This document shows, piece by piece, positions 1-64,000 of a stretch of 64,000 nucleotides of DNA. Position numbers and translations under genes: made by a program. Source of the DNA: Anaeramoeba ignava BMAN. Its lineage: Eukaryota > Protista > Anaeramoebae. Within the stretch, counting starts at the first letter, position 1; each line of letters starts with the position of its first letter. A model generated the notes under the pieces. The model did not search any database and was not told the origin of the DNA. It was given only the letters and a program-made list of their open reading frames with translations. The stretch spans positions 103,234 to 167,233 of the forward strand of contig JAPDFW010000121.1 in the NCBI GenBank assembly GCA_028826165.1, read 5' to 3'.

Positions 1-662
1 CATCCAAATAATTCTTGATTTGAATTTAAAAGAAAAACATGATCTGAAGAATTTCCTGAAAATATTTTAGAAACATTTTTCATCATTAAAATTGGTTTTT
101 GTGTTTTTGGAAATGTTTTAGAATCAAAACCAAGTTGACTATATTCATTTGAACCAATTCCATAAACATTTTGATTTGAAGTTAATAAATAAATCGAATT
201 AGCTCCAGAAACAACATCTTCAATTATTCTATCATTTTTATCTTCAATTAATGATGAAATATTGATAAATTCTTTTGGATTATTTGAATTAATATCGTAT
301 CCTTTTGCAAATACATTTCCTTCTATTGTTAAAATAGCTTCATTTCCCCAACCAACAGTTACTTTTTGAATATTTTCTTCAATTTGGATTTTTTTAGGTT
401 TTTGATTTGAATATTCTTCATTTAAATATTCTATTGCTTTTCCATTTTTAAAAAGGAAAATTGTTGAAAAACCTCCTGATGAAATTTGTTTAATTTGTTT
501 TTCATTTTCATTTTCATTTTCATTTTCATTTTCATTTTCATTTTCATTTTCATTTTCATTTTCATTTTCAAATTTAAATTGAATTGGTTTTGTTATTTTA
601 TCTGGTTTATTTTTGATAAGAATTGGATATTCATTTAAACCAAAAAATAAACAATCATTCAT
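1..662 (-). CDS. RCC1-repeat + BTB family protein, 5' part (truncated by window start)
   Basis: ATG at 662 reads MNDCLFFGLNEYPILIKNKPDKITKPIQFKF(EN)n-KQIKQISSGGFSTIFLF...; 1-480 is nearly identical to 2165-2640 of the neighbouring paralog. Confidence 0.9.
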   Translation of the reverse strand, partial: MNDCLFFGLNEYPILIKNKPDKITKPIQFKFENENENENENENENENENENENEKQIKQISSGGFSTIFLFKNGKAIEYLNEEYSNQKPKKIQIEENIQKVTVGWGNEAILTIEGNVFAKGYDINSNNPKEFINISSLIEDKNDRIIEDVVSGANSIYLLTSNQNVYGIGSNEYSQLGFDSKTFPKTQKPILMMKNVSKIFSGNSSDHVFLLNSNQELFG

Positions 663-699
663 TTTTGAAAAGAAAAAAATGAAAAAAATGAAAATGAAT

Positions 700-941
700 T
701 TTAATTTTAATTTTGATTTTAATTTTAATTTTGATTTTTGATTTTAATTTTAATTTTAATTTTAATTTTAATTTTAATTTTAATTTTAATTTTAATTTGA
801 ATTTGAATTTTAATTTTGATTTTGATTTTAATTTTGATTTTAATTTTAATTTTAATTTTAATTTTGATTTTAATTTTAATTTTAATTTTGATTTTAATTT
901 TAATTTTAATTTTAATTTTGATTTTAATTTTAATTTTAATT
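700..941. repeat. (TTTTAA/TTTTGA)n hexamer microsatellite forming the 3' tail of the 942-2777 gene
   Basis: Directly visible; begins at the stop codon of the minus-strand gene. Confidence 0.95.
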
Positions 942-2777
942 TTAATTTTGATTATTAAATTTTTTAATTAATAAATCAATTAAATTTGGATTTGTTTGAT
1001 TTAATTGAAAATAATCAATTCCTCTTTCTAATTCTTGAATAATTTCTTGTGTAATTTGAATTTCTTCTTTAATTTGATTTGAATAAATCCAATATTCAAA
1101 TATTTGAAATGATTTATTACTTAATTCACTATAATCTGTAACTTTATTAGATTTATCATTTGTAACAGATAAAAACATTCCTCGATATAATTCACTTCTC
1201 ATTATTAATATTAATTTAGGAAATTTATATTGTTTTTCTTTTCTTTCAATAATAAAATCTTTTTCATTTTCATTTTCATTTTCATTTAAATAAATTCTTT
1301 TCATTGTTTCTTCAATTTTTTCATTTGAATTTATAATTTCTTTAATTTCAGAATATAAATTTGGATTTATTATGGAATTGTTTGAATAAATCATTTCAAA
1401 TATTTGATTTGATTCTTTAATTGATTTATTTGAAATAATTTCTTGAAGTTTTTCAATTTGATTTTGATTTTGATTTAATCTATATTTCAATATTAATTTA
1501 TGAGCTTTGATTATTTCTCCATTTTCGGTTTTAAATGAAATATCACAAAATTCTTTTCTTCTAAATAATTTTATCAAATCTTCTTCAAGATTGGAAAAAG
1601 AAGGATAAGAATAATAAAGAAATGATCTGTTATATCCACAAGAAATATGATAATTGGAAATATTTTCATTAAATCTTAATTTAGGAAGTTCAATTTGAGT
1701 TGGAATTGATTGTTTATATGTATCTCCAATTCCTAATTGACCATAATTATTACGTCCAAATCCAATTAGTTTCCCTTTGGAAGTTAAAATCAAATTATGA
1801 AAGCATCCAACAGAAAAATCAAGAATATTATCATTTTCAAATAAAGATGATTTGATTTCAGTAAATTCATAAGTAGTTTCTTTTTTGCCAAGTCCATTAA
1901 ATTCAGAATTTCCACATGAATAAAGTTTTCTTTTTTCATTTTCATTTTCATTTTCATTTTCTTTTTCTTTTTCTTTTTCTTTTTCTTTTTCTTTTTCATT
2001 TTCATTTTCATTTTCATTTTCAATCATCATTATCGAATGTGCAATTCCACATTGAATATCAATTATTTTGCCTTTTGGAATATTTTGGATTTTGGTTAAT
2101 TTTTGGATTGTTTCTTCTTTTCTTAATTCTCCTAATCCAAGTTGACCATCACTATTTAATCCGCATCCAAATAATTCTTGATTTGAATTTAAAAGAAAAA
2201 CATGATCTGAAGAATTTCCTGAAAATATTTTAGAAACATTTTTCATCATTAAAATTGGTTTTTGTGTTTTTGGAAATGTTTTAGAATCAAAACCAAGTTG
2301 ACTATATTCATTTGAACCAATTCCATAAACATTTTGATTTGAAGTTAATAAATAAATCGAATTAGCTCCAGAAACAACATCTTCAATTATTCTATCATTT
2401 TTATCTTCAATTAATGATGAAATATTGATAAATTCTTTTGGATTATTTGAATTAATATCGTATCCTTTTGCAAATACATTTCCTTCTATTGTTAAAATAG
2501 CTTCATTTCCCCAACCAACAGTTACTTTTTGAATACTTTTTTCAATTTGGATTTTTTTAGGTTTTTGATTTGAATTTTTTAAATATTCTATTGCTTTTCC
2601 ATTTTTAAAAAGGAAAATTGTTGAAAAACCTCCTGATGAAATTTGTTTAATTTCATTTTCATTTTCTTTTTCATTTTCATTTTCAAATTTAAATTGAATT
2701 GGTTTTGTTATTTTATCTGGTTTATTTTTGATAAGAATTGGATATTCATTTAAACCAAAAAATATAATTTCATTCAT
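942..2777 (-). CDS. RCC1-like beta-propeller + tandem BTB-like domain protein (putative Cullin3 substrate adaptor)
   Basis: Intact 611-aa ORF; RCC1 motifs (GxNxxGQLGLG, CGxxHS, FGRNNYGQLGIG); C-terminal FCDISF...IKAHKLILKYR and KDFII...FPKLILIMRSELYRGMF are BTB-type. Confidence 0.9.
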   Translation of the reverse strand: MNEIIFFGLNEYPILIKNKPDKITKPIQFKFENENEKENENEIKQISSGGFSTIFLFKNGKAIEYLKNSNQKPKKIQIEKSIQKVTVGWGNEAILTIEGNVFAKGYDINSNNPKEFINISSLIEDKNDRIIEDVVSGANSIYLLTSNQNVYGIGSNEYSQLGFDSKTFPKTQKPILMMKNVSKIFSGNSSDHVFLLNSNQELFGCGLNSDGQLGLGELRKEETIQKLTKIQNIPKGKIIDIQCGIAHSIMMIENENENENEKEKEKEKEKEKENENENENEKRKLYSCGNSEFNGLGKKETTYEFTEIKSSLFENDNILDFSVGCFHNLILTSKGKLIGFGRNNYGQLGIGDTYKQSIPTQIELPKLRFNENISNYHISCGYNRSFLYYSYPSFSNLEEDLIKLFRRKEFCDISFKTENGEIIKAHKLILKYRLNQNQNQIEKLQEIISNKSIKESNQIFEMIYSNNSIINPNLYSEIKEIINSNEKIEETMKRIYLNENENENEKDFIIERKEKQYKFPKLILIMRSELYRGMFLSVTNDKSNKVTDYSELSNKSFQIFEYWIYSNQIKEEIQITQEIIQELERGIDYFQLNQTNPNLIDLLIKKFNNQN

Positions 2778-2807
2778 TTTTGAAATGAAAAAAATGAAAA
2801 ATAAAAA

Positions 2808-3168
2808 ATGAATTTTAATTTTAAATTTAATTTTAATTTTAATTTTAATTTTAATTTTAATTTTAATTTTAATTTTAATTTTAATTTTAATTTTAATTTT
2901 AATTTTAATTTTAATTTTAATTTTAATTTTAATTTTAATTTTAAATTTAATTTTAATTTGAATTTGAATTTTAATTTTAATTTTAATTTTAATTTTAATT
3001 TTAATTTTAATTTTAATTTTAATTTTAATTTTGATTTTAATTTTGATTTTGATTTTAATTTTGATTTTAATTTTGATTTTAAATTTAATTTTAATTTTAA
3101 TTTTGATTTTAATTTTAACTTTAATTTTAATTTTGATTTTAATTTTGATTTTAATTTTAATTTTAATT
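2808..3168. repeat. (TTTTAA)n hexamer microsatellite forming the 3' tail of the 3169-4908 gene
   Basis: Directly visible. Confidence 0.95.
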
Positions 3169-4908
3169 TTAATTTTGATTATTAAATTTGTTAATTAATA
3201 AATCAATTAAATTTGGATTTGTTTGATTTAATTGAAAATAATCAATTCCAGTTTCTATTTCATCGATAATTTCTTTTGTAATTTCAATTTCATCTTTAAT
3301 TTGATTTGAATAAATCCAATATTCAAATATTTGAAATGATTTATTACTTAATTCACTATAATCTGTAACTTTATTAGATTTATCTTCAGTTACAGATAAA
3401 AACATTCCTCGATATAATTCACTTCTCATTATTAATATTAATTTAGGAAATTTATATTGTTTTTCTTTTCTTTCAATTATAAAATCTTTTTCATTTTCAT
3501 TTAAATAAATTCTTTTCATTGTTTCTTCAATTTTTTCATTTGAATTTATAATTTCTTTAATTTCAGAATATAATATTGGATTTATTTTGGAATTATTTGA
3601 ATAAATCATTTCAAATATTTGATTTGATTCTTTAATTGATTTTTTTGAAATAATTTCTTTAAGTTTTTCAATTTCATTTTGATTTTGATTTAATCTATAT
3701 TTCAATATTAATTTATGAGCTTCAATTATTTCTCCATTTTTGGTTTTAAATGAAATATTGCAAAATTCTTTTCTTTTAAATAATTTTATCAAATCTTCTT
3801 CAAGATTGGAAAGAGAAGGAGAATAATAAAGAAATGATTTGAAATATCCACAAGAAATATGATAATTGGAAATATTTTCATTAAATCTTAATTTAGGAAG
3901 TTTAATTTGAATTGGAACGAATTGTTGTTCTGTATTTTCAATTCCTAATTCACCAAAATAATTATCTCCAAATACTATCAATTTCCCTTTGTAAGTTAAA
4001 ATCAAAGTATGAACATTTCCACAAGAAAAATCAAGAATATTATCATTTTCAAATAAAGATAATTTAATTTCAGTAAATTCATAGGTATTTTCTTTTTTGC
4101 CAAGTCCATTATTTTTCCAATAGCCACATGAATAAAGTTTTCTTTTTAGATTTTCATTTTCATTTTGATCTTCAATCAACATTACTGAAAAATACATTGA
4201 GGATTGAATATCAATTATTTTGCCTTTTGGAATATTTTGGATTTTGGTTAATTTATCGATTTTTTGAATAGCTTTCATTCCTAATCCGAGTTGACCATAA
4301 TAATTCCAACCACATGTAAATAATTCTTGATTTGAATTTAAAAGAAAAACATGAAGTGAAATATTTCCTGAAAATATTTTAGAAACATTTTTCATCATTA
4401 AAATTGGTTTTTCTGTTTTTTCAAGTGTTTCAGAATCAAAACTAAGTTGACCAAATTGATTTGAACCAATTATATAAGCATTTTGATTTGAAGTTAATAA
4501 GTAAATTGTACTGTTACTTGAAACAATATCTTGAATTATTCTATCATTTTTATCTTCAATTAATGATGAAATATTGATAAATTCTTTTGGATTATCTGGA
4601 TTAATATCATCTCCTTTTGCAAATACATTTCCTTCTTTTGTTAAAATAACTTCATTTTGATAACCAACAGTTACTTTTTGAATATTTTCTTCAATTTGGA
4701 TTTTTTCAGGATTTTGTTTTGAATTTTTTAAATATTCTATTGCTTTTCCATTTTTAAAAAGGAAAATTGTTGCTAAATAACCTGATGAAATTTGTTTAAT
4801 TTGTTTTTCATTTTCAAATTTAAATTTAATTGGTTTTTTTATTTTATCTGGTTTATTTTTGAAAAGTTTTGGATTATTATTTGAACCAAAAAATATAATT
4901 TCATTCAT
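3169..4908 (-). CDS. RCC1 + BTB family protein
   Basis: Intact 579-aa ORF collinear with 942-2777. Confidence 0.9.
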   Translation of the reverse strand: MNEIIFFGSNNNPKLFKNKPDKIKKPIKFKFENEKQIKQISSGYLATIFLFKNGKAIEYLKNSKQNPEKIQIEENIQKVTVGYQNEVILTKEGNVFAKGDDINPDNPKEFINISSLIEDKNDRIIQDIVSSNSTIYLLTSNQNAYIIGSNQFGQLSFDSETLEKTEKPILMMKNVSKIFSGNISLHVFLLNSNQELFTCGWNYYGQLGLGMKAIQKIDKLTKIQNIPKGKIIDIQSSMYFSVMLIEDQNENENLKRKLYSCGYWKNNGLGKKENTYEFTEIKLSLFENDNILDFSCGNVHTLILTYKGKLIVFGDNYFGELGIENTEQQFVPIQIKLPKLRFNENISNYHISCGYFKSFLYYSPSLSNLEEDLIKLFKRKEFCNISFKTKNGEIIEAHKLILKYRLNQNQNEIEKLKEIISKKSIKESNQIFEMIYSNNSKINPILYSEIKEIINSNEKIEETMKRIYLNENEKDFIIERKEKQYKFPKLILIMRSELYRGMFLSVTEDKSNKVTDYSELSNKSFQIFEYWIYSNQIKDEIEITKEIIDEIETGIDYFQLNQTNPNLIDLLINKFNNQN

Positions 4909-4972
4909 TTTTTAAAAGAAAAAAATGAAAAAATAATTTTGAATTTTTAATTTTTAATTTTAATTTTAGTGA

Positions 4973-7877
4973 TTAAAAAAAATAATTCCAAAAATTTGCG
5001 CAAAATAAATGAAATGAATGATTTTCTTTATCAAAAAAAGAAGGAGTTTTTGGAAGAATTGGCAAACAACATAAACTGCAAATTTCATAATCAATATTGT
5101 TCTGAACTAATTGTTTGGCAACTACCCAATTGTTTATTGAAATTTGATCAATATTATCCTCATCTGGAATTTCATCTGGAATTACATTGTGTTCTTTTAA
5201 AATTGATTTGAATTGGAAAAATCTAGTTCGAAAACGGTTGATTAAATTTTGAATTGAAGATGATTCATAATTTCCATGATAAAATTTGTGAATATCATCA
5301 ACAACCTTAAAAAATTTGCATAAAACAAATAAATAAGAAATGTGTTTGCGAACTTTTTCTGATTCAAATACTAGTTTGAGTTGTTCTTCTGCGAAATTGG
5401 GAGATTCTTTTAAATCTGGTGAATTTATCAATTTATGGAAATTCTTCAGAAAAGTTTCTAATGTTTGAATAATTTTGAATTGAATTTTATTCCAAAATTG
5501 TTTTTTTTCGTTTCTTTCATATAAAAATTTTCCATAATAAATTGTTTTTTTGGATTTCTTGCTCTTTTCATTTTCATCTTCATTTTCATTTTCATTTTCA
5601 TTTTCATTTTCTTGAGTATTTTTAGAATTTATTTGATTTTCTTTTGATTTCTCAATCCTATAAATAAATAATTTTCGTTTTAAATGAAAAATTTGGTTTT
5701 GAATCTTTTCTGTTTGATTTTGGAAATTTTGTAATTTTTCACGAAGTTGAATTGCGATTTCGAGTTGGTCATTTTCTTTGGCTTCTTGATACTTGAGTTT
5801 CAAGAATCTCATTTGTTTTTGGATTTGAATAATTTTTTGGCATTGTTCAAATTCTTTTGAAAATGAAGGGATATTTTGTAATTCTTGAGCTAATTCAATT
5901 AGTGATAATTTTTTGATTTTTTCTTTTTCTATATTTTGATTTTCTAATTTATTTTGATTTTCTAATTTATTTTGATTTTCTAATTTATTTTGATTTTCTA
6001 ATTTATTTTGATTTTCTAATTTATTTTGATTTTGATTTTGAATTTGATTTTGAATTTGATTTTGAATTTGATTTTGAATTTGATTTATATTTTGATTTTG
6101 ATTTTCATTTTGATTTTGATTTTGATTTTCATTTTCATTATGGTTTTCATTTTGAATTTGATTTTGATTTTGGTTTTGGTTTTCATTTTCAATTTGATTT
6201 TGATTTTGATTTTGATTTTGATTTTGATTTTGATTTTGATTTTGAATTTGAATTTGATTTTTATTTTCATTTTCATTTTGATTTTGATTTTCAATTTGAT
6301 TTTGATTTTGATTTTGAATTTGAATTTGATTTTGATTTTGATTTTCTAATTGATTTTCATTTTCATTTTGATTTTCATTTTCATTATGGTTTTCATTTTG
6401 ATTTTCATTTTCAATTTGATTTTGATTTTGATTTTGATTTTGATTTTGATTTTGATTTTGATTTTGATTTTGATTTTGATTTTGATTTTGATTTATATTT
6501 TGATTTTCATTTTGATTTTGAATTTGAATTTGATTTTGATTTTGATTTTGATTTTGATTTTCATTTTCAATTTCGTGAGATTCAAAAAGTGATTCAACTA
6601 CTTCAATAGATTTCCAATCAAAAGGTTCATTTGCTTTTTTAAATTTTGTTTTTTTAAAATTTTTTTCTTCTAAATTATTTTCAATTTCAAAAGAATTTTC
6701 AATTTTATTTTGATTTTGAAATTCATTTTGATTTTGATTTTCTAATTGATTTTTATTTTTATTTTGGTTTTCATTTTGAATTTGATTTTGATTTTCTAAT
6801 TGATTTTCATTTTCATTTTGATTTTCATTTTGATTTTGATTTTCAATTTGATTTTGATTTTGATTTTCAATTTGATTTTGATTTTGATTTTGATTTTGAT
6901 TTTGATTTGATTTTGATTTTGATTTTGATTTTGATTTTGATTTTGATTTTCATTTTGATTTTGATTTTTTGATTTTGATTTTGATTTTCATTTTGATTTT
7001 GATTTTGATTTTTATTTTGATTTTTATTTTGATTTTTATTTTGATTTTCAATTTGAATTTGATTTTGATTTTCATTTTGATTTTGATTTTTATTTTGATT
7101 TTTATTTTCAATTTGATTTTGATTTTGATTTTGATTTTGATTTTGATTTTCTAATTTATTTTGATTTTTATTTTGATTTTCAATTTGATTTTGATTTTGA
7201 TTTTCTAATTGATTTTCATTTTCATTTTGATTTTCATTTTCATTATGGTTTTCATTTTGAATTTGAATTTGATTTTGATTTTGATTTTGATTTTGATTTT
7301 GATTTTGATTTTGATTTTGATTTTCAATTTGATTTTGATTTTTATTTTCATTTTCTAATTGAATTTGAATTTGATTTTCAATTTCGTGAGATTCAAAAAG
7401 TGATTCAACTACTTCAATAGATTTCCAATCAAAAGGTTCATTTGCTTTTTTAAATTTTGTTTTTTTAAAATTTTTTTCTTCTGAACTATTTTCAATTTCA
7501 AAAGAATTTTCAATTTGATTTTCTTCATTCTCAGGAGCTGATACAAAATCTGAGAAAGAAATGCTTTGAATTTGAGAGAAATTGCCAAATGGTTGAAGGT
7601 TTGTTGACTGAACAAATGAATTAAATTGCATTAAAGGATTTTGATTTATAAATTGATTTTGATTTGTATTTATAAATTGGTTTTGATTTTGATTTATAAA
7701 TTGATTTTGGTTTTGATTTATAAATTGATTTTGGTTTTGGTTTGGATTTATAAATTGATTTTGATTTTGATTTTGATTTTGATTTTGATTTTGGTTTTGG
7801 TTTTGATTTATAAATTGATTTTGATTTATAAATTGATTTTGAATTTGATTTTGATTTTGATTTTGAATTGGATTCAT
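4973..7877 (-). CDS. Synergin-gamma-like AP-1/clathrin accessory protein with long QN/EN low-complexity tracts (frame broken inside the repeats)
   Basis: C-terminal CSLCCLP...HSFHLFCANFWNY matches the synergin-gamma C-terminal CxxC...HxxCANFWxN motif; N-terminal PFGNF/SFSDF resemble gamma-adaptin-ear binding motifs; coding sequence continues upstream of 5812 (LSLIELAQELQNIPSFSKEFEQCQKIIQIQKQMRF). Joining the 6867-7877 and 4973-5812 ORFs is inferred. Confidence 0.65.
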
Positions 7878-8080
7878 TTGTTAAAGAAAAAAAATGAAAA
7901 AATGAAAAAATGAAAAAATATTTTTTCCGATTTCTTTAAATTTATTTTTTTTCGTTATTTCAAGATTAAAAATGAATGCTTTTAAAAATCAAAAATCAAA
8001 AACTCAAAAACCGAAATTAAAAGAAAAATGAAGAAAGAAAATGAAAGAAAAAAAAAAAGAAAAATCATTTTTAAAGAAGA

Positions 8081-9295
<1,215 letters not shown>

Positions 9296-9589
9296 TGAAT
9301 TTTTTATTTTTTTGAGTTTTATTTGTGTTAAAATTAAAATTTGGGAAAATAAAAAAAAGGAAAAAAATGAAAAATAAAAAATTAAAAAAAATAATTTTAA
9401 AAATAAAAAGAAGACAAGATCAAAAAATATCAAAATTTTAAAACTTAATTAAATAATTAATTAAATAATTTATTAGATCTTTTTTTTTGGAATGAATTTT
9501 ATTAAAGATTTCCTTAATATTTCCTTTTTAATTTCTTTTATTTCCATTATTAAAATTTTTTTTACTTAAAAAATAGATAATTTTTTCTT

Positions 9590-11765
9590 TTATTAATTTT
9601 TTATTAATTTTTTTAATTATATTAAATTAATATTTATAAATAAATTTATTTAGAATTAGATTTAAAAATAATTTATAAATTAATATTAATTAAAAATAAT
9701 ATAAAATAAAGAAATAAATTTATTTAAATTATTTATTAATTTTTTATTAATTTTTTTAATTATATTTAATTAATATTTATAAATAAATTTATTTAGAATT
9801 AGATTTAAAAATAATTTATAAATAAATATTAATTAATAATAATATAAAATAAAGAAATAAATTTATTTAAATTATTTATTAATTTTTTTATTAATTTTTT
9901 TAATTATATTTAATTAATATTTATTAATAAATTTATTTAGAATTAGATTTATAAATAATTTATAAATAGATATTAATATAAAATAATATAAAATAAAAGA
10001 AATAAATTTATTAAAATTTTTTATTAATTTTTTTATTAATTTTTTTAATTATATTTAATTAATATTTATAAATAAATTTATTTAGAATTAGATTTAAAAA
10101 TAATTTATAAATAGATAATAGTATAAAATAATATAAAAATAAAGAAATAAATTTATTTAAATTATTTATTCATTTTTTTATTAATTTTTTTAATTATATT
10201 TAATTAATATTTATAAATAAATTTATTTAGAATTAGATTTAAAAATAATTTATAAATTAATATTAATATAAAATAATATAAAATAAAGAAATAAATTTAT
10301 TAAAATTTTTATTAATTTTTATTAATTTTTTAATTATATTTAATTATTATTTATAAATAAATTTATTTAGAATTAGATTTAAAAATAATTTATAAATAAA
10401 TATTAATTAAAAATAATATAAAATAAAAGAAATAAATTTATTTAAAATTTTTATTAATTTTTTATTAATTTTTTCAATTATATTTAATTAATATTTATTA
10501 ATAAATTTATTTAGAATTAGATTTAAAAATAATTTAGAAATAAATAATAATATAAAATAATATAAAATAAAGAAATAAATTTATTTAAATTATTTATTAA
10601 TTTTTTATTAATTTTTTTAATTATATTTAATTAATATTTATTAATAAATTTATTTAGAATTAGATTTAAAAATAAATTTATAAATAAATATTAATATAAA
10701 ATAATATAAAATAAAGAAATAAATTTAATAAAATTTTTATTAATTTTTTATTAATTTTTTCAATTATATTTAATTAATATTTATTAATAAATTTATTTAG
10801 AATTAGATTTAAAAATAATTTATAAATAGATAATAATAAAAATAATATAAAATAAAAGAAATAAATTTATTTAAATTTTTTATTAATTTTTTATTAATTT
10901 TTTTAATTATATTTAATTAATATTTATTAATAAATTTATTTAGAATTAGATTTGAAAATAAATTATAAATAGATATTAATTAAAAATAATATAAAATAAA
11001 AGAAATAAATTTATTTAAAATTATTTTATTAATTTTTTATTAATTTTTTTAATTATATTTAATTAATAGTTATTAAATAAATTTATTTAGAATTAGATTT
11101 AAAAATAATTTATAAATAGATAATAATATAAAAATAATATAAAATAAAAGAAATAAATTTTATTTAAATTATTTATTAATTTTTTATTAATTTTTTTTAA
11201 TTATATTTAATTAATATTTATTAATAAATTTATTTAAATTAATTTTAAAAATAATAAATAAATTAGATATTAATATAAAATAATAAATAAAATAAAAGAA
11301 ATAAATTTATTTAAATTATTTATTAATTTTTTATTAATTTTTTTAATTATATTTAATTAATATTTATTAATAAATTTATTTAGAATTAGATTTAAAAATA
11401 ATTTATAAATAAATATTAATTAAAAATAATATAAAAATAAAGAAATAAATTTATTTAAATTTTTATTAATTTTTTATTAATTTTTTTAATTATATTTAAT
11501 TAATATTTATTAATAAATTTATTTAAAATTAGATTTAAAAATAATTTATAAATAAATATTAATATAAAATAATATAAAATAAAGAAATAAATTTATTTAA
11601 ATTATTTATTAATTTTTTATTAATTTTTTTAATTATATTTAATTAATATTTATTAATAAATTTATTTAGAATTAGATTTAAAAATAATTTATAAATAAAT
11701 ATTAATTAAAATAATATAAAATAAAGAAATAAATTTATTTAAATTTTTTATTAATTTTTATTAAA
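9590..11765. repeat. AT-rich tandem array 1, ~144-bp unit, ~15 copies
   Basis: Landmark TTTAGAATTAGATTT recurs at ~9653, 9796, 9940, 10085, 10230, 10370, 10514, 10657, 10800, 10943, 11090, 11383 and 11669. Confidence 0.95.
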
Positions 11766-11874
11766 AATTTTGAATTAAAGAATAGGAAAATAATTTATTT
11801 CACATTCTTACAAATTATTTTGGAAAATGATTTAAAAATTAAAAATTAAAATTGTTTCTGAATGCAAGTAATAA

Positions 11875-13352
11875 TTAATTTGAATCCAATTCATTCAATT
11901 CACTTTCTGATTCAGTAAAATCTTCTAAATCAGTAATTTTTGATTTTGATTTTGATTTTGATTTTGATTTTGATTTTGATTTTGAAATATAATTTGCATC
12001 AAGAAATTCATCTTCATCAAGTAAAGTATCATTAATTGTTGTTTGATCAAAGTTTTTTTTAGACCATTTTCTTTTTAAAGAAGAAATAATTTGATGTCTT
12101 ATTGATTTTACAAAAACAATAAAAATGAGAAAATCCCAAATTCCTTGACTTGGAACAAGAAAAGCTTGAAGAACATCAAGTGTTGTTGAATGTGATACAT
12201 CAGGTTTAATTAATTCTCTGAATCTTTTTACTGTTGATGGAATTGCTATTACTAAATAAACTAATGGAATTAATGTCATTCTTAATTGTACTTTCAGTTT
12301 TTCTTTTTTTCGTCTTTTATCTGAATCTCTTGCTAAATTGGATACTGATTTATATACTTTTCTTATCTTATAAAGACAGAAAATGTAAATTATTAATAAT
12401 ATAACAAGGAAAAACCACCAAATTGAATAAACTGTCCACATTAGATGTGATTCATTTGTATAACACCTTTTTTATTTTAATTTTGATTTTAATTTTAATT
12501 TTAATTTTAATTTTGATTTTGATTTTGATTTTGATTTTAATTTTGATTTTGAATTTAAATTTTGATTTTGATTTTGATTTTGATTTTAATTTTGATTTTA
12601 ATTTTCATTTTGATTTTGATTTTGAATTTGAATTTGATTTTGATTTTGATTTTAATTTTAATTTTAATTTTAATTTTGAATTTGAATTTTGATTTTGATT
12701 TTGATTTTAATTTTAATTTTGATTTTAATTTTGATTTTGATTTTGATTTTGATTTTAATTTTGATTTTGATTTTGATTTTGATTTTGATTTTGATTTTTA
12801 ATTTTGATTTTAATTTTAATTTTGATTTTAATTTTGATTTTAATTTTGATTTTAATTTTAATTTTGATTTTGATTTTGATTTTGATTTTGATTTTAATTT
12901 TAATTTTGATAAAGAAATGAAATAAAAATATACCAATAAGCTCCACCTTTTTTAGGAGAAGCAAAAACAATCCAAATAACACATAAAACAGCAGATAAAA
13001 AAACAGTAAAAACATGGAGTCTTTTTTGTAAATAATTACAAAAAGAATCACGAGTATTAAAAACAATTTTCAAAAAAGTAATAAAAGAAACAGAAGCAGT
13101 CCAAGAAGGAGTAGCACCCAACATAACGCTTATCCAAACAACTTGCACTGAGCAGAGATTATCATTTGAGGGTCCTGGCAATGAAAAAGAAAAGGATAAA
13201 AGAAAATCATATATTGATAAAATAAAGATTAATTTTCGAAATAAATTTCTTAATGATGGATAAGCTATATGTGTTGCCATAATTCCTATTGACCCCATCA
13301 TGCTAAGAATTCCACTTGTTATTGTTAATCCTGCTAATAATCTATAACTCAT
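11875..13352 (-). CDS. 7TM G-protein-coupled receptor, cAMP-receptor-like/GCR1/Git3 type (2 exons)
   Basis: Exon 1 13352-12934, intron 12933-12467 (hexamer repeat), exon 2 12466-11875. Seven hydrophobic segments; motifs LSMMGSIGI, RKLIFILSIYD, LCSVQ, YWCY, IPLVYLVIAIPSTVKR, PSQGIWDFLIF. Confidence 0.85.
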
Positions 13353-13720
13353 TTTTTTTTTGTTTTTTAATAAGATCAAATAATTATTTTAAAAAAAAAG
13401 GAAAAGAAAAAAATAAATTAATTTTTTTTTTTTTGCTTTTTTTTCTTTCTTTTTGAAATCTTTTATTTTTTTTTATTTTCAAAAAAGATCAAAAAATAGA
13501 ACAAAAAAACATTATTACATTGAACAAAAATTTTGAATTTTGATTTTAATTTTGATTTTGATTTTAATTTTGATTTTGATTTTGATTTTGATATTGGATT
13601 TGGATTTTGATTTTGATTTTGGATTTTGATTTTAATTTTAATTTTGATTTTAATTTTGATTTTAATTTTGATTTTGAGTTTGATTTTAATTTTGATTTTG
13701 ATTTTGATTTTGATTTTTAG

Positions 13721-16700
13721 TTATTTTTTGAATGAATTTTTTTTCAGATTTAATTTCAAATTTAAATGAATTTTTTGATTTTCTTCAATTTGATGTTCAT
13801 TTTCAATTTGATTTTCATTCTGATTTTCATTTTCATTTTCTTGAAAATCCAAACCACTTTTCGAATCTTCAGATTCAGTAAAATTTTCTAAATCAGTCAT
13901 TTTATATTTTGAAAAATTTCTTGTAACTTTTGAATGATCCACATTATCTTCATCAAGTAAAATATGATCAACAGTTGAAGAATCTGAATTTTCTTTAAAG
14001 CATTTTCTTTTTAAAGAAGAAATAATTTGATGTCTTATTGATTTGACAAAAACAATAAAAATAAGAAAATCCCAAATTCCTTGACTTGGAAGAAACCAAG
14101 CTTGAAGAACATCAAGGGTTTTGGATGAAGATACATTCGGTTCAACTAAAGAACGAACTCTATTTATTGTTGATGGAAGTGCTAATACTAAATAAACTAA
14201 TGGAATTAATGTCATTCTTAATTGTATTCTTAGCTTTTCTTTCTTTTTCCTTTTTTCTGAATCTCTTGCTATATTTGATACTGATTTATTAATTCTGATC
14301 TTTCGAATACATAAAACGTAAATTATTAATATTATAACAAGGAAAAACCACCAAATTGAATAGATTGTCCAAATAAGAAATGCTTCTTTTGGATAACACC
14401 TTTTTAATTTTAATTTTGATTTTGATTTTGATTTTAATTTTGATTTTGATTTTTAATTTTGATTTTAATTTTGATTTTGATTTTAATTTTCATTTTGATT
14501 TTGTAATTTTGATTTTGATTTTGATTTTGATTTTGATGATTTTGATTTTGATTTTATTTTTTTGAATTTTTGACCTTTTGATTTTGATTTTGATTTTGAT
14601 TTTGATTTTGATTTTGATTTTAATTTTGATTTTGATTTTGATTTTAATTTTGATTTTAATTTTGATTTTGATTTTAATTTTGATTTTGATTTTGATTTTG
14701 ATTTTGATTTTGATTTTGATTTTGATTTTAATTTTGATTTTGATTTTTATTTTGATTTTAATTTTTTTGATTTTTTGAATTTAATTTTGATTTTGATTTT
14801 GATTTTGATTTTGATTTAATTTTGATTTTGATTTTAATTTTGATTTTGATTTTGATTTTGATTTTGATTTTGATTTTGATTTTGATTTTGATTTTGATTT
14901 TGATTTTGGATTTTAATTTTGATTTTAATTTTAATTTTGATTTTGATTTTGATTTTAATTTTGATTTTTAATTTTGATTTTGATTTTAATTTTGATTTTG
15001 ATTTTGATTTTAATTTTGATTTTAATTTTGATTTTTGATTTTGATTTTGATTTGAATTTTAATTTTTGATTTTTTTGATTTTGATTTTGATTTTTGATTT
15101 TGATTTTGATTTTCATTTGATTTTAATTTTTGATTTTTAATTTTGAATTTTGATTTTGATTTTGATTTTTGATTTTGATTTTGATTTTAATTTTGATTTT
15201 GATTTTAATTTTGATTTTGATTTTGATTTTGAATTTGATTTTGATTTGATTTTGATTTTAATTTTTTGAATTTTGATTTTTGATTTTGATTTTTGATTTT
15301 TGATTGATTTGACAAAATTTTGATTTTGAAAATCCCAAATTTTTTTTTGATTTTTTAATTTTGATTTTGATTTTTAATTTTGATTTTGATTTTAATTTTG
15401 ATTTTGATTTTGATTTTGATTTTAATTTTGATTTTGATTTTGATTTTGATTTTGATTTTGATTTTGATTTTGATTTTGATTTTGATTTTGATTTTGATTT
15501 TGGAATTTTGATTTTGATTTTGAATTTTGATTTTGATTTTGATTTTTGATTTTTGATTTTGATTTTTGGATTTGATTTTGATTTTGATTTTTGATTTTGA
15601 ATTTGAATTTTGATTTTAATTTTGATTTTAATTTTGATTTTGATTTTAATTTTGATTTTAATTTTGATTTTAATTTTGATTTTGATTTTGATTTATATTT
15701 TGATTTTGATTTTGATTTTGATTTTGATAAAGAAAGGAAATAAAAATATACCAATAAGAACCACCTTTTTGAGGAGAAACAAAAACAATCCAAATAACAC
15801 AAACAATAGTAGATAAAATTTTAAAAATGAGTTTTAAATAATTACAAAAAGAATCAATTTCAAAAACAATTTTTAAAAGAAACAGAAGCAGTCCAAGAAG
15901 GAGTAGCAGTTAACATCACAGCATTTCAGTTTTTTTTGACAATTTTATTTTTGATTTAATGAAAAGATAAGGATAAAAGATTTTGATTTTGATTTTTAAT
16001 TTTTTTAAATTTGGATTTTTGATTTTATGTTGCCATAATTTTTGACCCAAATTTAGCTAATGTTCCACTTGTTATTGTTAATGCTTCATAGCTTTTTATT
16101 TTCATTTTATATTTTTGATTTTATTTTTGATTTTATTTTGCTTTTTTTTAGGAATTTTTGATTTTGATTTTGAATTTGGAAAAAATTTAATTTTTTCAAA
16201 TTTTGATTTTCTTTTTTTTAATTTTTTATAATTTTAAATAAATTTATTTATAAATAATAATTTAATATTAAATTTTGATTTTAAATTTTGATTTACATTT
16301 ATATTTCAATATTTAATTTAAATATTTATAAATAATTTTTGATTTTTATTTTTTTGATTTTTAAATAATTTTGATTTTTAATTTTAAATTTTAATTAGAA
16401 AATGATATAATAAAAAGGATTTTGATTTTAATAATTTAATTATAATTTTGATTTTAAATTTAATTTTAAATAAATTTATTTTAAATAATTTTAATTTTAA
16501 TTTTAGAAAATTTTAAAAGGGTAAATTTTAATTTTTATTTTAATTTTAATTAAATAAAAATTTTTTGATTTTGATTTTTATTTAAATTAAATTTTTTAAA
16601 TTTTAATTCTGTTTTTGATAAAGAAAGGAAATAAAAATATACCAATAAGAACCACCTTTTTGAGGAGAAACAAAAACAATCCAAATAACACAAACAATAG

Positions 16701-17073
16701 TAGATAAAATAACAGTAAAAATGAGGAGTTTTTTTTGTAAATAATTACAAAAAGAATCACGAGTATTAAAAACAATTTTCAAAAAAGTAATAAAAGAAAC
16801 AGAAGCAGTCCAAGAAGGAGTAGCAGTTAACATCACAGCATTTCCAACAACTTGCACTGAGCAAATAGTGCTATTTTTTGATCCTGGTAATGAAAAAGAT
16901 AAGGATAAAAGAAAATCAAATATTGATAAAATAAAGATTAATTTTCGAAATAAATTTCTTAATGATGGATAATAATTTCTTTAAGCTATATATGTTGCCA
17001 TAATTCCTATTGACCCAAACATAGCTAATGTTCCACTTGTTATTGTTAATGCTTCATAGCTTTTATCGCTCAT
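13721..17073 (-). CDS. Second cAR/GCR1-like 7TM receptor paralog (exon 1 has an in-frame stop from a ~12-nt insertion; pseudogene or assembly error)
   Basis: Exon 1 ATG at 17073 (MSDKSYEALTITSGTLAMFGSIG...) to ~16642; exon 2 14399-13721 (CYPKEAFLIWTIYSIWWFFLV...PSQGIWDFLIF); highly similar to the 11875-13352 gene. Confidence 0.65.
14400..15725. repeat. (TTTTGA/TTTTAA)n intronic hexamer expansion
   Basis: Directly visible; increasingly irregular toward 15300. Confidence 0.9.
15725..16600 (-). other. Degraded, deletion-ridden duplicate of receptor exon 1, its upstream region and tandem array 2
   Basis: Fragments of 16615-17600 (e.g. gaaacagaagcagtccaagaaggagtagcagttaacatcacagcattt, ttagaaaatgatataataaaaagga) occur in order, interleaved with TTTTGA. 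Confidence 0.7.
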
Positions 17074-17219
17074 TTCTTATATTTGTTTGTTTATTTTTTT
17101 TTGTTTGATTATTTTGCTTTTTTTCTTTTAGGAATTTTTTTTGATTTGAATTTTGAATTTGGAAAAAAATAAATTAATTTTTTTTTCAAATTTTCCCTTT
17201 TTTTTAATTTTCCCAAATC

Positions 17220-18765
17220 TAATTTAATTTTTAATATAATTTTAAATAAATTTATTTATAAATAATAATTTAATATTTAATTAGAAAATGATATAATAAA
17301 AGGATAAATATTTACATTTATATTTCAATATTTAATTAAATATTTATAAATAATTTATTTATAATTTTATTTTAAATATAATTTTAAATAAATTTATTTA
17401 TAAATAATAATTAAATATTAAATTAGAAAATGATATAATAAAAGGATAAACATTTACATTTATATTTCAATATTTAATTAAATATTTGTAAATAATTTAT
17501 TTATAATTTAATTTTAAATATAATTTTAAATAAATTTATTTATAAATAATAATTTAATATTTAATTAGAAAATGATATAATAAAAAGGATAAAATATTTA
17601 CATTTCTATTTCAATATTTAATTAAATATTTATAAATAATTTATTTATAATTTAATTTTAAATATAATTTTAAATAAATTTATTTATAAATAATAATTTA
17701 ATATTAAATTAGAAAAATGATATAATAAAAGGATATATATATTTGCATTTATATTTCAATATTTAATTAAATATTTGTAAATAATTTATTTATAATTTTA
17801 TTTTAAATCTAATTTTAAATAAATTTATTTATAAATAATAATTAAATATTGAAATTAGAAAATAATATAATAAAAAGGATAAAAATATTTGCATTTATAT
17901 TTCAATATTTAATTAAATATTTGTAAATAATTTATTTAATAATTTTATTTTAAATATAATTTTAAATAAATTTATTTATAAATAATAATTTAATATTTAA
18001 TTAGAAAATGATATAATAAAAAGGATAAATATTTACATTTTATATTTCAATATTTTAAATTAAATATTTATAATTTTTTTAAATAATTTATTTATTTAAT
18101 TTAAATTTTTAAACTATAATTTAATAAATAAATTTATTTTTTATCAATATTTAATTAAATATTTATAAAAATTTATTTATAAAAAATTTTATAATAAAAT
18201 TTTAAATAAATTTATTTACCAATAAATATTTAATTAAATATTTATAAATAAAATTTATTAATAATTTTATTTTTAAATATAATTTTAAATAAAATTTATT
18301 TATAAAATAATAATTTAAATAATTTTAAATTTAATTTTAAAAAATAATTTAATATTTAATTAGAAAATAATATCCCATTTATATTTCAATATTTAATTAA
18401 ATATTTATAAATAATTTATTTATAATTTTAATTTTTAAATATAATTTTAAATAAATTTATTTATAAATAATAATTAAATATTAAATTAGAAAATAATATA
18501 ATAAAAAGGATAAAATATTTACATTTATATTTCAATATTTAATTAAATATTTATAAATAATTTATTTATAATTTTATTTTAAATATAATTTTAAATAAAT
18601 TTATTTATAAATAATAATTAAATATTAAATTAGAAAATGATATAATAAAAGGATAAATATTTGCATTTCTATTTCAATATTTAATTAAATATTTGTAAAT
18701 AATTTATTTATAATTTTATTTTAAATCTAATTTTAAATAAATTTATTAATAAATAATAATTTAAT
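17220..18765. repeat. AT-rich tandem array 2, ~143-bp unit, ~10 copies (degenerate middle)
   Basis: Landmark TTAGAAAAT(G/A)ATATAATAAAAGG at ~17284, 17426, 17568, 17712, 17858, 18004, 18489 and 18633. Confidence 0.93.
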
Positions 18766-19090
18766 ATAATTAAAAAAATTAATAAAAAATTAATAAAAGA
18801 AAAAATTATCTATTTTTTAAGTAAAAAAAATTTTAATAAAGGAAATAAAAGAAATTAAAAAGGAAATATTAAGGAAATCTTTAATAAAATTCATTCCAAA
18901 AAAAAGATCAAATAAATTATTTATTTAATTATTTAATTAAGTTTTAAAATTTTGATATTTTTTGATCTTGTCTTCTTTTTATTTTTAAAATTATTTTTTT
19001 AATTTTTTTATTTTTCATTTTTTTCCTTTTTTTTATTTTCCCAAATTTTAATTTTAACAAAAATAAAAACTCAAAAAAATAAAAAATTCA

Positions 19091-19901
<811 letters not shown>

Positions 19902-20499
19902 TCTTTTTTAAAAAATTATTTTTCTTTTTTCTTTTTTTAAAAATTTCATTAAAATTTTATTTTTAATCCTCTTTATTCTTTTATTTTTAATTTTTATTTT
20001 GATTTTTATTTTGATTTTGATTTTAATTTTGATTTTTAATTTTAATTTTGATTTTCATTTTGATTTTGATTTTGATTTTGATTTTGATTTTGATTTTGAT
20101 TTTGATTTTGATTTTGATTTTGATTTTGATTTTGATTTTGATTTTCATTTTGATTTTGTTTTTCATTTTGATTTTTATTTTCTAATTGATTTTGATTTTA
20201 ATTTTGATTTTGATTTTGATTTTGATTTTGATTTTGATTTTAATTTTGATTTTGATTTTCATTTTGATTTTGTTTTTCATTTTGATTTTGATTTTGATTT
20301 TTGATTTTGATTTTGATTTTGATTTTCATTTTTCATTTTAATTTTCATTTTCATTTTCATTTTCATTTTGATTTCAATTTTGATTTTGATTTTGATTTTC
20401 TAATTGATTTTAATTTTGATTTTGATTTTCTAATTGATTTTAATTTTGATTTTGATTTTGATTTTGATTTTGATTTTGATTTTGTTTTTCATTTTGATT

Positions 20500-22109
20500 T
20501 TCATTTTTGAAAAAAAAGTTTGGTCCTTCTTGTGGTTCAAGAAATCCATGAAAAACAATTGGCGATTCAGATAAATTCCAACGAGCTCCATATTCTTTAT
20601 AAATTATAAATTATAAATTATAAAATATAAAATATAAAATAAATTATTAAAATAATTGGAATAAAAGTTATTTATACCTTCAGAATTACGAATTTCGAAA
20701 GTATTCATTTCACTTTTTTGATTACCATTTACAATCTAAAATAAAAATATTTAATTTAATTTCGAAATTTAAATAATAAATGTAAAAATATTTACAGGTA
20801 ATAAATGAATATTAACCCAAGATAAATCCTTTAAAATTTTAATTAAACATTCTTCTGCAATTTTATTTTGAGCTTCAGTTGAACCACGAAGCTTTCCTTG
20901 TAACCACCAACTCTTTTCTGAACGTGAATAATGCTTTGCCAAAGCACGAGCACCCACAGATAATTGAACAGGTTGTTTTTTTGGTTTTTCAATTTTGATA
21001 TTTTTTTTCCCTAAATTTTCAAGTGTTTTTGCTAACCTTTCTTTTCTTGCTTTTTCTTTCTGTATCATTTTCTGTGTGATAAAAGGTGCATTAAAGGAAT
21101 GGAAAAGTTCTTGGATTGTTGGTGGGAAAATATTATATATAGAACTTAGTGTTATTCTTAATTGCAAAAGAGTTCTAACTCCATCAATTCCAAGTGAATT
21201 TAATAAAGATATCAATTGATTTTCTTTTTGATTTTCTTTTTCATTTTCAATTTGATTTTGATTTTGATTTTGATTTTCATTTTGATTTTCATTTTGATTT
21301 TGATTTTGATTTTGATTTTGATTTTGGTTTTGATTTTGATTTTGATTTTGATTTTCTTTTTCATTTTCAATTTGATTTTCTTTTTCATTTTGATTTTTAT
21401 TTTGATTTTGATTTTGATTTTCATTTTCATTTTCATTTTCATTTTGATTTTGATTTTCATTTTCATTTTCTTTTTCATTTTGATTTTTATTTTGATTTTG
21501 GTTAATAAATAACTCTTTCACTTTATTTGTTAGTTTTGCGATTTCTTGATATCTTTCTTGAATTTCAGGTATATTTTTAAAAGGAATAAATTTATATGGA
21601 AATTCATTTTTTTCTTCCCAAAGCTTAAGTGAATAAATAATGTGTTTATAATATGGTTTAAATGGATATCTAGGAAAATATTTTTGTGGATCCTTCAAAA
21701 AATTTTTATTCTGATTTTCATTTTGATTTTCATTTTGATTTTCATTCTGATTTTCATTTTCATTCTGATTTTTATTCTGATTTTGATTTTGATTTTGATT
21801 TTGATTCTGATTTTCATTCTGATTTTCATTCTGATTTTCATTTTGATTCTGATTTTGATTCTGATTTTCATTTTCATTTTCATTTTCATTTTCATTTTGA
21901 TTTTGATTTTGATTTTCATTTTGATTTTGATTTTGATTTTGATTTTGATTTTGATTTTGATTTTGATTTTGATTTTCTTCTTCTTTTCCTTCATCTAAAA
22001 GTCTATTTGAGATTTCGATCGTTAACCAACTAACTTTTGAAATGTTATTTTCTTGAACTTGTTTTAAAATTTTTAAAAAAATTGATTCAAGAAATTTTAA
22101 AGAAATCAT
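20500..22109 (-). CDS. Protein with the C-terminal domain of plant ASCH-associated proteins (GARALAKH...FEIR...YGARW...FxGFLEP), putative nuclease fold; 3 exons, 3' end runs into QN repeats
   Basis: Exon 1 22109-20796, exon 2 20735-20678, exon 3 from ~20594 give LSVGARALAKHYSRSEKSWW...GSTEAQNKIA...WVNIHLLP-IVNG...FEIRNSEEYGARWNLSESPIVFHGFLEP. The stop codon is not resolved. Confidence 0.7.
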
Positions 22110-22144
22110 TTTATTTTTTGAAAATGAAAAATGAAAAATGGAAA

Positions 22145-22918
22145 ATGATTTAATTTAATATTTAATTTATAAATTAATTTAAAAATATAATTTAATATTC
22201 AATTTTATGTTTAAAATAATATTTTATTGTTTTAGATTTAAATATTTTATTATTTAATTAATAAACAAAAAAATATCAAAAATAAGAATAGATTTAATTT
22301 AATATTTAATTTATAAATTAATTTAAAAATATAATTTAATATTCAATTTTATGTTTAAAATAATATTTTATTGTTTTAGATTTAAATATTTTATTATTTA
22401 ATTAATAAACAAAAATATCAAAAATGAGAATAGATTTAATTTAATATTTAATTTATAAATTAATTTAAAAATATAATTTAATATTCAATTTTGTGTTTAA
22501 AATAATAATTTATTGTTTTAGATTTAAATATTTTATTATTTAAATATTTAACATATAAATATAAAAAATGAGAATAGATTTAATTTAATATTTAATTTAT
22601 AAATTAATTTATAAATATAATTTATTAGTTAATTTTATGTTTAAAATAATAATTTATTGTTTTAGATTTAAATGTTTTATTATTTAATTAATAAACAAAA
22701 ATATCAAAAATAAGAATAGATTTAATTTAATATTTAATTTATAAATTAATTTAAAAATATAATTTAATATTTAATTTTATGTTTAAAATAATAATTTAAT
22801 GTTTTAGATTTAAATATTTTATTATTTAAATATTTAACATATAAATATAAAAATGAAAATAGATTTAATTTAATATTTAATTTATAAATTAATTTAAAAA
22901 TATAATTTAATATTCAAT
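22145..22918. repeat. AT-rich tandem array 3, ~143-bp unit, ~5.4 copies
   Basis: Landmark GATTTAATTTAATATTTAATTTATAAATT at ~22147, 22291, 22433, 22577, 22719 and 22862. Confidence 0.95.
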
Positions 22919-23039
22919 TTTAATTTTAATTTTAATTTTAATTTTGATTTTGATTTTAATTTTGATTTTGATTTTAATTTTAATTTTAATTTTAATTTTA
23001 ATTTTAATTTTAATTTTAATTTTAATTTTAATTTTAATT

Positions 23040-24798
23040 TTAATTTTGATTATTAAATTTTTTAATTAATAAATCAAATAAATTTGGATTTGTTTGATTT
23101 AATTGAAAATAATCAATTCCTGTTTCTAATTCATCAATGATTTCTTGTGTAATTTGAATTTCATTTTTAATTTGATTTGAATAAATCCAATATTCAAATA
23201 TTTGAAATGATTTATTACTTAATTCACTATAATCTGTAACTTTATTTGATTTATCTTCAGTTACAGATAAAAACATTCCTCGATATAATTCACTTCTCAT
23301 TATTAATATTAATTTTGGAAATTTATATTGTTTTTCTTTTCTTTCAATTATAAAATCTTTTTCATTTTCATTTTCATTTAAATAAATTCTTTTCATTGTT
23401 TCTTCAATTTTTTCATTTGAATTTATAATTTCTTTAATTTCAAAATATAATTTTGGATTTATTTTGGAATTGTTTGAATAAATCATTTCAAATATTTGAT
23501 TAGATTCTTTAATTGATTTTTTTGAAATAATTTCTTGAAGTTTTTCAATTTGATTTTCATCTTTTAATCTATATTTTAATATTAATTTATGAGCTTCAAT
23601 TATTTCTCCATTTTCTGTTTTAAATGAAATATTACAAAATTCTTTTCTTTCAAATAATTTTATCAAATCTTCTTCGAGATTGGAAAAAGAAGAAGGAGAA
23701 TAATAAAGAAATGATTTATAATCACCACAAGAAATATGATAATTAGAAATATCTTGATTAAATCTTAATTTAGGAAGTTCAATTTGAATTGGAATTGATT
23801 GTTCTTTTGTATTTCCAATTCCTAATTGAGCATAATCATTATCTCCAAATACTATCATTTTCCCTTTGGAAGTTAAAATCAAATTGTGAAAACATCCAGC
23901 AAAAATTTCAAGAATATTATCATCATTTTTAAATAAGGATGATTTAATTTCAGTAAATTCATAAGTATCTTTATTTTTGCCAAGTCCATTAAAAAAATAT
24001 CTTCCACATGAATAAACTTTTCTTTTTGGATTTTCATTTTCATTTTCATCTTCAATCAACATTATTGAATGAGCATATCCACATTGAATATCAATTATTT
24101 TACCTTTTGGAATATTTTGGATTTTGGTTAATTTTTCGATTCTTTCTTCTTTTATTGATTCTCCTAATCCAACTTGACTATATTCATTATTTCCGCATCC
24201 AAATAATTCTTGATTTGAATTTAAAAGAAAAAAATGATTTGAATCATTTCCTGGAAATATTTTAGAAACATTTTTCATCATTAAAATTGGTTTTTCTGTT
24301 TTTGGAAGTGTTTTAGAATCAAATCCAAGTTGACTATATTCATTAGAACCAAATTCCATAAACATTTTGATTTGAAGTTAATAAATAAATTGATTCAGCT
24401 CCAGAAACAATATCTTGAATTACTTTATCATTTGGATCTTCAATTAATGATGAAATATTGATAAATTCATTTGGATTTTTTGAATTAATATCATCTTCTT
24501 TGGCAAATACATTTCCTTCTTTTGTTAAAATAGCTTCATTTCTATAACCAACAGTTACTTTTTGGATATTTTCAATTTGGATTTTTTCAGGATTTTGGTA
24601 TGAATATTCTATTGCTTTTCCATTTTCAAAAAGGAAAATTGTTGCAAAACCTCCTGATGAAATTTGTTTAATTTGTTTTTCATTTTCATTTTCATTTTCA
24701 TTTTCAAATTTAAATTGAATTGGTTTTGTTATTTTATCTGGTTTATTTTTGATAAGTTTTGGATTTTGATTTTGACCAAAAAATATAATTTCATTCAT
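23040..24798 (-). CDS. RCC1 + BTB family protein with a 1-nt frameshift at ~24352
   Basis: The two ORFs (24343-24798 and 23040-24365) join; the coding strand reads GGAATTTGGTTC where paralogs read GGAATTGGTTC. Confidence 0.85.
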
Positions 24799-24906
24799 TT
24801 TTGAAAAAGAAAAAAATGAAAAATATTTTTATTTTAATTTTTATTTTTTGATTTTGAATTTTGAATTTTGAATTTTGAGTTTTGAAAAAAGAAAACAATC
24901 TCCAAA

Positions 24907-27900
24907 TTACATCAATCGAATGAAACTTTGAATATCTTGATCAGGAAAAATTTGGAAAGGAATTTGTTGAAAATGAACAATTTTTTTGAGAATATAAGCA
25001 ATTTGCCTTATAAAAAAACCATCAGATTTTGAACTGATTTCTTTGATTTGGTTGTAATGAATATTCAAAACAGGAATCATTGGTATTTTTAAATAAGAAA
25101 ATTTGGAAAAAATTGATTCATAACTTCTGTAGTCATTTTCTTTCAGCACCATTGCTGAATAGTATTGGTATCTTTCTTGCACACTGGGGTCTAACTCTTG
25201 CATCATGATTGGAAAGTCTCCTCGATTATGAAGTGGAGACAATGCTTTCATAACCGCAAACAATGAGTTTAAGTTATTGATTTCGCCAAGTCGATAAATC
25301 ATTTTTGCGAAAAAAGTGAAATTTTTCAGCATTTCTTTATCATCCATCGATAATTGTATTGTCTCCCACACAATCTTTGTTAGTTTGTAATTCTGCTGAA
25401 GAATATTGTAAATGTTATTAGTGTATTTATTCTCGTTTTTTGTCAAAGGACGAAGAAAAAATTCGGAAATGGAAACTGTGCTGAAAAGTGTGAATTGAGT
25501 CAACGTAAGTTGATCTGCGAATTCTGTGGAAGTGGCAATATCTTGTATCTTTAGATTTGTTGTTTGCACATTTTTTCCACCAAATATTGGCAGTTGTTTG
25601 GGGAGTTTTGAAGGTATCATTTGGATAGAGCTATAGTTTAAAATAAAATATTGATTTTTATATTTGACTTGAATTTTTTCTTGTTCATTTATATTTCCAT
25701 TTTGGGAAGATAAAACTTCAACAACTTCTCCACGTTCCATTCTGATTTTATTTTCTTTCTCAGTATCAATAATTTCCTCTTTCAAAACAACTGCTAGATT
25801 TTCAGGTATTCCATCAGAATATCCCGAAATGAATGGGAATGTTTCCAGCAAAACATTGCGGAAAACTTTAGTATTCTCATTCTCTTTTTCATGCATTGTT
25901 AGCACCGCGTCGCATTGGCTTGATTTATCTGGATTACTTGCGTGTCTGTCTGAATTGTTGTTGAAAGAATTTGAAATTCGATCGAAATTAATCAATTCTC
26001 TTTCACAAAGTTCGAATAATTGGACTATTTTTATCTTCATAAATCGCCAATCATTATCATGAAATCGGCTCCATGATTTGAGCTTTGGTGCTTTCAATAC
26101 TAGTTCTTGGGTTTGTTCTGTTTCTGTTTCTTTGTTTTCTTGTTCTTCTCCAAATTGTCTTGATTTTTCTTCTTCTATTTTTCTCGGTGAAATTGACTTA
26201 TTTTCTTCTTGGTTTTTCTTCGTGAATTTTGTTCTTGTTATTTTTGGACTTGATATTGGTGAGCTATCTTGACTATATTCTTGGGGATCCAAATCATAGT
26301 CTTGTTCGTTTTTTTCAATTTTTTCTTGGTGTAATGATTTTGCTTTTGATATTGCTTTTATTTTTTCTAAAATGTTCTTTTTTTCTAATTCTTTTTCTTT
26401 TTCGTTTTCTAATTTTCTTTCTTTTTTTTGATGCTTCTTTGCTTCTTTTTTTTTACTGATTAATTTGATTTTGTTCAAGATTTTTTGGTTTTGCAATTCT
26501 TTTTTTTTTTTAGTTTGATCTTCATTTGAATTTTTCATTTTTGTCATCATTTTAATTTTTTCCAATAATCTTTGATTTTCAATTTGTTTTTGTTTTTCTA
26601 AATCATTTTCATCTTTTTCTTTTTCATTTTCAATTTGTTTTTGATTTTCTAAATCATTTTCATCTTTTTCTTTTTCATTTTCTTTCTGTTTTTCTAAATC
26701 ATTTTCATTTTCTTGGATTGTTGTTTCAGAAGTTTCACTTTTTTTATCTTTCTTTAAATTTGATAATGTTTTTTCAATTTCTAAAAGAATATTATAACTA
26801 TCTCCAAAAAGTTTTGCTCCATAATCTTCGTTTTCGCCATTATCATCATCATTTTCAAAATCATTTTCTTGTTTTGTATATAAATTTGATTCTTCTTTTT
26901 TCTCTTCTACATTTTCTTCATTTGGATTTTCATTTAAATTTGTATTTAAATTTTCAGAATTTTTTGACATTTCTTTCACTTTATTGACTACTTTTTGTGT
27001 CTCAATTTCATCTTCATTTGAATTTTTATTTTGTGCCATCATTTTAATCTTTTCCAACATTTTTTGTTTTTCTAAATCATTTTCCTCTTTTGGTTTTTCA
27101 ATTTCATCTTCATTTGAATTTTTTTTTTGTGCCATCATTTTAATTTTTGCTAATAATCTTTGATTTTCAATTTGTTTTTGTTTTTCTAAATCATTTTCAT
27201 CTTCAGTTTCATCTTTTGGTTTTTCAATTTCATCTTGATTTGAATTTTTTTTTTGTGCCATCATTTTAATTTTTGCTAACATTTTTTGTTTTTCCAATAA
27301 TTTTTGTTTTTCTAAATTATTTTCATCTTCAGTTTCATCTTTTGGTTTTTCAATTTCATCTTGATTTAAATTTTTTTTTTGTGCCATCATTTTAATTTTT
27401 GCTAACATTTTTTGTTTTTCCAATAGTTTTTGTTTTTCTAAATCATTTTCATCTTTTTCTTTTTCAATTTCATCTTGATTTGAATTTTTTTTTTGTGCCA
27501 TCATTTTAATTTTTGCTAATAATCTTTGATTTTCAATTTGTTTTTGTTTTTCTAAATCATTTTCATCTTCAGTTTCTTCTTTTGGTTTTTCAATTTCATC
27601 TTGATTTAAATTTTTTTTTTGTGCCATCATTTTAATTTTTGCTAACATTTTTTGTTTTTCCAATAGTTTTTGTTTTTCTAAATCATTTTCATCTTCAGTT
27701 TCTTTTTGTCTTTCTAATTCTTTTTGTCTTTCTAATTCTTGTTGTTTTTCTAATTCTTTTTGTTTTTCTAATTCTTGTTGTTTTTCTAATTCTTTTTGTC
27801 TTTCTAATTCTTGTTGTCTTTCTAATTCTTGTTGTCTTTGTTTTTGTCTCTCTAAATATTGTTGTAATTCTAATTCTTTTTGTTTTTCTAATTCTTGTTG

Positions 27901-29359
27901 TCTTTCTAATTCTTGTTGTTTTTCTAATTCTTTTTGTTTTTCTAATTCTTGTTGTTTTTCTAATTCTTGTTGTTTTTCTAATTCTTGTTGCCTCTCTAAA
28001 TATTGTTGTAATTCTAATTCTTTTTGTAATTCTAATTCTTTTTGTCTTTCTAATTCTTTTTGTTTTTCTAATTCTTTTTGTAATTCTAATTCTTTTTGTC
28101 TTTCTAATTCTTTTTGTCTTTCTAATTCTTTTTGTTTTTCTAATTCTTGTTGTCTTTCTAATTCTTTTTGTAATTCTAATTCTTGTTGTCTTTCTAATTC
28201 TTGTTGTTTTTGTTTTTGTCTCTCTAAATATTGTTGTAATTCTAATTCTTTTTGTTTTTCTAAATATTGTTGTAATTCTAATTCTTTTTGTTTTTCTAAT
28301 TCTTTTTGTAATTCTAAATATTTTTCCATTTCTTTTACTTTTGATAATTCTAATTCTTTTTGTTTTTCTAATTCTTGTTTTATTTCCAAATTATTATTTT
28401 GTTTTGAACTCATTTTATTAAGTAATTCATTAAAATCAATATTTGATGGATTTTCACGAAGAAAAATTTTTAAGAAAACTTCAATAATTGAACCAAAATT
28501 ACCCTAATTTTTATAAAATTAGAATTTAAGTTGAAAAAAACTGATTAGAAAATAATTTGGAATTTATTCAAACATTTGTTATTTGTTCTGGAAGTGGAAG
28601 ATCTAAAATATAATTTTCTCTTTGTAATATTTCGAATAATTTTTTTATACGATCCTCCTCTATAAATTCAAGAAAAACCTCCATTAAATTGATTTCTTTA
28701 TTCAAAGATGTAATCAAATCACAAAATATACTTCCATCCTTTTTGAAGGATAATTAATTCAAAATTAATTTTAATTATAAATTTAATTTTGATTTTAATT
28801 TTAATTTTAATTTTAATTTTAATTTTAATTTTAATTTTAATTTTAATTTTAATTTTGAATTATAAATTTTAATTTTAATTATAAATTAAATTTTAATTTT
28901 AATTTTAATTATAAATGAATTATAAATTTAATATTAATATTAATTTTAATTTAAATTTTAATTTTGATTTTTATTTTAATTATGATTTTGATTTTAATTT
29001 TGATTTTAATTATAAATTAATTATAAATTTAATTTTGATTTTGATTTTGATTTTGATTTAGATTTTAATTTTATAAATGAATTTTAATTTTAATTTTAAT
29101 TATAAATGAATTATAAATGAATTTTAATTTTAATTTGAATTTGAATTTTATAAATAAATTTTACTTTTGAATCTTCACTAAAATCTTCCAAAGTAAGAAA
29201 TATAAGATTTTTTTCTAATGTATCATTAATCCAACAACGAAGAATTTCAATTTTATCATTTGTTGGTAAATTTTTTTCTGAAATTAATTTTTGAATTGTT
29301 TCATGAAGAAAAAATTGTTCTAATAAAACTTGAATTTTAATTGGTAAATTAGTAGACAT
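24907..29359 (-). CDS. Calponin-homology + coiled-coil repeats + SH3-like + RasGEF (CDC25) domain protein (3 exons)
   Basis: Exon 1 29359-29165 and exon 2 28738-28574 give ILRCWINDTL...EDFSEDSKDGSIFCDLITSL (CH-like); exon 3 from 28503 runs in frame into the 1168-aa ORF; C-terminal EFADQLTLTQFTLFSTV...INNLNSLFAVMKALS...IPMIPVL...FQQIPF is a RasGEF catalytic domain. Confidence 0.8.
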
Positions 29360-29519
29360 TTTATATTTTGTTTTAAATTTAAATTTAAAGAAGAAAAAAA
29401 TGAAAAAAAAAAATGAAAAAAAAATTTTTGCTTTTTGTTTTTTTTTTTTTATTAAAACAAATTTTAAAAAATAAAACAATAAAAAGATTTTTTTTCTTCT
29501 TTTTTCTTTTTTCTTTCTT

Positions 29520-32500
29520 TTAATCTGTTTGATTTCTTGTATTTTTTGAATTTCTTCTTGAAACATGTCTAATTTTTTCTAAAAAACGTTCTCTTTTTGG
29601 AGTAAATAAGAAATCAGGTTGATCAATAACAGGTTTTTTTGCTTCATTTTTTTGTTGTAAATTAGAATAAGATTTTGAATTTTCAGTTAATGGAAAAATT
29701 TGTATTTTTTGTAAATTGGAATCTTTTGTTTCTGATTTTGATTCTATTTTTTGAGAATTTTCAGTTGTAATTATTTTTTCAGGTCGAATTTTCAAAGTAT
29801 CTTTTCCAAGTCTTCGACTTTCAAATTCAGAAAAAAGTAAATTTCGAAGATCTATATTTGATTGAAACTCATCTTCTTTTCCGTTTTGTGGATTTTGATT
29901 TGCATTTTCTATTTTTGTTTTTTGAAAACCGAAATCTGTGTGTCTTTTTGGTTTTGTTGGTAATGAATTAAGTAAAAATGCTGATTGTAAAGAATTTGTT
30001 GAGAATTCTTCAATTTGTTTTGCTTTTTGAGCTGATTTTCTTTCGATCCAATATTGAAACATTTGAGAATCATGAAAAAGATCCAAAAACTTCAAGAGAG
30101 CACAAATTTTGATTTAATTTTAATTTATATTTAGATTTATATTTAGATTTAGATTTATATTTATATTTATATTTATATTTATTTTTATATTTATATTTAT
30201 ATTTATATTTATATTAATATTTATATTATTAAATTGATTTATATTTATATTTATATTTATATTTATATTTATATTTAGATTTAGATTTTGATTTATATTT
30301 ATATTTATATTTATATTTATAATTATATTTATATTTAGATTTATATTTAGATTTATATTTAGATTTATATTTATATTTATATTTATATTTATATTTATAT
30401 TTATGTTTAGATTTATATTATTAAATTGATTTATATTTATATTTATATTTATATTTATATTTATTTTTATTTTTATATTTATATTTATATTTATATTTAT
30501 ATTTAGATTTATATTTATATTTATATTTATATTTATATTTATATTTAGATTTAGATTTATATTTATATTTATATTTATATTTATATATTTAGATTTCATT
30601 TCATTTACATTATGCGTTTTTTTTGGATGAAATAATCGAAATTGTTCAAAATCAAAATCAAATCTATTTTCCTTTAAAATAAAAAAATTATCACAAGCTT
30701 TAAAAATTCTTCTAAAAAAAGTAAGAAAACTCATTGCAACTTCTTCATTATCAAGTGATTTCTTTTCTAAAAATTGAAAACAAAAATCAATTTTTTTTAA
30801 TTTGATTTTTTTTCCGATTTTTGATTTTTAATTGTTTTGCTAATTTTTACTTCTAAATTTTTCTTGAATTTGTTTCATTTTATTAAATAAAGTTGTAAAA
30901 TGATTTCTTGGTAAAGAATCAACAATTGAAGCTTCAAGTTCCATTTCATTATTATCAAGATCAACTCTAACAACTTCATCAATAGAATCATTTTCCAAAA
31001 GATGAATAATTTGTTTTGGAATACCAACACAAAAAGGAACTGGTGCAGAAACAGTAGAAATATGTGATTCGGGAAGAATAGGAATATAAATATGCTATTT
31101 TTAACATTTTTTAATTATATTTTTGATTAAATTATAATAAAATTTTTTAATCAATAAAATCATTGAAAAAATTTTGTTTCCTTTTTTTTTTGGATTAAAA
31201 AACCTGCCATGTAAAAGGATCAAGTAAACCAATACATGCTTGAATACATTTTGATAATCTTTCTAAACTTGATGATGTAAAAATTATTTTTTTTTCAAGT
31301 AATAATGATGCAAAAATAAGTACAATTAGTCTTGCATCAAGAACATTGATTAAAGCATCCAAATGATACTAAAATTATTTCGAACAAGATATTAATTTTA
31401 ATTTTAATTATAATTTTATAAATGAATTTTAATTTTAATTTTAATTTTAATTTTGATTTTGATTTTGATTTTAATTTTGATTTTAATTTTAATTTTAATT
31501 TAGATTTAGATTTATATTTAGATTTAGATTTAGATTTATATTTAAATTTATATTTATATTTATATTTATATTTATATTTATATTTATATTTAGATTTATA
31601 TTTAGATTTATATTTATATTTATATTTATATTTATATTTATATTTATATTTATATTTATATTTATATTTATATTTATATTTATATTTATATTTATATTTA
31701 TATTTATATTTATATTTATATTTATATTTATATTTATATTTATATTTATAATTTATATTTATATTTATATTTATATTTATATTTAGATTTATATTTATAT
31801 TTATATTTATATTTATATTTATATTTATATTTAGATTTATATTTAGATTTAGATTTAGATTTTAATTTATATTTATATTTATATTTATATTTATATTTAT
31901 ATTTATATTTATATTTATATTTATATTTATATTTATATTTATATTTATATTTATATTTATATTTATATTTATATTTATATTTATATTTATATTTATATTT
32001 TGATTTATATTTATATTTATATTTATATTTATATTTATATTTATATTTAGATTTAGATTTAGATTTATATTTATATTTATATTTATATTTATATTTATAT
32101 TTATATTTATATTTATTTTAAATATTTATATTTAGATTTATATTTATATTTAGATTTAGATTTAGATTTAGATTTAGATTTATATTTAGATTTATATTTA
32201 TATTTATATTTATATTTATATTGATATTGATATTTAGATTTATATTTATATTTATATTTATATTTAGATTTAGGTTTATATTTTTAATTTATATTTATAT
32301 TTATATTTATATTTAGATTTATATTTATATTTATATTTATATTTAGATTTAGATTTAGATTTATATTTATATTTATATTTATATTTATATTTATATTTAT
32401 ATTTAGATTTAGATTTATATTTAGATTTAGATTTATATTTAGATTTAGATTTATATTTAGATTTAGGTTTATATTTTAATTTATATTTATATTTATATTT

Positions 32501-33590
32501 ATATTTATATTTGTTATATTTATATTTATATTTATATTTATATTTATATTTATATTTAGATTTATATTTATATTTATATTTATATTTATATTTATAATTA
32601 TATTTAGATTTAGATTTATATTTATATTTAGATTTAGATTTAGATTTATATTTAGATTTAGGTTTATATTTTAATTTATATTTATATTTATATTTATATT
32701 TATATTTATATTGATATTGATATTTATATTTATATTTAGATTTATATTTAGATTTATATTTAGATTTTGATTTAGATTTATATTTAGATTTTGATTTAGA
32801 TTTAAATTTAGATTTATATTTAGATTTATATTTGTAAAGTAAAGTAAAGTAAAATAGAGTAAAGTAAAGTAATAAACTAACATCGCCTAAAAGATCATTT
32901 GAACGCATTAAAGGAATTTTAGCTTCACTTAAACCAACAGAAAAAGGAAGAACAGCTTGAATTGTTTCACCTTGTTCTGGAATAGGATAATTTTGAAAAA
33001 GAGTAAGTAACCAACCTAACGATTTCTCAGCAGCTTTATGCCATGTCTCAATAACAACAAAAATGTTATCCAAAATAAATGTAAATAAAGGTCTTTAAAA
33101 AATGTTATTAAAGAAATGTTTTTGGAAAATTTTTTTTAATTGAAAATTTCATTGATAAATTAAAATAAATCAAAAAATAATTACTGAAAACTTGCTAATA
33201 CTAAACATTGATAACGATTTCCTGGAAGAATATTAAGTTTACAAAATACGTAAGTGAATTCTCGATTTTGATTAGTTAAAACAAAAAAATAAGGTTCTCT
33301 TTTTTAAATTAATTAAAATTTTTTTTTTAAATTAATTAAAATTTTTTTTTAAATTTTTTTTTAATTAAATTTGGTTTTTTTTTCTTTTACCCTTTTTCTG
33401 TTTTTTGAATTGATAAATATGGAAAACAAAAAGGTTTTATTTTTTCAATTTCTTCAGTTGATTTTTCAAATGGAAATTGATATTTTATTTCTATTTGTTC
33501 TAGAAATTGTGTGTATGATTGTGTTTCTTCTTCTGTTTTATTAAATTCAAATATAAAAAAAGAATCAAAAATTTTATTTTGAGTCATCAA
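29520..33590 (-). CDS. DENN-domain Rab GEF (uDENN-DENN-dDENN), multi-exon
   Basis: IKYQFP...IKPFCFP; YFFVLTN; IFASLLLEKKIIFTSSSLERLSKC...LLDPFTWQ|HIYIPILP...SAPVPFCVGIP; FLDLFHDSQMFQYWIE; GT-AG introns, two of them filled with (TATAAA)n. Confidence 0.9.
30110..30595. repeat. (TTTATA/TTTAGA)n intronic hexamer repeat in the DENN gene
   Basis: Directly visible. Confidence 0.9.
31390..32835. repeat. (TTTATA/TTTAGA)n intronic hexamer repeat (~1.45 kb) in the DENN gene
   Basis: Directly visible. Confidence 0.92.
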
Positions 33591-33679
33591 ATAGATATTT
33601 CAAAAAAAAAAAGAAAAAAAATGAAAAAAAAAATTTTGATGAAATAAAAAAATCCAAAAACAAAAAAAGAAAAAAAAAA

Positions 33680-34415
33680 TCAAATCAAAATAAATATCAA
33701 ATTTAATATTAAATCAAATATTAAATCAAATATTAAATTAAATATTAAATATTAAATACTAAATTAAATATTATATTAAATATTAAATTAAATATTAAAT
33801 TAAATATTAAATTAAATATTAAATCAAATATTAAATCAAATATTAAATTAAATATTAAATATTAAATATTAAATTAAATATCATATTAAATATTAAATAT
33901 TAAATATTAAATTAAATATCATATTAAATATTAAATCAAAATATTAAATATTGAATCAAATATTAATAAATTAAATATTAAATTAAATATTAAATCAAAT
34001 CAAATTAAATATTAAATTAAATATTAAATTAAATATTGAATTAAATATTAAAAACAAATATTAAATCAAAAATTAAATTAAATATTAAATTAAATATCAA
34101 ATATTAAATTAAATATTAAATCAAATATTAAATTAAATATTAAATTAAATATTAAATTAAATATTAAATATTAAATATTAAATCAAATATTAAATTAAAT
34201 ATTAAATATTAAATCAAATCAAATTAAATATTAAATTAAATATTAAATTAAATATTAAATCAAATCAAATTAAATATTAAATTAAATATTAAATTAAATA
34301 TTAAATTAAATATTAAATTAAATATTAAATCAAATAAATATTAAATTAAATATTAAAATAAATATTAAATTAAATATTAAATTAAATATTAAATCAAATA
34401 TTAAATCAAATATTG
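33680..34415. repeat. ~12-bp (TTAAATATTAAA)n minisatellite between divergently transcribed genes
   Basis: Directly visible, with TCAAA variants. Confidence 0.88.
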
Positions 34416-34490
34416 AATAAGTCAAAAAATAAAATAATACACTATAAAAAGCAATTTTTTTAAAAAAATTTTTTCATTTTTTCAAATCAA

Positions 34491-34982
34491 ATGGAACCAA
34501 AATTTGTCACTAAAAAAGCTTTCTATATTGTTGGATATCAAACGGATACAGGAATGCAAGATCCAAACCGATCCAAAAATATCAAGAAGCAATGGACAAA
34601 AATGGTTCAAGGAAAATTATTTGAAAAAATAAAACCTGTTGAAAAAGGTGTTTTTTTAGGAGGATGTTTTGATTGGGATGAAAAAACTATGGATTGGAGT
34701 TATCTTGCTGGAATAGAAGTTGAAAGTGTTGAGAATATTCCAGAAGGAACTACTTGGAGAAAATTACCTGATTCTCTTTATGCTATTTTTACTGTCAAAG
34801 GAAAGTTAGAAGAAAAAATTTTGCCTGCTTATGAAGAAATTATGAAGAATTGGCTCCCAAATAATAAAAAGTATGTTCGAGCTAACTCTCCTGATTTTGA
34901 ATATTATGATCACAGATACAAAGAGAATTCTGATGATTCTGAGTTTGATATTTGGATTCCGATTGAGGAAAAGAAAGACTAA
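34491..34982 (+). CDS. GyrI-like / AraC effector-binding small-molecule-binding protein (bacterial type)
   Basis: 163 aa, intronless; MEPKFVTKKAFYIVG, YLAGIEVESVENIPEG, LPDSLYAIFTVKG, IMKNWLP, DFEYYD, DIWIPI are typical GyrI-like domain features. Confidence 0.88.
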   Translation: MEPKFVTKKAFYIVGYQTDTGMQDPNRSKNIKKQWTKMVQGKLFEKIKPVEKGVFLGGCFDWDEKTMDWSYLAGIEVESVENIPEGTTWRKLPDSLYAIFTVKGKLEEKILPAYEEIMKNWLPNNKKYVRANSPDFEYYDHRYKENSDDSEFDIWIPIEEKKD

Positions 34983-35289
34983 AAAAGCAAAAAATTTAAT
35001 CAAAAAGAGGAAAAAATTTTTCACCTTTTTTTTAGCTTTTTTCTTTTTCTTTTTTCTTTTGAATTTTCTTTTGAATTCCAATTTTCAATTCCAATTTTCA
35101 TTTCAATTCCAATTTTCATTTCAATTCCAATTTTCAATTTTTCATTTCAATTCCAATTTTCTTTATTGAAAAATTTTTTTTTGCTTTTTCTCATTCAAAT
35201 TCAATAAAGAAAAAAAAAATTTTAATTTAAATTTTTTATTTTCATTTTTTTTTTCGAATAATAAATTTTAAAATAATAAAATAATAAAA

Positions 35290-37163
35290 ATGAATGAAAA
35301 ATTAAATGAAAAACAATGTTTTGAAAGAGATATTCAAGAATTTCAAGAAAATCAACTTAAAGTAAAAGATATTGTTACAGAATTTAATGAAGCTTCAGAT
35401 ACAATGCAAAGAGTTCAAAAAAAAGCACAATTAGGAATTCAAAAACAATGGAGAGAAATGCAAAGATTATCTGCTGTTAGTCGTGGTTTATTGAAAGAAA
35501 AGGAATTAACTATTCGTGAATTTCGTGAGTTTAAAAAAAATTTAGCTGAAGATGCTGTTTTTTTAAAAACTCTTGAATCAAATTTCCCACAAAAATATAG
35601 GTATTTTATTAAAATTCATTTATAAAATTCATTTAAAATTAAAATTATAATCAAAATTCATTTATAAAATTAAAATTTAAAAATCAAAATAAAATTAAAA
35701 TTAAAAATCAAATTAAAATTAAAATTAAAATTAAAATTAAAATTAAAATTAAAATTAAAATTAAAATTAAAATTAAAATTAAAATTAAAATTAAAATTAA
35801 AATTAAATTTAAAATTTAAAATTAAAATTAAAATTAAAATTAAAATTAAAATTAAAATTAAAATTAAAATTAAAATTAAAATTATAATTAAAATTAAAAT
35901 TAAAATTAAAATTATAATTAAAATTAAAATTAAAATTAAAATTAAAATTAAAATTAAAATTCATTTATAAAATTAAAATTAAAATTATAAAATTAAAATT
36001 AAAATTAAAATTCATTTATAAAATTAAAACTAAAATTAAAATTAAAATTCATTTATAAAATTAAAATTAAAATTAAAATTAAAATTAAAATTAATATTTA
36101 TAAAATTAGTCGATTAGTAACAATATTTCTGGGAAATGTTAATTTCTATATTCCAACATTATCAGAAAGATTTAAATTCAAAACAGAATACGAAATGTTC
36201 AAAAGAAATGCAACAATAACATATCTTGCAGTAACTTTGATACTAATTGTTTTATCAATTTTAAATTTTTCAACATTTGTGAAAAAATTACTTTTTCCAG
36301 TTCATTGTTACTTAGTTTATTTCTATGTGACAATAACAGTCCGAGAAAGCATCTTGAAAGCACATGGTTCAAATATCAAAATGTGGTGGAGCTTGCACCA
36401 TTATTTGTCAATTACGAATTCAATAATCTTACTTCTTTGGCCTTATTCTGAAATTTATAAAAGTTTTTTGACGTTTTTTTTGTTTTTTTCATTTTACACT
36501 GGATTTGTTCAAATACTTCAATATTACTACCAAATAAGCCAAGTTTATAAACTAAGAGCTTTGGGTCAGATTCGTTTGGAAGATACAGTGAATACTGATT
36601 CGACCCAAATTCATTGGTTTCCATCAATGAAGTTTTTACTTCCTTTTATAATTGTCGGTCAATTTTGGCAACTTATTAACGCTTATTATTTAATTAGTAA
36701 ATATTTAACAACTCAAAATGCTGAAATTCATGCCTTTCTTTCGGGAATTTGTTTTTTGCTCATGTTTATCGGCAATTTCGTAACAACTATTTATATTATT
36801 CAGGAAAAATTTGGAAAACCTAAACCAAGTAAAAAAGGAATTTCAACCGCTTTTAGTATGAATTTTATTAACACAAAAAATGAACAAAAAAATGGAAACT
36901 CGAAAATTGTCAACTCAGATCAATCTCAACAAAATCCTCTTGAAAAACCTAATGTCGATAATGTAATCCATCGCACAAAACAAGAAATTCAAAGTTCTGA
37001 TGATGAAAGTACTTATTCTTCTGTTGAAGATGAAGATAAAAAATCAAATGAAAATTCAAATGAAAAATCAAATGAAAATTTAAATGAAAAATTAAATGAA
37101 AAATCAAATGAAAATTTAAATGAAAATCCAAATCAAATTTTAAGAAATCGAAATCAAAAATGA
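35290..37163 (+). CDS. TMEM120: TMEM120/TMPIT family membrane protein (2 exons)
   Basis: Exon 1 35290-35600 (coiled coil), intron 35601-36109, exon 2 with FLGNVNF...RFKFKTEYEMFK and RESILKAHGSNIKMWWSLHHYLS. Confidence 0.88.
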
Positions 37164-37274
37164 TCCAAAAAAAATGTTTCTTTTTCTCTTTTTTTTTCTT
37201 TTCAAAACAAAAAAAATAATTGAATAAAAAATTTTTTTCATTTTTCATTTTTCATTTTTCATTTTTTTTGTTTT

Positions 37275-40200
37275 ATGGAATCTTTAAAAATTGGTTTTAT
37301 TTTTTGGAATTTTCATAATATTAAAAATCAACACATAACTTCCATTTTAACTTCTTCAAATCAAAAATACGTTGTAACTGGATCTAAATCAGGAAGTATT
37401 TGTATTTGGGAAACTGGAAAAAAACCAAAAAACAAAAACAACTTCATTCCCAAAATAGTTCTTCTAGGACATAAATCAGAAATAACATCAATGACAAACA
37501 TTGCTTATACCGTAACACCATCATTTGCTACTGGTAAACAGACTATCTAAATAAATTTACGAAGAAAGGAAAAACAAAATTAAAAAAAATCAATTTGCAA
37601 AAAAAAAATTTTAATTGAAAAAAAAAAATTCATTTCATTTCCAAAAATTAAAAAAAAGTTTCTATCGATGGAACCCTTTGTATTTGGGGTTATAAAGACG
37701 GTATATGCTATTCTTATGTGGAAAATGCCTTTTCTTGTGTTCCAATGATTATGATTTTTGATGAAATTAATAATACTTTAATTGTTGGAGGTGAAAAAAA
37801 TTTAATTGAAATATTTGATTTGGAATCAATGAAAATTATTCAAGGTTTGCAAGGTCAGGGTTGTTGGACTTCTGATTTAGCAATATCATTTAGTGAAAAC
37901 AGCATTTGTAAATTTTATTTCTTTTATTCCAAAGAAAAACTTTTTTTTAAAAAAAAGAATTTTGTTGACTTTATTATAAATTCCAAATTTCAATATAATA
38001 TTTAGTTTCCAATAATATTCTTCTTTCTCTTGGAATGGACGGAACAATTCATTTTTGGAAACTGAATAATTTTAAGCATTTTGCTTATAAAGATTCGCAA
38101 TCTTTATCAACTGATCCACATCTTTTTGAGGCAAAACTCCCAAAAAATGAAATTTATAATTCATTTTCTCTTTCGCCAAATCAAACGCTTATATTAGTCT
38201 TTTCAAATTCTCACTATCACATTTTTGATTCAACAGCAACTAAAGAATTATTTTCAGAAAATATTGAAAATATGTTTCCAAATTCAAAAGGATTTTTTAT
38301 TGACAATTCCCACTTTATGATTTGGTCTTCTTCATCACAAAAAATTGGTATTTTTGAAATGAATTTTACAAGACCCATTCCACAAAAACCTCAAGTAATT
38401 AATCTTATAAATAAAAATACTGTGACAAAAGATCCAAAACAAAGTGAAAATTTAGCAGAACAAAAAATAAATGAATCAATACAAGAATTTGGCGAAAAAA
38501 ATAATTCAAATAATTCAAATACAACAAATACAAATATTACAAATAGTGACCAAAGCGAAAATAAAATATCAAATTTAACAAGCAGTGAAATTGATGATAC
38601 AATCAGATCAATTCGAGAATCTGAACAAGAAACTTATTTGGAAACTTCAACTGATGAAAATCCTTTAGAAAAACCATTTGCAATTTTATCTATCAAGAAA
38701 ACAAATATATTAGATATGAATCAAAATAACCAAAATAACCAATTTGTTATGAATAAGTCAAGACCTTTTATGAATAGCAATAACTTTGGGTTTATTTGTG
38801 GGAATTCTGAAGGAGATATTTATTTTTGGAATAAAAATGAAGTTTTGGATTTTTCAGAAAATTCAATCCAACATCAAGCAATTCCCAAAATTTCATCTTT
38901 GAAAAAAGGATGGAAATCAAAATCAAAATCAAATTCAAAATCAAATAATATAACTTCCAGTTTTGTTTGTATTGGAGCCAATGAAATTGATCCATTTGTA
39001 ATTTATGGATATGAAAACGGAGAAATTTCAATTCACAATATGTTTTCAAAGGAAAAGGAAAAAGAAAAAGACAAAGAAAAAAAATTAATTGGGCATTCCA
39101 AAGAAATTACGGCTTTACTTGTTCCAAAAAGTCAGCCAGATATGTTAGTATCAGCATCAAGAGATTTAACAATTAGAATATGGATCATTTCATTCCAACA
39201 ACAAATTGCAATTTATAAATTGAAAAATCAAGCAGTAACAATTTTGAGTGATGAATTCCTTTTCCAGGATTCAACAAAATGCTTTTATGCAATTAGTGAG
39301 GATCGCACAATTTTTTATATTTATTCTCTTGATGAACAGGTTATGAAGGCAACACTTGAACATCCTTCTCAAATCAACAGAATTTTTTTCAAAAATGATT
39401 TGCCAAATCTTGTTATTGAATGCAAAGAAAAACTCATTTATTTTTGGAACATTTCCACAGGAGAAAATGAATCAATAATTTCAGGTCCTCAAGCAATCAG
39501 CAAAATGAAAAAAATTGAAAAACAATTTTCTCAATTCCACATTTTCGAAATTCAAAAATCAATTGAACAAGAGAAAAGTAAATCTGAAATTTATATTAAT
39601 ACATTCTCATTAAAAAATACATTATTACCATCTTCATATGGATTTGCAGTTGATATATCAAAAATATGTCACAAACTTGAGAACTTTAAATTTAATGATG
39701 AAAATGTAAAAAATTTATTTATTCAAATATAAAATTTATTCAAATATAAAATTTATTTATAAAATTTAGAAAGAAACAAAAACTTTATTCCAATTCCTTT
39801 CTTTCTTGATTCCAAAAGAATACTCTCAAGAATTACTCAAAAAATTGGAGAAATTTGTTGGAATTAGAAATTCAAAATATGCAAATGGCTCATTTTGTGT
39901 TTTTGGAAATTCAGGAACAGTTACAATTTTAACACCCAAAATGCAAAAAAAATTTACAAAATGGAACGTCTCTTCAGTAACAACAGCAATAGTGATTCTA
40001 TCATCTGTTTCTATTGGAAATGTTCTTTTGGGAATTCCAAACCCACATTTGCAAGACATTGGAAGTGAAATTATTGCCAATTATTGCGAAATAATCCCGA
40101 TGAATAACAAAAAATATAAAAATCCATCAATCCATTTTTTATGCCATTTTTGGCGCATTTCAGAAGAAGAAACAAGACAATCTGCAGAAGCAATTATTGG

Positions 40201-41299
40201 TCATTTTTTTGGAAAAGAAAAAAATTTTTCGAACCAAAAAAAAATTTTATCAATGGGGGTTACTAATTCAAAAAAAAATTTTTCAATGGGGGTTATTAAT
40301 TCAAAAAATTATTTTTCAGCTGGTGTTATTCATTCGCATTTTAATCTTTTGATCAGAGATCAAAGACTTGGTTGTTTTTTGATTTTAGCTTATATTGGAT
40401 CTGTTCAACTTCACTTATTAGAAAGATCAATTGCAAAAAGAATAATTTTTATTTTGCTTGATTTTTTAGAACAAAACGATATTCGCGGAATTTTGGCATT
40501 AAGAGTTCTCGGTCGTGGATTCCTAACATGGAAAAGATACTTCCCAGATCCTTCCCAAATCATAAGACACATTATCTTCCTGGCCTCACAAGGCGAAGAT
40601 AAAATACAAAAAGAAGCAAAACGCGCTTTAAATTCAATTGCAAAAGAAAACCCCTTGTTTTTTCTTGAAGCCTTTACAAAGGAATTTACAAGAAAAGAGT
40701 CAACATGGAGTTACAAATACTTATTGTTGGCACTAATAGCAAACGCTATTAAAGGCGATGTTTCCATTATTTTTCTTCCTCATCTTTTTGAGTTGATCAA
40801 ATTATTTGTGCTTTTTTTCTTCTCTCTTGAAAAAGAAAACATAAAAAATTTCCCGCAAAACCCAACTAAAGAATTCTCACAAATCATGACTCAATTTCCA
40901 ATGGCGGATTATAATTACGATGTATTTTTGGTTTGTCTGGGAAACCAAATGGGCAAAATTGTGACTTTTGATTTGAACCAAAAAATTATCCCAATTTTCG
41001 AGGCTCATTCTCAAGCAATTTCAGCATTAAAACTAAATCCAAAAGGAACAATGCTTGCATCCTTTAGTTATTCAGAAAATACTCTAAAAATTTGGACACT
41101 TAGGTTTTCCAGTTTCCGTTCTCAAAGAGTGAAAGCAAAGTGTAAAAAAACAATAAAAGTGGATCGAAACTTAATTAAAATTGAAGATGGTGAACTTGAA
41201 TCAATTAGTGTTTTTTGGAATGTTTCTTTGGATTGGGATTCTCATAATTCTGTTAATTTATTGTGGAAACATAAATCGGTTTTAAATGTTCGAATTTAA
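37275..41299 (+). CDS. WDR7: WDR7/rabconnectin-3-beta-like WD40 protein (V-ATPase regulator family), 4 exons
   Basis: N-terminal VVTGSKSGSICIW...PKIVLLGHKSEIT...SIDGTLCIW; central KWNVSSVTTAIVILSSVSIGNVLL and PSIHFLCHFW...TRQSAEAII; C-terminal FPMA...AHSQAISAL...LASFS. Introns at ~37534-37658, ~37908-38005 and ~39706-39768. Confidence 0.75.
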
Positions 41300-41622
41300 A
41301 TCAATCAACCAATCAATCAATCAATTAATAAAAAGAAAGAAAAAAAAATTTTTTATTCCACTTTTTATTTATTATTATTTTTATTCCACTTTTTATTATT
41401 ATTATTTTTATTATTATTTATTATTTTTATTCCACTTTTTATTATTATTTATTATTTTTATTCCACTTTTTATTTTTATTTTTATTCCACTTTTATTTTT
41501 ATTTTTATTATTCTTATTTTTAACGGTTATTTCAAAACAAACAAAAAACGTTAAAAAATTAATTTTTCATTTTTTTTTCATTTTTTTTCATTTTTTTTTT
41601 AAATAATAATAAAAATAAAAAT

Positions 41623-44192
41623 ATGATTGAATTTAATCAAAATCTTAAAAAACCAAGAACTGAAGAAGAAATTCAAAAAGAAAATCAAGATAAAACTCAA
41701 AATTTAAAAATTTATTATGGTATTTTATTTTTAAAATTAAAAAATTAAAAATTAATAAAAAAATTAATAAAAAAATAAAGATTATTTCTTTCCTTTTCAA
41801 CAAATTTTTGAATGGCTTTCTTATGGAAATTGTAAATAATAATAAATTTTAAAAAATTAAAAAAATTAAAAAAATTAAAAAAATAATAATAAAAATAATA
41901 AAAAGTGGATTTTTTTCATTTCAGAGAATTTTCATTTCTTTCTTCTAATATAATTAGAAGATTTGTTTCATTTGAAAATGTAACAGAATTTCAAAGATAT
42001 GTTTCAATGAATATTCCCCAAAAAATTGATTATGGAGCAATTTATAATTATCCAGTAAAAAAAAATAAATAATTTCAAATTAAAAAATAAATTTCGAAAA
42101 ATTCAATTCGTTTCAAAAAATCCAAAACCAATAGCCAAATAAAAGGAATGAAATCACTGAATTTCAACCCAAGAAAAAAGAGTTAATTTTTGATATTGAT
42201 ATTACTGATTATGACGATTGTAGAACTTGTTGTTCTGGAACTAATATTTGTAACAAATGCTGGATCTTTTTAGTTGTTGCAATAAAAACTCTCGAATATA
42301 TTTTAAGAAATCAATTTGCTTTTCGCAATATTCTTTGGGTTTTTAGTGGAAGAAGAGGTGTTCATTGTTGGGTTTGTGATAAAACTGTTCTTGATTCTTC
42401 AGATTCTCTTCGCAAAAATATTGTTAATTTTATTTTTTTTGAGAATGATGAAAAAAAACCTTTGACTCCAAATCAACTGTATTTAATAACAATTAATCTA
42501 AATCAAAAATTAAATTGAAAATTAAAATTAAAATGAAAATCAAAATCTAAATCAAAATCAAAATCTAAATATAAATATAAATATAAATCAAAATATAAAT
42601 ATAAATCTAAATCAAAATCAAAATTAAAATTAAAATCAAAACCAAAATCAAAATCTAAATCAAAATCAAAATTAAAATCAAAATCAAAATCAAAATCAAA
42701 ATCAAAATCAAAAATCAAAATCAAAATCAAAATCAAAATCTAAATCAAAATCAAAATCAAAATCAAAATCAAATTTAAAATGAAAATCAAAATCAAAATC
42801 AAAATCAAAATCAAAATCAAAATCAAAATCAAAATCAAAATCAAAATCTAAATTAAAATCAAAATCAAAATCAAAATAAAAAATCAAAATCAAAATCAAA
42901 ATTAAAATTAAAATTAAAATAAAAATTAAAATAAAAATCAAAATCAAAATCAAAATTAAAATCAAAATCTAAATCAAAATCAAAATCTAAATATAAATAT
43001 AAATATAAATCAAAATCTAATTATAAATCAAAATCAAAATCAAAATCAAAATCTAAATCAAAATTAAAATCAAAATCAAAATCAAAATCAAAATCAAAAT
43101 CAAAATCAAAATCAAAATCAAAATCAAAATTAAAATTAAAATCAAAATCAAAAATCAAAATCAAAATCAAAATCAAAATCAAAATTAAAATCAAAATCAA
43201 AATCTAAATCTAAATCTAAATTAAAATCAAAATCAAAATCAAAATCAAAATTAAAATTAAAATTAAAATTAAAATCAAAATTAAAATCAAAATCAAAAAC
43301 AAAAATTAAAATCAAATTTAAAATGAAAATCAAAATTAAAATTAAAATCAAAATCAAAATCAAAATCAAAATAAAAATCAAAATCAAAATCAAAATCAAA
43401 ATCAAAATCAAAATCTAAATCTAAATCTAAATCAAAATTTAAAATTAAAATCAAAATAAATCAAAATCAAAATCAAAATCAAAATCAAAATCAAAATCTA
43501 AATTAAAATCAAAATTAAAATCTAAATTAAAATCAAAATCAATCAAAATCAAAATCAAAATCTAAATTTAAAATCAAAATCAAAATTAAAATCAAAATCT
43601 AAATATAAATCAAAATCAAAATCAAAATCAAAATCAAAATTAAAATAAAAATCAAAATCAAAATCAAATTCAAATTGAAAATCAAAATTAAAATAGGGAA
43701 ATTTATAATGAAATTCTTGAACCATATTTCAAAAAAGTAATTGAAACACAAGAGTTATTTGAAAAACCAGAAAATTGGCAAAAAGTATTAAAATTTGTTA
43801 AAGAAGAAGAAATTCAGAAAAAAATAGAAAAAGATTTTGAACAATTACCAGATTCAAAATCAAGATACGAATATTTACAAACAATGGATTATTCAAAAAT
43901 TTTACCACAAATTATATTTGGAGTAATTTATCCAAGACTTGATATTAATGTGAGCAAAACAATGAATCATTTATTGAAAAGTCCTTTTTGTATTCATCCT
44001 TCAACTCAACAAGTTTGTGTTCCTATTGATCCTCAAAAATGTGAAGATTTTGATCTTAAACTTGTTCCTCAATTAAATAATTTAGTTGATGAATTTAATG
44101 AAAAAGGAATTAATTCAATTCCTCAATCAAAATTTTTAAATTATTATATCAAAAAATTATTTATTCAAGATTTTTTGGATAAATTAAAATGA
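41623..44192 (+). CDS. PRIM1: DNA primase small (catalytic) subunit, 5 exons
   Basis: FPFQQIFEWLSYG, REFSF, KIDYGAIY, KELIFDIDITDYDDCRTCCSG, WVFSGRRGVHCWVCD, YPRLDINVSKTMNHLLKSPFCIHP. Confidence 0.95.
42500..43690. repeat. (TCAAAA/TTAAAA/TCTAAA)n intronic hexamer repeat (~1.2 kb) in the primase gene
   Basis: Lies between the GT at ~42479 and the AG at ~43696. Confidence 0.92.
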
Positions 44193-44387
44193 AAAATTAA
44201 AATTAAATAAAAATCAATTCAATTCAATTCAATTCAATTCAATTCAGACATTTTTATTTTTTAATTAATTAAAAGATCCACTTTTTTTATTTATTAATTT
44301 TTAAATTAAAAAGGAAATTATTTTTTTTTTTCATTTTTTCATTTTTCTTTTTTAAATTTTAAATTTTTTTTATAAAAAAAAAAGTTA

Positions 44388-47300
44388 ATGGATAAAAATA
44401 ATCAAAAAAGGAAAAAAAAGAATAACAAAAAAAAACAACAACAACAACAACAACAACAAGAAAAACAAGAAAAACATGAAAAAAATGTGAATAAAAAGAA
44501 TAAGGATAAAAATAGAAAGAATAATCAAAATGAACAAGAAAAAAATAAGGATAAAAATAAAAAGGATAAAAAGAATAATCAAAATGAACAAGAAAAGAAT
44601 AAGGATAAAAAGGATAAGAAGAATAATCAAAATGAACAAGAAAAACATGTGAATAAAAAGAATGAAAAGAAAAAGGATAAAAAGAATAAGAATAAAAAGA
44701 ATGAAAAGGATAAAAAGGATAAAAAGGATAAAAAGGATAAAAAGGATAAAAAGGATAAAAATAAAAAGGATAAAAATAATAATCAAAATGAAAAAGAAAA
44801 GGATAAAAATAAAAAGAATGAAAAGAATGAAAATAAAAAGAATGAAAAGAATAATCAAAATGAACAAGAAAAGAAAAAGGATAAAAAGAATAAGGATAAA
44901 AATAAAAAGGATAAAAATAATAATCAAAATGAACAAGAAAAGAAAAAGGATAAAAAGAATAAGGATAAAAATAAAAAGAATAATCAAAATCAAATTCAAA
45001 ATCAAAATCAAAATCAAATTCAAATTCAAAATGAAAATCAAATTCAAAATCAAAATCAAATTCAAATTCAAAATCAAAATCAAAATCAAAATGAAAACCA
45101 AAATGAAAATCAAAATCTAAATCAAAATGAAAATGAAAATCAAAATCAAAATCAAAATCAAAATCAAAATGAAAATGAAAATGAAAATGAAAATCAAAAT
45201 CTAAATTCAAAACAACAAAAACAAGAACAAAAAAAAAAAACAAAACAAAAACAAGAATTAATCCAAAAGATCCAAAAAATAGAAGAAGAAACTAAAACAA
45301 TAATCGAAAAAATCAAATCATATCAGAATGATCCTAAATATAAAATATCTATAAACGAGTTCAAAGAACAAAAACAACTGAAAATCAAAACAATCGAAAA
45401 TTTAAATACAATATACAAAGATGCAAAAAAATTGCTCAAAGATTACAAAAATATACATATGGACTTGAGCGGAGAACAAGGAGAAAATGATAATTCACCT
45501 TCTGATCCACTTTCCAAAAAAATACCAAATTTATATCGAATTATAACAGTGATAAAGGATTTATTTGAAGCAACATCTATTGATAAATGTGTTATTGAAA
45601 AAGGTCAAATTCATCGTCTTTTTACAAACGAAAAAATGGAAAGACTTAAAGATGAGAAAATGACAATAATTCAATTTGATGAATTAAATAAGAAAAAATT
45701 CCATCCTATCGGTGTTTATGGAACAAAAGAAGCAGTATTACAATTTCTTGGGAAATTATCACCGAAATTTTATGGAGATTTAAAGGAATTTACGCCAAAG
45801 ATGGAACCAGGATTATATTTGTGGATTAACAAAAAAACAAAATCCAAACGCTTTGAAAATATCATATTTTTATGGCCAGGTCATTTTGAAATATTTGCTT
45901 CTAATCAAAGAAGTTCTATTATTACACTTTTATTGAGATTTTTATATGAGCTTTGTGATGAAGTTGTGCTATTTTATGATGAAAAAGAGCAATTCCCAAG
46001 TAATTTGATTAGCAATGAAAATATATTCTATGAAAAACAAAAAAGATTCAACAAACATTTTCCTTGTATGATTGATTTCAAACCTGTATTAAGTTCACAA
46101 GGAGATGAATTTCGAATTACAAAAGGATTTTCAACCCGAAATTCAATCCCTTTAAATTCACCATTTTTCGATAGTAATGCCCAGCTTTTGTTTACTAAGG
46201 GATGGCTGAAAAAAGAATTTCTTTTCAGAACACAAACAGAATTTGGACTGAATACCATCGAAAGCTCTAAAACAATCAATCAAGATTCTAGTCAATTTTT
46301 GAAGGTTTTCGAGAAGAAACAAGTATTATTCGATCAACTGAATGATAATGATTTAATTAACTTTATTAAAATTTTGAGGAAATGGAGAAACGAAATGAAA
46401 AAAAACACTCCTAAGAATTTGATTCATAAAATCGTTTCCATCCCAGAAATTTCCAATATAAAAGCAAAAGAAAAAATCGATTTGAAAATTATTAGAAAGA
46501 AAATGAGAGATGTTTTCAAAGATGAAAATCAAGATGCAAATGTAATTTGGAATATCACCAAATTTATTTCTGTAAGAAAAAATTACTTTTCCTCTTACTC
46601 TATTGAGATTCATTACAAGGAAAAGAGATTAATTGAAGGAATGATTGAATATCAAACTTACAGAATAATCATTCCAACTCAATCAATGGAAAAATTAGGG
46701 ACATATGCCGATACCCCTGATTCAGATAAAAGCATTGCAAAAATTCCAATGAATCTTCTTTTATCCAAAAAATGGATTGATTCAAAAATTGATCAAAATC
46801 TTGTTTTCCTTTATATTTTCCAAAAAGGAGATGCAATTAAAGCAACAGAAACCCAAGTTGATCATGAAATTTTCACAAGAATTTATCATCTTGATCCATC
46901 AAAACCTTACACTGATACAAATCAACCATTAACTAATATAATTCCTGGGAAAATTCCATTCATTTCATTTGACGAAACTAGTTCAATTCTTGCTTTATAT
47001 CAAATCATTGGAAGAAAAGGAAAAAATAGAAATAACAATAACAATAACAATAACAATAACAATAATAATAATAACAACAACAAATTTTCCCATAACTTAA
47101 ACATTTTCCAATACGACCAAGACACAAAAACATTAACTGAAATTTATACAAAAGAACTAACACAACTTTGGTCAGAAGCAAATGAAACAGGACAGCCAAT
47201 TCTTCAACAACTTCATGTTGTTCCCAATAAAAGAGATATCTTGTTACTTCGTAAAAATAAACTTTTGTTATTCCATCTTTCAGATCTTTCCATTGATCGT

Positions 47301-50300
47301 GAAAACCTCGATTTATCCAATTTGGGTTATAAAGAAGGAACACTGAATATTATGTTTACGACACACCCTTTCCTTCTATTATTATATTACAATTCTTTAG
47401 AAAATCAATGGATTCTTCAAATAATCACAATATCAACTGAATTTGAAACAAATACAAGAATCTTCCAGAATATCAAAACAATGAAACTTCCAGATTCTAA
47501 CATCTCTGATAAAACACAATTCTCAATATTTCAATTACAAGGACTAAATTTTATTGTTGGATTTGATAGCGAGAACAAGAAGCAACACATAATCTGTTAC
47601 AGAATAATCATTAAAACAAAACAAGGAACAATTACAACAAAATCATCAATTAGATTTTTCGAAAAGAACCCAAATATTGAGGCTATTCCTTACTCTTTAA
47701 ACTCTTTACTCGATTACTGGTATTTCATTTTCGACAAATTTCCGACTTATTCCAAATATTCATTGCCTCAAAGAGAATCAACACTAAATATTGTACTTTC
47801 CGATAATACAATTTTGAAAGAACCCGAGAAAATTATAAACTATTTGCGAAGTATATTTAGCGAAGATATAAAGAAGCCAATTAGTAAAATCAAAATTAAT
47901 TTTGAGGTTTCCACTTTAACTAAATTCAGTAAATCCAAGATTTTTAATTCAGATAATTTATGGCCTTTCGGAGATTGGCTTCAGAAATTGATTTGTTTGA
48001 TTCCTTTACAAATTGCAAGGTTTTATTATGAAGATTTTCTTCCATTAGCTGATGGAGCTCAGTTTGATTGGCTAAGTGATCTTTCCAAAGCAGAAAAAGT
48101 GGAAGAAAATATATTTGCGATGAGAGCATATGAATTAGCAGAACAAATTAGATTTGGATTATATGAATCGATATTTAATTTCTATCAAGTACCTGTTATA
48201 GTGATATCATGTAGTGGAAATCAATCAAGTGGGAAAAGTACTTTTCTGAATCATTTAGCTGGGTAAAAATCAATATTCCAAAAATATTCCAAAAATATTC
48301 AAATTATTAATTAAATTAATAATATTTAAATTAATTAAATTAAATTAATTAAATTATTAATATTTAAATTAAATTAATTAAATTAATAATATTTAAATTA
48401 TTAATTAAATTATTTAAATTAAATTAATTAAATTAATATTTAAATTATTAATATTCAAATTAATAATATTCAAATTAATAATATTCAAATTAATAATATT
48501 CAAATTATTAATATTCAAATTAATAATATTCAAATTAATATTCAAATTATTAATATTCAAATTAATATTCAAAGTTCATTCTTCGATGTTGCTGGTGGAA
48601 GATGTACTGATGGCGTTTGGATGACTGTTAGATACTCTCCGGAAGAAAAAAAATTATTCACATTTTTAGATTTTGAAGGATTGGGAAGTTTTGAAAAAAC
48701 ACAACAACAAGACATGATGTCAGCATTATTTGGAGCAGCAGTTAGTAATCTAATGATTTTAAGAACAACAATGCAATTTGATAGATATACAAGAACAATG
48801 CTAGAAAATTGGGCAGCAGGAGCAAGACATCTTAAATTTGAAGAAAGTAAATTTTTGTTTGGAGGAAGACTGCTGTTTAATCCAAGAGATTGCCAATTGA
48901 GTCAACTTGAATCTGTCGGGAATTCTTTTGGACAAAAATGTTCAGAAACAATTTTGAAATATAATGATAATTTAAGAAAAGGAAAAAGAAAACAATCCGA
49001 AAAAGAAGAAAAATTATTATTATCAATGTTTAAAAGATTATCAACAATCCCATTTCCAACATTCCCTTCAGATGAATATTTCAAATATATTGATTATGTT
49101 ATTCCGCAAGCAACAAAACCAAGATTTGAAACTGGAACAATTTTTTTGACTCATGTCAAACAATTTTTAACCCAACTATCAATCAAAGATTTTGGATCCA
49201 TTGATAAAGCATATCAAGAAAAAGCAAAGAATTATATAAAAGCCATTCTGGATGATGTAATTCATGGAGGAGGATTTTCTCCTTTTGAAATGGAAAAAAT
49301 TGATCCACAAAATTTGAAGAAATGGAAAGAACAAATGCAAAAACCAAGAATTTCTTTACAAAAATACAATGCGGTTGTTGAAGAAGAAACTTCACTTTTG
49401 TTTACATTTAAACTTTCGAAAAAGGAAAGCAAACTATTTCAAGAGAATCAAGTGAAGAATAACAACAAAAAGGATGATTCCAAAGTTGTTAGTAATGAAA
49501 AACGAGAATGGACAATCCAAATTTTAAATTATGAAGATTCGGGATTATTATTTGGACCAATAAGAGGGATGAAAATTGATAAAGAATCAGAAGATGAATT
49601 CATGAACTCTTTGGTTCTGATCCAAAAGGATTTTTTTGAGCAGAATATTCTGCCAAGAAAAGAAGGATATTATGAGATTTGGCACAAAATTTTCCAATCT
49701 TTCCTCAAAGCACTTATTAAACGAAGAACAAAAAAAGCAATAAAATGGATTGAGTCTTGGAAGAAAGAATTCGAGGAGGGATTCCAAGGAATAGGAAAAG
49801 GAGAGTTTGAAACAATTGAAAGAGAGATTAAGGAGAAGTGCAAAACACTGAAAAATCAATGGATATTATGTCCAATTCGATGCGATAAGTGTTTTTTCAA
49901 GTGTTTGCATCTTAAAGAACATTCCAAAAAAACACCCCATGATTGTTTCAATGGAACCCACCAGTGCCAACATAATTGTGAATACTGCGAAAAAGAAAAC
50001 ATCATTACCAAGTGCATATTTCAATTAGGACATCATGGAAAGCATATTTGCAATAAACCGCACACTTGTGGAAAAACTTGTTCATTATCCAAATTTACAA
50101 ATTGCCAGCAAATATGCTGTTTGGACCAAGGACACACAGGACCTTGCATGTGCAATATTGGAGAGAATAACCATCTTTGTGGAAAGCCTTGCTCAGTTAG
50201 TTTTGAATCAATCATTAATGAAAATGGAGACAAACAAAAAATTACTTGCCAAGAAAAATGCACTTTACCTTATAATCACAAAAAGCCTTGCGATTGCCAA

Positions 50301-51921
50301 AAAATTGGATGTCCTGCAAAATGTCCGATTTGCGGAAATCCTTGCAAATCGAATGATCATTTCCACGGAATGAAAGAACCAAATGCTATTCATTTTTGTG
50401 GAAGAGAGCATATTTGCATTCATGAATGCCAACAAGGAATATGCCAAATTGATAACCGAAGAATTTTCGGTAAAAAAGTTGTGAAAACAATTTCGGGACA
50501 AGAAATTGAGTTTAATGAATACACAGAACAAAACGGGAAGCATAAACAATGTGTATTAAAAATTCCGCCAAACAAATTCACTCATCAAGAACAGCACACT
50601 TGCTTAATTGAGGGACAATATAATCCCAATAAGGAATATCATTATTGCGGTTATCAATGCAAATCCTGTGGATATTTCTGTTCTCTTCCAAAAGGCCATA
50701 CTGGGTCTCATTTTTGTCAACATGGAAATATGAGAAATAGCACACTTGTTACTCAGAAAGGACAAGATACAATTCAATTCAATAAAATCAACTTACGAAC
50801 AGGCGAAAGTGCAAAACCCTTCATATGCACTCATCAATGCATTCTTTTTGGAAGAGGTCACATGCACTTGATCCCAAAGGATTTCGACTTGAGTCATGTT
50901 CCTGAAGAAGACAGAAAATATATCAGACCTGCTAAGAACGAATATAGCGATAATCGCGAATATTATGAGTCAACTTGCTATTTTTATTGGAAGTATTATC
51001 TCCAATTCGAAAGTGGATTTAGCGAAGAGGAAAAAGAGGAATTCAAGCTTTGTGGAGCAATGTGCGGCTCCAAATTCCATGAAAATGAAGAAGATAAGCT
51101 GCAGGAAAACAACCAACAGCCAATAAACGTTGAACAAATTGTTTCCAAAAGAAATACTCAACATTCGCCTTATTGTGTTCTTGAAATGTGGCATGATTTA
51201 TGGGATCCAAAAGAAATGCCTGATGGACAAAGACAAGGTTATACTTCAACAGATGGTCATTTCTTTCCTTGCAATCATCCCAATGCTGGTGGATTTGCAA
51301 ATTATCACCACTATCTTGTTATTGACAGATCAAGTTCAATGGAGAGGTGGTGATTCCAAACCATCTCAATATGATTGGATAAAGAACTCAAATAATAACA
51401 GATTGGGTGCAGTTTATGAATGTTGTATCAACTACTTAGATTTAAGATTGCAAAATAATAAAGAAGATAAATGCTCTTTTGTTGTTTTTGATAATAAAGC
51501 TGATCTGCTTTTTGAATCAAAAACAGTCGATCCAAATTTAATTCGAGGTTATTGCCAGAATATAAAACCAAGAGGAGGAACTTCATTTGGAACAGGATTT
51601 CAAGTTGTTTTTGATTTACTAAGCAGATTAAATGAACAAGAAAAACAAGCAAGACCTGTTATTGTTCTTTTAACTGATGGTCATGATGGAAATACTCAAA
51701 ACACTCTGAATATTCTTCAAGAAAAAGTTCCTCAATTTCCTGATCTTGTTATTCATACTGTTGGATTTGGTTTAGGTGCAAGTCGTACATTTTTAGAACA
51801 AATTGCTAATTTGGGAAAAGGTAAATTTCATCAAGCAAACGATGATATTCAATTAGCTGAAGTTTTCAAAAGTCTTGCTAAAGAACCAGCAAAAGGAGGA
51901 TTTGTTTTAGAAAAGAAATGA
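44388..51921 (+). CDS. Very large (~2400 aa) protein: K/N/D/Q-rich N-terminus, GBP/VLIG/atlastin-type P-loop GTPase, Cys/His-rich repeats, C-terminal vWA domain
   Basis: Intron 48263-48574 joins [16 protein letters not shown]|[16 protein letters not shown]...LDFEGLGS (G1-G3); Cys-rich region ~49860-51290; VIDRSSSM / GGTSF / LLTDG vWA MIDAS motif, reached through a 1-nt frameshift at ~51342. Confidence 0.82.
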
Positions 51922-51929
51922 ATTTATTT

Positions 51930-51962
<33 letters not shown>

Positions 51963-52129
51963 TTAAAATTCAATTAAAATTCAATTAAAATGAGAACAAA
52001 AATTAAATTTATTTATAAGAAGAGAAAAAAAAATAATCTTAATTTGAATTTTCATGGTTTTCGATTTCTTCTATTAAAGGAAAAGATGAAAAATTATATT
52101 CATTTTCATTTTCAATTTCTAAATCATTT

Positions 52130-53087
52130 TCAATTTTCATATTCATTTTCATATTCATTTTCATATTCATTTTCAGAAAAATTAGGAGAATTTTGAGGAT
52201 TAGTTTCTTCAATAAAAATCATATCATTATTTGAATCACTATTTAAGTCATCTTCTTCAAATTCAATAGAAATTTGTGAAATATCTTTATCTAAAAAAGT
52301 AGAATATTTTTTAAAAATTTCCAAAAGAATTTTTTGAGGAGAAACATAAGGAATTATTTGTGCTTGAGAAGGATCAAGAACTTGAGGTTTTTTAAAGAAA
52401 AAGGGAATTACAGAGAGTTCTTCTTGAGAAATATTTGGAATTAATTTTAAAAATCTTTTTCTTGTTGTTTTGATTACAAGACGTTTTTCTGGAGGATTTT
52501 GTTCAATTTCTGAATCTGTAATTTTTCTTTTTTTTCTTGTTAATCTTCTTTCTTTATTATTTCTAGGAAAATTATAAGTTCGAAATATATTTTGATTTCT
52601 AAATGAATTTTGATTTTGATTTTGATTTCTAAATGAATTTTGATTTAGATTTCCAAATGAATTTTGATTTTGATTTCCAAATAAATTTTGATTTTGATTT
52701 CCAAATGAATTTTGTTTTTGATTTTGATTTTGATTTCCAAATAAATTTTGATTTTGATTTTGATTTGAATTTAAAGATAAATTTCTAAATAAATTCGAAT
52801 TCCTTCTTATTTTTGGTTCATATTTGTAAAAAATCCGATTGTTTATGTTTTGCTTTCCCTTTTTCTTCAAATCCTAAATCATTTGGTTCTTGAATAATTG
52901 GTTCGTAATTTGTTCTTTTTGTGTTTTCTTCATTTATATTTGAATTATCACTTGAAATTTCTTCAATCATAAATGTCTGATTTTTTAAATTTGTTTCTTT
53001 ATTATTTTCTTGATTTATTGTAAAAGAATTTTTATTTAAATTTAAATTTAAATTTGAATTTAAATTGGGAAAAAAACTTTTAATCAT
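52130..53087 (-). CDS. Hypothetical low-complexity protein (NQN-LFG/SFG repeats, basic NLS-like patch), one frameshift near 52860
   Basis: The overlapping ORFs 52818-53087 and 52130-52870 have coding-like composition; no recognisable domain. Confidence 0.5.
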
Positions 53088-53204
53088 TTTTTAAATAAAT
53101 AAAAAATAAAAAAAAATAAAAAAAATAAAAAAAAATTTTTTCTTTTATACTGAGAAGTGATCTTTTTCACGGCTTAAACGAAAAAAAAATAAATAAAAAA
53201 CTTT

Positions 53205-54792
53205 TAATTAAATATTTTATTAATAATTTAATAATAAAAATTAATATAAAAAATTAAAATAAAATTATAAATTATTTATAAATTATATTTTATATTAATT
53301 TATATTATTAAGTATTAATTAAATATATTATCAAAAATGAATATAAAATTAATTAAATATTTTATTAATAATTTAATAATAAAAATTAATATAAAAATTA
53401 AAATAAAATTATAAATTATTTATAAATTATATTTTATATTAATTTATATTATTAAGTATTAATTAAATATATTATCAAAAATGAATATAAAATTAATTAA
53501 ATATTTTATTAATAATTTTAATAATAAAAATTAATATAAAAAATTAAAATAAAATTATAAATTATTTATAAATTATATTTTATATTAATTTATATTATTA
53601 AGTATTAATTAAATATGTTAATAAAAATAAATATAAAATTAATTAAATATTTTATCAATAATTTAATAATAAAAATTAATATAAAAATTAAAATAAAATT
53701 ATAAATTATTTATAAATTATATTTTATATTAATTTATATTATTAAGTATTAATTAAATATATTAAGAAAAATAAATATAAAATTAATTAAATATTTTATT
53801 AATATTTTAATAATAAAAATTAATATAAAAAATTAAAATAAAATTATAAATTATTTATAAATTATATTTTATATTAATTTATATTATTAAGTATTAATTA
53901 AATATATTAAGAAAAATAAATATAAAATTAATTAAATATTTTATTAATATTTAATAATAAAAATTAATATAAAAATTAAAATAAAATTATAAATTATTTA
54001 TAAATTATATTTTATATTAATTTATATTATTAAGTATTAATTAAATATATTAAGAAAAATGAATATAAAATTAATTAAATATTTTATTAATATTTTAATA
54101 ATAAAAATTAAAATAAAAATTAAAATAAACTTATAAATTATTTATAAATTATATTTTATATTAATTTATATTATTAATTATTAATTAAATATATTATCAA
54201 AATGAATATAAAATTAATTAAATATTTTATTAATAATTTAATAATAAAAATTAATATAAAAATTAAAATAAACTTATAAATTATTTATAAATTATATTTT
54301 ATATTAATTTATATTATTAAATATTAATTAAATATAATATTAAAAATAAATATAAAATTAATTAAATATTTTATTAATAATTTAATAATAAAAATTAATA
54401 TAAAAATTAAAATAAACTTATAAATTATTTATAAATTATATTTTATATTAATTTATATTATTAAGTATTAATTAAATATATTAAGAAAAATAAATATAAA
54501 ATTAATTAAATATTTTATTAATATTTTAATAATAAAAATTAATATAAAAATTAAAATAAAATTATAAATTATTTATAAATTATATTTTATATTAATTTAT
54601 ATTATTAAGTATTAATTAAATATATTATTAAAAATGAATATAAAATTAATTAAATATTTTATTAATATTTTAATAATAAAAATTAAAATAAAAAATTAAA
54701 ATAAACTTATAAATTATTTATAAATTATATTTTATATTAATTTATATTATTAAGTATTAATTAAATATATTAATAAAAATGAATATAAAATT
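53205..54792. repeat. AT-rich tandem array 4, ~144-bp unit, ~11 copies
   Basis: Landmark TATTAAGTATTAATT with G at 53312, 53456, 53602, 53746, 53891, 54034, 54465, 54609 and 54754. Confidence 0.95.
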
Positions 54793-54895
54793 GGCAAAGG
54801 AATTGTTCTTTATTTCTTTAAGAAAAATGTAATCTAAAAAAAAAAGAAAAAGTGGAAAAAAAATTTGGAAAATGTTTTTAATTTTTAGTTGTTAA

Positions 54896-56923
54896 TTATT
54901 TCTTTTCTTCATCTTCTTTTTTCTTTTCTTCTTCTTCAGGTTTCTTTTCTTCTTCTTGTTTCTTTTCTTCTTCTTGCTTCTTTTCTTCTTCTTTTTTCTT
55001 TTCAATTTCACGAATCAAATCTTGTAATTTGACATTAGAATCTTGAACTTCTTTTGTTTTTTCTTGAATCTTTTCAATATCATTACCCTTCATAACATCT
55101 TTTAAATCCTGAAGAGATTTCTGGAACATTTTAGCATCTTCTTGAGGAATTTTGTCTTTAAAAAGTGACAGCTTCTTTTCCAAATCATAAGCGTTACTTT
55201 CAGCATCATTTGAAACCTCAGCAAGTTTGCGTTTTTTCTGGTCTTCATCACGTTTTTCTTCTGCTTCCTTAATCATACGGTCGACTTCTGCCTCAGAAAG
55301 TCCGCCTGATGTTTTGATTGTGATTTGCTGTTCTTTGTTTGTCTCTTTGTCTTTTGCTGAGACATTGACAATACCGTTAGCATCAATGTCGAAAACAACT
55401 TCAATTTGAGGAGTGCCTCTTGGCGCAGGACGGATTCCAACAAGCTCAAAGTCACCGAGCATTTTGTTGTCAGCAGACATTTCACGTTCTCCTTGGAGGA
55501 CTTTGATGTTGACTTTGACCTGGTTGTCAACGGAAGTGGAAAACATTTGACTTTTCTTTGTGGGGATTGTTGTGTTTCTTGAGATGAGTCGAGTGAATAC
55601 GCCTCCAAGAGTCTCGATACCCAGGGAAAGCGGGGTAACATCGAGAAGAATAACGTCCTTGACATCGCCTTTGAGCACGCCGCCTTGGATAGCTGCTCCC
55701 ATTGCGACTACCTCGTCAGGGTTAACTCCTCTAAAGGGTTCTTTTTGGAAAAAACTTTTGACAGTTGCAATAACTTTTGGCATTCTAGTCATACCTCCAA
55801 CAAGAATGACTTGGTCGATGTTTTTAGGTGTCATCTCAGCATCCTTAAGTGCCTTCTCGCACGGCTCAATTGTTTCCTGAACCAAATCCTCGACAAGTGA
55901 CTCGAATTTGCTTCGTGACAACGAAATATTCATATGTTTTGGTCCGTGTGAATCGGCGGTTATATAAGGAAGATTAATTGTGGTTTGCAGTGCGGTTGAC
56001 AGCTCCATTTTTGCCTTTTCTGCTGCTTCTCTTAAACGCTGCAATGCCAACTTGTCTTGTGCCAAGTCAATGCCATTTTGTTTTTTGAACTCTTCGACAA
56101 GATAGTCGATCAATTTCTTGTCAAAGTCCTCTCCTCCCAAAAAGGTGTTTCCGTTTGTGCTTTTGACCTGGAAGACTCCTTTACGAAGTTCCAAGATGCT
56201 AATGTCAAAAGTGCCACCGCCAAGATCATAGACAGCGACAGTCTGGCCTTCCTTGATGTCAAGGCCATAAGCAAGTGCAGCGGCAGTTGGCTCGTTAATA
56301 ATCCGCTGCACATCAATGCCAGCAATTTTCCCGGCATCTTTTGTAGCTTGGCGTTGAGAGTCATTGAAATATGCCGGAACCGTTATAACTGCTTTTGAGA
56401 TTGGCTGAGCCAAATAATTGACAGCTGTTTCTTTCATCTTCATTAAAATGAAAGATCCGATCTGGCTTGGCGAATAAGTCTTCCCATTTGCTTCTACCCA
56501 TGCATCGCCATTTGAACCTTTTACAATCTTATAAGGAACCATTGACATGCATTTGGTTGTCATTGGATCATCGAATGTCCGGCCAATAAGCCTTTTGGTT
56601 GCAAAGAAAGTATTGAACGGATTTGTCACGGCTTGACGCTTTGCATGTTCGCCAACTAACATCTCTTGTTTGTCTGTAAAAGCAACAATGGAAGGTGTTG
56701 TCCGAAATCCTTCACTATTTTCAATTACTTTTGGTGTCTTCCCTTCAATAACAGCTACACATGAATTTGTTGTTCCAAGATCAATCCCTATTATTTTGCC
56801 TGCGTTGTTTGCTGTTCCAAAAAATTTGTTGATTATTCCCTTTTGTAAAATTGTTTGAATTGTTTTTCTTTTGTTTGTTTCGCTAATTTTTTTTAAAAAG
56901 TTTTGTCTTGAAATTCTAATCAT
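54896..56923 (-). CDS. Mitochondrial/hydrogenosomal-type Hsp70 (DnaK-like) with N-terminal presequence
   Basis: [13 protein letters not shown], the GDAWV and YSPSQIG signatures, DLGGGTFD; ~40-aa basic N-terminal extension; no EEVD or KDEL. Confidence 0.95.
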
Positions 56924-57144
56924 TTTCTATTTTTATTTTTATTTTTTGTTTTTTCAATTTTTATTGAAATTTTTATTTAGAAACTAATGTATTGAAAAAA
57001 GAAAAAAAATGAAAAAATGAAAAATTAAAAAAATTTTTTTATTTATTTAAATTTTAGTGAGTCATCATTAAAAATTTTTTTTAGGGATTATTTTGTAAAA
57101 TAAAAAAATTAGTCATTTTTAAAATTAAAATTAAAATTCCAAAA

Positions 57145-57175
57145 TATCATTTTTTCATTTTTTTTCTTTTCAAAA
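57145..57175 (+). promoter_or_regulatory. Example of the T-rich TCATTTT initiator-like element upstream of start codons
   Basis: atcattttttcatttttttcttttcaaaaATG; similar tracts precede most ATGs in the window. Confidence 0.4.
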
Positions 57176-58940
57176 ATGAATGATTGTTTATTTTTTGGTT
57201 TAAATGAAAAACCGATATTAATCAAAAATGAACGAGAAAGAATAACAAAACCAATTCAATTTAAATTTGAAAATGAAAATGAAAAACAAATTAAACAAAT
57301 TTCTTCTTCAAGTGATTATTCAATAATTTTCCTTTTTGAAAATGGAAAAGTAATGGAATATTTAAATGATTCAAAACAAAATCCTCAAAAAATCCAAATT
57401 GAAATTGAAAATATTCAAAAAGTAACTGTTGGTTTTGCAAATGTAACTATTTTAACAATAGAAGGAAATGTATTTGCCAAAGCAAGATATATTAATCCAA
57501 ATAATCCAAAAGAATTTATCAATATTTCATCATTAATTGAAGATATAAATGATAGAATAATTGAAGATATTGTTTCTGGATGGGGTTCAATTTATTTATT
57601 AACTTCAAATCAAAATGCTTATGGAATTGGTGATAATTATGATAGTCAACTTGGTTTTGATTATAAAACACTTGATAAAACAGAAAAACCAATTTTAATG
57701 ATGAAAAATGTTTCTAAAATATTTTCAGGAAATTGTTCAACTTATGTTTTTCTTTTAAATTCAAATCAAGAATTATTTGTATGTGGTGGAAATTTTTCAG
57801 GTAGACTTGGATTAGGAGAATCAAGAAAAGAACAAAAAATTGAAAAATTAACCAAAATCCAAAATATTCCAAAAGGTAAAATAATTGATATTCAATGTGG
57901 AAATTTCCATTCAATAATGTTGATTGAAAATGAAAATCAAGATGAAAATCCAAAAAGAAAACTTTATTCATGTGGAGATTATCATTGGAATGGACTTGGC
58001 AAAAATGAAAATACTTATGAATTTACTGAAATTAAATCATCTTTATTTGAAAATGATGATGATATTCTTGAAATTTCTGTTGCATATAAGCATACTTTGA
58101 TTTTAACTTCAAAAGGGAAATTAATTGGATTTGGATTAAATGATTGTGGTCAATTAGGAACTGGAAATACAGAATATCAATCAATTCCAATTCAAATTGA
58201 ACTTCCTAAATTAAGATTTAATGAAAATATTTCTAATTATCATGTTCTTTGTGGTGCTTTTTACAGATCATTTCTTTATTATTCTCCTTCTTTTTCCAAT
58301 CTTGAAGAAGATTTGATAAAATTATTTAGAAGAAAAGAATTTTGTGATATTTCATTTAAAACCGAAAATGGAGAAATAATTGAAGCTCATAAATTAATAT
58401 TGAATTATAGATTAAAAGATCAAAATCAAATTGAAATTGAAAAACTTCAAGAAATTATTTCAAATAAATCAATTCAAAGAATCAAATCAAATATTTGAAA
58501 TGATTTATTCAAATAATTTCAAAATAAATCCAATATTATATTCTGAAATTAAAGAAATTATAAATTCAAATGAAAAAATTGAAGAAACAACGAAAAGAAT
58601 TTATTTAAATGAAAAAGATTTTATAATTGAAAGAAAAGAAAAACAATATAAATTTCCAAAATTAATATTAATAATGAGAAGTGAATTATATCGAGGAATG
58701 TTTTTATCTGTAACAGAAGATAAATCAAATAAAGTTACAGATTATAGTGAATTAAGTAATAAATCATTTCAAATATTTGAATATTGGATTTATTCAAATC
58801 AAATTAAAAATGGAATTAAAATTACACAAGAAATTATTGAAGAATTAAAAAGAGGAATTGATTATTTTCAATTAAATCAAACAAATCCAAATTTATTTGA
58901 TTTATTAATTAATAAATTTAATAATCAAAATCAAAATTAA
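57176..58940 (+). CDS. RCC1 + BTB family protein with a 1-nt frameshift at ~58475
   Basis: TCAATTCAAAGAATCA versus TCAATTAAAGAATCA in paralogs; ORFs 57176-58498 and 58431-58940 join. Confidence 0.85.
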
Positions 58941-59096
58941 AATTTAAATTAAAATTAAAATTCAAAAAGAAAAAAATAAAATTAAAATTAAAATTAAAAT
59001 TAAAATTAAAAATCAAAAATTAAAATTAAAATTAAAATCAAAATCAAAATTTATTTTTTTCATTTTCATTTTTTTCATTTTTTTTCTTTTCATAAA

Positions 59097-60875
59097 ATGA
59101 ATGAAATTTTATTTTTTGGTTCAAATAAATATCCAATTTTTTTCAAAAATAAACCAGAAGAAATAACAAAACCAATTCAATTTAAATTTGAAAATGAAAA
59201 TGAAAAACAAATTAAACAAATTTCATCTTCAAATTATTCAACAATTTTCCTTTTTGAAAATGGAAAAGCAATAGAATATTTAAGTGAAAATGATTCAAAT
59301 CAAAATCCTTCAAAAATCCAAATTGAAGAAAATATTCAAAAAGTAACTATTGGTTATAGAAACGAAGCTATTTTAACAAAAGAAGGAAATGTATTTGCCA
59401 AAGGAATATATATCAATCAAGATAATCCAAATCAATTTATCAATATTTCATCATTAATTGAAGATAAAAATGATAGAATAATTCAAGATATTGTTTCCGG
59501 ATATAACACGATTTACTTATTAACTTCAAATCAAAATGCTTATGGAATTGGTGATAATTATGATAGTCAACTTGGTTTTGATTATAAAACACTTCAAAAA
59601 ACACAAAAACCAATTTTAATGATGAAAAATGTTTCTAAAATATTTTCAGGAAATTGTTCAACTTATGTTTTTCTTTTAAATTCAAATCAAGAATTATTTG
59701 GATGTGGTGGAAATTTTTCAGGTAGACTTGGATTAGGAGAATCAAGAAAAGAACAAAAAATTGAAAAATTAACCAAAATCCAAAATATTCCAAAAGGTAA
59801 AATAATTGATATTCAATGTGGAAATTTCCATTCAATAATGTTGATTGAAAATGAAAATCAAGATGAAAATCCAAAAAGAAAAGTTTATTCATGTGGAGAT
59901 TATCATTGGAATGGACTTGGCAAAGATGAAAATACTTATGAATTTACTGAAATTAAATCATCTTTATTTGAAAATGATGATATTCTTGAAATTTCTGTTG
60001 CATATAAACATACTTTGATTTTAACTTCCAATTCAAAATTAATAGTATTTGGATTAAATGATTGTGGTCAATTAGGAAATGGAGATACAAAAAATCAATC
60101 AATTCCAATTCAAATTGAACTTCCTAAATTAAGATTTAATGAAAATATTTCCAATTATCATGTTCTTTGTGGTGCTTTTTACAGATCATTTCTTTATTAT
60201 TCTCCTTCTTTTTCCAATCTTGAAGAAGATTTGATAAAACTATTTGAAAGAAAAGAATTTTGTGATATTTCATTTAAAACCGAAAATGGAGAAATAATTG
60301 AAGCTCATAAATTAATATTGAAATATAGATTAAAAGATTATGAAAATCAAATTGAAAAACTTCAAAAAATTATTTCAAAAAAATCAATTAAAGAATCAAA
60401 TCAAATATTTGAAATGATTTATTCAAACAGAATAATAAATTCAAAATTATATTCTGAAATTAAAGAAATTATAAATTCAAATGAAAAAATTGAAGAAACA
60501 ATGAAAAGAATTTATTTAAATGAAAATGAAAATGAAAATGAAAAAGATTTTATAATTGAAAGAAAAGAAAAACAATATAAATTCCCTAAATTAATATTAA
60601 TAATGAGAAGTGAATTATATCGAGGAATGTTTTTATCTGTTACAGAAGATACTTCAAATAAAGTTACAGATTATAGTGAATTAAGTAATAAATCATTCCA
60701 AATATTTGAATATTGGATTTATTCAAATCAAATTAAAGAAGAAATTAAAATTACGAATAAAATAATCAAAGAACTTGAAAGAGGAATTGATTATTTTCAA
60801 TTAAATCAAACAAATCCAAATTTATTTGATTTATTAATTAAAAATTTAATAATCAAAATCAAAAATCAAAATTAA
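59097..60875 (+). CDS. RCC1 + BTB family protein
   Basis: 592-aa ORF; the last codons are probably shifted by a missing A (LIKNLIIKIKNQN versus LIKKFNNQN). Confidence 0.9.
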   Translation: MNEILFFGSNKYPIFFKNKPEEITKPIQFKFENENEKQIKQISSSNYSTIFLFENGKAIEYLSENDSNQNPSKIQIEENIQKVTIGYRNEAILTKEGNVFAKGIYINQDNPNQFINISSLIEDKNDRIIQDIVSGYNTIYLLTSNQNAYGIGDNYDSQLGFDYKTLQKTQKPILMMKNVSKIFSGNCSTYVFLLNSNQELFGCGGNFSGRLGLGESRKEQKIEKLTKIQNIPKGKIIDIQCGNFHSIMLIENENQDENPKRKVYSCGDYHWNGLGKDENTYEFTEIKSSLFENDDILEISVAYKHTLILTSNSKLIVFGLNDCGQLGNGDTKNQSIPIQIELPKLRFNENISNYHVLCGAFYRSFLYYSPSFSNLEEDLIKLFERKEFCDISFKTENGEIIEAHKLILKYRLKDYENQIEKLQKIISKKSIKESNQIFEMIYSNRIINSKLYSEIKEIINSNEKIEETMKRIYLNENENENEKDFIIERKEKQYKFPKLILIMRSELYRGMFLSVTEDTSNKVTDYSELSNKSFQIFEYWIYSNQIKEEIKITNKIIKELERGIDYFQLNQTNPNLFDLLIKNLIIKIKNQN

Positions 60876-61026
60876 AATTAAAATTAAAATTAAAATTAAA
60901 ATTAAAATTAAAATTAAAATTTGTTTTTTGTTTTCATTTTCTTTGGGAATAAATTAATTGAAATAATTAATTCAAAAAAAAAGAAAGAAAGAAAGAAATC
61001 AATGAGGGAATTTGTTGAGAGATGAA

Positions 61027-62235
61027 TCAAAAACATTTCTTATGAATTATAGAAGGACCAGCTTCATCATATTCATATTTATTAACCCACATCTGCTCAA
61101 AAGAAGAAAGAGAAGCCAAAATAGATCCACCGATCCAAACAGAATATTTTCTTTCAGGAACAGCAATAACTTTTGTATTAAAATTTGGACCAGCCATTTG
61201 GGAAATTTCTTGAGTAATTCTTTCAGAAAAACCAGGAAACATTGTTGATCCACCAGATAAAATGATATTTTCAAACAATCCTTTTCGTAAATTATCATCA
61301 CATTTCATTATCGAATTATAAATCATTTGATGAACACCAGGTTGATATATTCCCATGAAAGACGGCTGGAATAAAACCTCAGGAGTTCGAAATGATTCAT
61401 TTCCAATTTGGATGACTTGACCGTTAGGCAATTGATAATTTCTTAATGAATTTTGTTGGATTGAAAGATCCATTTCTCTGTTAAAATCAAAAGCAACATA
61501 TCCAAGTTTTTCTTTGATATCTTTGACTACTTCTCTCTCAAAAGGCGTTTGAAATGCAAATCCTTTTTCATATAAAATTTTATTGAAAAAATCAGTCAAT
61601 TCTTTTCCTGCCAAATCCATTCTTGATATTGCATGAGGAATTGCATAGCCATCTGAGAGCGGAATCACAGAAGACACTCCATCACCAATATCCAAGACAA
61701 CTCCTGTAGTTCTTCCTGATGCATAAAGTGACAAAACGGGAGATATTGAAATGTAAATTTTTGGAATATTGAATTTTTCAAATAAAATTGATGTCATTTT
61801 TTCCCGATTTTCTTTTGGATTCAATGGAGGTTCATTTATGAGCACTGGATGCTCTTGTGGATTGATTGATAGCTTGTTATAAAATGCATAATTCCATATT
61901 TTTTCCATGTCGTCCCAATTTCGCACTATTCCATGCTCCATTGGATATTCCAACTTGAACATTCCACTTTTTGCAATTGCTTCATCTCCAACTTCAAAAA
62001 TATTTTGTTGCATTCCTGTTGTTGGATCTGAATATCCTCCTTTTGCTACAACTGTTGGAAATACTGCTTTTGGTGCATCATCTCCTGCAATTCCAATCTT
62101 AATCATTCCTGTTCCATTGTCGATTATTATTGCATCTTTTGTTGCTTTTTGTGGGATTTTATTTGTTCTTGTGTGTGTTTTTTTGCTTGGATTTGTGTTT
62201 CCGTTATCTTTTTGTTTTGTTGCACTTACTCCCAT
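61027..62235 (-). CDS. Divergent actin / actin-related protein with a basic N-terminal extension and myristoylation-type start
   Basis: ATG at 62235: [10 protein letters not shown]...; [85 protein letters not shown]. Confidence 0.93.
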
Positions 62236-62519
62236 TATTTTTTGTTTTGAAAAAAATGAAAATCCAAAAATTGAAAAATGAAAAAAATTTTTTTTTTTCT
62301 TTTTTAATTGGAAAATCAAATTGGAAAATTAAATTGGAAAATCAAATTGGAAAATTAAATTGGAAAATTAAAAAAGAAAAATAAATTTTTGGAAAATTAA
62401 ATTGGAAAATTAAATTGGAAAATTAAATTGGAAAATTAAAAAGGAAAATTAAATTGGAAAATCAAATTGGAAAGAAAATTAAAAAAAAAGAAAAATAAAT
62501 TTTTGGAAAATGAAATTGC

Positions 62520-62975
62520 TTAAAGAATAATGCATTTCATTTTTGGTTGAACTTGATAAGTTTGGGTTTGATACGTTTGAGTTTGATAATCTGGAGTATT
62601 TTGATAACTTGTTGTTGTTGTTGTTTGATAATTTGGATTTGATTGATAAGTTGTTGATTGATAAGTTGGATTTGATTGATAAGTTGGATTTGTTTGATAA
62701 GTTGGATTTGTTTGATAAGTTGTTGATTGATAAGTTATTGTTGAATCATTCTCTCCACTTGTGAAAACTAAATTAATTGTTGTTTCTTGCATTATATTGC
62801 ATTCCTTAATATTTTGATCGTTTCTTAAATCAGATCCTTGATAAGTTAATTTTTGATTTGCAACTGGAATTCCTTGTGTTGATTCAATTAATTGTTTAAG
62901 TTTTAAAATTGAATCATATTCATTAATATCATATGGAAAAATTTTCCCAGTTGAAGTTTGAACATAAATTTTCAT
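62520..62975 (-). CDS. Ubiquitin-fold protein with (YQT/SNPT)n tail and C-terminal CaaX (CIIL)
   Basis: MKIYVQTSTGKIF...LKQLIESTQGIPVANQKLTYQGSDL...IMQETTINLV; no di-Gly; ends KMKCIIL. Confidence 0.88.
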   Translation of the reverse strand: MKIYVQTSTGKIFPYDINEYDSILKLKQLIESTQGIPVANQKLTYQGSDLRNDQNIKECNIMQETTINLVFTSGENDSTITYQSTTYQTNPTYQTNPTYQSNPTYQSTTYQSNPNYQTTTTTSYQNTPDYQTQTYQTQTYQVQPKMKCIIL

Positions 62976-63206
62976 TTGAATTGTTTAATAAAAAATAAAA
63001 TAAAAAGAAGAATGAAAATAATTTTTCATTTTCTCAAAAAAAAAGAAAAAAAAAAAGAAAGAAAAAAATGAAAATAATTTTTTTTTTCATTTTCTCAATA
63101 AAAAAAGAAGAATAAAAAAGAAAGGAAAATTAAAAAAGAAAGAAGAATAAAAAAGAAAGGAAAATTTAAAAGGAAAGAAAAATAAATTTTTGGAAAATGA
63201 AATTGC

Positions 63207-63662
63207 TTAAAGAATATTGCATGCTTTTCGTTGAGCTTTATAAGTTTGAGTTTGATACGTTTGGGTTTGATAAGTTTGAGTTTGATAATCTGGAGTATTT
63301 TGATAACTTGTTGTTGTTGTTGTTTGATAAGTTGGATTTGATTGATAAGTTGGATTTGTTTGATAAGTTGGAGTTGATTGATAAGTTGGATTTGTTTGAT
63401 AAGTTGGATTTGTTTGATAAGTTATTGTTGAATCATTCTCTCCACTTGTGAAAACTAAATTAATTGTTGTTTCTTGCATTATATTGCATTCCTTAATATT
63501 TTGATCGTTTCTTAAATCAGATCCTTGATAAGTTAATTTTTGATTTGCAACTGGAATTCCTTGTGTTGATTCAATTAATTGTTTAAGTTTTAAAATTGAA
63601 TCATATTCATTAATATCATATGGAAAAATTTTCCCAGTTGAAGTTTGAACATAAATTTTCAT
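63207..63662 (-). CDS. Tandem paralog of the ubiquitin-fold CaaX protein (ends CNIL)
   Basis: Ubl domain identical to 62520-62975; tail repeats differ; ends KAQRKACNIL. Confidence 0.88.
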   Translation of the reverse strand: MKIYVQTSTGKIFPYDINEYDSILKLKQLIESTQGIPVANQKLTYQGSDLRNDQNIKECNIMQETTINLVFTSGENDSTITYQTNPTYQTNPTYQSTPTYQTNPTYQSNPTYQTTTTTSYQNTPDYQTQTYQTQTYQTQTYKAQRKACNIL

Positions 63663-63898
63663 TTGAATTGTTTAATAAAAAATAAAATAAAAAGAAGAAT
63701 GAAAAGAATGAAAAAAAAGAAAGAAAAAAATGAAAATAAATTTTTTTTTTCATTAAAAATATTAAATTAAAATTATTTAAAAAATTGAATTAGAATTGAT
63801 TTTATTTTGATTTTGGATTATTTCCTTGATAACTGAGAAAAAAAAATCATCCCAAAAAAAAATTAGAGATGATTGCAATTGCTTAATTTTGATTTGAG

Positions 63899-64000
63899 TT
63901 ATTTTCTGTGTTTTTTGTGAAATGCGTAATTTAATAAATCCATTAAATTTGGATTTGTTTGATTTAATTGAAAATAATCAATTCCAGTTTCAAGTTCTTT
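63899..64000 (-). CDS. 3' end of a further RCC1-BTB family gene (truncated by window end)
   Basis: KELETGIDYFQLNQTNPNLMDLLNYAFHKKHRK-stop matches the family C-terminus with a different tail. Confidence 0.8.
   Translation of the reverse strand, partial: KELETGIDYFQLNQTNPNLMDLLNYAFHKKHRK

Follow-up and report, generated by a model that had tools for sequence, protein, structure and literature searches.

What keeps most of a protein nearly identical across a gene family while a handful of short patches differ radically from copy to copy, and what such proteins might bind, are the questions raised by a 64,000-nucleotide stretch of DNA (hereafter the window) from Anaeramoeba ignava, a free-living anaerobic amoeba that farms bacterial symbionts. 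The window carries seven copies of an RCC1-BTB-BTB gene family, of which three are intact, two carry a single-base frameshift, and two are truncated by the window edges. The explanation we favour, and consider probable when taken as a whole, is that these belong to a lineage-specific family of ~1,200 genes shaped by concerted evolution together with diversity-enhancing selection on a binding face, with the BTB tail as a candidate dock for Cullin-3. The family features in the window are as follows:

6-662, minus strand: partial copy, propeller residues 1-197 (tblastn with the 579-aa copy, 70% identity), the remainder lying beyond the left edge.
942-2777, minus strand: intact RCC1-BTB-BTB gene, 611 aa (ORF; Pfam WD40_RLD, RCC1, BTB; alignment).
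3169-4908, minus strand: intact RCC1-BTB-BTB gene, 579 aa, the reference copy (Pfam; AlphaFold2; Foldseek).
4908-3823, minus strand: propeller of the reference copy (aa 1-362).
3822-3544, minus strand: BTB1 of the reference copy (about aa 363-455).
3543-3172, minus strand: BTB2 of the reference copy (about aa 456-579).
4909-4935, minus strand: family-specific upstream core CATTTTTTTCTTTT, located at −19 to −5 relative to the ATG and conserved to at least 90% across 67 copies.
23040-24798, minus strand: copy that is full length but for a +1 frameshift, an additional T in ATT|GGT near 24355.
57176-58940, plus strand: copy that is full length but for a +1 frameshift, an additional C following ATT near 58474 (ORFs, sequence, tblastn).
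59097-60875, plus strand: intact RCC1-BTB-BTB gene, 592 aa (ORF, Pfam), the tandem neighbour of 57176-58940.
63932-64000, minus strand: C-terminal end of another copy (aa 550-571; tblastn, 91% identity), continuing past the right edge.

The sequence-only reading of this DNA had counted five full-length paralogs; three of these are intact as described, while those at 23040-24798 and 57176-58940 are frameshifted, the former appearing as two overlapping ORFs (tblastn pieces 24798-24352 and 24350-23055). The sets of variable motifs that it quoted were all recovered in the window copies, each in matching columns of the alignment. The core CATTTTTTTCTTTT lies upstream of five of the six window copies examined, and the partial copy at 6-662 has this conserved core. 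Besides the family copies, numerous unrelated genes lie within 1-60875. Arrays of the hexamer (AAAATY)n were considered as a mobile-unit signature and rejected, given that the same arrays occur throughout the intergenic spacers of the window.

The scale of the family became apparent from the whole genome, in which two conserved 26-mers match 1,274 and 1,151 times (reversed-pattern control, 0), indicating ~1,150–1,270 copies or ~5% of the A. ignava genome. Among the 75 best genomic matches, which with the window copies are the set in which the intact fraction was measured, 64 are free of stop codons; neutral simulation predicts at most 3%, a disparity that we count in favour of the explanation given above. 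The sequence analyses below draw on 70–126 of the ~1,200 copies, chosen as best-scoring and mostly intact. Of the full-length relatives found, the closest are other proteins of A. ignava (27–42% identity), and the sister species shows a mere handful of relatives, all divergent; transcriptome (EukProt) entries likewise yielded divergent relatives only and none for the RCC1-BTB-BTB family, and look-ups of the exact family protein sequences returned no match. The main text of the A. ignava genome paper contains no occurrence of RCC1 or BTB and does not mention the family, and the literature search found no paper combining "Anaeramoeba" and "RCC1"; this inherited recognition-repertoire pattern in A. 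ignava is thus absent from the literature searched. The sequence-only reading had noticed neither how large the family is nor that it evolves in concert through gene conversion.

Across 592 alignment columns in 70 intact genomic copies, 408 have an entropy below 0.5 bit and 39 reach 2 bits or more, the latter clustering as short patches within the RCC1 half, and the BTB half averages just 0.19 bit. The invariant scaffold with hypervariable loops at repeat-equivalent positions, first read from the window, therefore holds far beyond chance in these copies. In 126 copies, each hypervariable position accommodates 8–17 residue types (at least 10 at all except one), and no two of these copies share a hypervariable signature. 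The framework shows a dN of 0.011 and a dS of 0.087 (dN/dS 0.13), whereas the 38 hypervariable codons have a pN of 0.48 and a dN of 0.77, which bears out the expectation that they change far faster than synonymous sites. The low dS is not due to saturation of silent sites under AT bias, an option that was rejected because the choice between A and T is itself conserved at fourfold sites. Hypervariable amino-acid distance (0.79) is independent of framework distance (r = 0.00), and set against a fourfold-site diversity of 0.079–0.093 it excludes relaxed constraint alone. A nonsynonymous excess was found in 68 codons after Bonferroni correction, 59 of them in the propeller half (aa 1–362), in a parsimony site test that assumes a tree, an assumption violated by the recombination described below.

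The simplest alternative is that unconstrained loops have decayed neutrally after a recent burst of amplification, with neither selection for diversity nor gene conversion. In its favour, propeller loops tend to be under less constraint than any other part of the fold; however, loop codons differ ~9 times more than synonymous sites, which argues against it since neutrality caps dN at dS.

The position of the variable residues in the predicted structure speaks to the same point. The reference copy matches PF25390, PF00415, and PF13540 (RLD/RCC1) in addition to BTB, and its propeller was modelled by AlphaFold2 with a pLDDT of 89.9 as 26 strands in seven blades, matching in Foldseek the RCC1-like domains of RPGR, RCC1, and HERC2 (TM by target 0.74–0.83; 0.61–0.83 among the 50 matches listed). 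Mapped on this model, 35 hypervariable positions fall in the S1-S2 and S3-S4 loops (110 residues) and none in the S2-S3 and S4-S1 loops (84 residues; Fisher p = 2e-10). The variable residues are the two middle ones of G-x-x-H in the S1-S2 hairpins, together with those of G-x-N-x-x-G and the ones immediately preceding strand 4 in the S3-S4 loops. On the opposite face, loops are conserved to the same degree as strands (0.32 vs. 0.38 bit), contrary to neutral loop decay. The faces were assigned by strand topology and by alignment to UVR8, a functionally unrelated plant photoreceptor of the RCC1 fold used here solely as a structural guide for naming the face: the hypervariable G-x-x-H positions align with the W-R of its GWRHT motifs, while the Trp that follows WG is matched by the G-x-N positions; in UVR8, these residues form the dimer and partner-binding face. 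In the model, then, the hypervariable loop positions all lie on one propeller face.

The composition of this surface is equally distinctive. Tyr makes up 19% of residues at hypervariable positions vs. 4% in the framework, and Asn, Asp, and Ser are also enriched, while aliphatic residues are avoided (Ile 2% vs. 16%), so that each copy bears its own Tyr/Asn/Asp/Ser-rich surface. Variable windows rich in Y/W/F/H/N had been proposed from the window; Tyr and Asn agree with this, but Trp and His show no notable enrichment. The accompanying description of the loops as antibody-like is apt as a pattern analogy (Tyr-rich variable loops on a constant fold), although the diversity is germline, spread over ~1,200 genes, with no somatic process indicated.

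How the scaffold stays uniform is seen at the silent sites. A concatenated tree of the copies is star-like, as neutral decay after a burst would have it, and together with the lack of linkage disequilibrium (LD) this hinted at amplification followed by independent divergence. Such a star burst is ruled out by the fourfold spectrum: in 70 copies, 59% of fourfold sites do not vary, vs. 5% predicted by the burst and 68% by a coalescent pool, with Watterson's theta (0.085) near pi (0.079). Beyond 10 nt, r2 is at the unlinked level. Synonymous variation therefore resembles neutral polymorphism among freely recombining genes, and the copies evolve together as a single pool. Exchange is directly visible in the tandem pair:

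57677-58051, plus strand: gene-conversion tract of 375 nt, common to 59598-59972 (pairwise alignment of the tandem pair).

This tract holds four differences in its 375 nt, vs. 10.5% outside it, and also carries the hypervariable residues of blades 4–5. Blocks of 8–18 hypervariable residues are shared by ~16 copy pairs, three of the listed top pairs being on the same contig. The visible tract likewise contradicts neutral decay, which we regard as already refuted and to which we attach almost no probability. Gene conversion or unequal exchange keeps the scaffold, BTB tail, and promoter-proximal core near-identical, while ~40–60 codons are held maximally different between copies. Given recombination among copies, standard PAML site models are unsafe for this family. 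A mosaic of ancient loop cassettes was also considered and rejected, as adjacent hypervariable positions are weakly coupled and coupling is absent beyond three residues.

A more demanding alternative is that the variability comes from a focused mutational or short-patch templated process (e.g., short-patch conversion, or error-prone repair at defined motifs) and not from selection, the loop codons being hot spots whose residues are merely tolerated. The rapid loss of linkage and the weak coupling of neighbouring hypervariable positions fit such a process, as does synonymous diversity, which is raised 2–5 fold within two codons of hypervariable codons; on this last observation, a local mutational focus is not separable from selection with tight linkage. 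Even so, nonsynonymous diversity at hypervariable codons exceeds the immediately adjacent, raised synonymous diversity by ~2–5 fold, and codon pairs encoding the same residue differ just 1.5 times more often there than in the framework. The residue preferences noted above, with Ile avoided and Tyr, Asn, Asp, and Ser favoured, arise under an identical AT bias, and the third positions of adjacent Gly codons are in LD with particular hypervariable residues, as expected of old, maintained alleles. Codons lie at graded, not random, distances from the mode of their column (35% at zero steps, 37% at one, 24% at two, and 5% at three). One-step variants originate from A (93), T (60), and C or G (27), with third codon positions also changing, and adenine mutagenesis of the kind seen with diversity-generating retroelements (DGR) was rejected on the ground that changes begin from T, C, and G besides A. 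We judge a purely mutational origin improbable, and concerted evolution with diversity-enhancing selection remains the reading that we carry forward.

The constant part of the protein bears on what the variable face may serve. Two consecutive BTB domains follow the propeller (Pfam BTB in two stretches), and the tail was modelled with a pLDDT of 92.4, two helices following BTB2. Its best whole-tail fold matches are tethered two-BTB chains (4u2m and 4u2n, TMq 0.55–0.66), and in the model BTB1 and BTB2 pack as an intramolecular pseudo-dimer. The tail fold also matches the single BTB domains of SPOP and KBTBD4, and by sequence BTB2 matches KBTBD4 (E 0.005). In a search of single open frames with exons unjoined, a Cul3-like cullin was found at G000:C58 (L073:1645-3192), scoring 428 bits to Cullin-3, 363 to Cullin-4, and 300 to Cul1. 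On the analogy of the BTB fold, the RCBTB-like architecture, and the presence of this gene in the genome, a Cullin-3 adaptor role of the family is plausible; human RCBTB1, an RLD with two BTB domains, has been described as a putative CUL3 substrate adaptor (PMC4974088).

It could be instead that these are real diversified binders whose BTB-BTB tail is an intramolecular scaffold or some other interaction module, in which case the proteins would sequester, localise, or signal. The pairing of the two BTB domains in the manner of a BTB dimer is in keeping with this, and the phi-x-E motif is not clearly conserved: in the ungapped alignment, which is ambiguous, T-E-D stands opposite the L-K-E of KBTBD4, with V-T-E one residue upstream. 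A subset, ~12% of copies, moreover ends in a polybasic stretch and a CaaX motif (CLIF, CFIF, or CSIF), a putative membrane anchor. Weighing on the other side are the link of RCBTB1, which has the same RLD-BTB-BTB architecture, to CUL3, the fact that the closest counterparts of BTB2 by sequence (KBTBD4) and by fold (SPOP and KBTBD4) are all Cul3 adaptors, the Cul3-like gene itself, and the near-invariance of the tail, which implies a single shared partner. We consider a role apart from Cullin-3 unlikely.

Under the favoured explanation, exchange among copies would homogenise everything in the propeller and the two BTB domains but the loop codons, at which diversity-enhancing selection on a protein-binding face would maintain the differences, and recombination would shuffle loop variants into fresh combinations. 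The constant BTB tail would dock this variable binder onto Cullin-3, so that every copy would serve a CRL3 ubiquitin ligase as receptor for a substrate of its own. The targets, speculatively, may be fast-changing foreign or selfish proteins, be they of viruses, prey bacteria, the symbiont, or mobile elements. A bolder version, which we offer as a long shot, is a germline, combinatorially reshuffled intracellular recognition system, in which a specialised process of short-patch exchange or focused diversification would keep the ~1,200 propeller faces different and erase the remaining divergence, with some receptors anchored by prenylation and with Cul3-dependent ubiquitination of viral, bacterial-prey, or symbiont proteins. 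Were it true, this protist would possess the equivalent of an immune repertoire, with a ubiquitin-ligase adaptor as its base.

If ~8% of A. ignava genes form one receptor-like family, in which the ligase-docking tail is constant and the variable face saturated, it would belong with the larger and sharper of the germline recognition repertoires known outside animals and plants. The family bears on how unicellular eukaryotes recognise cytosolic foreign proteins, on whether expanded cullin adaptors really are defence receptors, and on how gene conversion and selection jointly yield a constant scaffold with maximal diversity at chosen residues. As a natural library, it also reveals positions of the RCC1 fold that tolerate any residue, which is of use for binder engineering.

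Among known systems, the likeness to human RCBTB1 and RCBTB2 (and IBtk) is one of architecture, with a seven-bladed RLD, BTB1, and BTB2 in the same order over ~530–600 aa (PMC4974088); the animal genes are single-copy and conserved, whereas A. ignava has ~1,200 copies with hypervariable loops. Similar in evolutionary behaviour are the F-box and MATH-BTB proteins of nematodes and the MATH-BTB proteins of grasses, expanded and positively selected families of Cullin-RING adaptors (PMC8120010, PMC4091423), which likewise join a constant cullin-docking module (a candidate one in A. ignava) to a fast-diversifying substrate-binding domain, have expanded in lineage-specific tandem arrays, and have a proposed role against foreign proteins. 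These, however, number tens to a few hundred genes and diverge in ordinary fashion along the whole protein, unlike the A. ignava family, in which the scaffold is ~95% identical even at silent sites, variability is confined to ~40 codons, and the binder is an RCC1 propeller.

A parallel in process is the HNWD family of NLRs in Podospora anserina (het-d/het-e/het-r), whose WD40 repeats have four hypervariable surface positions each and undergo concerted evolution and positive selection (PMC1805685, PMC2873952). In both, a beta-propeller is kept near-identical by sequence exchange, and a few diversifying positions per repeat are grouped on the interaction face with nonsynonymous exceeding synonymous change. 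This shared syndrome (PMC1805685) lends some weight to the idea that the A. ignava family serves conspecific self/non-self discrimination, as fungal het-d/het-e do, or is selfish (drive- or toxin-antidote-like), and is not an anti-foreign defence; yet ~1,200 loci far exceed known allorecognition systems, and Pfam finds RLD and BTB only on the family copies, with no death-effector or NACHT domain and no NACHT/NB-ARC plus effector (the NLR architecture), and we think this idea rather doubtful. The differences are also mechanistic: HNWD exchange takes place between the repeats of ~10 genes, while in A. ignava whole genes are homogenised across 1,200 members, and the NACHT and death-effector modules, WD40 fold, and RIP of the fungal system are replaced by a BTB-BTB output and an RCC1 fold with no involvement of RIP. 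The A. ignava family thus works like an HNWD-type repertoire without being a member of it.

The window (G000:C122:103234-167233, where G000:Cn is contig n of the 42.8-Mb A. ignava assembly; A+T content 80–92%) contains seven copies of a gene encoding an RCC1-like propeller followed by two BTB domains, three of them intact, two frameshifted, and two cut at the window edge:

6-662, minus strand, copy cut at the window edge
942-2777, minus strand, intact copy, open reading frame of 611 a.a
3169-4908, minus strand, intact copy (the reference), open reading frame of 579 a.a
23040-24798, minus strand, frameshifted but otherwise full-length copy, +1 frameshift from an extra T near 24355
57176-58940, plus strand, frameshifted but otherwise full-length copy, +1 frameshift from an extra C near 58474
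59097-60875, plus strand, intact copy, open reading frame of 592 a.a
63932-63997, minus strand, copy cut at the window edge

The sequence-only reading had counted five full-length paralogs; those at 942, 3169, and 59097 are indeed intact, while those at 23040 and 57176 each carry a +1 frameshift. Pfam assigned the window copies an RCC1-like domain (PF25390, PF00415, PF13540) and BTB in two stretches. A short core, CATTTTTTTCTTTT, lies upstream of the start codon (−20 to −5), with ≥90% conservation across 67 copies.

Between the copies lie unrelated genes, including a mitochondrial-type Hsp70, an actin-like protein, a RasGEF, WD40 proteins, and others. We noted tandem duplicates at 62520-62975 and 63207-63662 (minus strand), which encode a ubiquitin-like domain at the N terminus and, after it, YQTNPT/YQSNPT repeats; the two copies differ chiefly in repeat number. 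Another local duplication is seen at 11875-14215 (minus strand), where two adjoining open reading frames share a near-identical GPCR-like transmembrane C-terminal part. Three long consecutive or overlapping open reading frames at 44388-51921 (plus strand), which may represent one gene with frameshifts or introns, display a low-complexity head rich in Lys and Asn, a P-loop-like motif, a Cys- and His-rich stretch similar to NF-X1-type zinc fingers, and an end that is vWA-like. Most intergenic spacers are occupied by (AAAATY)n hexamer microsatellites, totaling 74 arrays in the window (e.g., 8228-8693, 12479-12907, 14406-15694, and 42609-43641). We considered these flanking arrays as a mark of the family and rejected the idea, given they are a general trait of intergenic DNA throughout the window. 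Their orientation tracks the neighboring genes, with the minus type in the minus-gene half and the plus type in the plus-gene half.

Copies were counted genome-wide using two conserved 26-mers (≤2 mismatches; 0 matches for a reversed-pattern control), giving 1,274 matches for BTB2 and 1,151 for the propeller; the BTB2 marker thus exceeds the propeller marker by ~120. The matches fall on most contigs, frequently as arrays on one strand that repeat every ~2 kb. The family spans ~2.1–2.3 Mb (~5% of the genome) and comprises ~8% of genes, scaled from the published 612 genes being 4.1%, with at least 850 members in the public protein collection. Among 20 more distant full-length relatives checked, 19 were from A. 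ignava (27–42% identity) and one from A. flamelloides. Searching from this one relative, we recovered from A. flamelloides just six or so RCC1-BTB proteins, all divergent from one another (22–33% identity), indicating that the amplification is specific to the A. ignava lineage. Armadillo-RCC1-BTB fusions named "aardvark" (proteins P0124 and P0128) are also present in A. ignava, as is a 215-a.a fragment (P0157) named "ankyrin repeat-containing". RCC1 and BTB are absent from the text of the A. ignava genome paper, which lists related PANTHER names only in a lateral-transfer table, and none of the papers searched contains both "Anaeramoeba" and "RCC1". Contigs from a public sequencing run (X4) covered the 3169-4908 copy in >1,000 short pieces, and the summed depth in the propeller half exceeded that in the BTB half by 10–100 times; with 1,200 copies in the family, this skew may be a unitig-assembly artefact, and it is uninterpretable as expression.

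We aligned 70 intact copies gathered genome-wide (592 columns). Entropy was <0.5 bit in 408 columns and ≥2 bits in 39, the variable columns being grouped as short patches within the propeller half. Mean entropy was 1.34 bit for loops on one propeller face and 0.32 for loops on the opposite face; strands averaged 0.38 and the BTB half 0.19, in agreement with the near-invariant framework and BTB half described from sequence alone, and every motif series quoted there was found at equivalent alignment columns. The observation of a constant scaffold with variable loops is confirmed and extended. In a larger set of 126 copies, each of 40 hypervariable positions displayed 8–17 residue types (≥10 except at position 105; highest entropy 3.65 bits) and all 126 hypervariable signatures were distinct. 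The residues at these positions (Tyr 19%, Asn 15%, Lys 10%, Ser 8%, Glu 8%, Asp 7%; Ile 2%, versus 16% in the framework) have a composition typical of binding surfaces and not simply of AT bias. Hypervariable codons lie zero, one, two, or three steps from the modal codon of their column in 35%, 37%, 24%, and 5% of cases, respectively, indicating graded point change rather than wholesale replacement.

An AlphaFold2 model (pLDDT 89.9, pTM 0.79) displayed a propeller of seven blades, closed in the usual way by the N and C termini, matching the RCC1-like domains of RPGR, RCC1, HERC2, and UVR8. Given each blade is a four-strand meander (S1–S4), the connections alternate between two faces. Of 38 hypervariable positions, three sit at strand ends and 35 in loops, all 35 in S1–S2 hairpins or S3–S4 loops (110 residues together) and none in the S2–S3 turns and S4–S1 loops (84 residues; Fisher p = 2e-10). 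From this topology, we infer that the hypervariable residues are exposed on one propeller face, as had been expected. The S1–S2 variable pair consists of the two residues within G-x-x-H, and the S3–S4 variable part comprises G-x-N-x-x-G and the residues directly preceding strand 4. By HMMER alignment, the G-x-x-H pair lies opposite W-R of the UVR8 GWRHT motifs, and the residue following the strand-3 Gly lies opposite the UVR8 Trp after WG; in UVR8, these residues form the dimer and partner-binding face.

Several lines of evidence indicate that the copies evolve in concert, as alleles in a recombining population would. Fourfold-site pi is 0.079–0.093, and Watterson's theta (0.085) lies near the lower value (0.079), the r2 of common variants reaches the unlinked value beyond 10 nt, and the tandem pair in the window has a common 375-nt block, including the hypervariable residues of two blades, with 4 differences versus 10.5% outside. 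Runs of 8–18 common hypervariable residues occur in ~16 of 7,875 pairs, versus one or two in a column-shuffled control, and three of the top run-sharing pairs listed are on the same contig. The concatenated tree is star-like (terminal branches 91% of length; 4 of 67 nodes supported), the pattern of a burst followed by independent divergence. Across 51 fourfold sites away from variable codons in 70 copies, however, 59% were monomorphic (six sites at intermediate frequency), versus 5% predicted by a star model at the same pi and 68% expected under a coalescent pool, and the burst was rejected. Silent-site saturation as the cause of low divergence was ruled out by the conserved A-or-T choice at fourfold sites.

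Over this recombining pool, the framework is under purifying selection (dN 0.011, dS 0.087, ratio 0.13), and 64 of the 75 best copies have no stop codon, versus ≤3% stop-free in a neutral simulation at the observed silent divergence. At hypervariable codons, pN was 0.48, dN 0.77, and amino-acid distance 0.79, the distance being equal in the closest and most distant pairs (r = 0.00). Counting changes by parsimony on the tree gave 3.5 synonymous changes per synonymous site and, in the framework, 0.40 nonsynonymous changes per site. The count showed a nonsynonymous excess at 68 codons (Bonferroni p < 0.01, ratios 3–8.6). Of these, 59 fall in a.a 1–362, the propeller, with 44 on the same face as the hypervariable loops and 3 on the other (p = 6e-10). 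Given this test assumes a tree and recombination breaks that assumption, false positives may occur among the dimorphic sites (residues 4 or 378, for example), but the multi-allelic sites cannot be false positives. With copies treated as alleles of a pool, the loop positions show multi-allelic diversity 4–9 times the neutral level. The rise in silent diversity is confined to sites no more than two codons from hypervariable codons (near versus away: 0.069 versus 0.013 at twofold sites, p = 7e-7; 0.164 versus 0.086 at fourfold sites, p = 8e-4), and the third positions of adjacent Gly codons show disequilibrium with the variable residue beside them (z up to 10.7). Both are predicted under tight linkage by selection that enhances diversity. 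If mutation were focused on the loop codons, a similar local signal would be expected, and we keep such a process as a rival to selection. There is good support for one propeller face having diversified on a homogenised scaffold.

The tail (a.a 363–579; model pLDDT 92.4) best matched, as a whole, engineered single-chain Miz1-BCL6 and Miz1-Nac1 BTB heterodimers (TMq 0.55–0.66), such that BTB1 and BTB2 probably form an intramolecular pseudo-dimer. Single-domain fold matches include KBTBD4 and the BTB of SPOP in complex with Cul3. KBTBD4 is also the closest match to BTB2 by sequence (E 0.005); the phi-x-E position aligns ambiguously, reading T-E-D in an ungapped alignment, with V-T-E one residue upstream. 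Searching one open frame at a time, we found several cullins encoded in the A. ignava genome; a frame at G000:C58 best matched Cullin-3 (428 bits versus 363 for Cul4), and the remainder were Cul4-like or Cul1/2-like. The cullin set is unusually rich, with at least four Cul4-like loci and a tandemly duplicated Cul1-like gene at G000:C57:231551-239837 (two near-identical exon-match sets ~6 kb apart). Human RCBTB1, with an RLD and two BTB domains, is a putative CUL3 substrate adaptor (PMC4974088), and it is reasonable to regard the family proteins as putative Cullin-3 adaptors; we hypothesize a putative immune-like function. A C-terminal polybasic stretch with CLIF, CFIF, or CSIF occurs in 15 of 126 copies (~12%) and in none of the window copies. 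These CaaX copies, predicted from sequence to be a prenylated, membrane-anchored subset, include L016 and L067 at G000:C122:92086-95817, ~8 kb to the left of the window, together with 13 others.

The architecture of the A. ignava family matches the RCBTB/IBtk type. Its evolutionary syndrome is that of the Podospora HNWD WD40 repertoire, where concerted evolution is combined with positive selection on four positions at the surface of each repeat (PMC1805685; PMC2873952), and it resembles the expanded cullin adaptors of nematodes and grasses (PMC8120010; PMC4091423). However, the family differs from all of these in fold, scale (~1,200 genes), and host, and is further set apart by a scaffold that is near-identical even at silent sites.

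What the first reader, a model, noticed from the sequence alone, without database searches (positions are those of the whole stretch)
9590..54792. Four sequence-distinct intergenic tandem arrays share one ~143-145 bp period
Seen: arrays at 9.6-11.8 kb (~15 units), 17.2-18.8 kb (~10), 22.1-22.9 kb (~5) and 53.2-54.8 kb (~11) have different unit sequences but landmark spacings of 140-147 bp, centred on ~144. All are nearly pure A/T, and each lies directly upstream of a gene start (9295, 17073/19091, 22109, 53087). Established: nucleosome core DNA is ~146-147 bp. Inference: a length-templated amplification process (nucleosome- or Okazaki-fragment-sized duplication) or selection for a chromatin, origin or promoter module defined by length rather than sequence. 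No listed feature type explains this.
Basis: partly seen in the sequence, partly recalled or inferred. Interest (0 to 1): 0.85.

Follow-up and report, generated by a model that had tools for sequence, protein, structure and literature searches.

The report
Dispersed 144-bp A/T-only satellite arrays
The four arrays are real and belong to a genome-wide class of short, almost pure A/T satellite arrays in the anaerobic protist Anaeramoeba ignava, in which mutually unalignable repeat families nearly all repeat every ~144 bp: an unusually sharp case of the known tendency of satellite DNA towards nucleosome-scale units, not a new kind of element.

Summary
Tandem Repeats Finder confirms the four arrays at the stated places: 143 bp x15.1, 142 x10.6, 142 x5.6 and 144 x11.0, with 2-6% G+C. 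The stated gene starts are also correct. The genome is Anaeramoeba ignava BMAN, matched exactly on size and scaffold number.

"Sequence-distinct" is only partly right. Arrays 1 and 2 are about 78% identical in opposite orientation and lie in an inverted segmental duplication that also carries two E2 genes. Array 3 belongs to a family found at 35 or more other loci. Array 4 is private.

In 264 kb examined, 13 of 18 A/T-only arrays with units over 100 bp have 142-146-bp units (86 monomers, 143.8 +/- 1.9 bp). They fall into five families with no detectable similarity. The others are one 124-bp array and a 167-169-bp family at four loci. A family-blind probe found two more ~144-bp families, plus one of ~160 bp and one of ~180 bp.

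I found no 10-bp AA/TT phasing, no shared symmetry and no 144-bp higher order in the neighbouring 6/12-bp arrays.

Best reading: dispersed satellite DNA spread by gene-cluster duplication, homogenised locally, with monomer length held constant. The cause of that constancy is inferred, not shown. Other first-stage readers noted the same pattern on other contigs. Read support could not be tested.

The parts
9589..11764 (.). Array 1 (family C): 15 monomers of 141-148 bp (mean 143.9), G+C 2%. It starts 294 bp upstream of the E2 gene ATG at 9295 (- strand) and ends 111 bp from the 3' end of a 7TM gene (11875, - strand).
   Evidence: TRF; monomer segmentation; ORFs
17220..18788 (.). Array 2 (family C, in reverse-complement orientation relative to array 1): 11 monomers of 137-146 bp (mean 142.7). 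It is the least homogeneous array (82% matches, degenerate centre). It lies between divergent starts at 17073 (-) and 19091 (+).
   Evidence: TRF (78% identity to array 1 in RC orientation; nhmmer 26/16 bits against at most 5 for decoys); ORFs
22127..22929 (.). Array 3 (family A): 5.6 monomers of 141-144 bp with weak dimeric higher order (286 bp). It starts 18 bp upstream of the ATG at 22109 (-) and lies 3' of an RCC1-BTB gene (23040-24798, -). The same family occurs at 35 or more other loci at 88-94% identity.
   Evidence: TRF
53204..54792 (.). Array 4 (family D, private to this locus): 11 monomers of 143-146 bp (mean 144.3), 96% matches, G+C 2%. It lies between the ATG at 53087 (-) and the 3' end of a mitochondrial-type Hsp70 gene (54896, -).
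   Evidence: TRF (no other locus above 76%, which is close to the level reversed decoys reach)
8646..9588 (-). Left flank of array 1, carrying the E2 (UQ_con) gene start at 9295. It is one arm of an inverted segmental duplication that runs up to the edge of the array.
   Evidence: BLAST: 91.9% identity over 962 bp to 18798-19747 in opposite orientation; ORF
18798..19747 (+). Right flank of array 2, carrying the paralogous E2 gene (ATG at 19091). It is the other arm of the inverted duplication.
   Evidence: ORFs; Pfam UQ_con E=8.7e-11
23040..24429 (-). 3' part of an RCC1-BTB gene that travels with family A arrays. The stretch is 89.7% identical over 1399 bp to the flank of another family A array on contig C126. 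Its last 327 bp (23040-23366) recur as a 311-bp gene fragment between family A and family B arrays.
   Evidence: Pfam

Best explanation
The arrays are non-coding satellite DNA of Anaeramoeba ignava in the 'dispersed short array' pattern. They are short head-to-tail arrays of an almost pure A/T monomer of about 144 bp, 0.3-2.2 kb long (2-15 monomers), and they occupy intergenic spacers of a gene-dense genome. Extrapolated from 264 kb, they make up about 5% of the sequence and number roughly 2,000 arrays.

Shown:
- Arrays are copied to new places together with their neighbouring genes by segmental duplication. Examples are the inverted E2-plus-array duplication giving arrays 1 and 2, and families A and B flanking RCC1-BTB/TLDc gene copies.
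- Some families are present at dozens of loci and others are private to one locus.
- Monomer length is the same across families that are no longer alignable.

Inferred:
- Arrays grow, shrink and are homogenised locally by unequal exchange or replication slippage (concerted evolution). In a two-letter alphabet this makes copies at different loci unrecognisable quickly.
- The families therefore most likely descend from one or a few old ~144-bp satellites.
- Their length is held by a stabilising constraint. The likeliest candidate is the way this A/T-only DNA is packaged in chromatin, not any sequence motif.
For: - Tandem structure, periods, copy numbers and composition.
- Genome-wide class: in window plus C126:100001-300000 (264 kb), 13 A/T-only arrays have units of 142-146 bp, against one of 124 bp and a 167-169-bp family at four loci. 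No well-conserved A/T-only array of 3 or more copies has a unit between 40 and 120 bp or between 150 and 165 bp.
- Family A has 35 or more loci at 88-94% identity among only 40 scored candidates. Its 16-mer landmark gives 224 hits against 1 for the control, mostly spaced at multiples of 143-146 bp. Family B has 40 or more loci at 91-96%.
- Families A-E are unlinked by consensus alignment against Markov-3 and reversed-decoy nulls and by nhmmer profiles.
- Dispersal with genes: flank homologies of 90-97% over 0.3-1.5 kb; gene content.
- Concerted evolution: arrays 1 and 2 are 93% and 82% homogeneous internally but 78% identical to each other, while their flanks are 92% identical.
- Length constancy: family means are 143.7, 145.7, 143.3, 144.3 and 142.6 bp (SD 1.2), no wider than the monomer scatter inside arrays (SD 1.9).
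- The array 1/array 2 alignment has 9 indel events with a net length change of 0.
- An independent probe found new ~144-bp families at C2:333190-335109 and C14:77684-78268.
- Literature: nucleosome-length monomers and dispersed euchromatic short arrays are known (PMC8122249, PMC10048060).
Against: - Common descent of families A-E is assumed, not shown. No intermediate links were found. D to C scores 67-69, about the 99th percentile of the null; E to A scores 7 bits against a decoy maximum of 5.
- The indel-compensation test is not significant (P=0.14).
- Part of the monomer-length scatter may be Nanopore homopolymer error, so the 'indels are frequent yet length is stable' argument is soft.
- No sequence signature of nucleosome positioning was found.
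- 144 bp is too short for a canonical core plus linker.
- Only 0.6% of the genome could be read in full.
- Other periods (124, ~160, 167-169, ~180 bp) exist, and other readers report 146-168 bp, so the peak may be broader genome-wide.
- Copy numbers were not checked against reads.
Confidence: 0.6

Rival explanations
1. Independent origins with a length-templating mechanism. New tandem duplications in A/T-only DNA are born at about 144 bp because breaks or priming events are spaced by a chromatin particle or an Okazaki-fragment-sized unit. Each family then arises de novo and is amplified afterwards.
For: Five to seven families show no detectable similarity yet share one period. Private single-locus families D and E exist. 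The length spread between families is as narrow as the spread within arrays.
Against: No nascent duplication of novel sequence was seen. Both 2-copy 144/145-bp repeats are family A or B remnants. The 6- and 12-bp arrays under the same conditions show no 144-bp higher order. Observed spread is by segmental duplication. Periods of 124, 160, 168 and 180 bp also occur. In A/T-only DNA, reversed decoys already reach 70-73% BLAST identity, so loss of alignability is expected quickly and does not prove independent origin.
Confidence: 0.13
2. Functional chromosomal modules defined by length. The arrays would be replication origins, dispersed (holocentric-like) centromere units binding a CenH3 particle, or promoter/insulator spacers, and selection for that function would keep the unit length.
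For: - Spacing of about 1 per 20 kb, size of 0.6-2.2 kb and ~97% A/T resemble A/T-rich origin islands and Plasmodium-type centromere cores (my own knowledge, not tested here).
- Scattered satellites are reported as typical of holocentric nematodes (PMC3634726).
- Arrays lie 18-300 bp from ATGs.
- A divergent histone-fold hit exists besides the canonical ones.
Against: Nearly all other spacers are also A/T-only tandem arrays of 6/12-bp units, so composition and position do not single out the 144-bp class. There is no orientation preference beyond what co-directional gene clusters give. No motif is conserved across families. No binding or expression data are available.
Confidence: 0.1
3. Higher-order repeats of the ubiquitous 12-bp A/T minisatellites. 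The ~144-bp unit would be 12 diverged copies of a 12-mer that became the unit of homogenisation (12 x 12 = 144; 168 = 14 x 12; 180 = 15 x 12).
For: 12-bp arrays of many different sequences are the commonest long A/T-only arrays. Lag 12 is the best self-similarity lag in 3 of 6 consensus units. The A/T pattern has roughly 6-bp alternation in most families. Some 144-bp spacings elsewhere are 4 x 36 bp.
Against: The lag-12 signal is not significant in any single unit (0.55-0.58 against a 95% shuffle level of 0.56-0.62). Spectral power at harmonics 11-13 averages about 1, the white-noise level. Long 12-mer arrays show smooth decay with no step at 144 bp. The idea does not explain why 12 copies rather than 11 or 13 are preferred. 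Many monomers are 143 or 145 bp.
Confidence: 0.1
4. Assembly artefact. The arrays or their copy numbers would be products of the Nanopore-based assembly.
For: Read support could not be examined. Arrays are frequent near contig starts. Short-read contigs hold only 31-54% of the sampled words of 52800-55300.
Against: Arrays are 0.6-2.2 kb, far shorter than long reads. Each has its own pattern of monomer variants and unique flanks. The same families recur at dozens of loci. Five runs from two studies hold part of the stretch; partial word recovery is what collapsed short-read contigs of a tandem array give.
Confidence: 0.03

Closest known systems
Nucleosome-length satellite DNA (e.g. primate alpha satellite 171 bp, Arabidopsis 178 bp, maize CentC 156 bp; reviewed in PMC8122249, surveyed in PMC4053949)
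   Same: Head-to-tail non-coding arrays that are A/T-rich, with a monomer on the scale of one nucleosome. They show locus-specific homogenisation and weak dimeric or trimeric higher order. Monomer length is conserved while sequence turns over.
   Different: The arrays here hold 2-15 monomers, not kilobases to megabases. There are hundreds to thousands of them in gene-dense DNA rather than in centromeric or pericentric blocks. They are 94-98% A/T. The monomer (144 bp) is shorter than a nucleosome core plus linker. Several unalignable families in one genome share the length to within +/-1.5 bp, whereas PMC4053949 found no general rule for monomer length.
Dispersed euchromatic short satellite arrays (pattern b of PMC10048060: Crassostrea gigas, Tribolium castaneum euchromatic satDNAs, Drosophila 1.688 repeats near genes)
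   Same: Short arrays of fewer than about 15 monomers are scattered along chromosomes near genes. They are often adjacent to short arrays of other satellites and move as parts of larger repeated modules.
   Different: In those animals dispersal is usually tied to transposons (Helitrons, MITE-like elements). Here the carriers seen are duplicated host gene clusters (E2, RCC1-BTB, BTB/TLDc), and no transposon feature was found. The composition is far more extreme. Many families share one period.
Scattered satellites of holocentric organisms (nematodes, PMC3634726; Rhynchospora Tyba repeats, from my own knowledge)
   Same: Many small satellite arrays are distributed genome-wide rather than at one site per chromosome.
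   Different: Nothing is known about centromere type in Anaeramoeba. The nematode satellites vary in length between families, while Tyba is a single 172-bp family. No CenH3 data exist here.
Plasmodium falciparum centromere cores (about 2 kb, about 97% A/T, tandem-repetitive; from my own knowledge)
   Same: The size and A/T content of each block are similar, and both occur in an ~80% A/T protist genome.
   Different: Plasmodium has one core per chromosome. Here there is about one array per 20 kb, and the unit length is well defined.

Membership tests
Satellite DNA (tandem non-coding repeats with complex monomers) | Head-to-tail tandem copies of a monomer of about 100 bp or more, in several copies | tested here: met
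   TRF finds 5.6-15.1 copies of 142-144-bp units at 82-96% matches. Segmentation into 42 monomers in the window.
Satellite DNA (tandem non-coding repeats with complex monomers) | Non-coding | tested here: met
   G+C is 2-6%. No ORF of 70 aa or more lies inside arrays 1-3, and no ORF of 150 aa or more overlaps any of the four arrays. Arrays lie between verified ATGs and 3' ends of genes.
Satellite DNA (tandem non-coding repeats with complex monomers) | The same family is present at many genomic sites, with arrays more homogeneous within than between loci (concerted evolution) | tested here: met
   Family A has 35 or more loci and family B 40 or more. Arrays 1 and 2 are 93% and 82% homogeneous internally against 78% between them. 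Families D and E are single-locus.
Classical heterochromatic satellite | Long arrays (tens of kb to Mb) clustered in centromeric, pericentric or subtelomeric blocks | tested here: not met
   The longest array seen is 2.2 kb. Arrays are interspersed with genes about every 20 kb. Some enrichment near contig starts was noted but not tested.
Nucleosome-positioning repeat | About 10-bp periodicity of AA/TT or TA steps, or DNA curvature signal, within the unit | tested here: not met
   Normalised power at harmonic 14 (10.2 bp) averages 0.7 (A-T signal), 0.7 (AA/TT) and 0.2 (TA), where white noise gives 1. The strongest harmonics are at about 4-6 bp.
Nucleosome-positioning repeat | Unit length equals the organism's nucleosome repeat length | not testable with these tools
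   No MNase data are available. Core histones and one linker-histone domain are encoded. 144 bp is below 147 bp plus linker.
Centromeric repeat | One region per chromosome, or CenH3 occupancy | tested here: not met
   The one-per-chromosome criterion fails: 18 arrays in 264 kb. CenH3 occupancy is not testable here.
Transposon-borne tandem repeats (Helitron/MITE-associated satDNA) | Arrays embedded in an element with conserved termini or transposon genes | tested here: inconclusive
   The conserved flanks are host-type genes (UQ_con, RCC1-BTB, TLDc) and their fragments. No transposon domain was seen, but termini and target-site duplications were not searched systematically.

The most novel reading that the evidence does not exclude
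Anaeramoeba ignava may package its A/T-only spacers in a repeating chromatin unit of about 144 bp. That would be either the shortest nucleosome repeat known or a sub-nucleosomal or CenH3-like particle. Satellite monomers of any sequence would then be selected, or generated, to fit that unit. The roughly 2,000 dispersed arrays would be length-defined chromosomal modules (for example dispersed kinetochore or origin units) rather than neutral repeats.
Probability: 0.1. Interest if true: 0.8.

Novelty: new variant of a known kind. Interest (0 to 1): 0.5.

Why it matters
What sets the monomer length of satellite DNA is an old open question. The usual evidence is one dominant satellite per species compared across species.

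Here a single small genome (42.8 Mb) of a culturable protist appears to hold many mutually unalignable satellite families that agree in length to about +/-1.5 bp. They are written in an almost two-letter alphabet and sit in short arrays that long reads span completely.

That makes the question directly testable. MNase-seq, CenH3/ORC mapping and comparison with A. flamelloides could tell whether chromatin, recombination or mere descent fixes the length.

It also matters practically. About 18% of the DNA examined is A/T-only tandem arrays, which affects assembly, gene-model boundaries and promoter definition in this genome. BLAST statistics are also misleading on such DNA. The published genome paper (PMC11550330) does not mention these repeats.

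Tried and rejected
- **Read support.** Only local scripts on the window file touched them.
- **Genome-wide TRF histogram.** The fetch from genomes stopped after 200 kb, and the genome search could not cut loci. The histogram therefore rests on 264 kb plus coordinates of hits.
- **BLAST hits of 68-76% between arrays** (part) were rejected as evidence of homology. Reversed decoys give 70-73% identity and E-values down to 1e-36.
- **Dyad symmetry of units** is inconsistent across families.
- **10-bp AA/TT or TA periodicity** is absent.
- **A T-rich/A-rich skew wave** appears in only 2 of 9 units.
- **144-bp higher order inside 6/12/18-bp arrays** is absent.
- **Internal sub-repeats of the units.** None is significant. 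The 124-bp unit is built of 17-mers.
- **Promoter association** is not distinguishable from the co-directional gene order.
- **Indel-compensation test** gave P=0.14 and is not significant.
- **Family-blind pattern probe.** Total counts were swamped by imperfect 12-mer arrays: 230, 280 and 226 matches for spacings of 99-129, 130-160 and 161-191 bp. Only the listed complex arrays were informative.
- **Organism identification by protein hits** was ambiguous. The look-up of encoding contigs found nothing. Identity was settled by the exact genome size and scaffold count in Table S1 of PMC11550330.


Full report

| Array | Window place | Period (bp) | Copies | Matches |
|---|---|---|---|---|
| 1 | 9589-11764 | 143 | 15.1 | 93% |
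| 2 | 17220-18788 | 142 | 10.6 | 82% |
| 3 | 22127-22929 | 142 | 5.6 | 93% |
| 4 | 53204-54792 | 144 | 11.0 | 96% |

- The consensus units have 2.1-6.3% G+C.
- Cutting the arrays monomer by monomer gives lengths of 137-148 bp and array means of 143.9, 142.7, 142.6 and 144.3 bp.
9295 and 19091 start two paralogous E2 ubiquitin-conjugating enzyme genes. 17073 starts a 7TM protein. 22109 and 53087 start two low-complexity proteins.

**Organism.** The genome search reports that the window is C122:103234-167233 of a genome of 42,843,398 bases in 147 contigs. Table S1 of PMC11550330 gives exactly these two numbers, and 19.35% G+C, for Anaeramoeba ignava BMAN.
- This is a Nanopore plus Illumina assembly of an anaerobic marine metamonad with 14,837 genes.
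- The paper's main text and supplements contain no mention of satellites, tandem repeats or intergenic regions.
- A literature search for Anaeramoeba together with satellite, centromere or nucleosome terms listed no Anaeramoeba paper among its top results.

**Is the shared period a property of the genome?** Only 200 kb more could be fetched (C126:100001-300000). That stretch was chosen by coordinates fixed in advance.
- It holds seven further A/T-only arrays of four or more copies with periods of 143-145 bp, and two 2-copy remnants of 144 and 145 bp.
- It also holds one array of 124 bp and a 167-169-bp repeat present twice at each of four loci.
- Repeats with higher G+C, which are mostly coding, have unrelated periods: 84, 105, 126, 130, 193, 252, 435 and 564 bp.
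- All 86 monomers of the 11 arrays that were segmented measure 143.8 +/- 1.9 bp.
- The 142-146-bp arrays occupy 9.6% of the window and 4.0% of the C126 stretch. Extrapolated, that is about 2,100 arrays and 2.3 Mb.
- Ten or more other first-stage notes on other contigs of this genome report the same thing, with units of 142-168 bp. They are unchecked leads, but they agree with these results.

**Are the arrays sequence-distinct?** Partly. Care is needed because in 97% A/T DNA ordinary BLAST statistics fail. Reversed (not complemented) arrays, which cannot be homologous, are hit at 70-73% identity with E-values down to 1e-36. The 68-76% hits of array 4 to more than 200 places therefore mean nothing. 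I used two nulls: a third-order Markov null (99th percentile 67, maximum 73) with reversed decoys for cyclic consensus alignment, and nhmmer profiles with reversed decoys (maximum 4.9 bits). The arrays then fall into these families:

| Family | Arrays | Unit (bp) |
|---|---|---|
| A | array 3 and five C126 loci | ~144 |
| B | three C126 loci | ~145 |
| C | arrays 1 and 2 | ~143 |
| D | array 4 | ~144 |
| E | one C126 locus | ~143 |
| F | one C126 locus | 124 |
| G | four C126 loci | 167-169 |

- Arrays 1 and 2 are clearly related: 78% identity in reverse-complement orientation, alignment score 76-79, and 26 and 16 bits by nhmmer.
- No other pair of families is linked. The best cross-family values (D to C 67-69; E to A 7 bits) sit at the edge of the nulls.
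- So at least five families with no detectable similarity have mean periods of 143.7, 145.7, 143.3, 144.3 and 142.6 bp.
- If periods were uniform on 100-200 bp, 5 of 7 families within 3 bp would have P of about 1e-4.

**How the arrays spread.**
- The 943 bp to the left of array 1 (8646-9588) are 91.9% identical, in inverted orientation, to the 950 bp to the right of array 2 (18798-19747). The homology runs to within 10 bp of the array edges. An E2 gene with its upstream array was thus duplicated in inverted orientation around a tandem pair of 7TM genes. Since then the arrays have diverged to 78%, against 92% for the flanks, while keeping 143 and 142 bp.
- Family A arrays lie just 3' of RCC1-BTB genes: the gap is about 110 bp at array 3 and 6 bp at two C126 loci. 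The flank of array 3 (23040-24429) is 89.7% identical over 1399 bp to that of a C126 array.
- A 311-bp 3' fragment of such a gene recurs between a family A array and a family B array. Family G doublets adjoin family B arrays, and BTB/TLDc genes lie beside them.
- Genome-wide, family A matches 35 or more separate loci at 88-94% among only 40 scored candidates of 1,209. A 16-base landmark of its unit occurs 224 times against once for the control, mostly at spacings that are multiples of 143-146 bp.
- Family B matches 40 or more loci at 91-96%.
- Array 1 has relatives at 77-80% on many contigs.
- Families D and E have no close relative elsewhere.
- I saw no transposon domain. The carriers are duplicated host gene clusters.

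**A family-blind check.** I chose a degenerate 13-mer that is absent from every known array and cannot sit in a perfect 12-bp repeat. I then asked for two copies at spacings of 99-129, 130-160 and 161-191 bp.
- Totals (230, 280, 226) are dominated by imperfect 12-mer arrays and show only a modest excess in the middle window.
- Among the listed complex arrays the middle window contains two new multi-copy arrays: C2:333190-335109 (144-146 bp, six adjacent pairs) and C14:77684-78268 (142-144 bp, four pairs).
- It also contains one array of about 160 bp (C59) and isolated single matches at spacings of about 130-152 bp.
- The upper window has one array of about 180 bp (C71) and one isolated match at about 167 bp. 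The lower window has only multiples of short units.

**What the units do not have.**
- No common reverse-complement symmetry.
- No power at the helical harmonic, where 10.2 bp averages at or below white noise for A-T, AA/TT and TA signals.
- No common T-rich/A-rich wave.
- No significant internal sub-repeat.
- What they do share is balanced A and T, runs mostly of 1-4 bases with a roughly 6-bp alternation, and three to nine scattered G/C.

**Context.** Almost every A/T-only island of 300 bp or more in the 264 kb is a tandem array. Such islands make up 18% of the sequence. The rest have periods of 6, 12, 18 or 36 bp, with many different 12-mers. Those short-period arrays show a smooth decay of self-identity with distance and no step at 144 bp. 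This argues against a process that imposes 144 bp on any A/T-only DNA.

The genome encodes canonical core histones at 15 loci and one linker-histone domain. Nucleosomes are therefore expected, but 144 bp is shorter than a 147-bp core plus any linker. 'Nucleosome-sized' is a resemblance, not a fit.

**Mechanism.**
- Shown: tandem arrays; dispersal with flanking genes by segmental duplication; higher identity within arrays 1 and 2 than between them; constancy of length across unalignable families.
- Inferred: expansion, contraction and homogenisation by unequal exchange or slippage; descent of the families from one or a few old ~144-bp satellites, with similarity lost quickly because chance identity in this alphabet is already about 70%; a stabilising constraint on length.
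- The argument for a constraint is that the family means (SD 1.2 bp) scatter no more than monomers within arrays (SD 1.9 bp), although indels are frequent. There are nine indel events between arrays 1 and 2 with net change 0.
- The argument is weakened by possible Nanopore homopolymer errors and by the non-significant compensation test (P=0.14).
- The nature of the constraint is not established. It could be chromatin packaging, minimal homology for recombination, or a function as origin, centromere-like or promoter spacer.

**Comparison with what is known.** Satellite monomers of nucleosomal length are a textbook tendency (PMC8122249), though not a rule (PMC4053949). Short satellite arrays dispersed in euchromatin near genes, often next to short arrays of other satellites, are a recognised organisational pattern (PMC10048060). 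Scattered satellites have been linked to holocentry in nematodes (PMC3634726).
- The arrays meet the defining features of satellite DNA tested here.
- They fail those of classical heterochromatic or monocentric centromere satellites and of sequence-encoded nucleosome-positioning repeats.
- What is unusual is the combination: a compact protist genome, 94-98% A/T, about one array per 20 kb, and several unalignable families agreeing in length to about +/-1.5 bp.

**Limits.**
- Raw reads were not examined. 
- Five runs from two studies hold 31-54% of the sampled words of 52800-55300 as short-read contigs. This is compatible with a collapsed tandem array and says nothing on copy number.
- Only 0.6% of the genome was read in full.

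**Verdict.** The claim of four distinct sequences needs correction, because arrays 1 and 2 are paralogous. The proposed templating mechanisms have no support. The feature is satellite DNA of a known organisational kind in an unusually sharp and accessible form.

Noticed in passing
window 661-1020, 2741-3220, 8197-8740, 28732-36131; C126 sample (L001-L020), e.g. L018:9773-L019:3222: Almost every A/T-only island of 300 bp or more is a tandem array. Apart from the ~144-bp class, the periods are nearly all 6, 12, 18 or 36 bp. There are many different 12-mers, and arrays reach 3.4 kb (285 copies). A/T-only islands make up 18% of the 264 kb examined.
   Followed up: partly
window 5933-7378, 12469-12910, 14402-15728, 19985-20507, 21216-21976, 42495-43694: Hexamer arrays with one G or C per unit (TTTTGA, AATCAA and relatives) run through open reading frames. 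They encode long dipeptide repeats, (NQ)n, (KI)n and (SK)n, e.g. in ORFs 6867-7877(-) and 20769-22109(-).
   Followed up: no
window 11875-17073 (- strand) and 8646-9588 / 18798-19747: Two tandem paralogues of a 7TM membrane protein are bracketed by an inverted pair of E2 ubiquitin-conjugating enzyme genes (92% identical flanks). Each E2 gene has a family C array about 300 bp upstream of its ATG.
   Followed up: yes
L002:1754-2391, L005:1278-2497, L013:7272-L014:5444 (C126:111754-112391, 141278-142497, 227272-235444): A composite repeated module recurs at least four times in 200 kb beside BTB/TLDc genes. It consists of a family A array, an RCC1-BTB gene or only its last 311 bp, a family B array, and a 167-169-bp doublet (family G).
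   Followed up: partly
window 942-2777, 3169-4908, 23040-24798, 57176-58498, 59097-60875: Five RCC1-repeat genes lie in one 64-kb window; four of them carry a BTB domain and 57176-58498 shows RCC1 repeats only. More copies lie on C126. This is a strongly expanded gene family.
   Followed up: partly
window 54896-56923 (- strand): This mitochondrial (DnaK-type) Hsp70 of 675 aa is only 70% identical to the A. ignava protein M0811_14047 returned by the protein search. It is equally close (70-71%) to alphaproteobacterial DnaK. It may be a second organellar Hsp70 paralogue.
   Followed up: no
hits, e.g. G000:C2:3034-6623, C3:5889-7747, C28:7941-11079, C115:8546-10958, C1:8636-13234: Many ~144-bp arrays lie within 3-25 kb of contig starts. 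They may be subtelomeric, or they may be places where the assembly breaks.
   Followed up: no
window 27077-27702 and 62470-63709: A 126-bp coding repeat (5 copies) lies inside the 1168-aa ORF 24907-28413(-). A 687-bp tandem duplication carries two paralogous 151-aa ORFs (62520-62975 and 63207-63662).
   Followed up: no
any A/T-only stretch: BLAST between A/T-only arrays gives 70-73% identity and E-values down to 1e-36 against reversed, non-homologous decoys. Similarity claims on this genome's spacers need decoy controls.
   Followed up: yes
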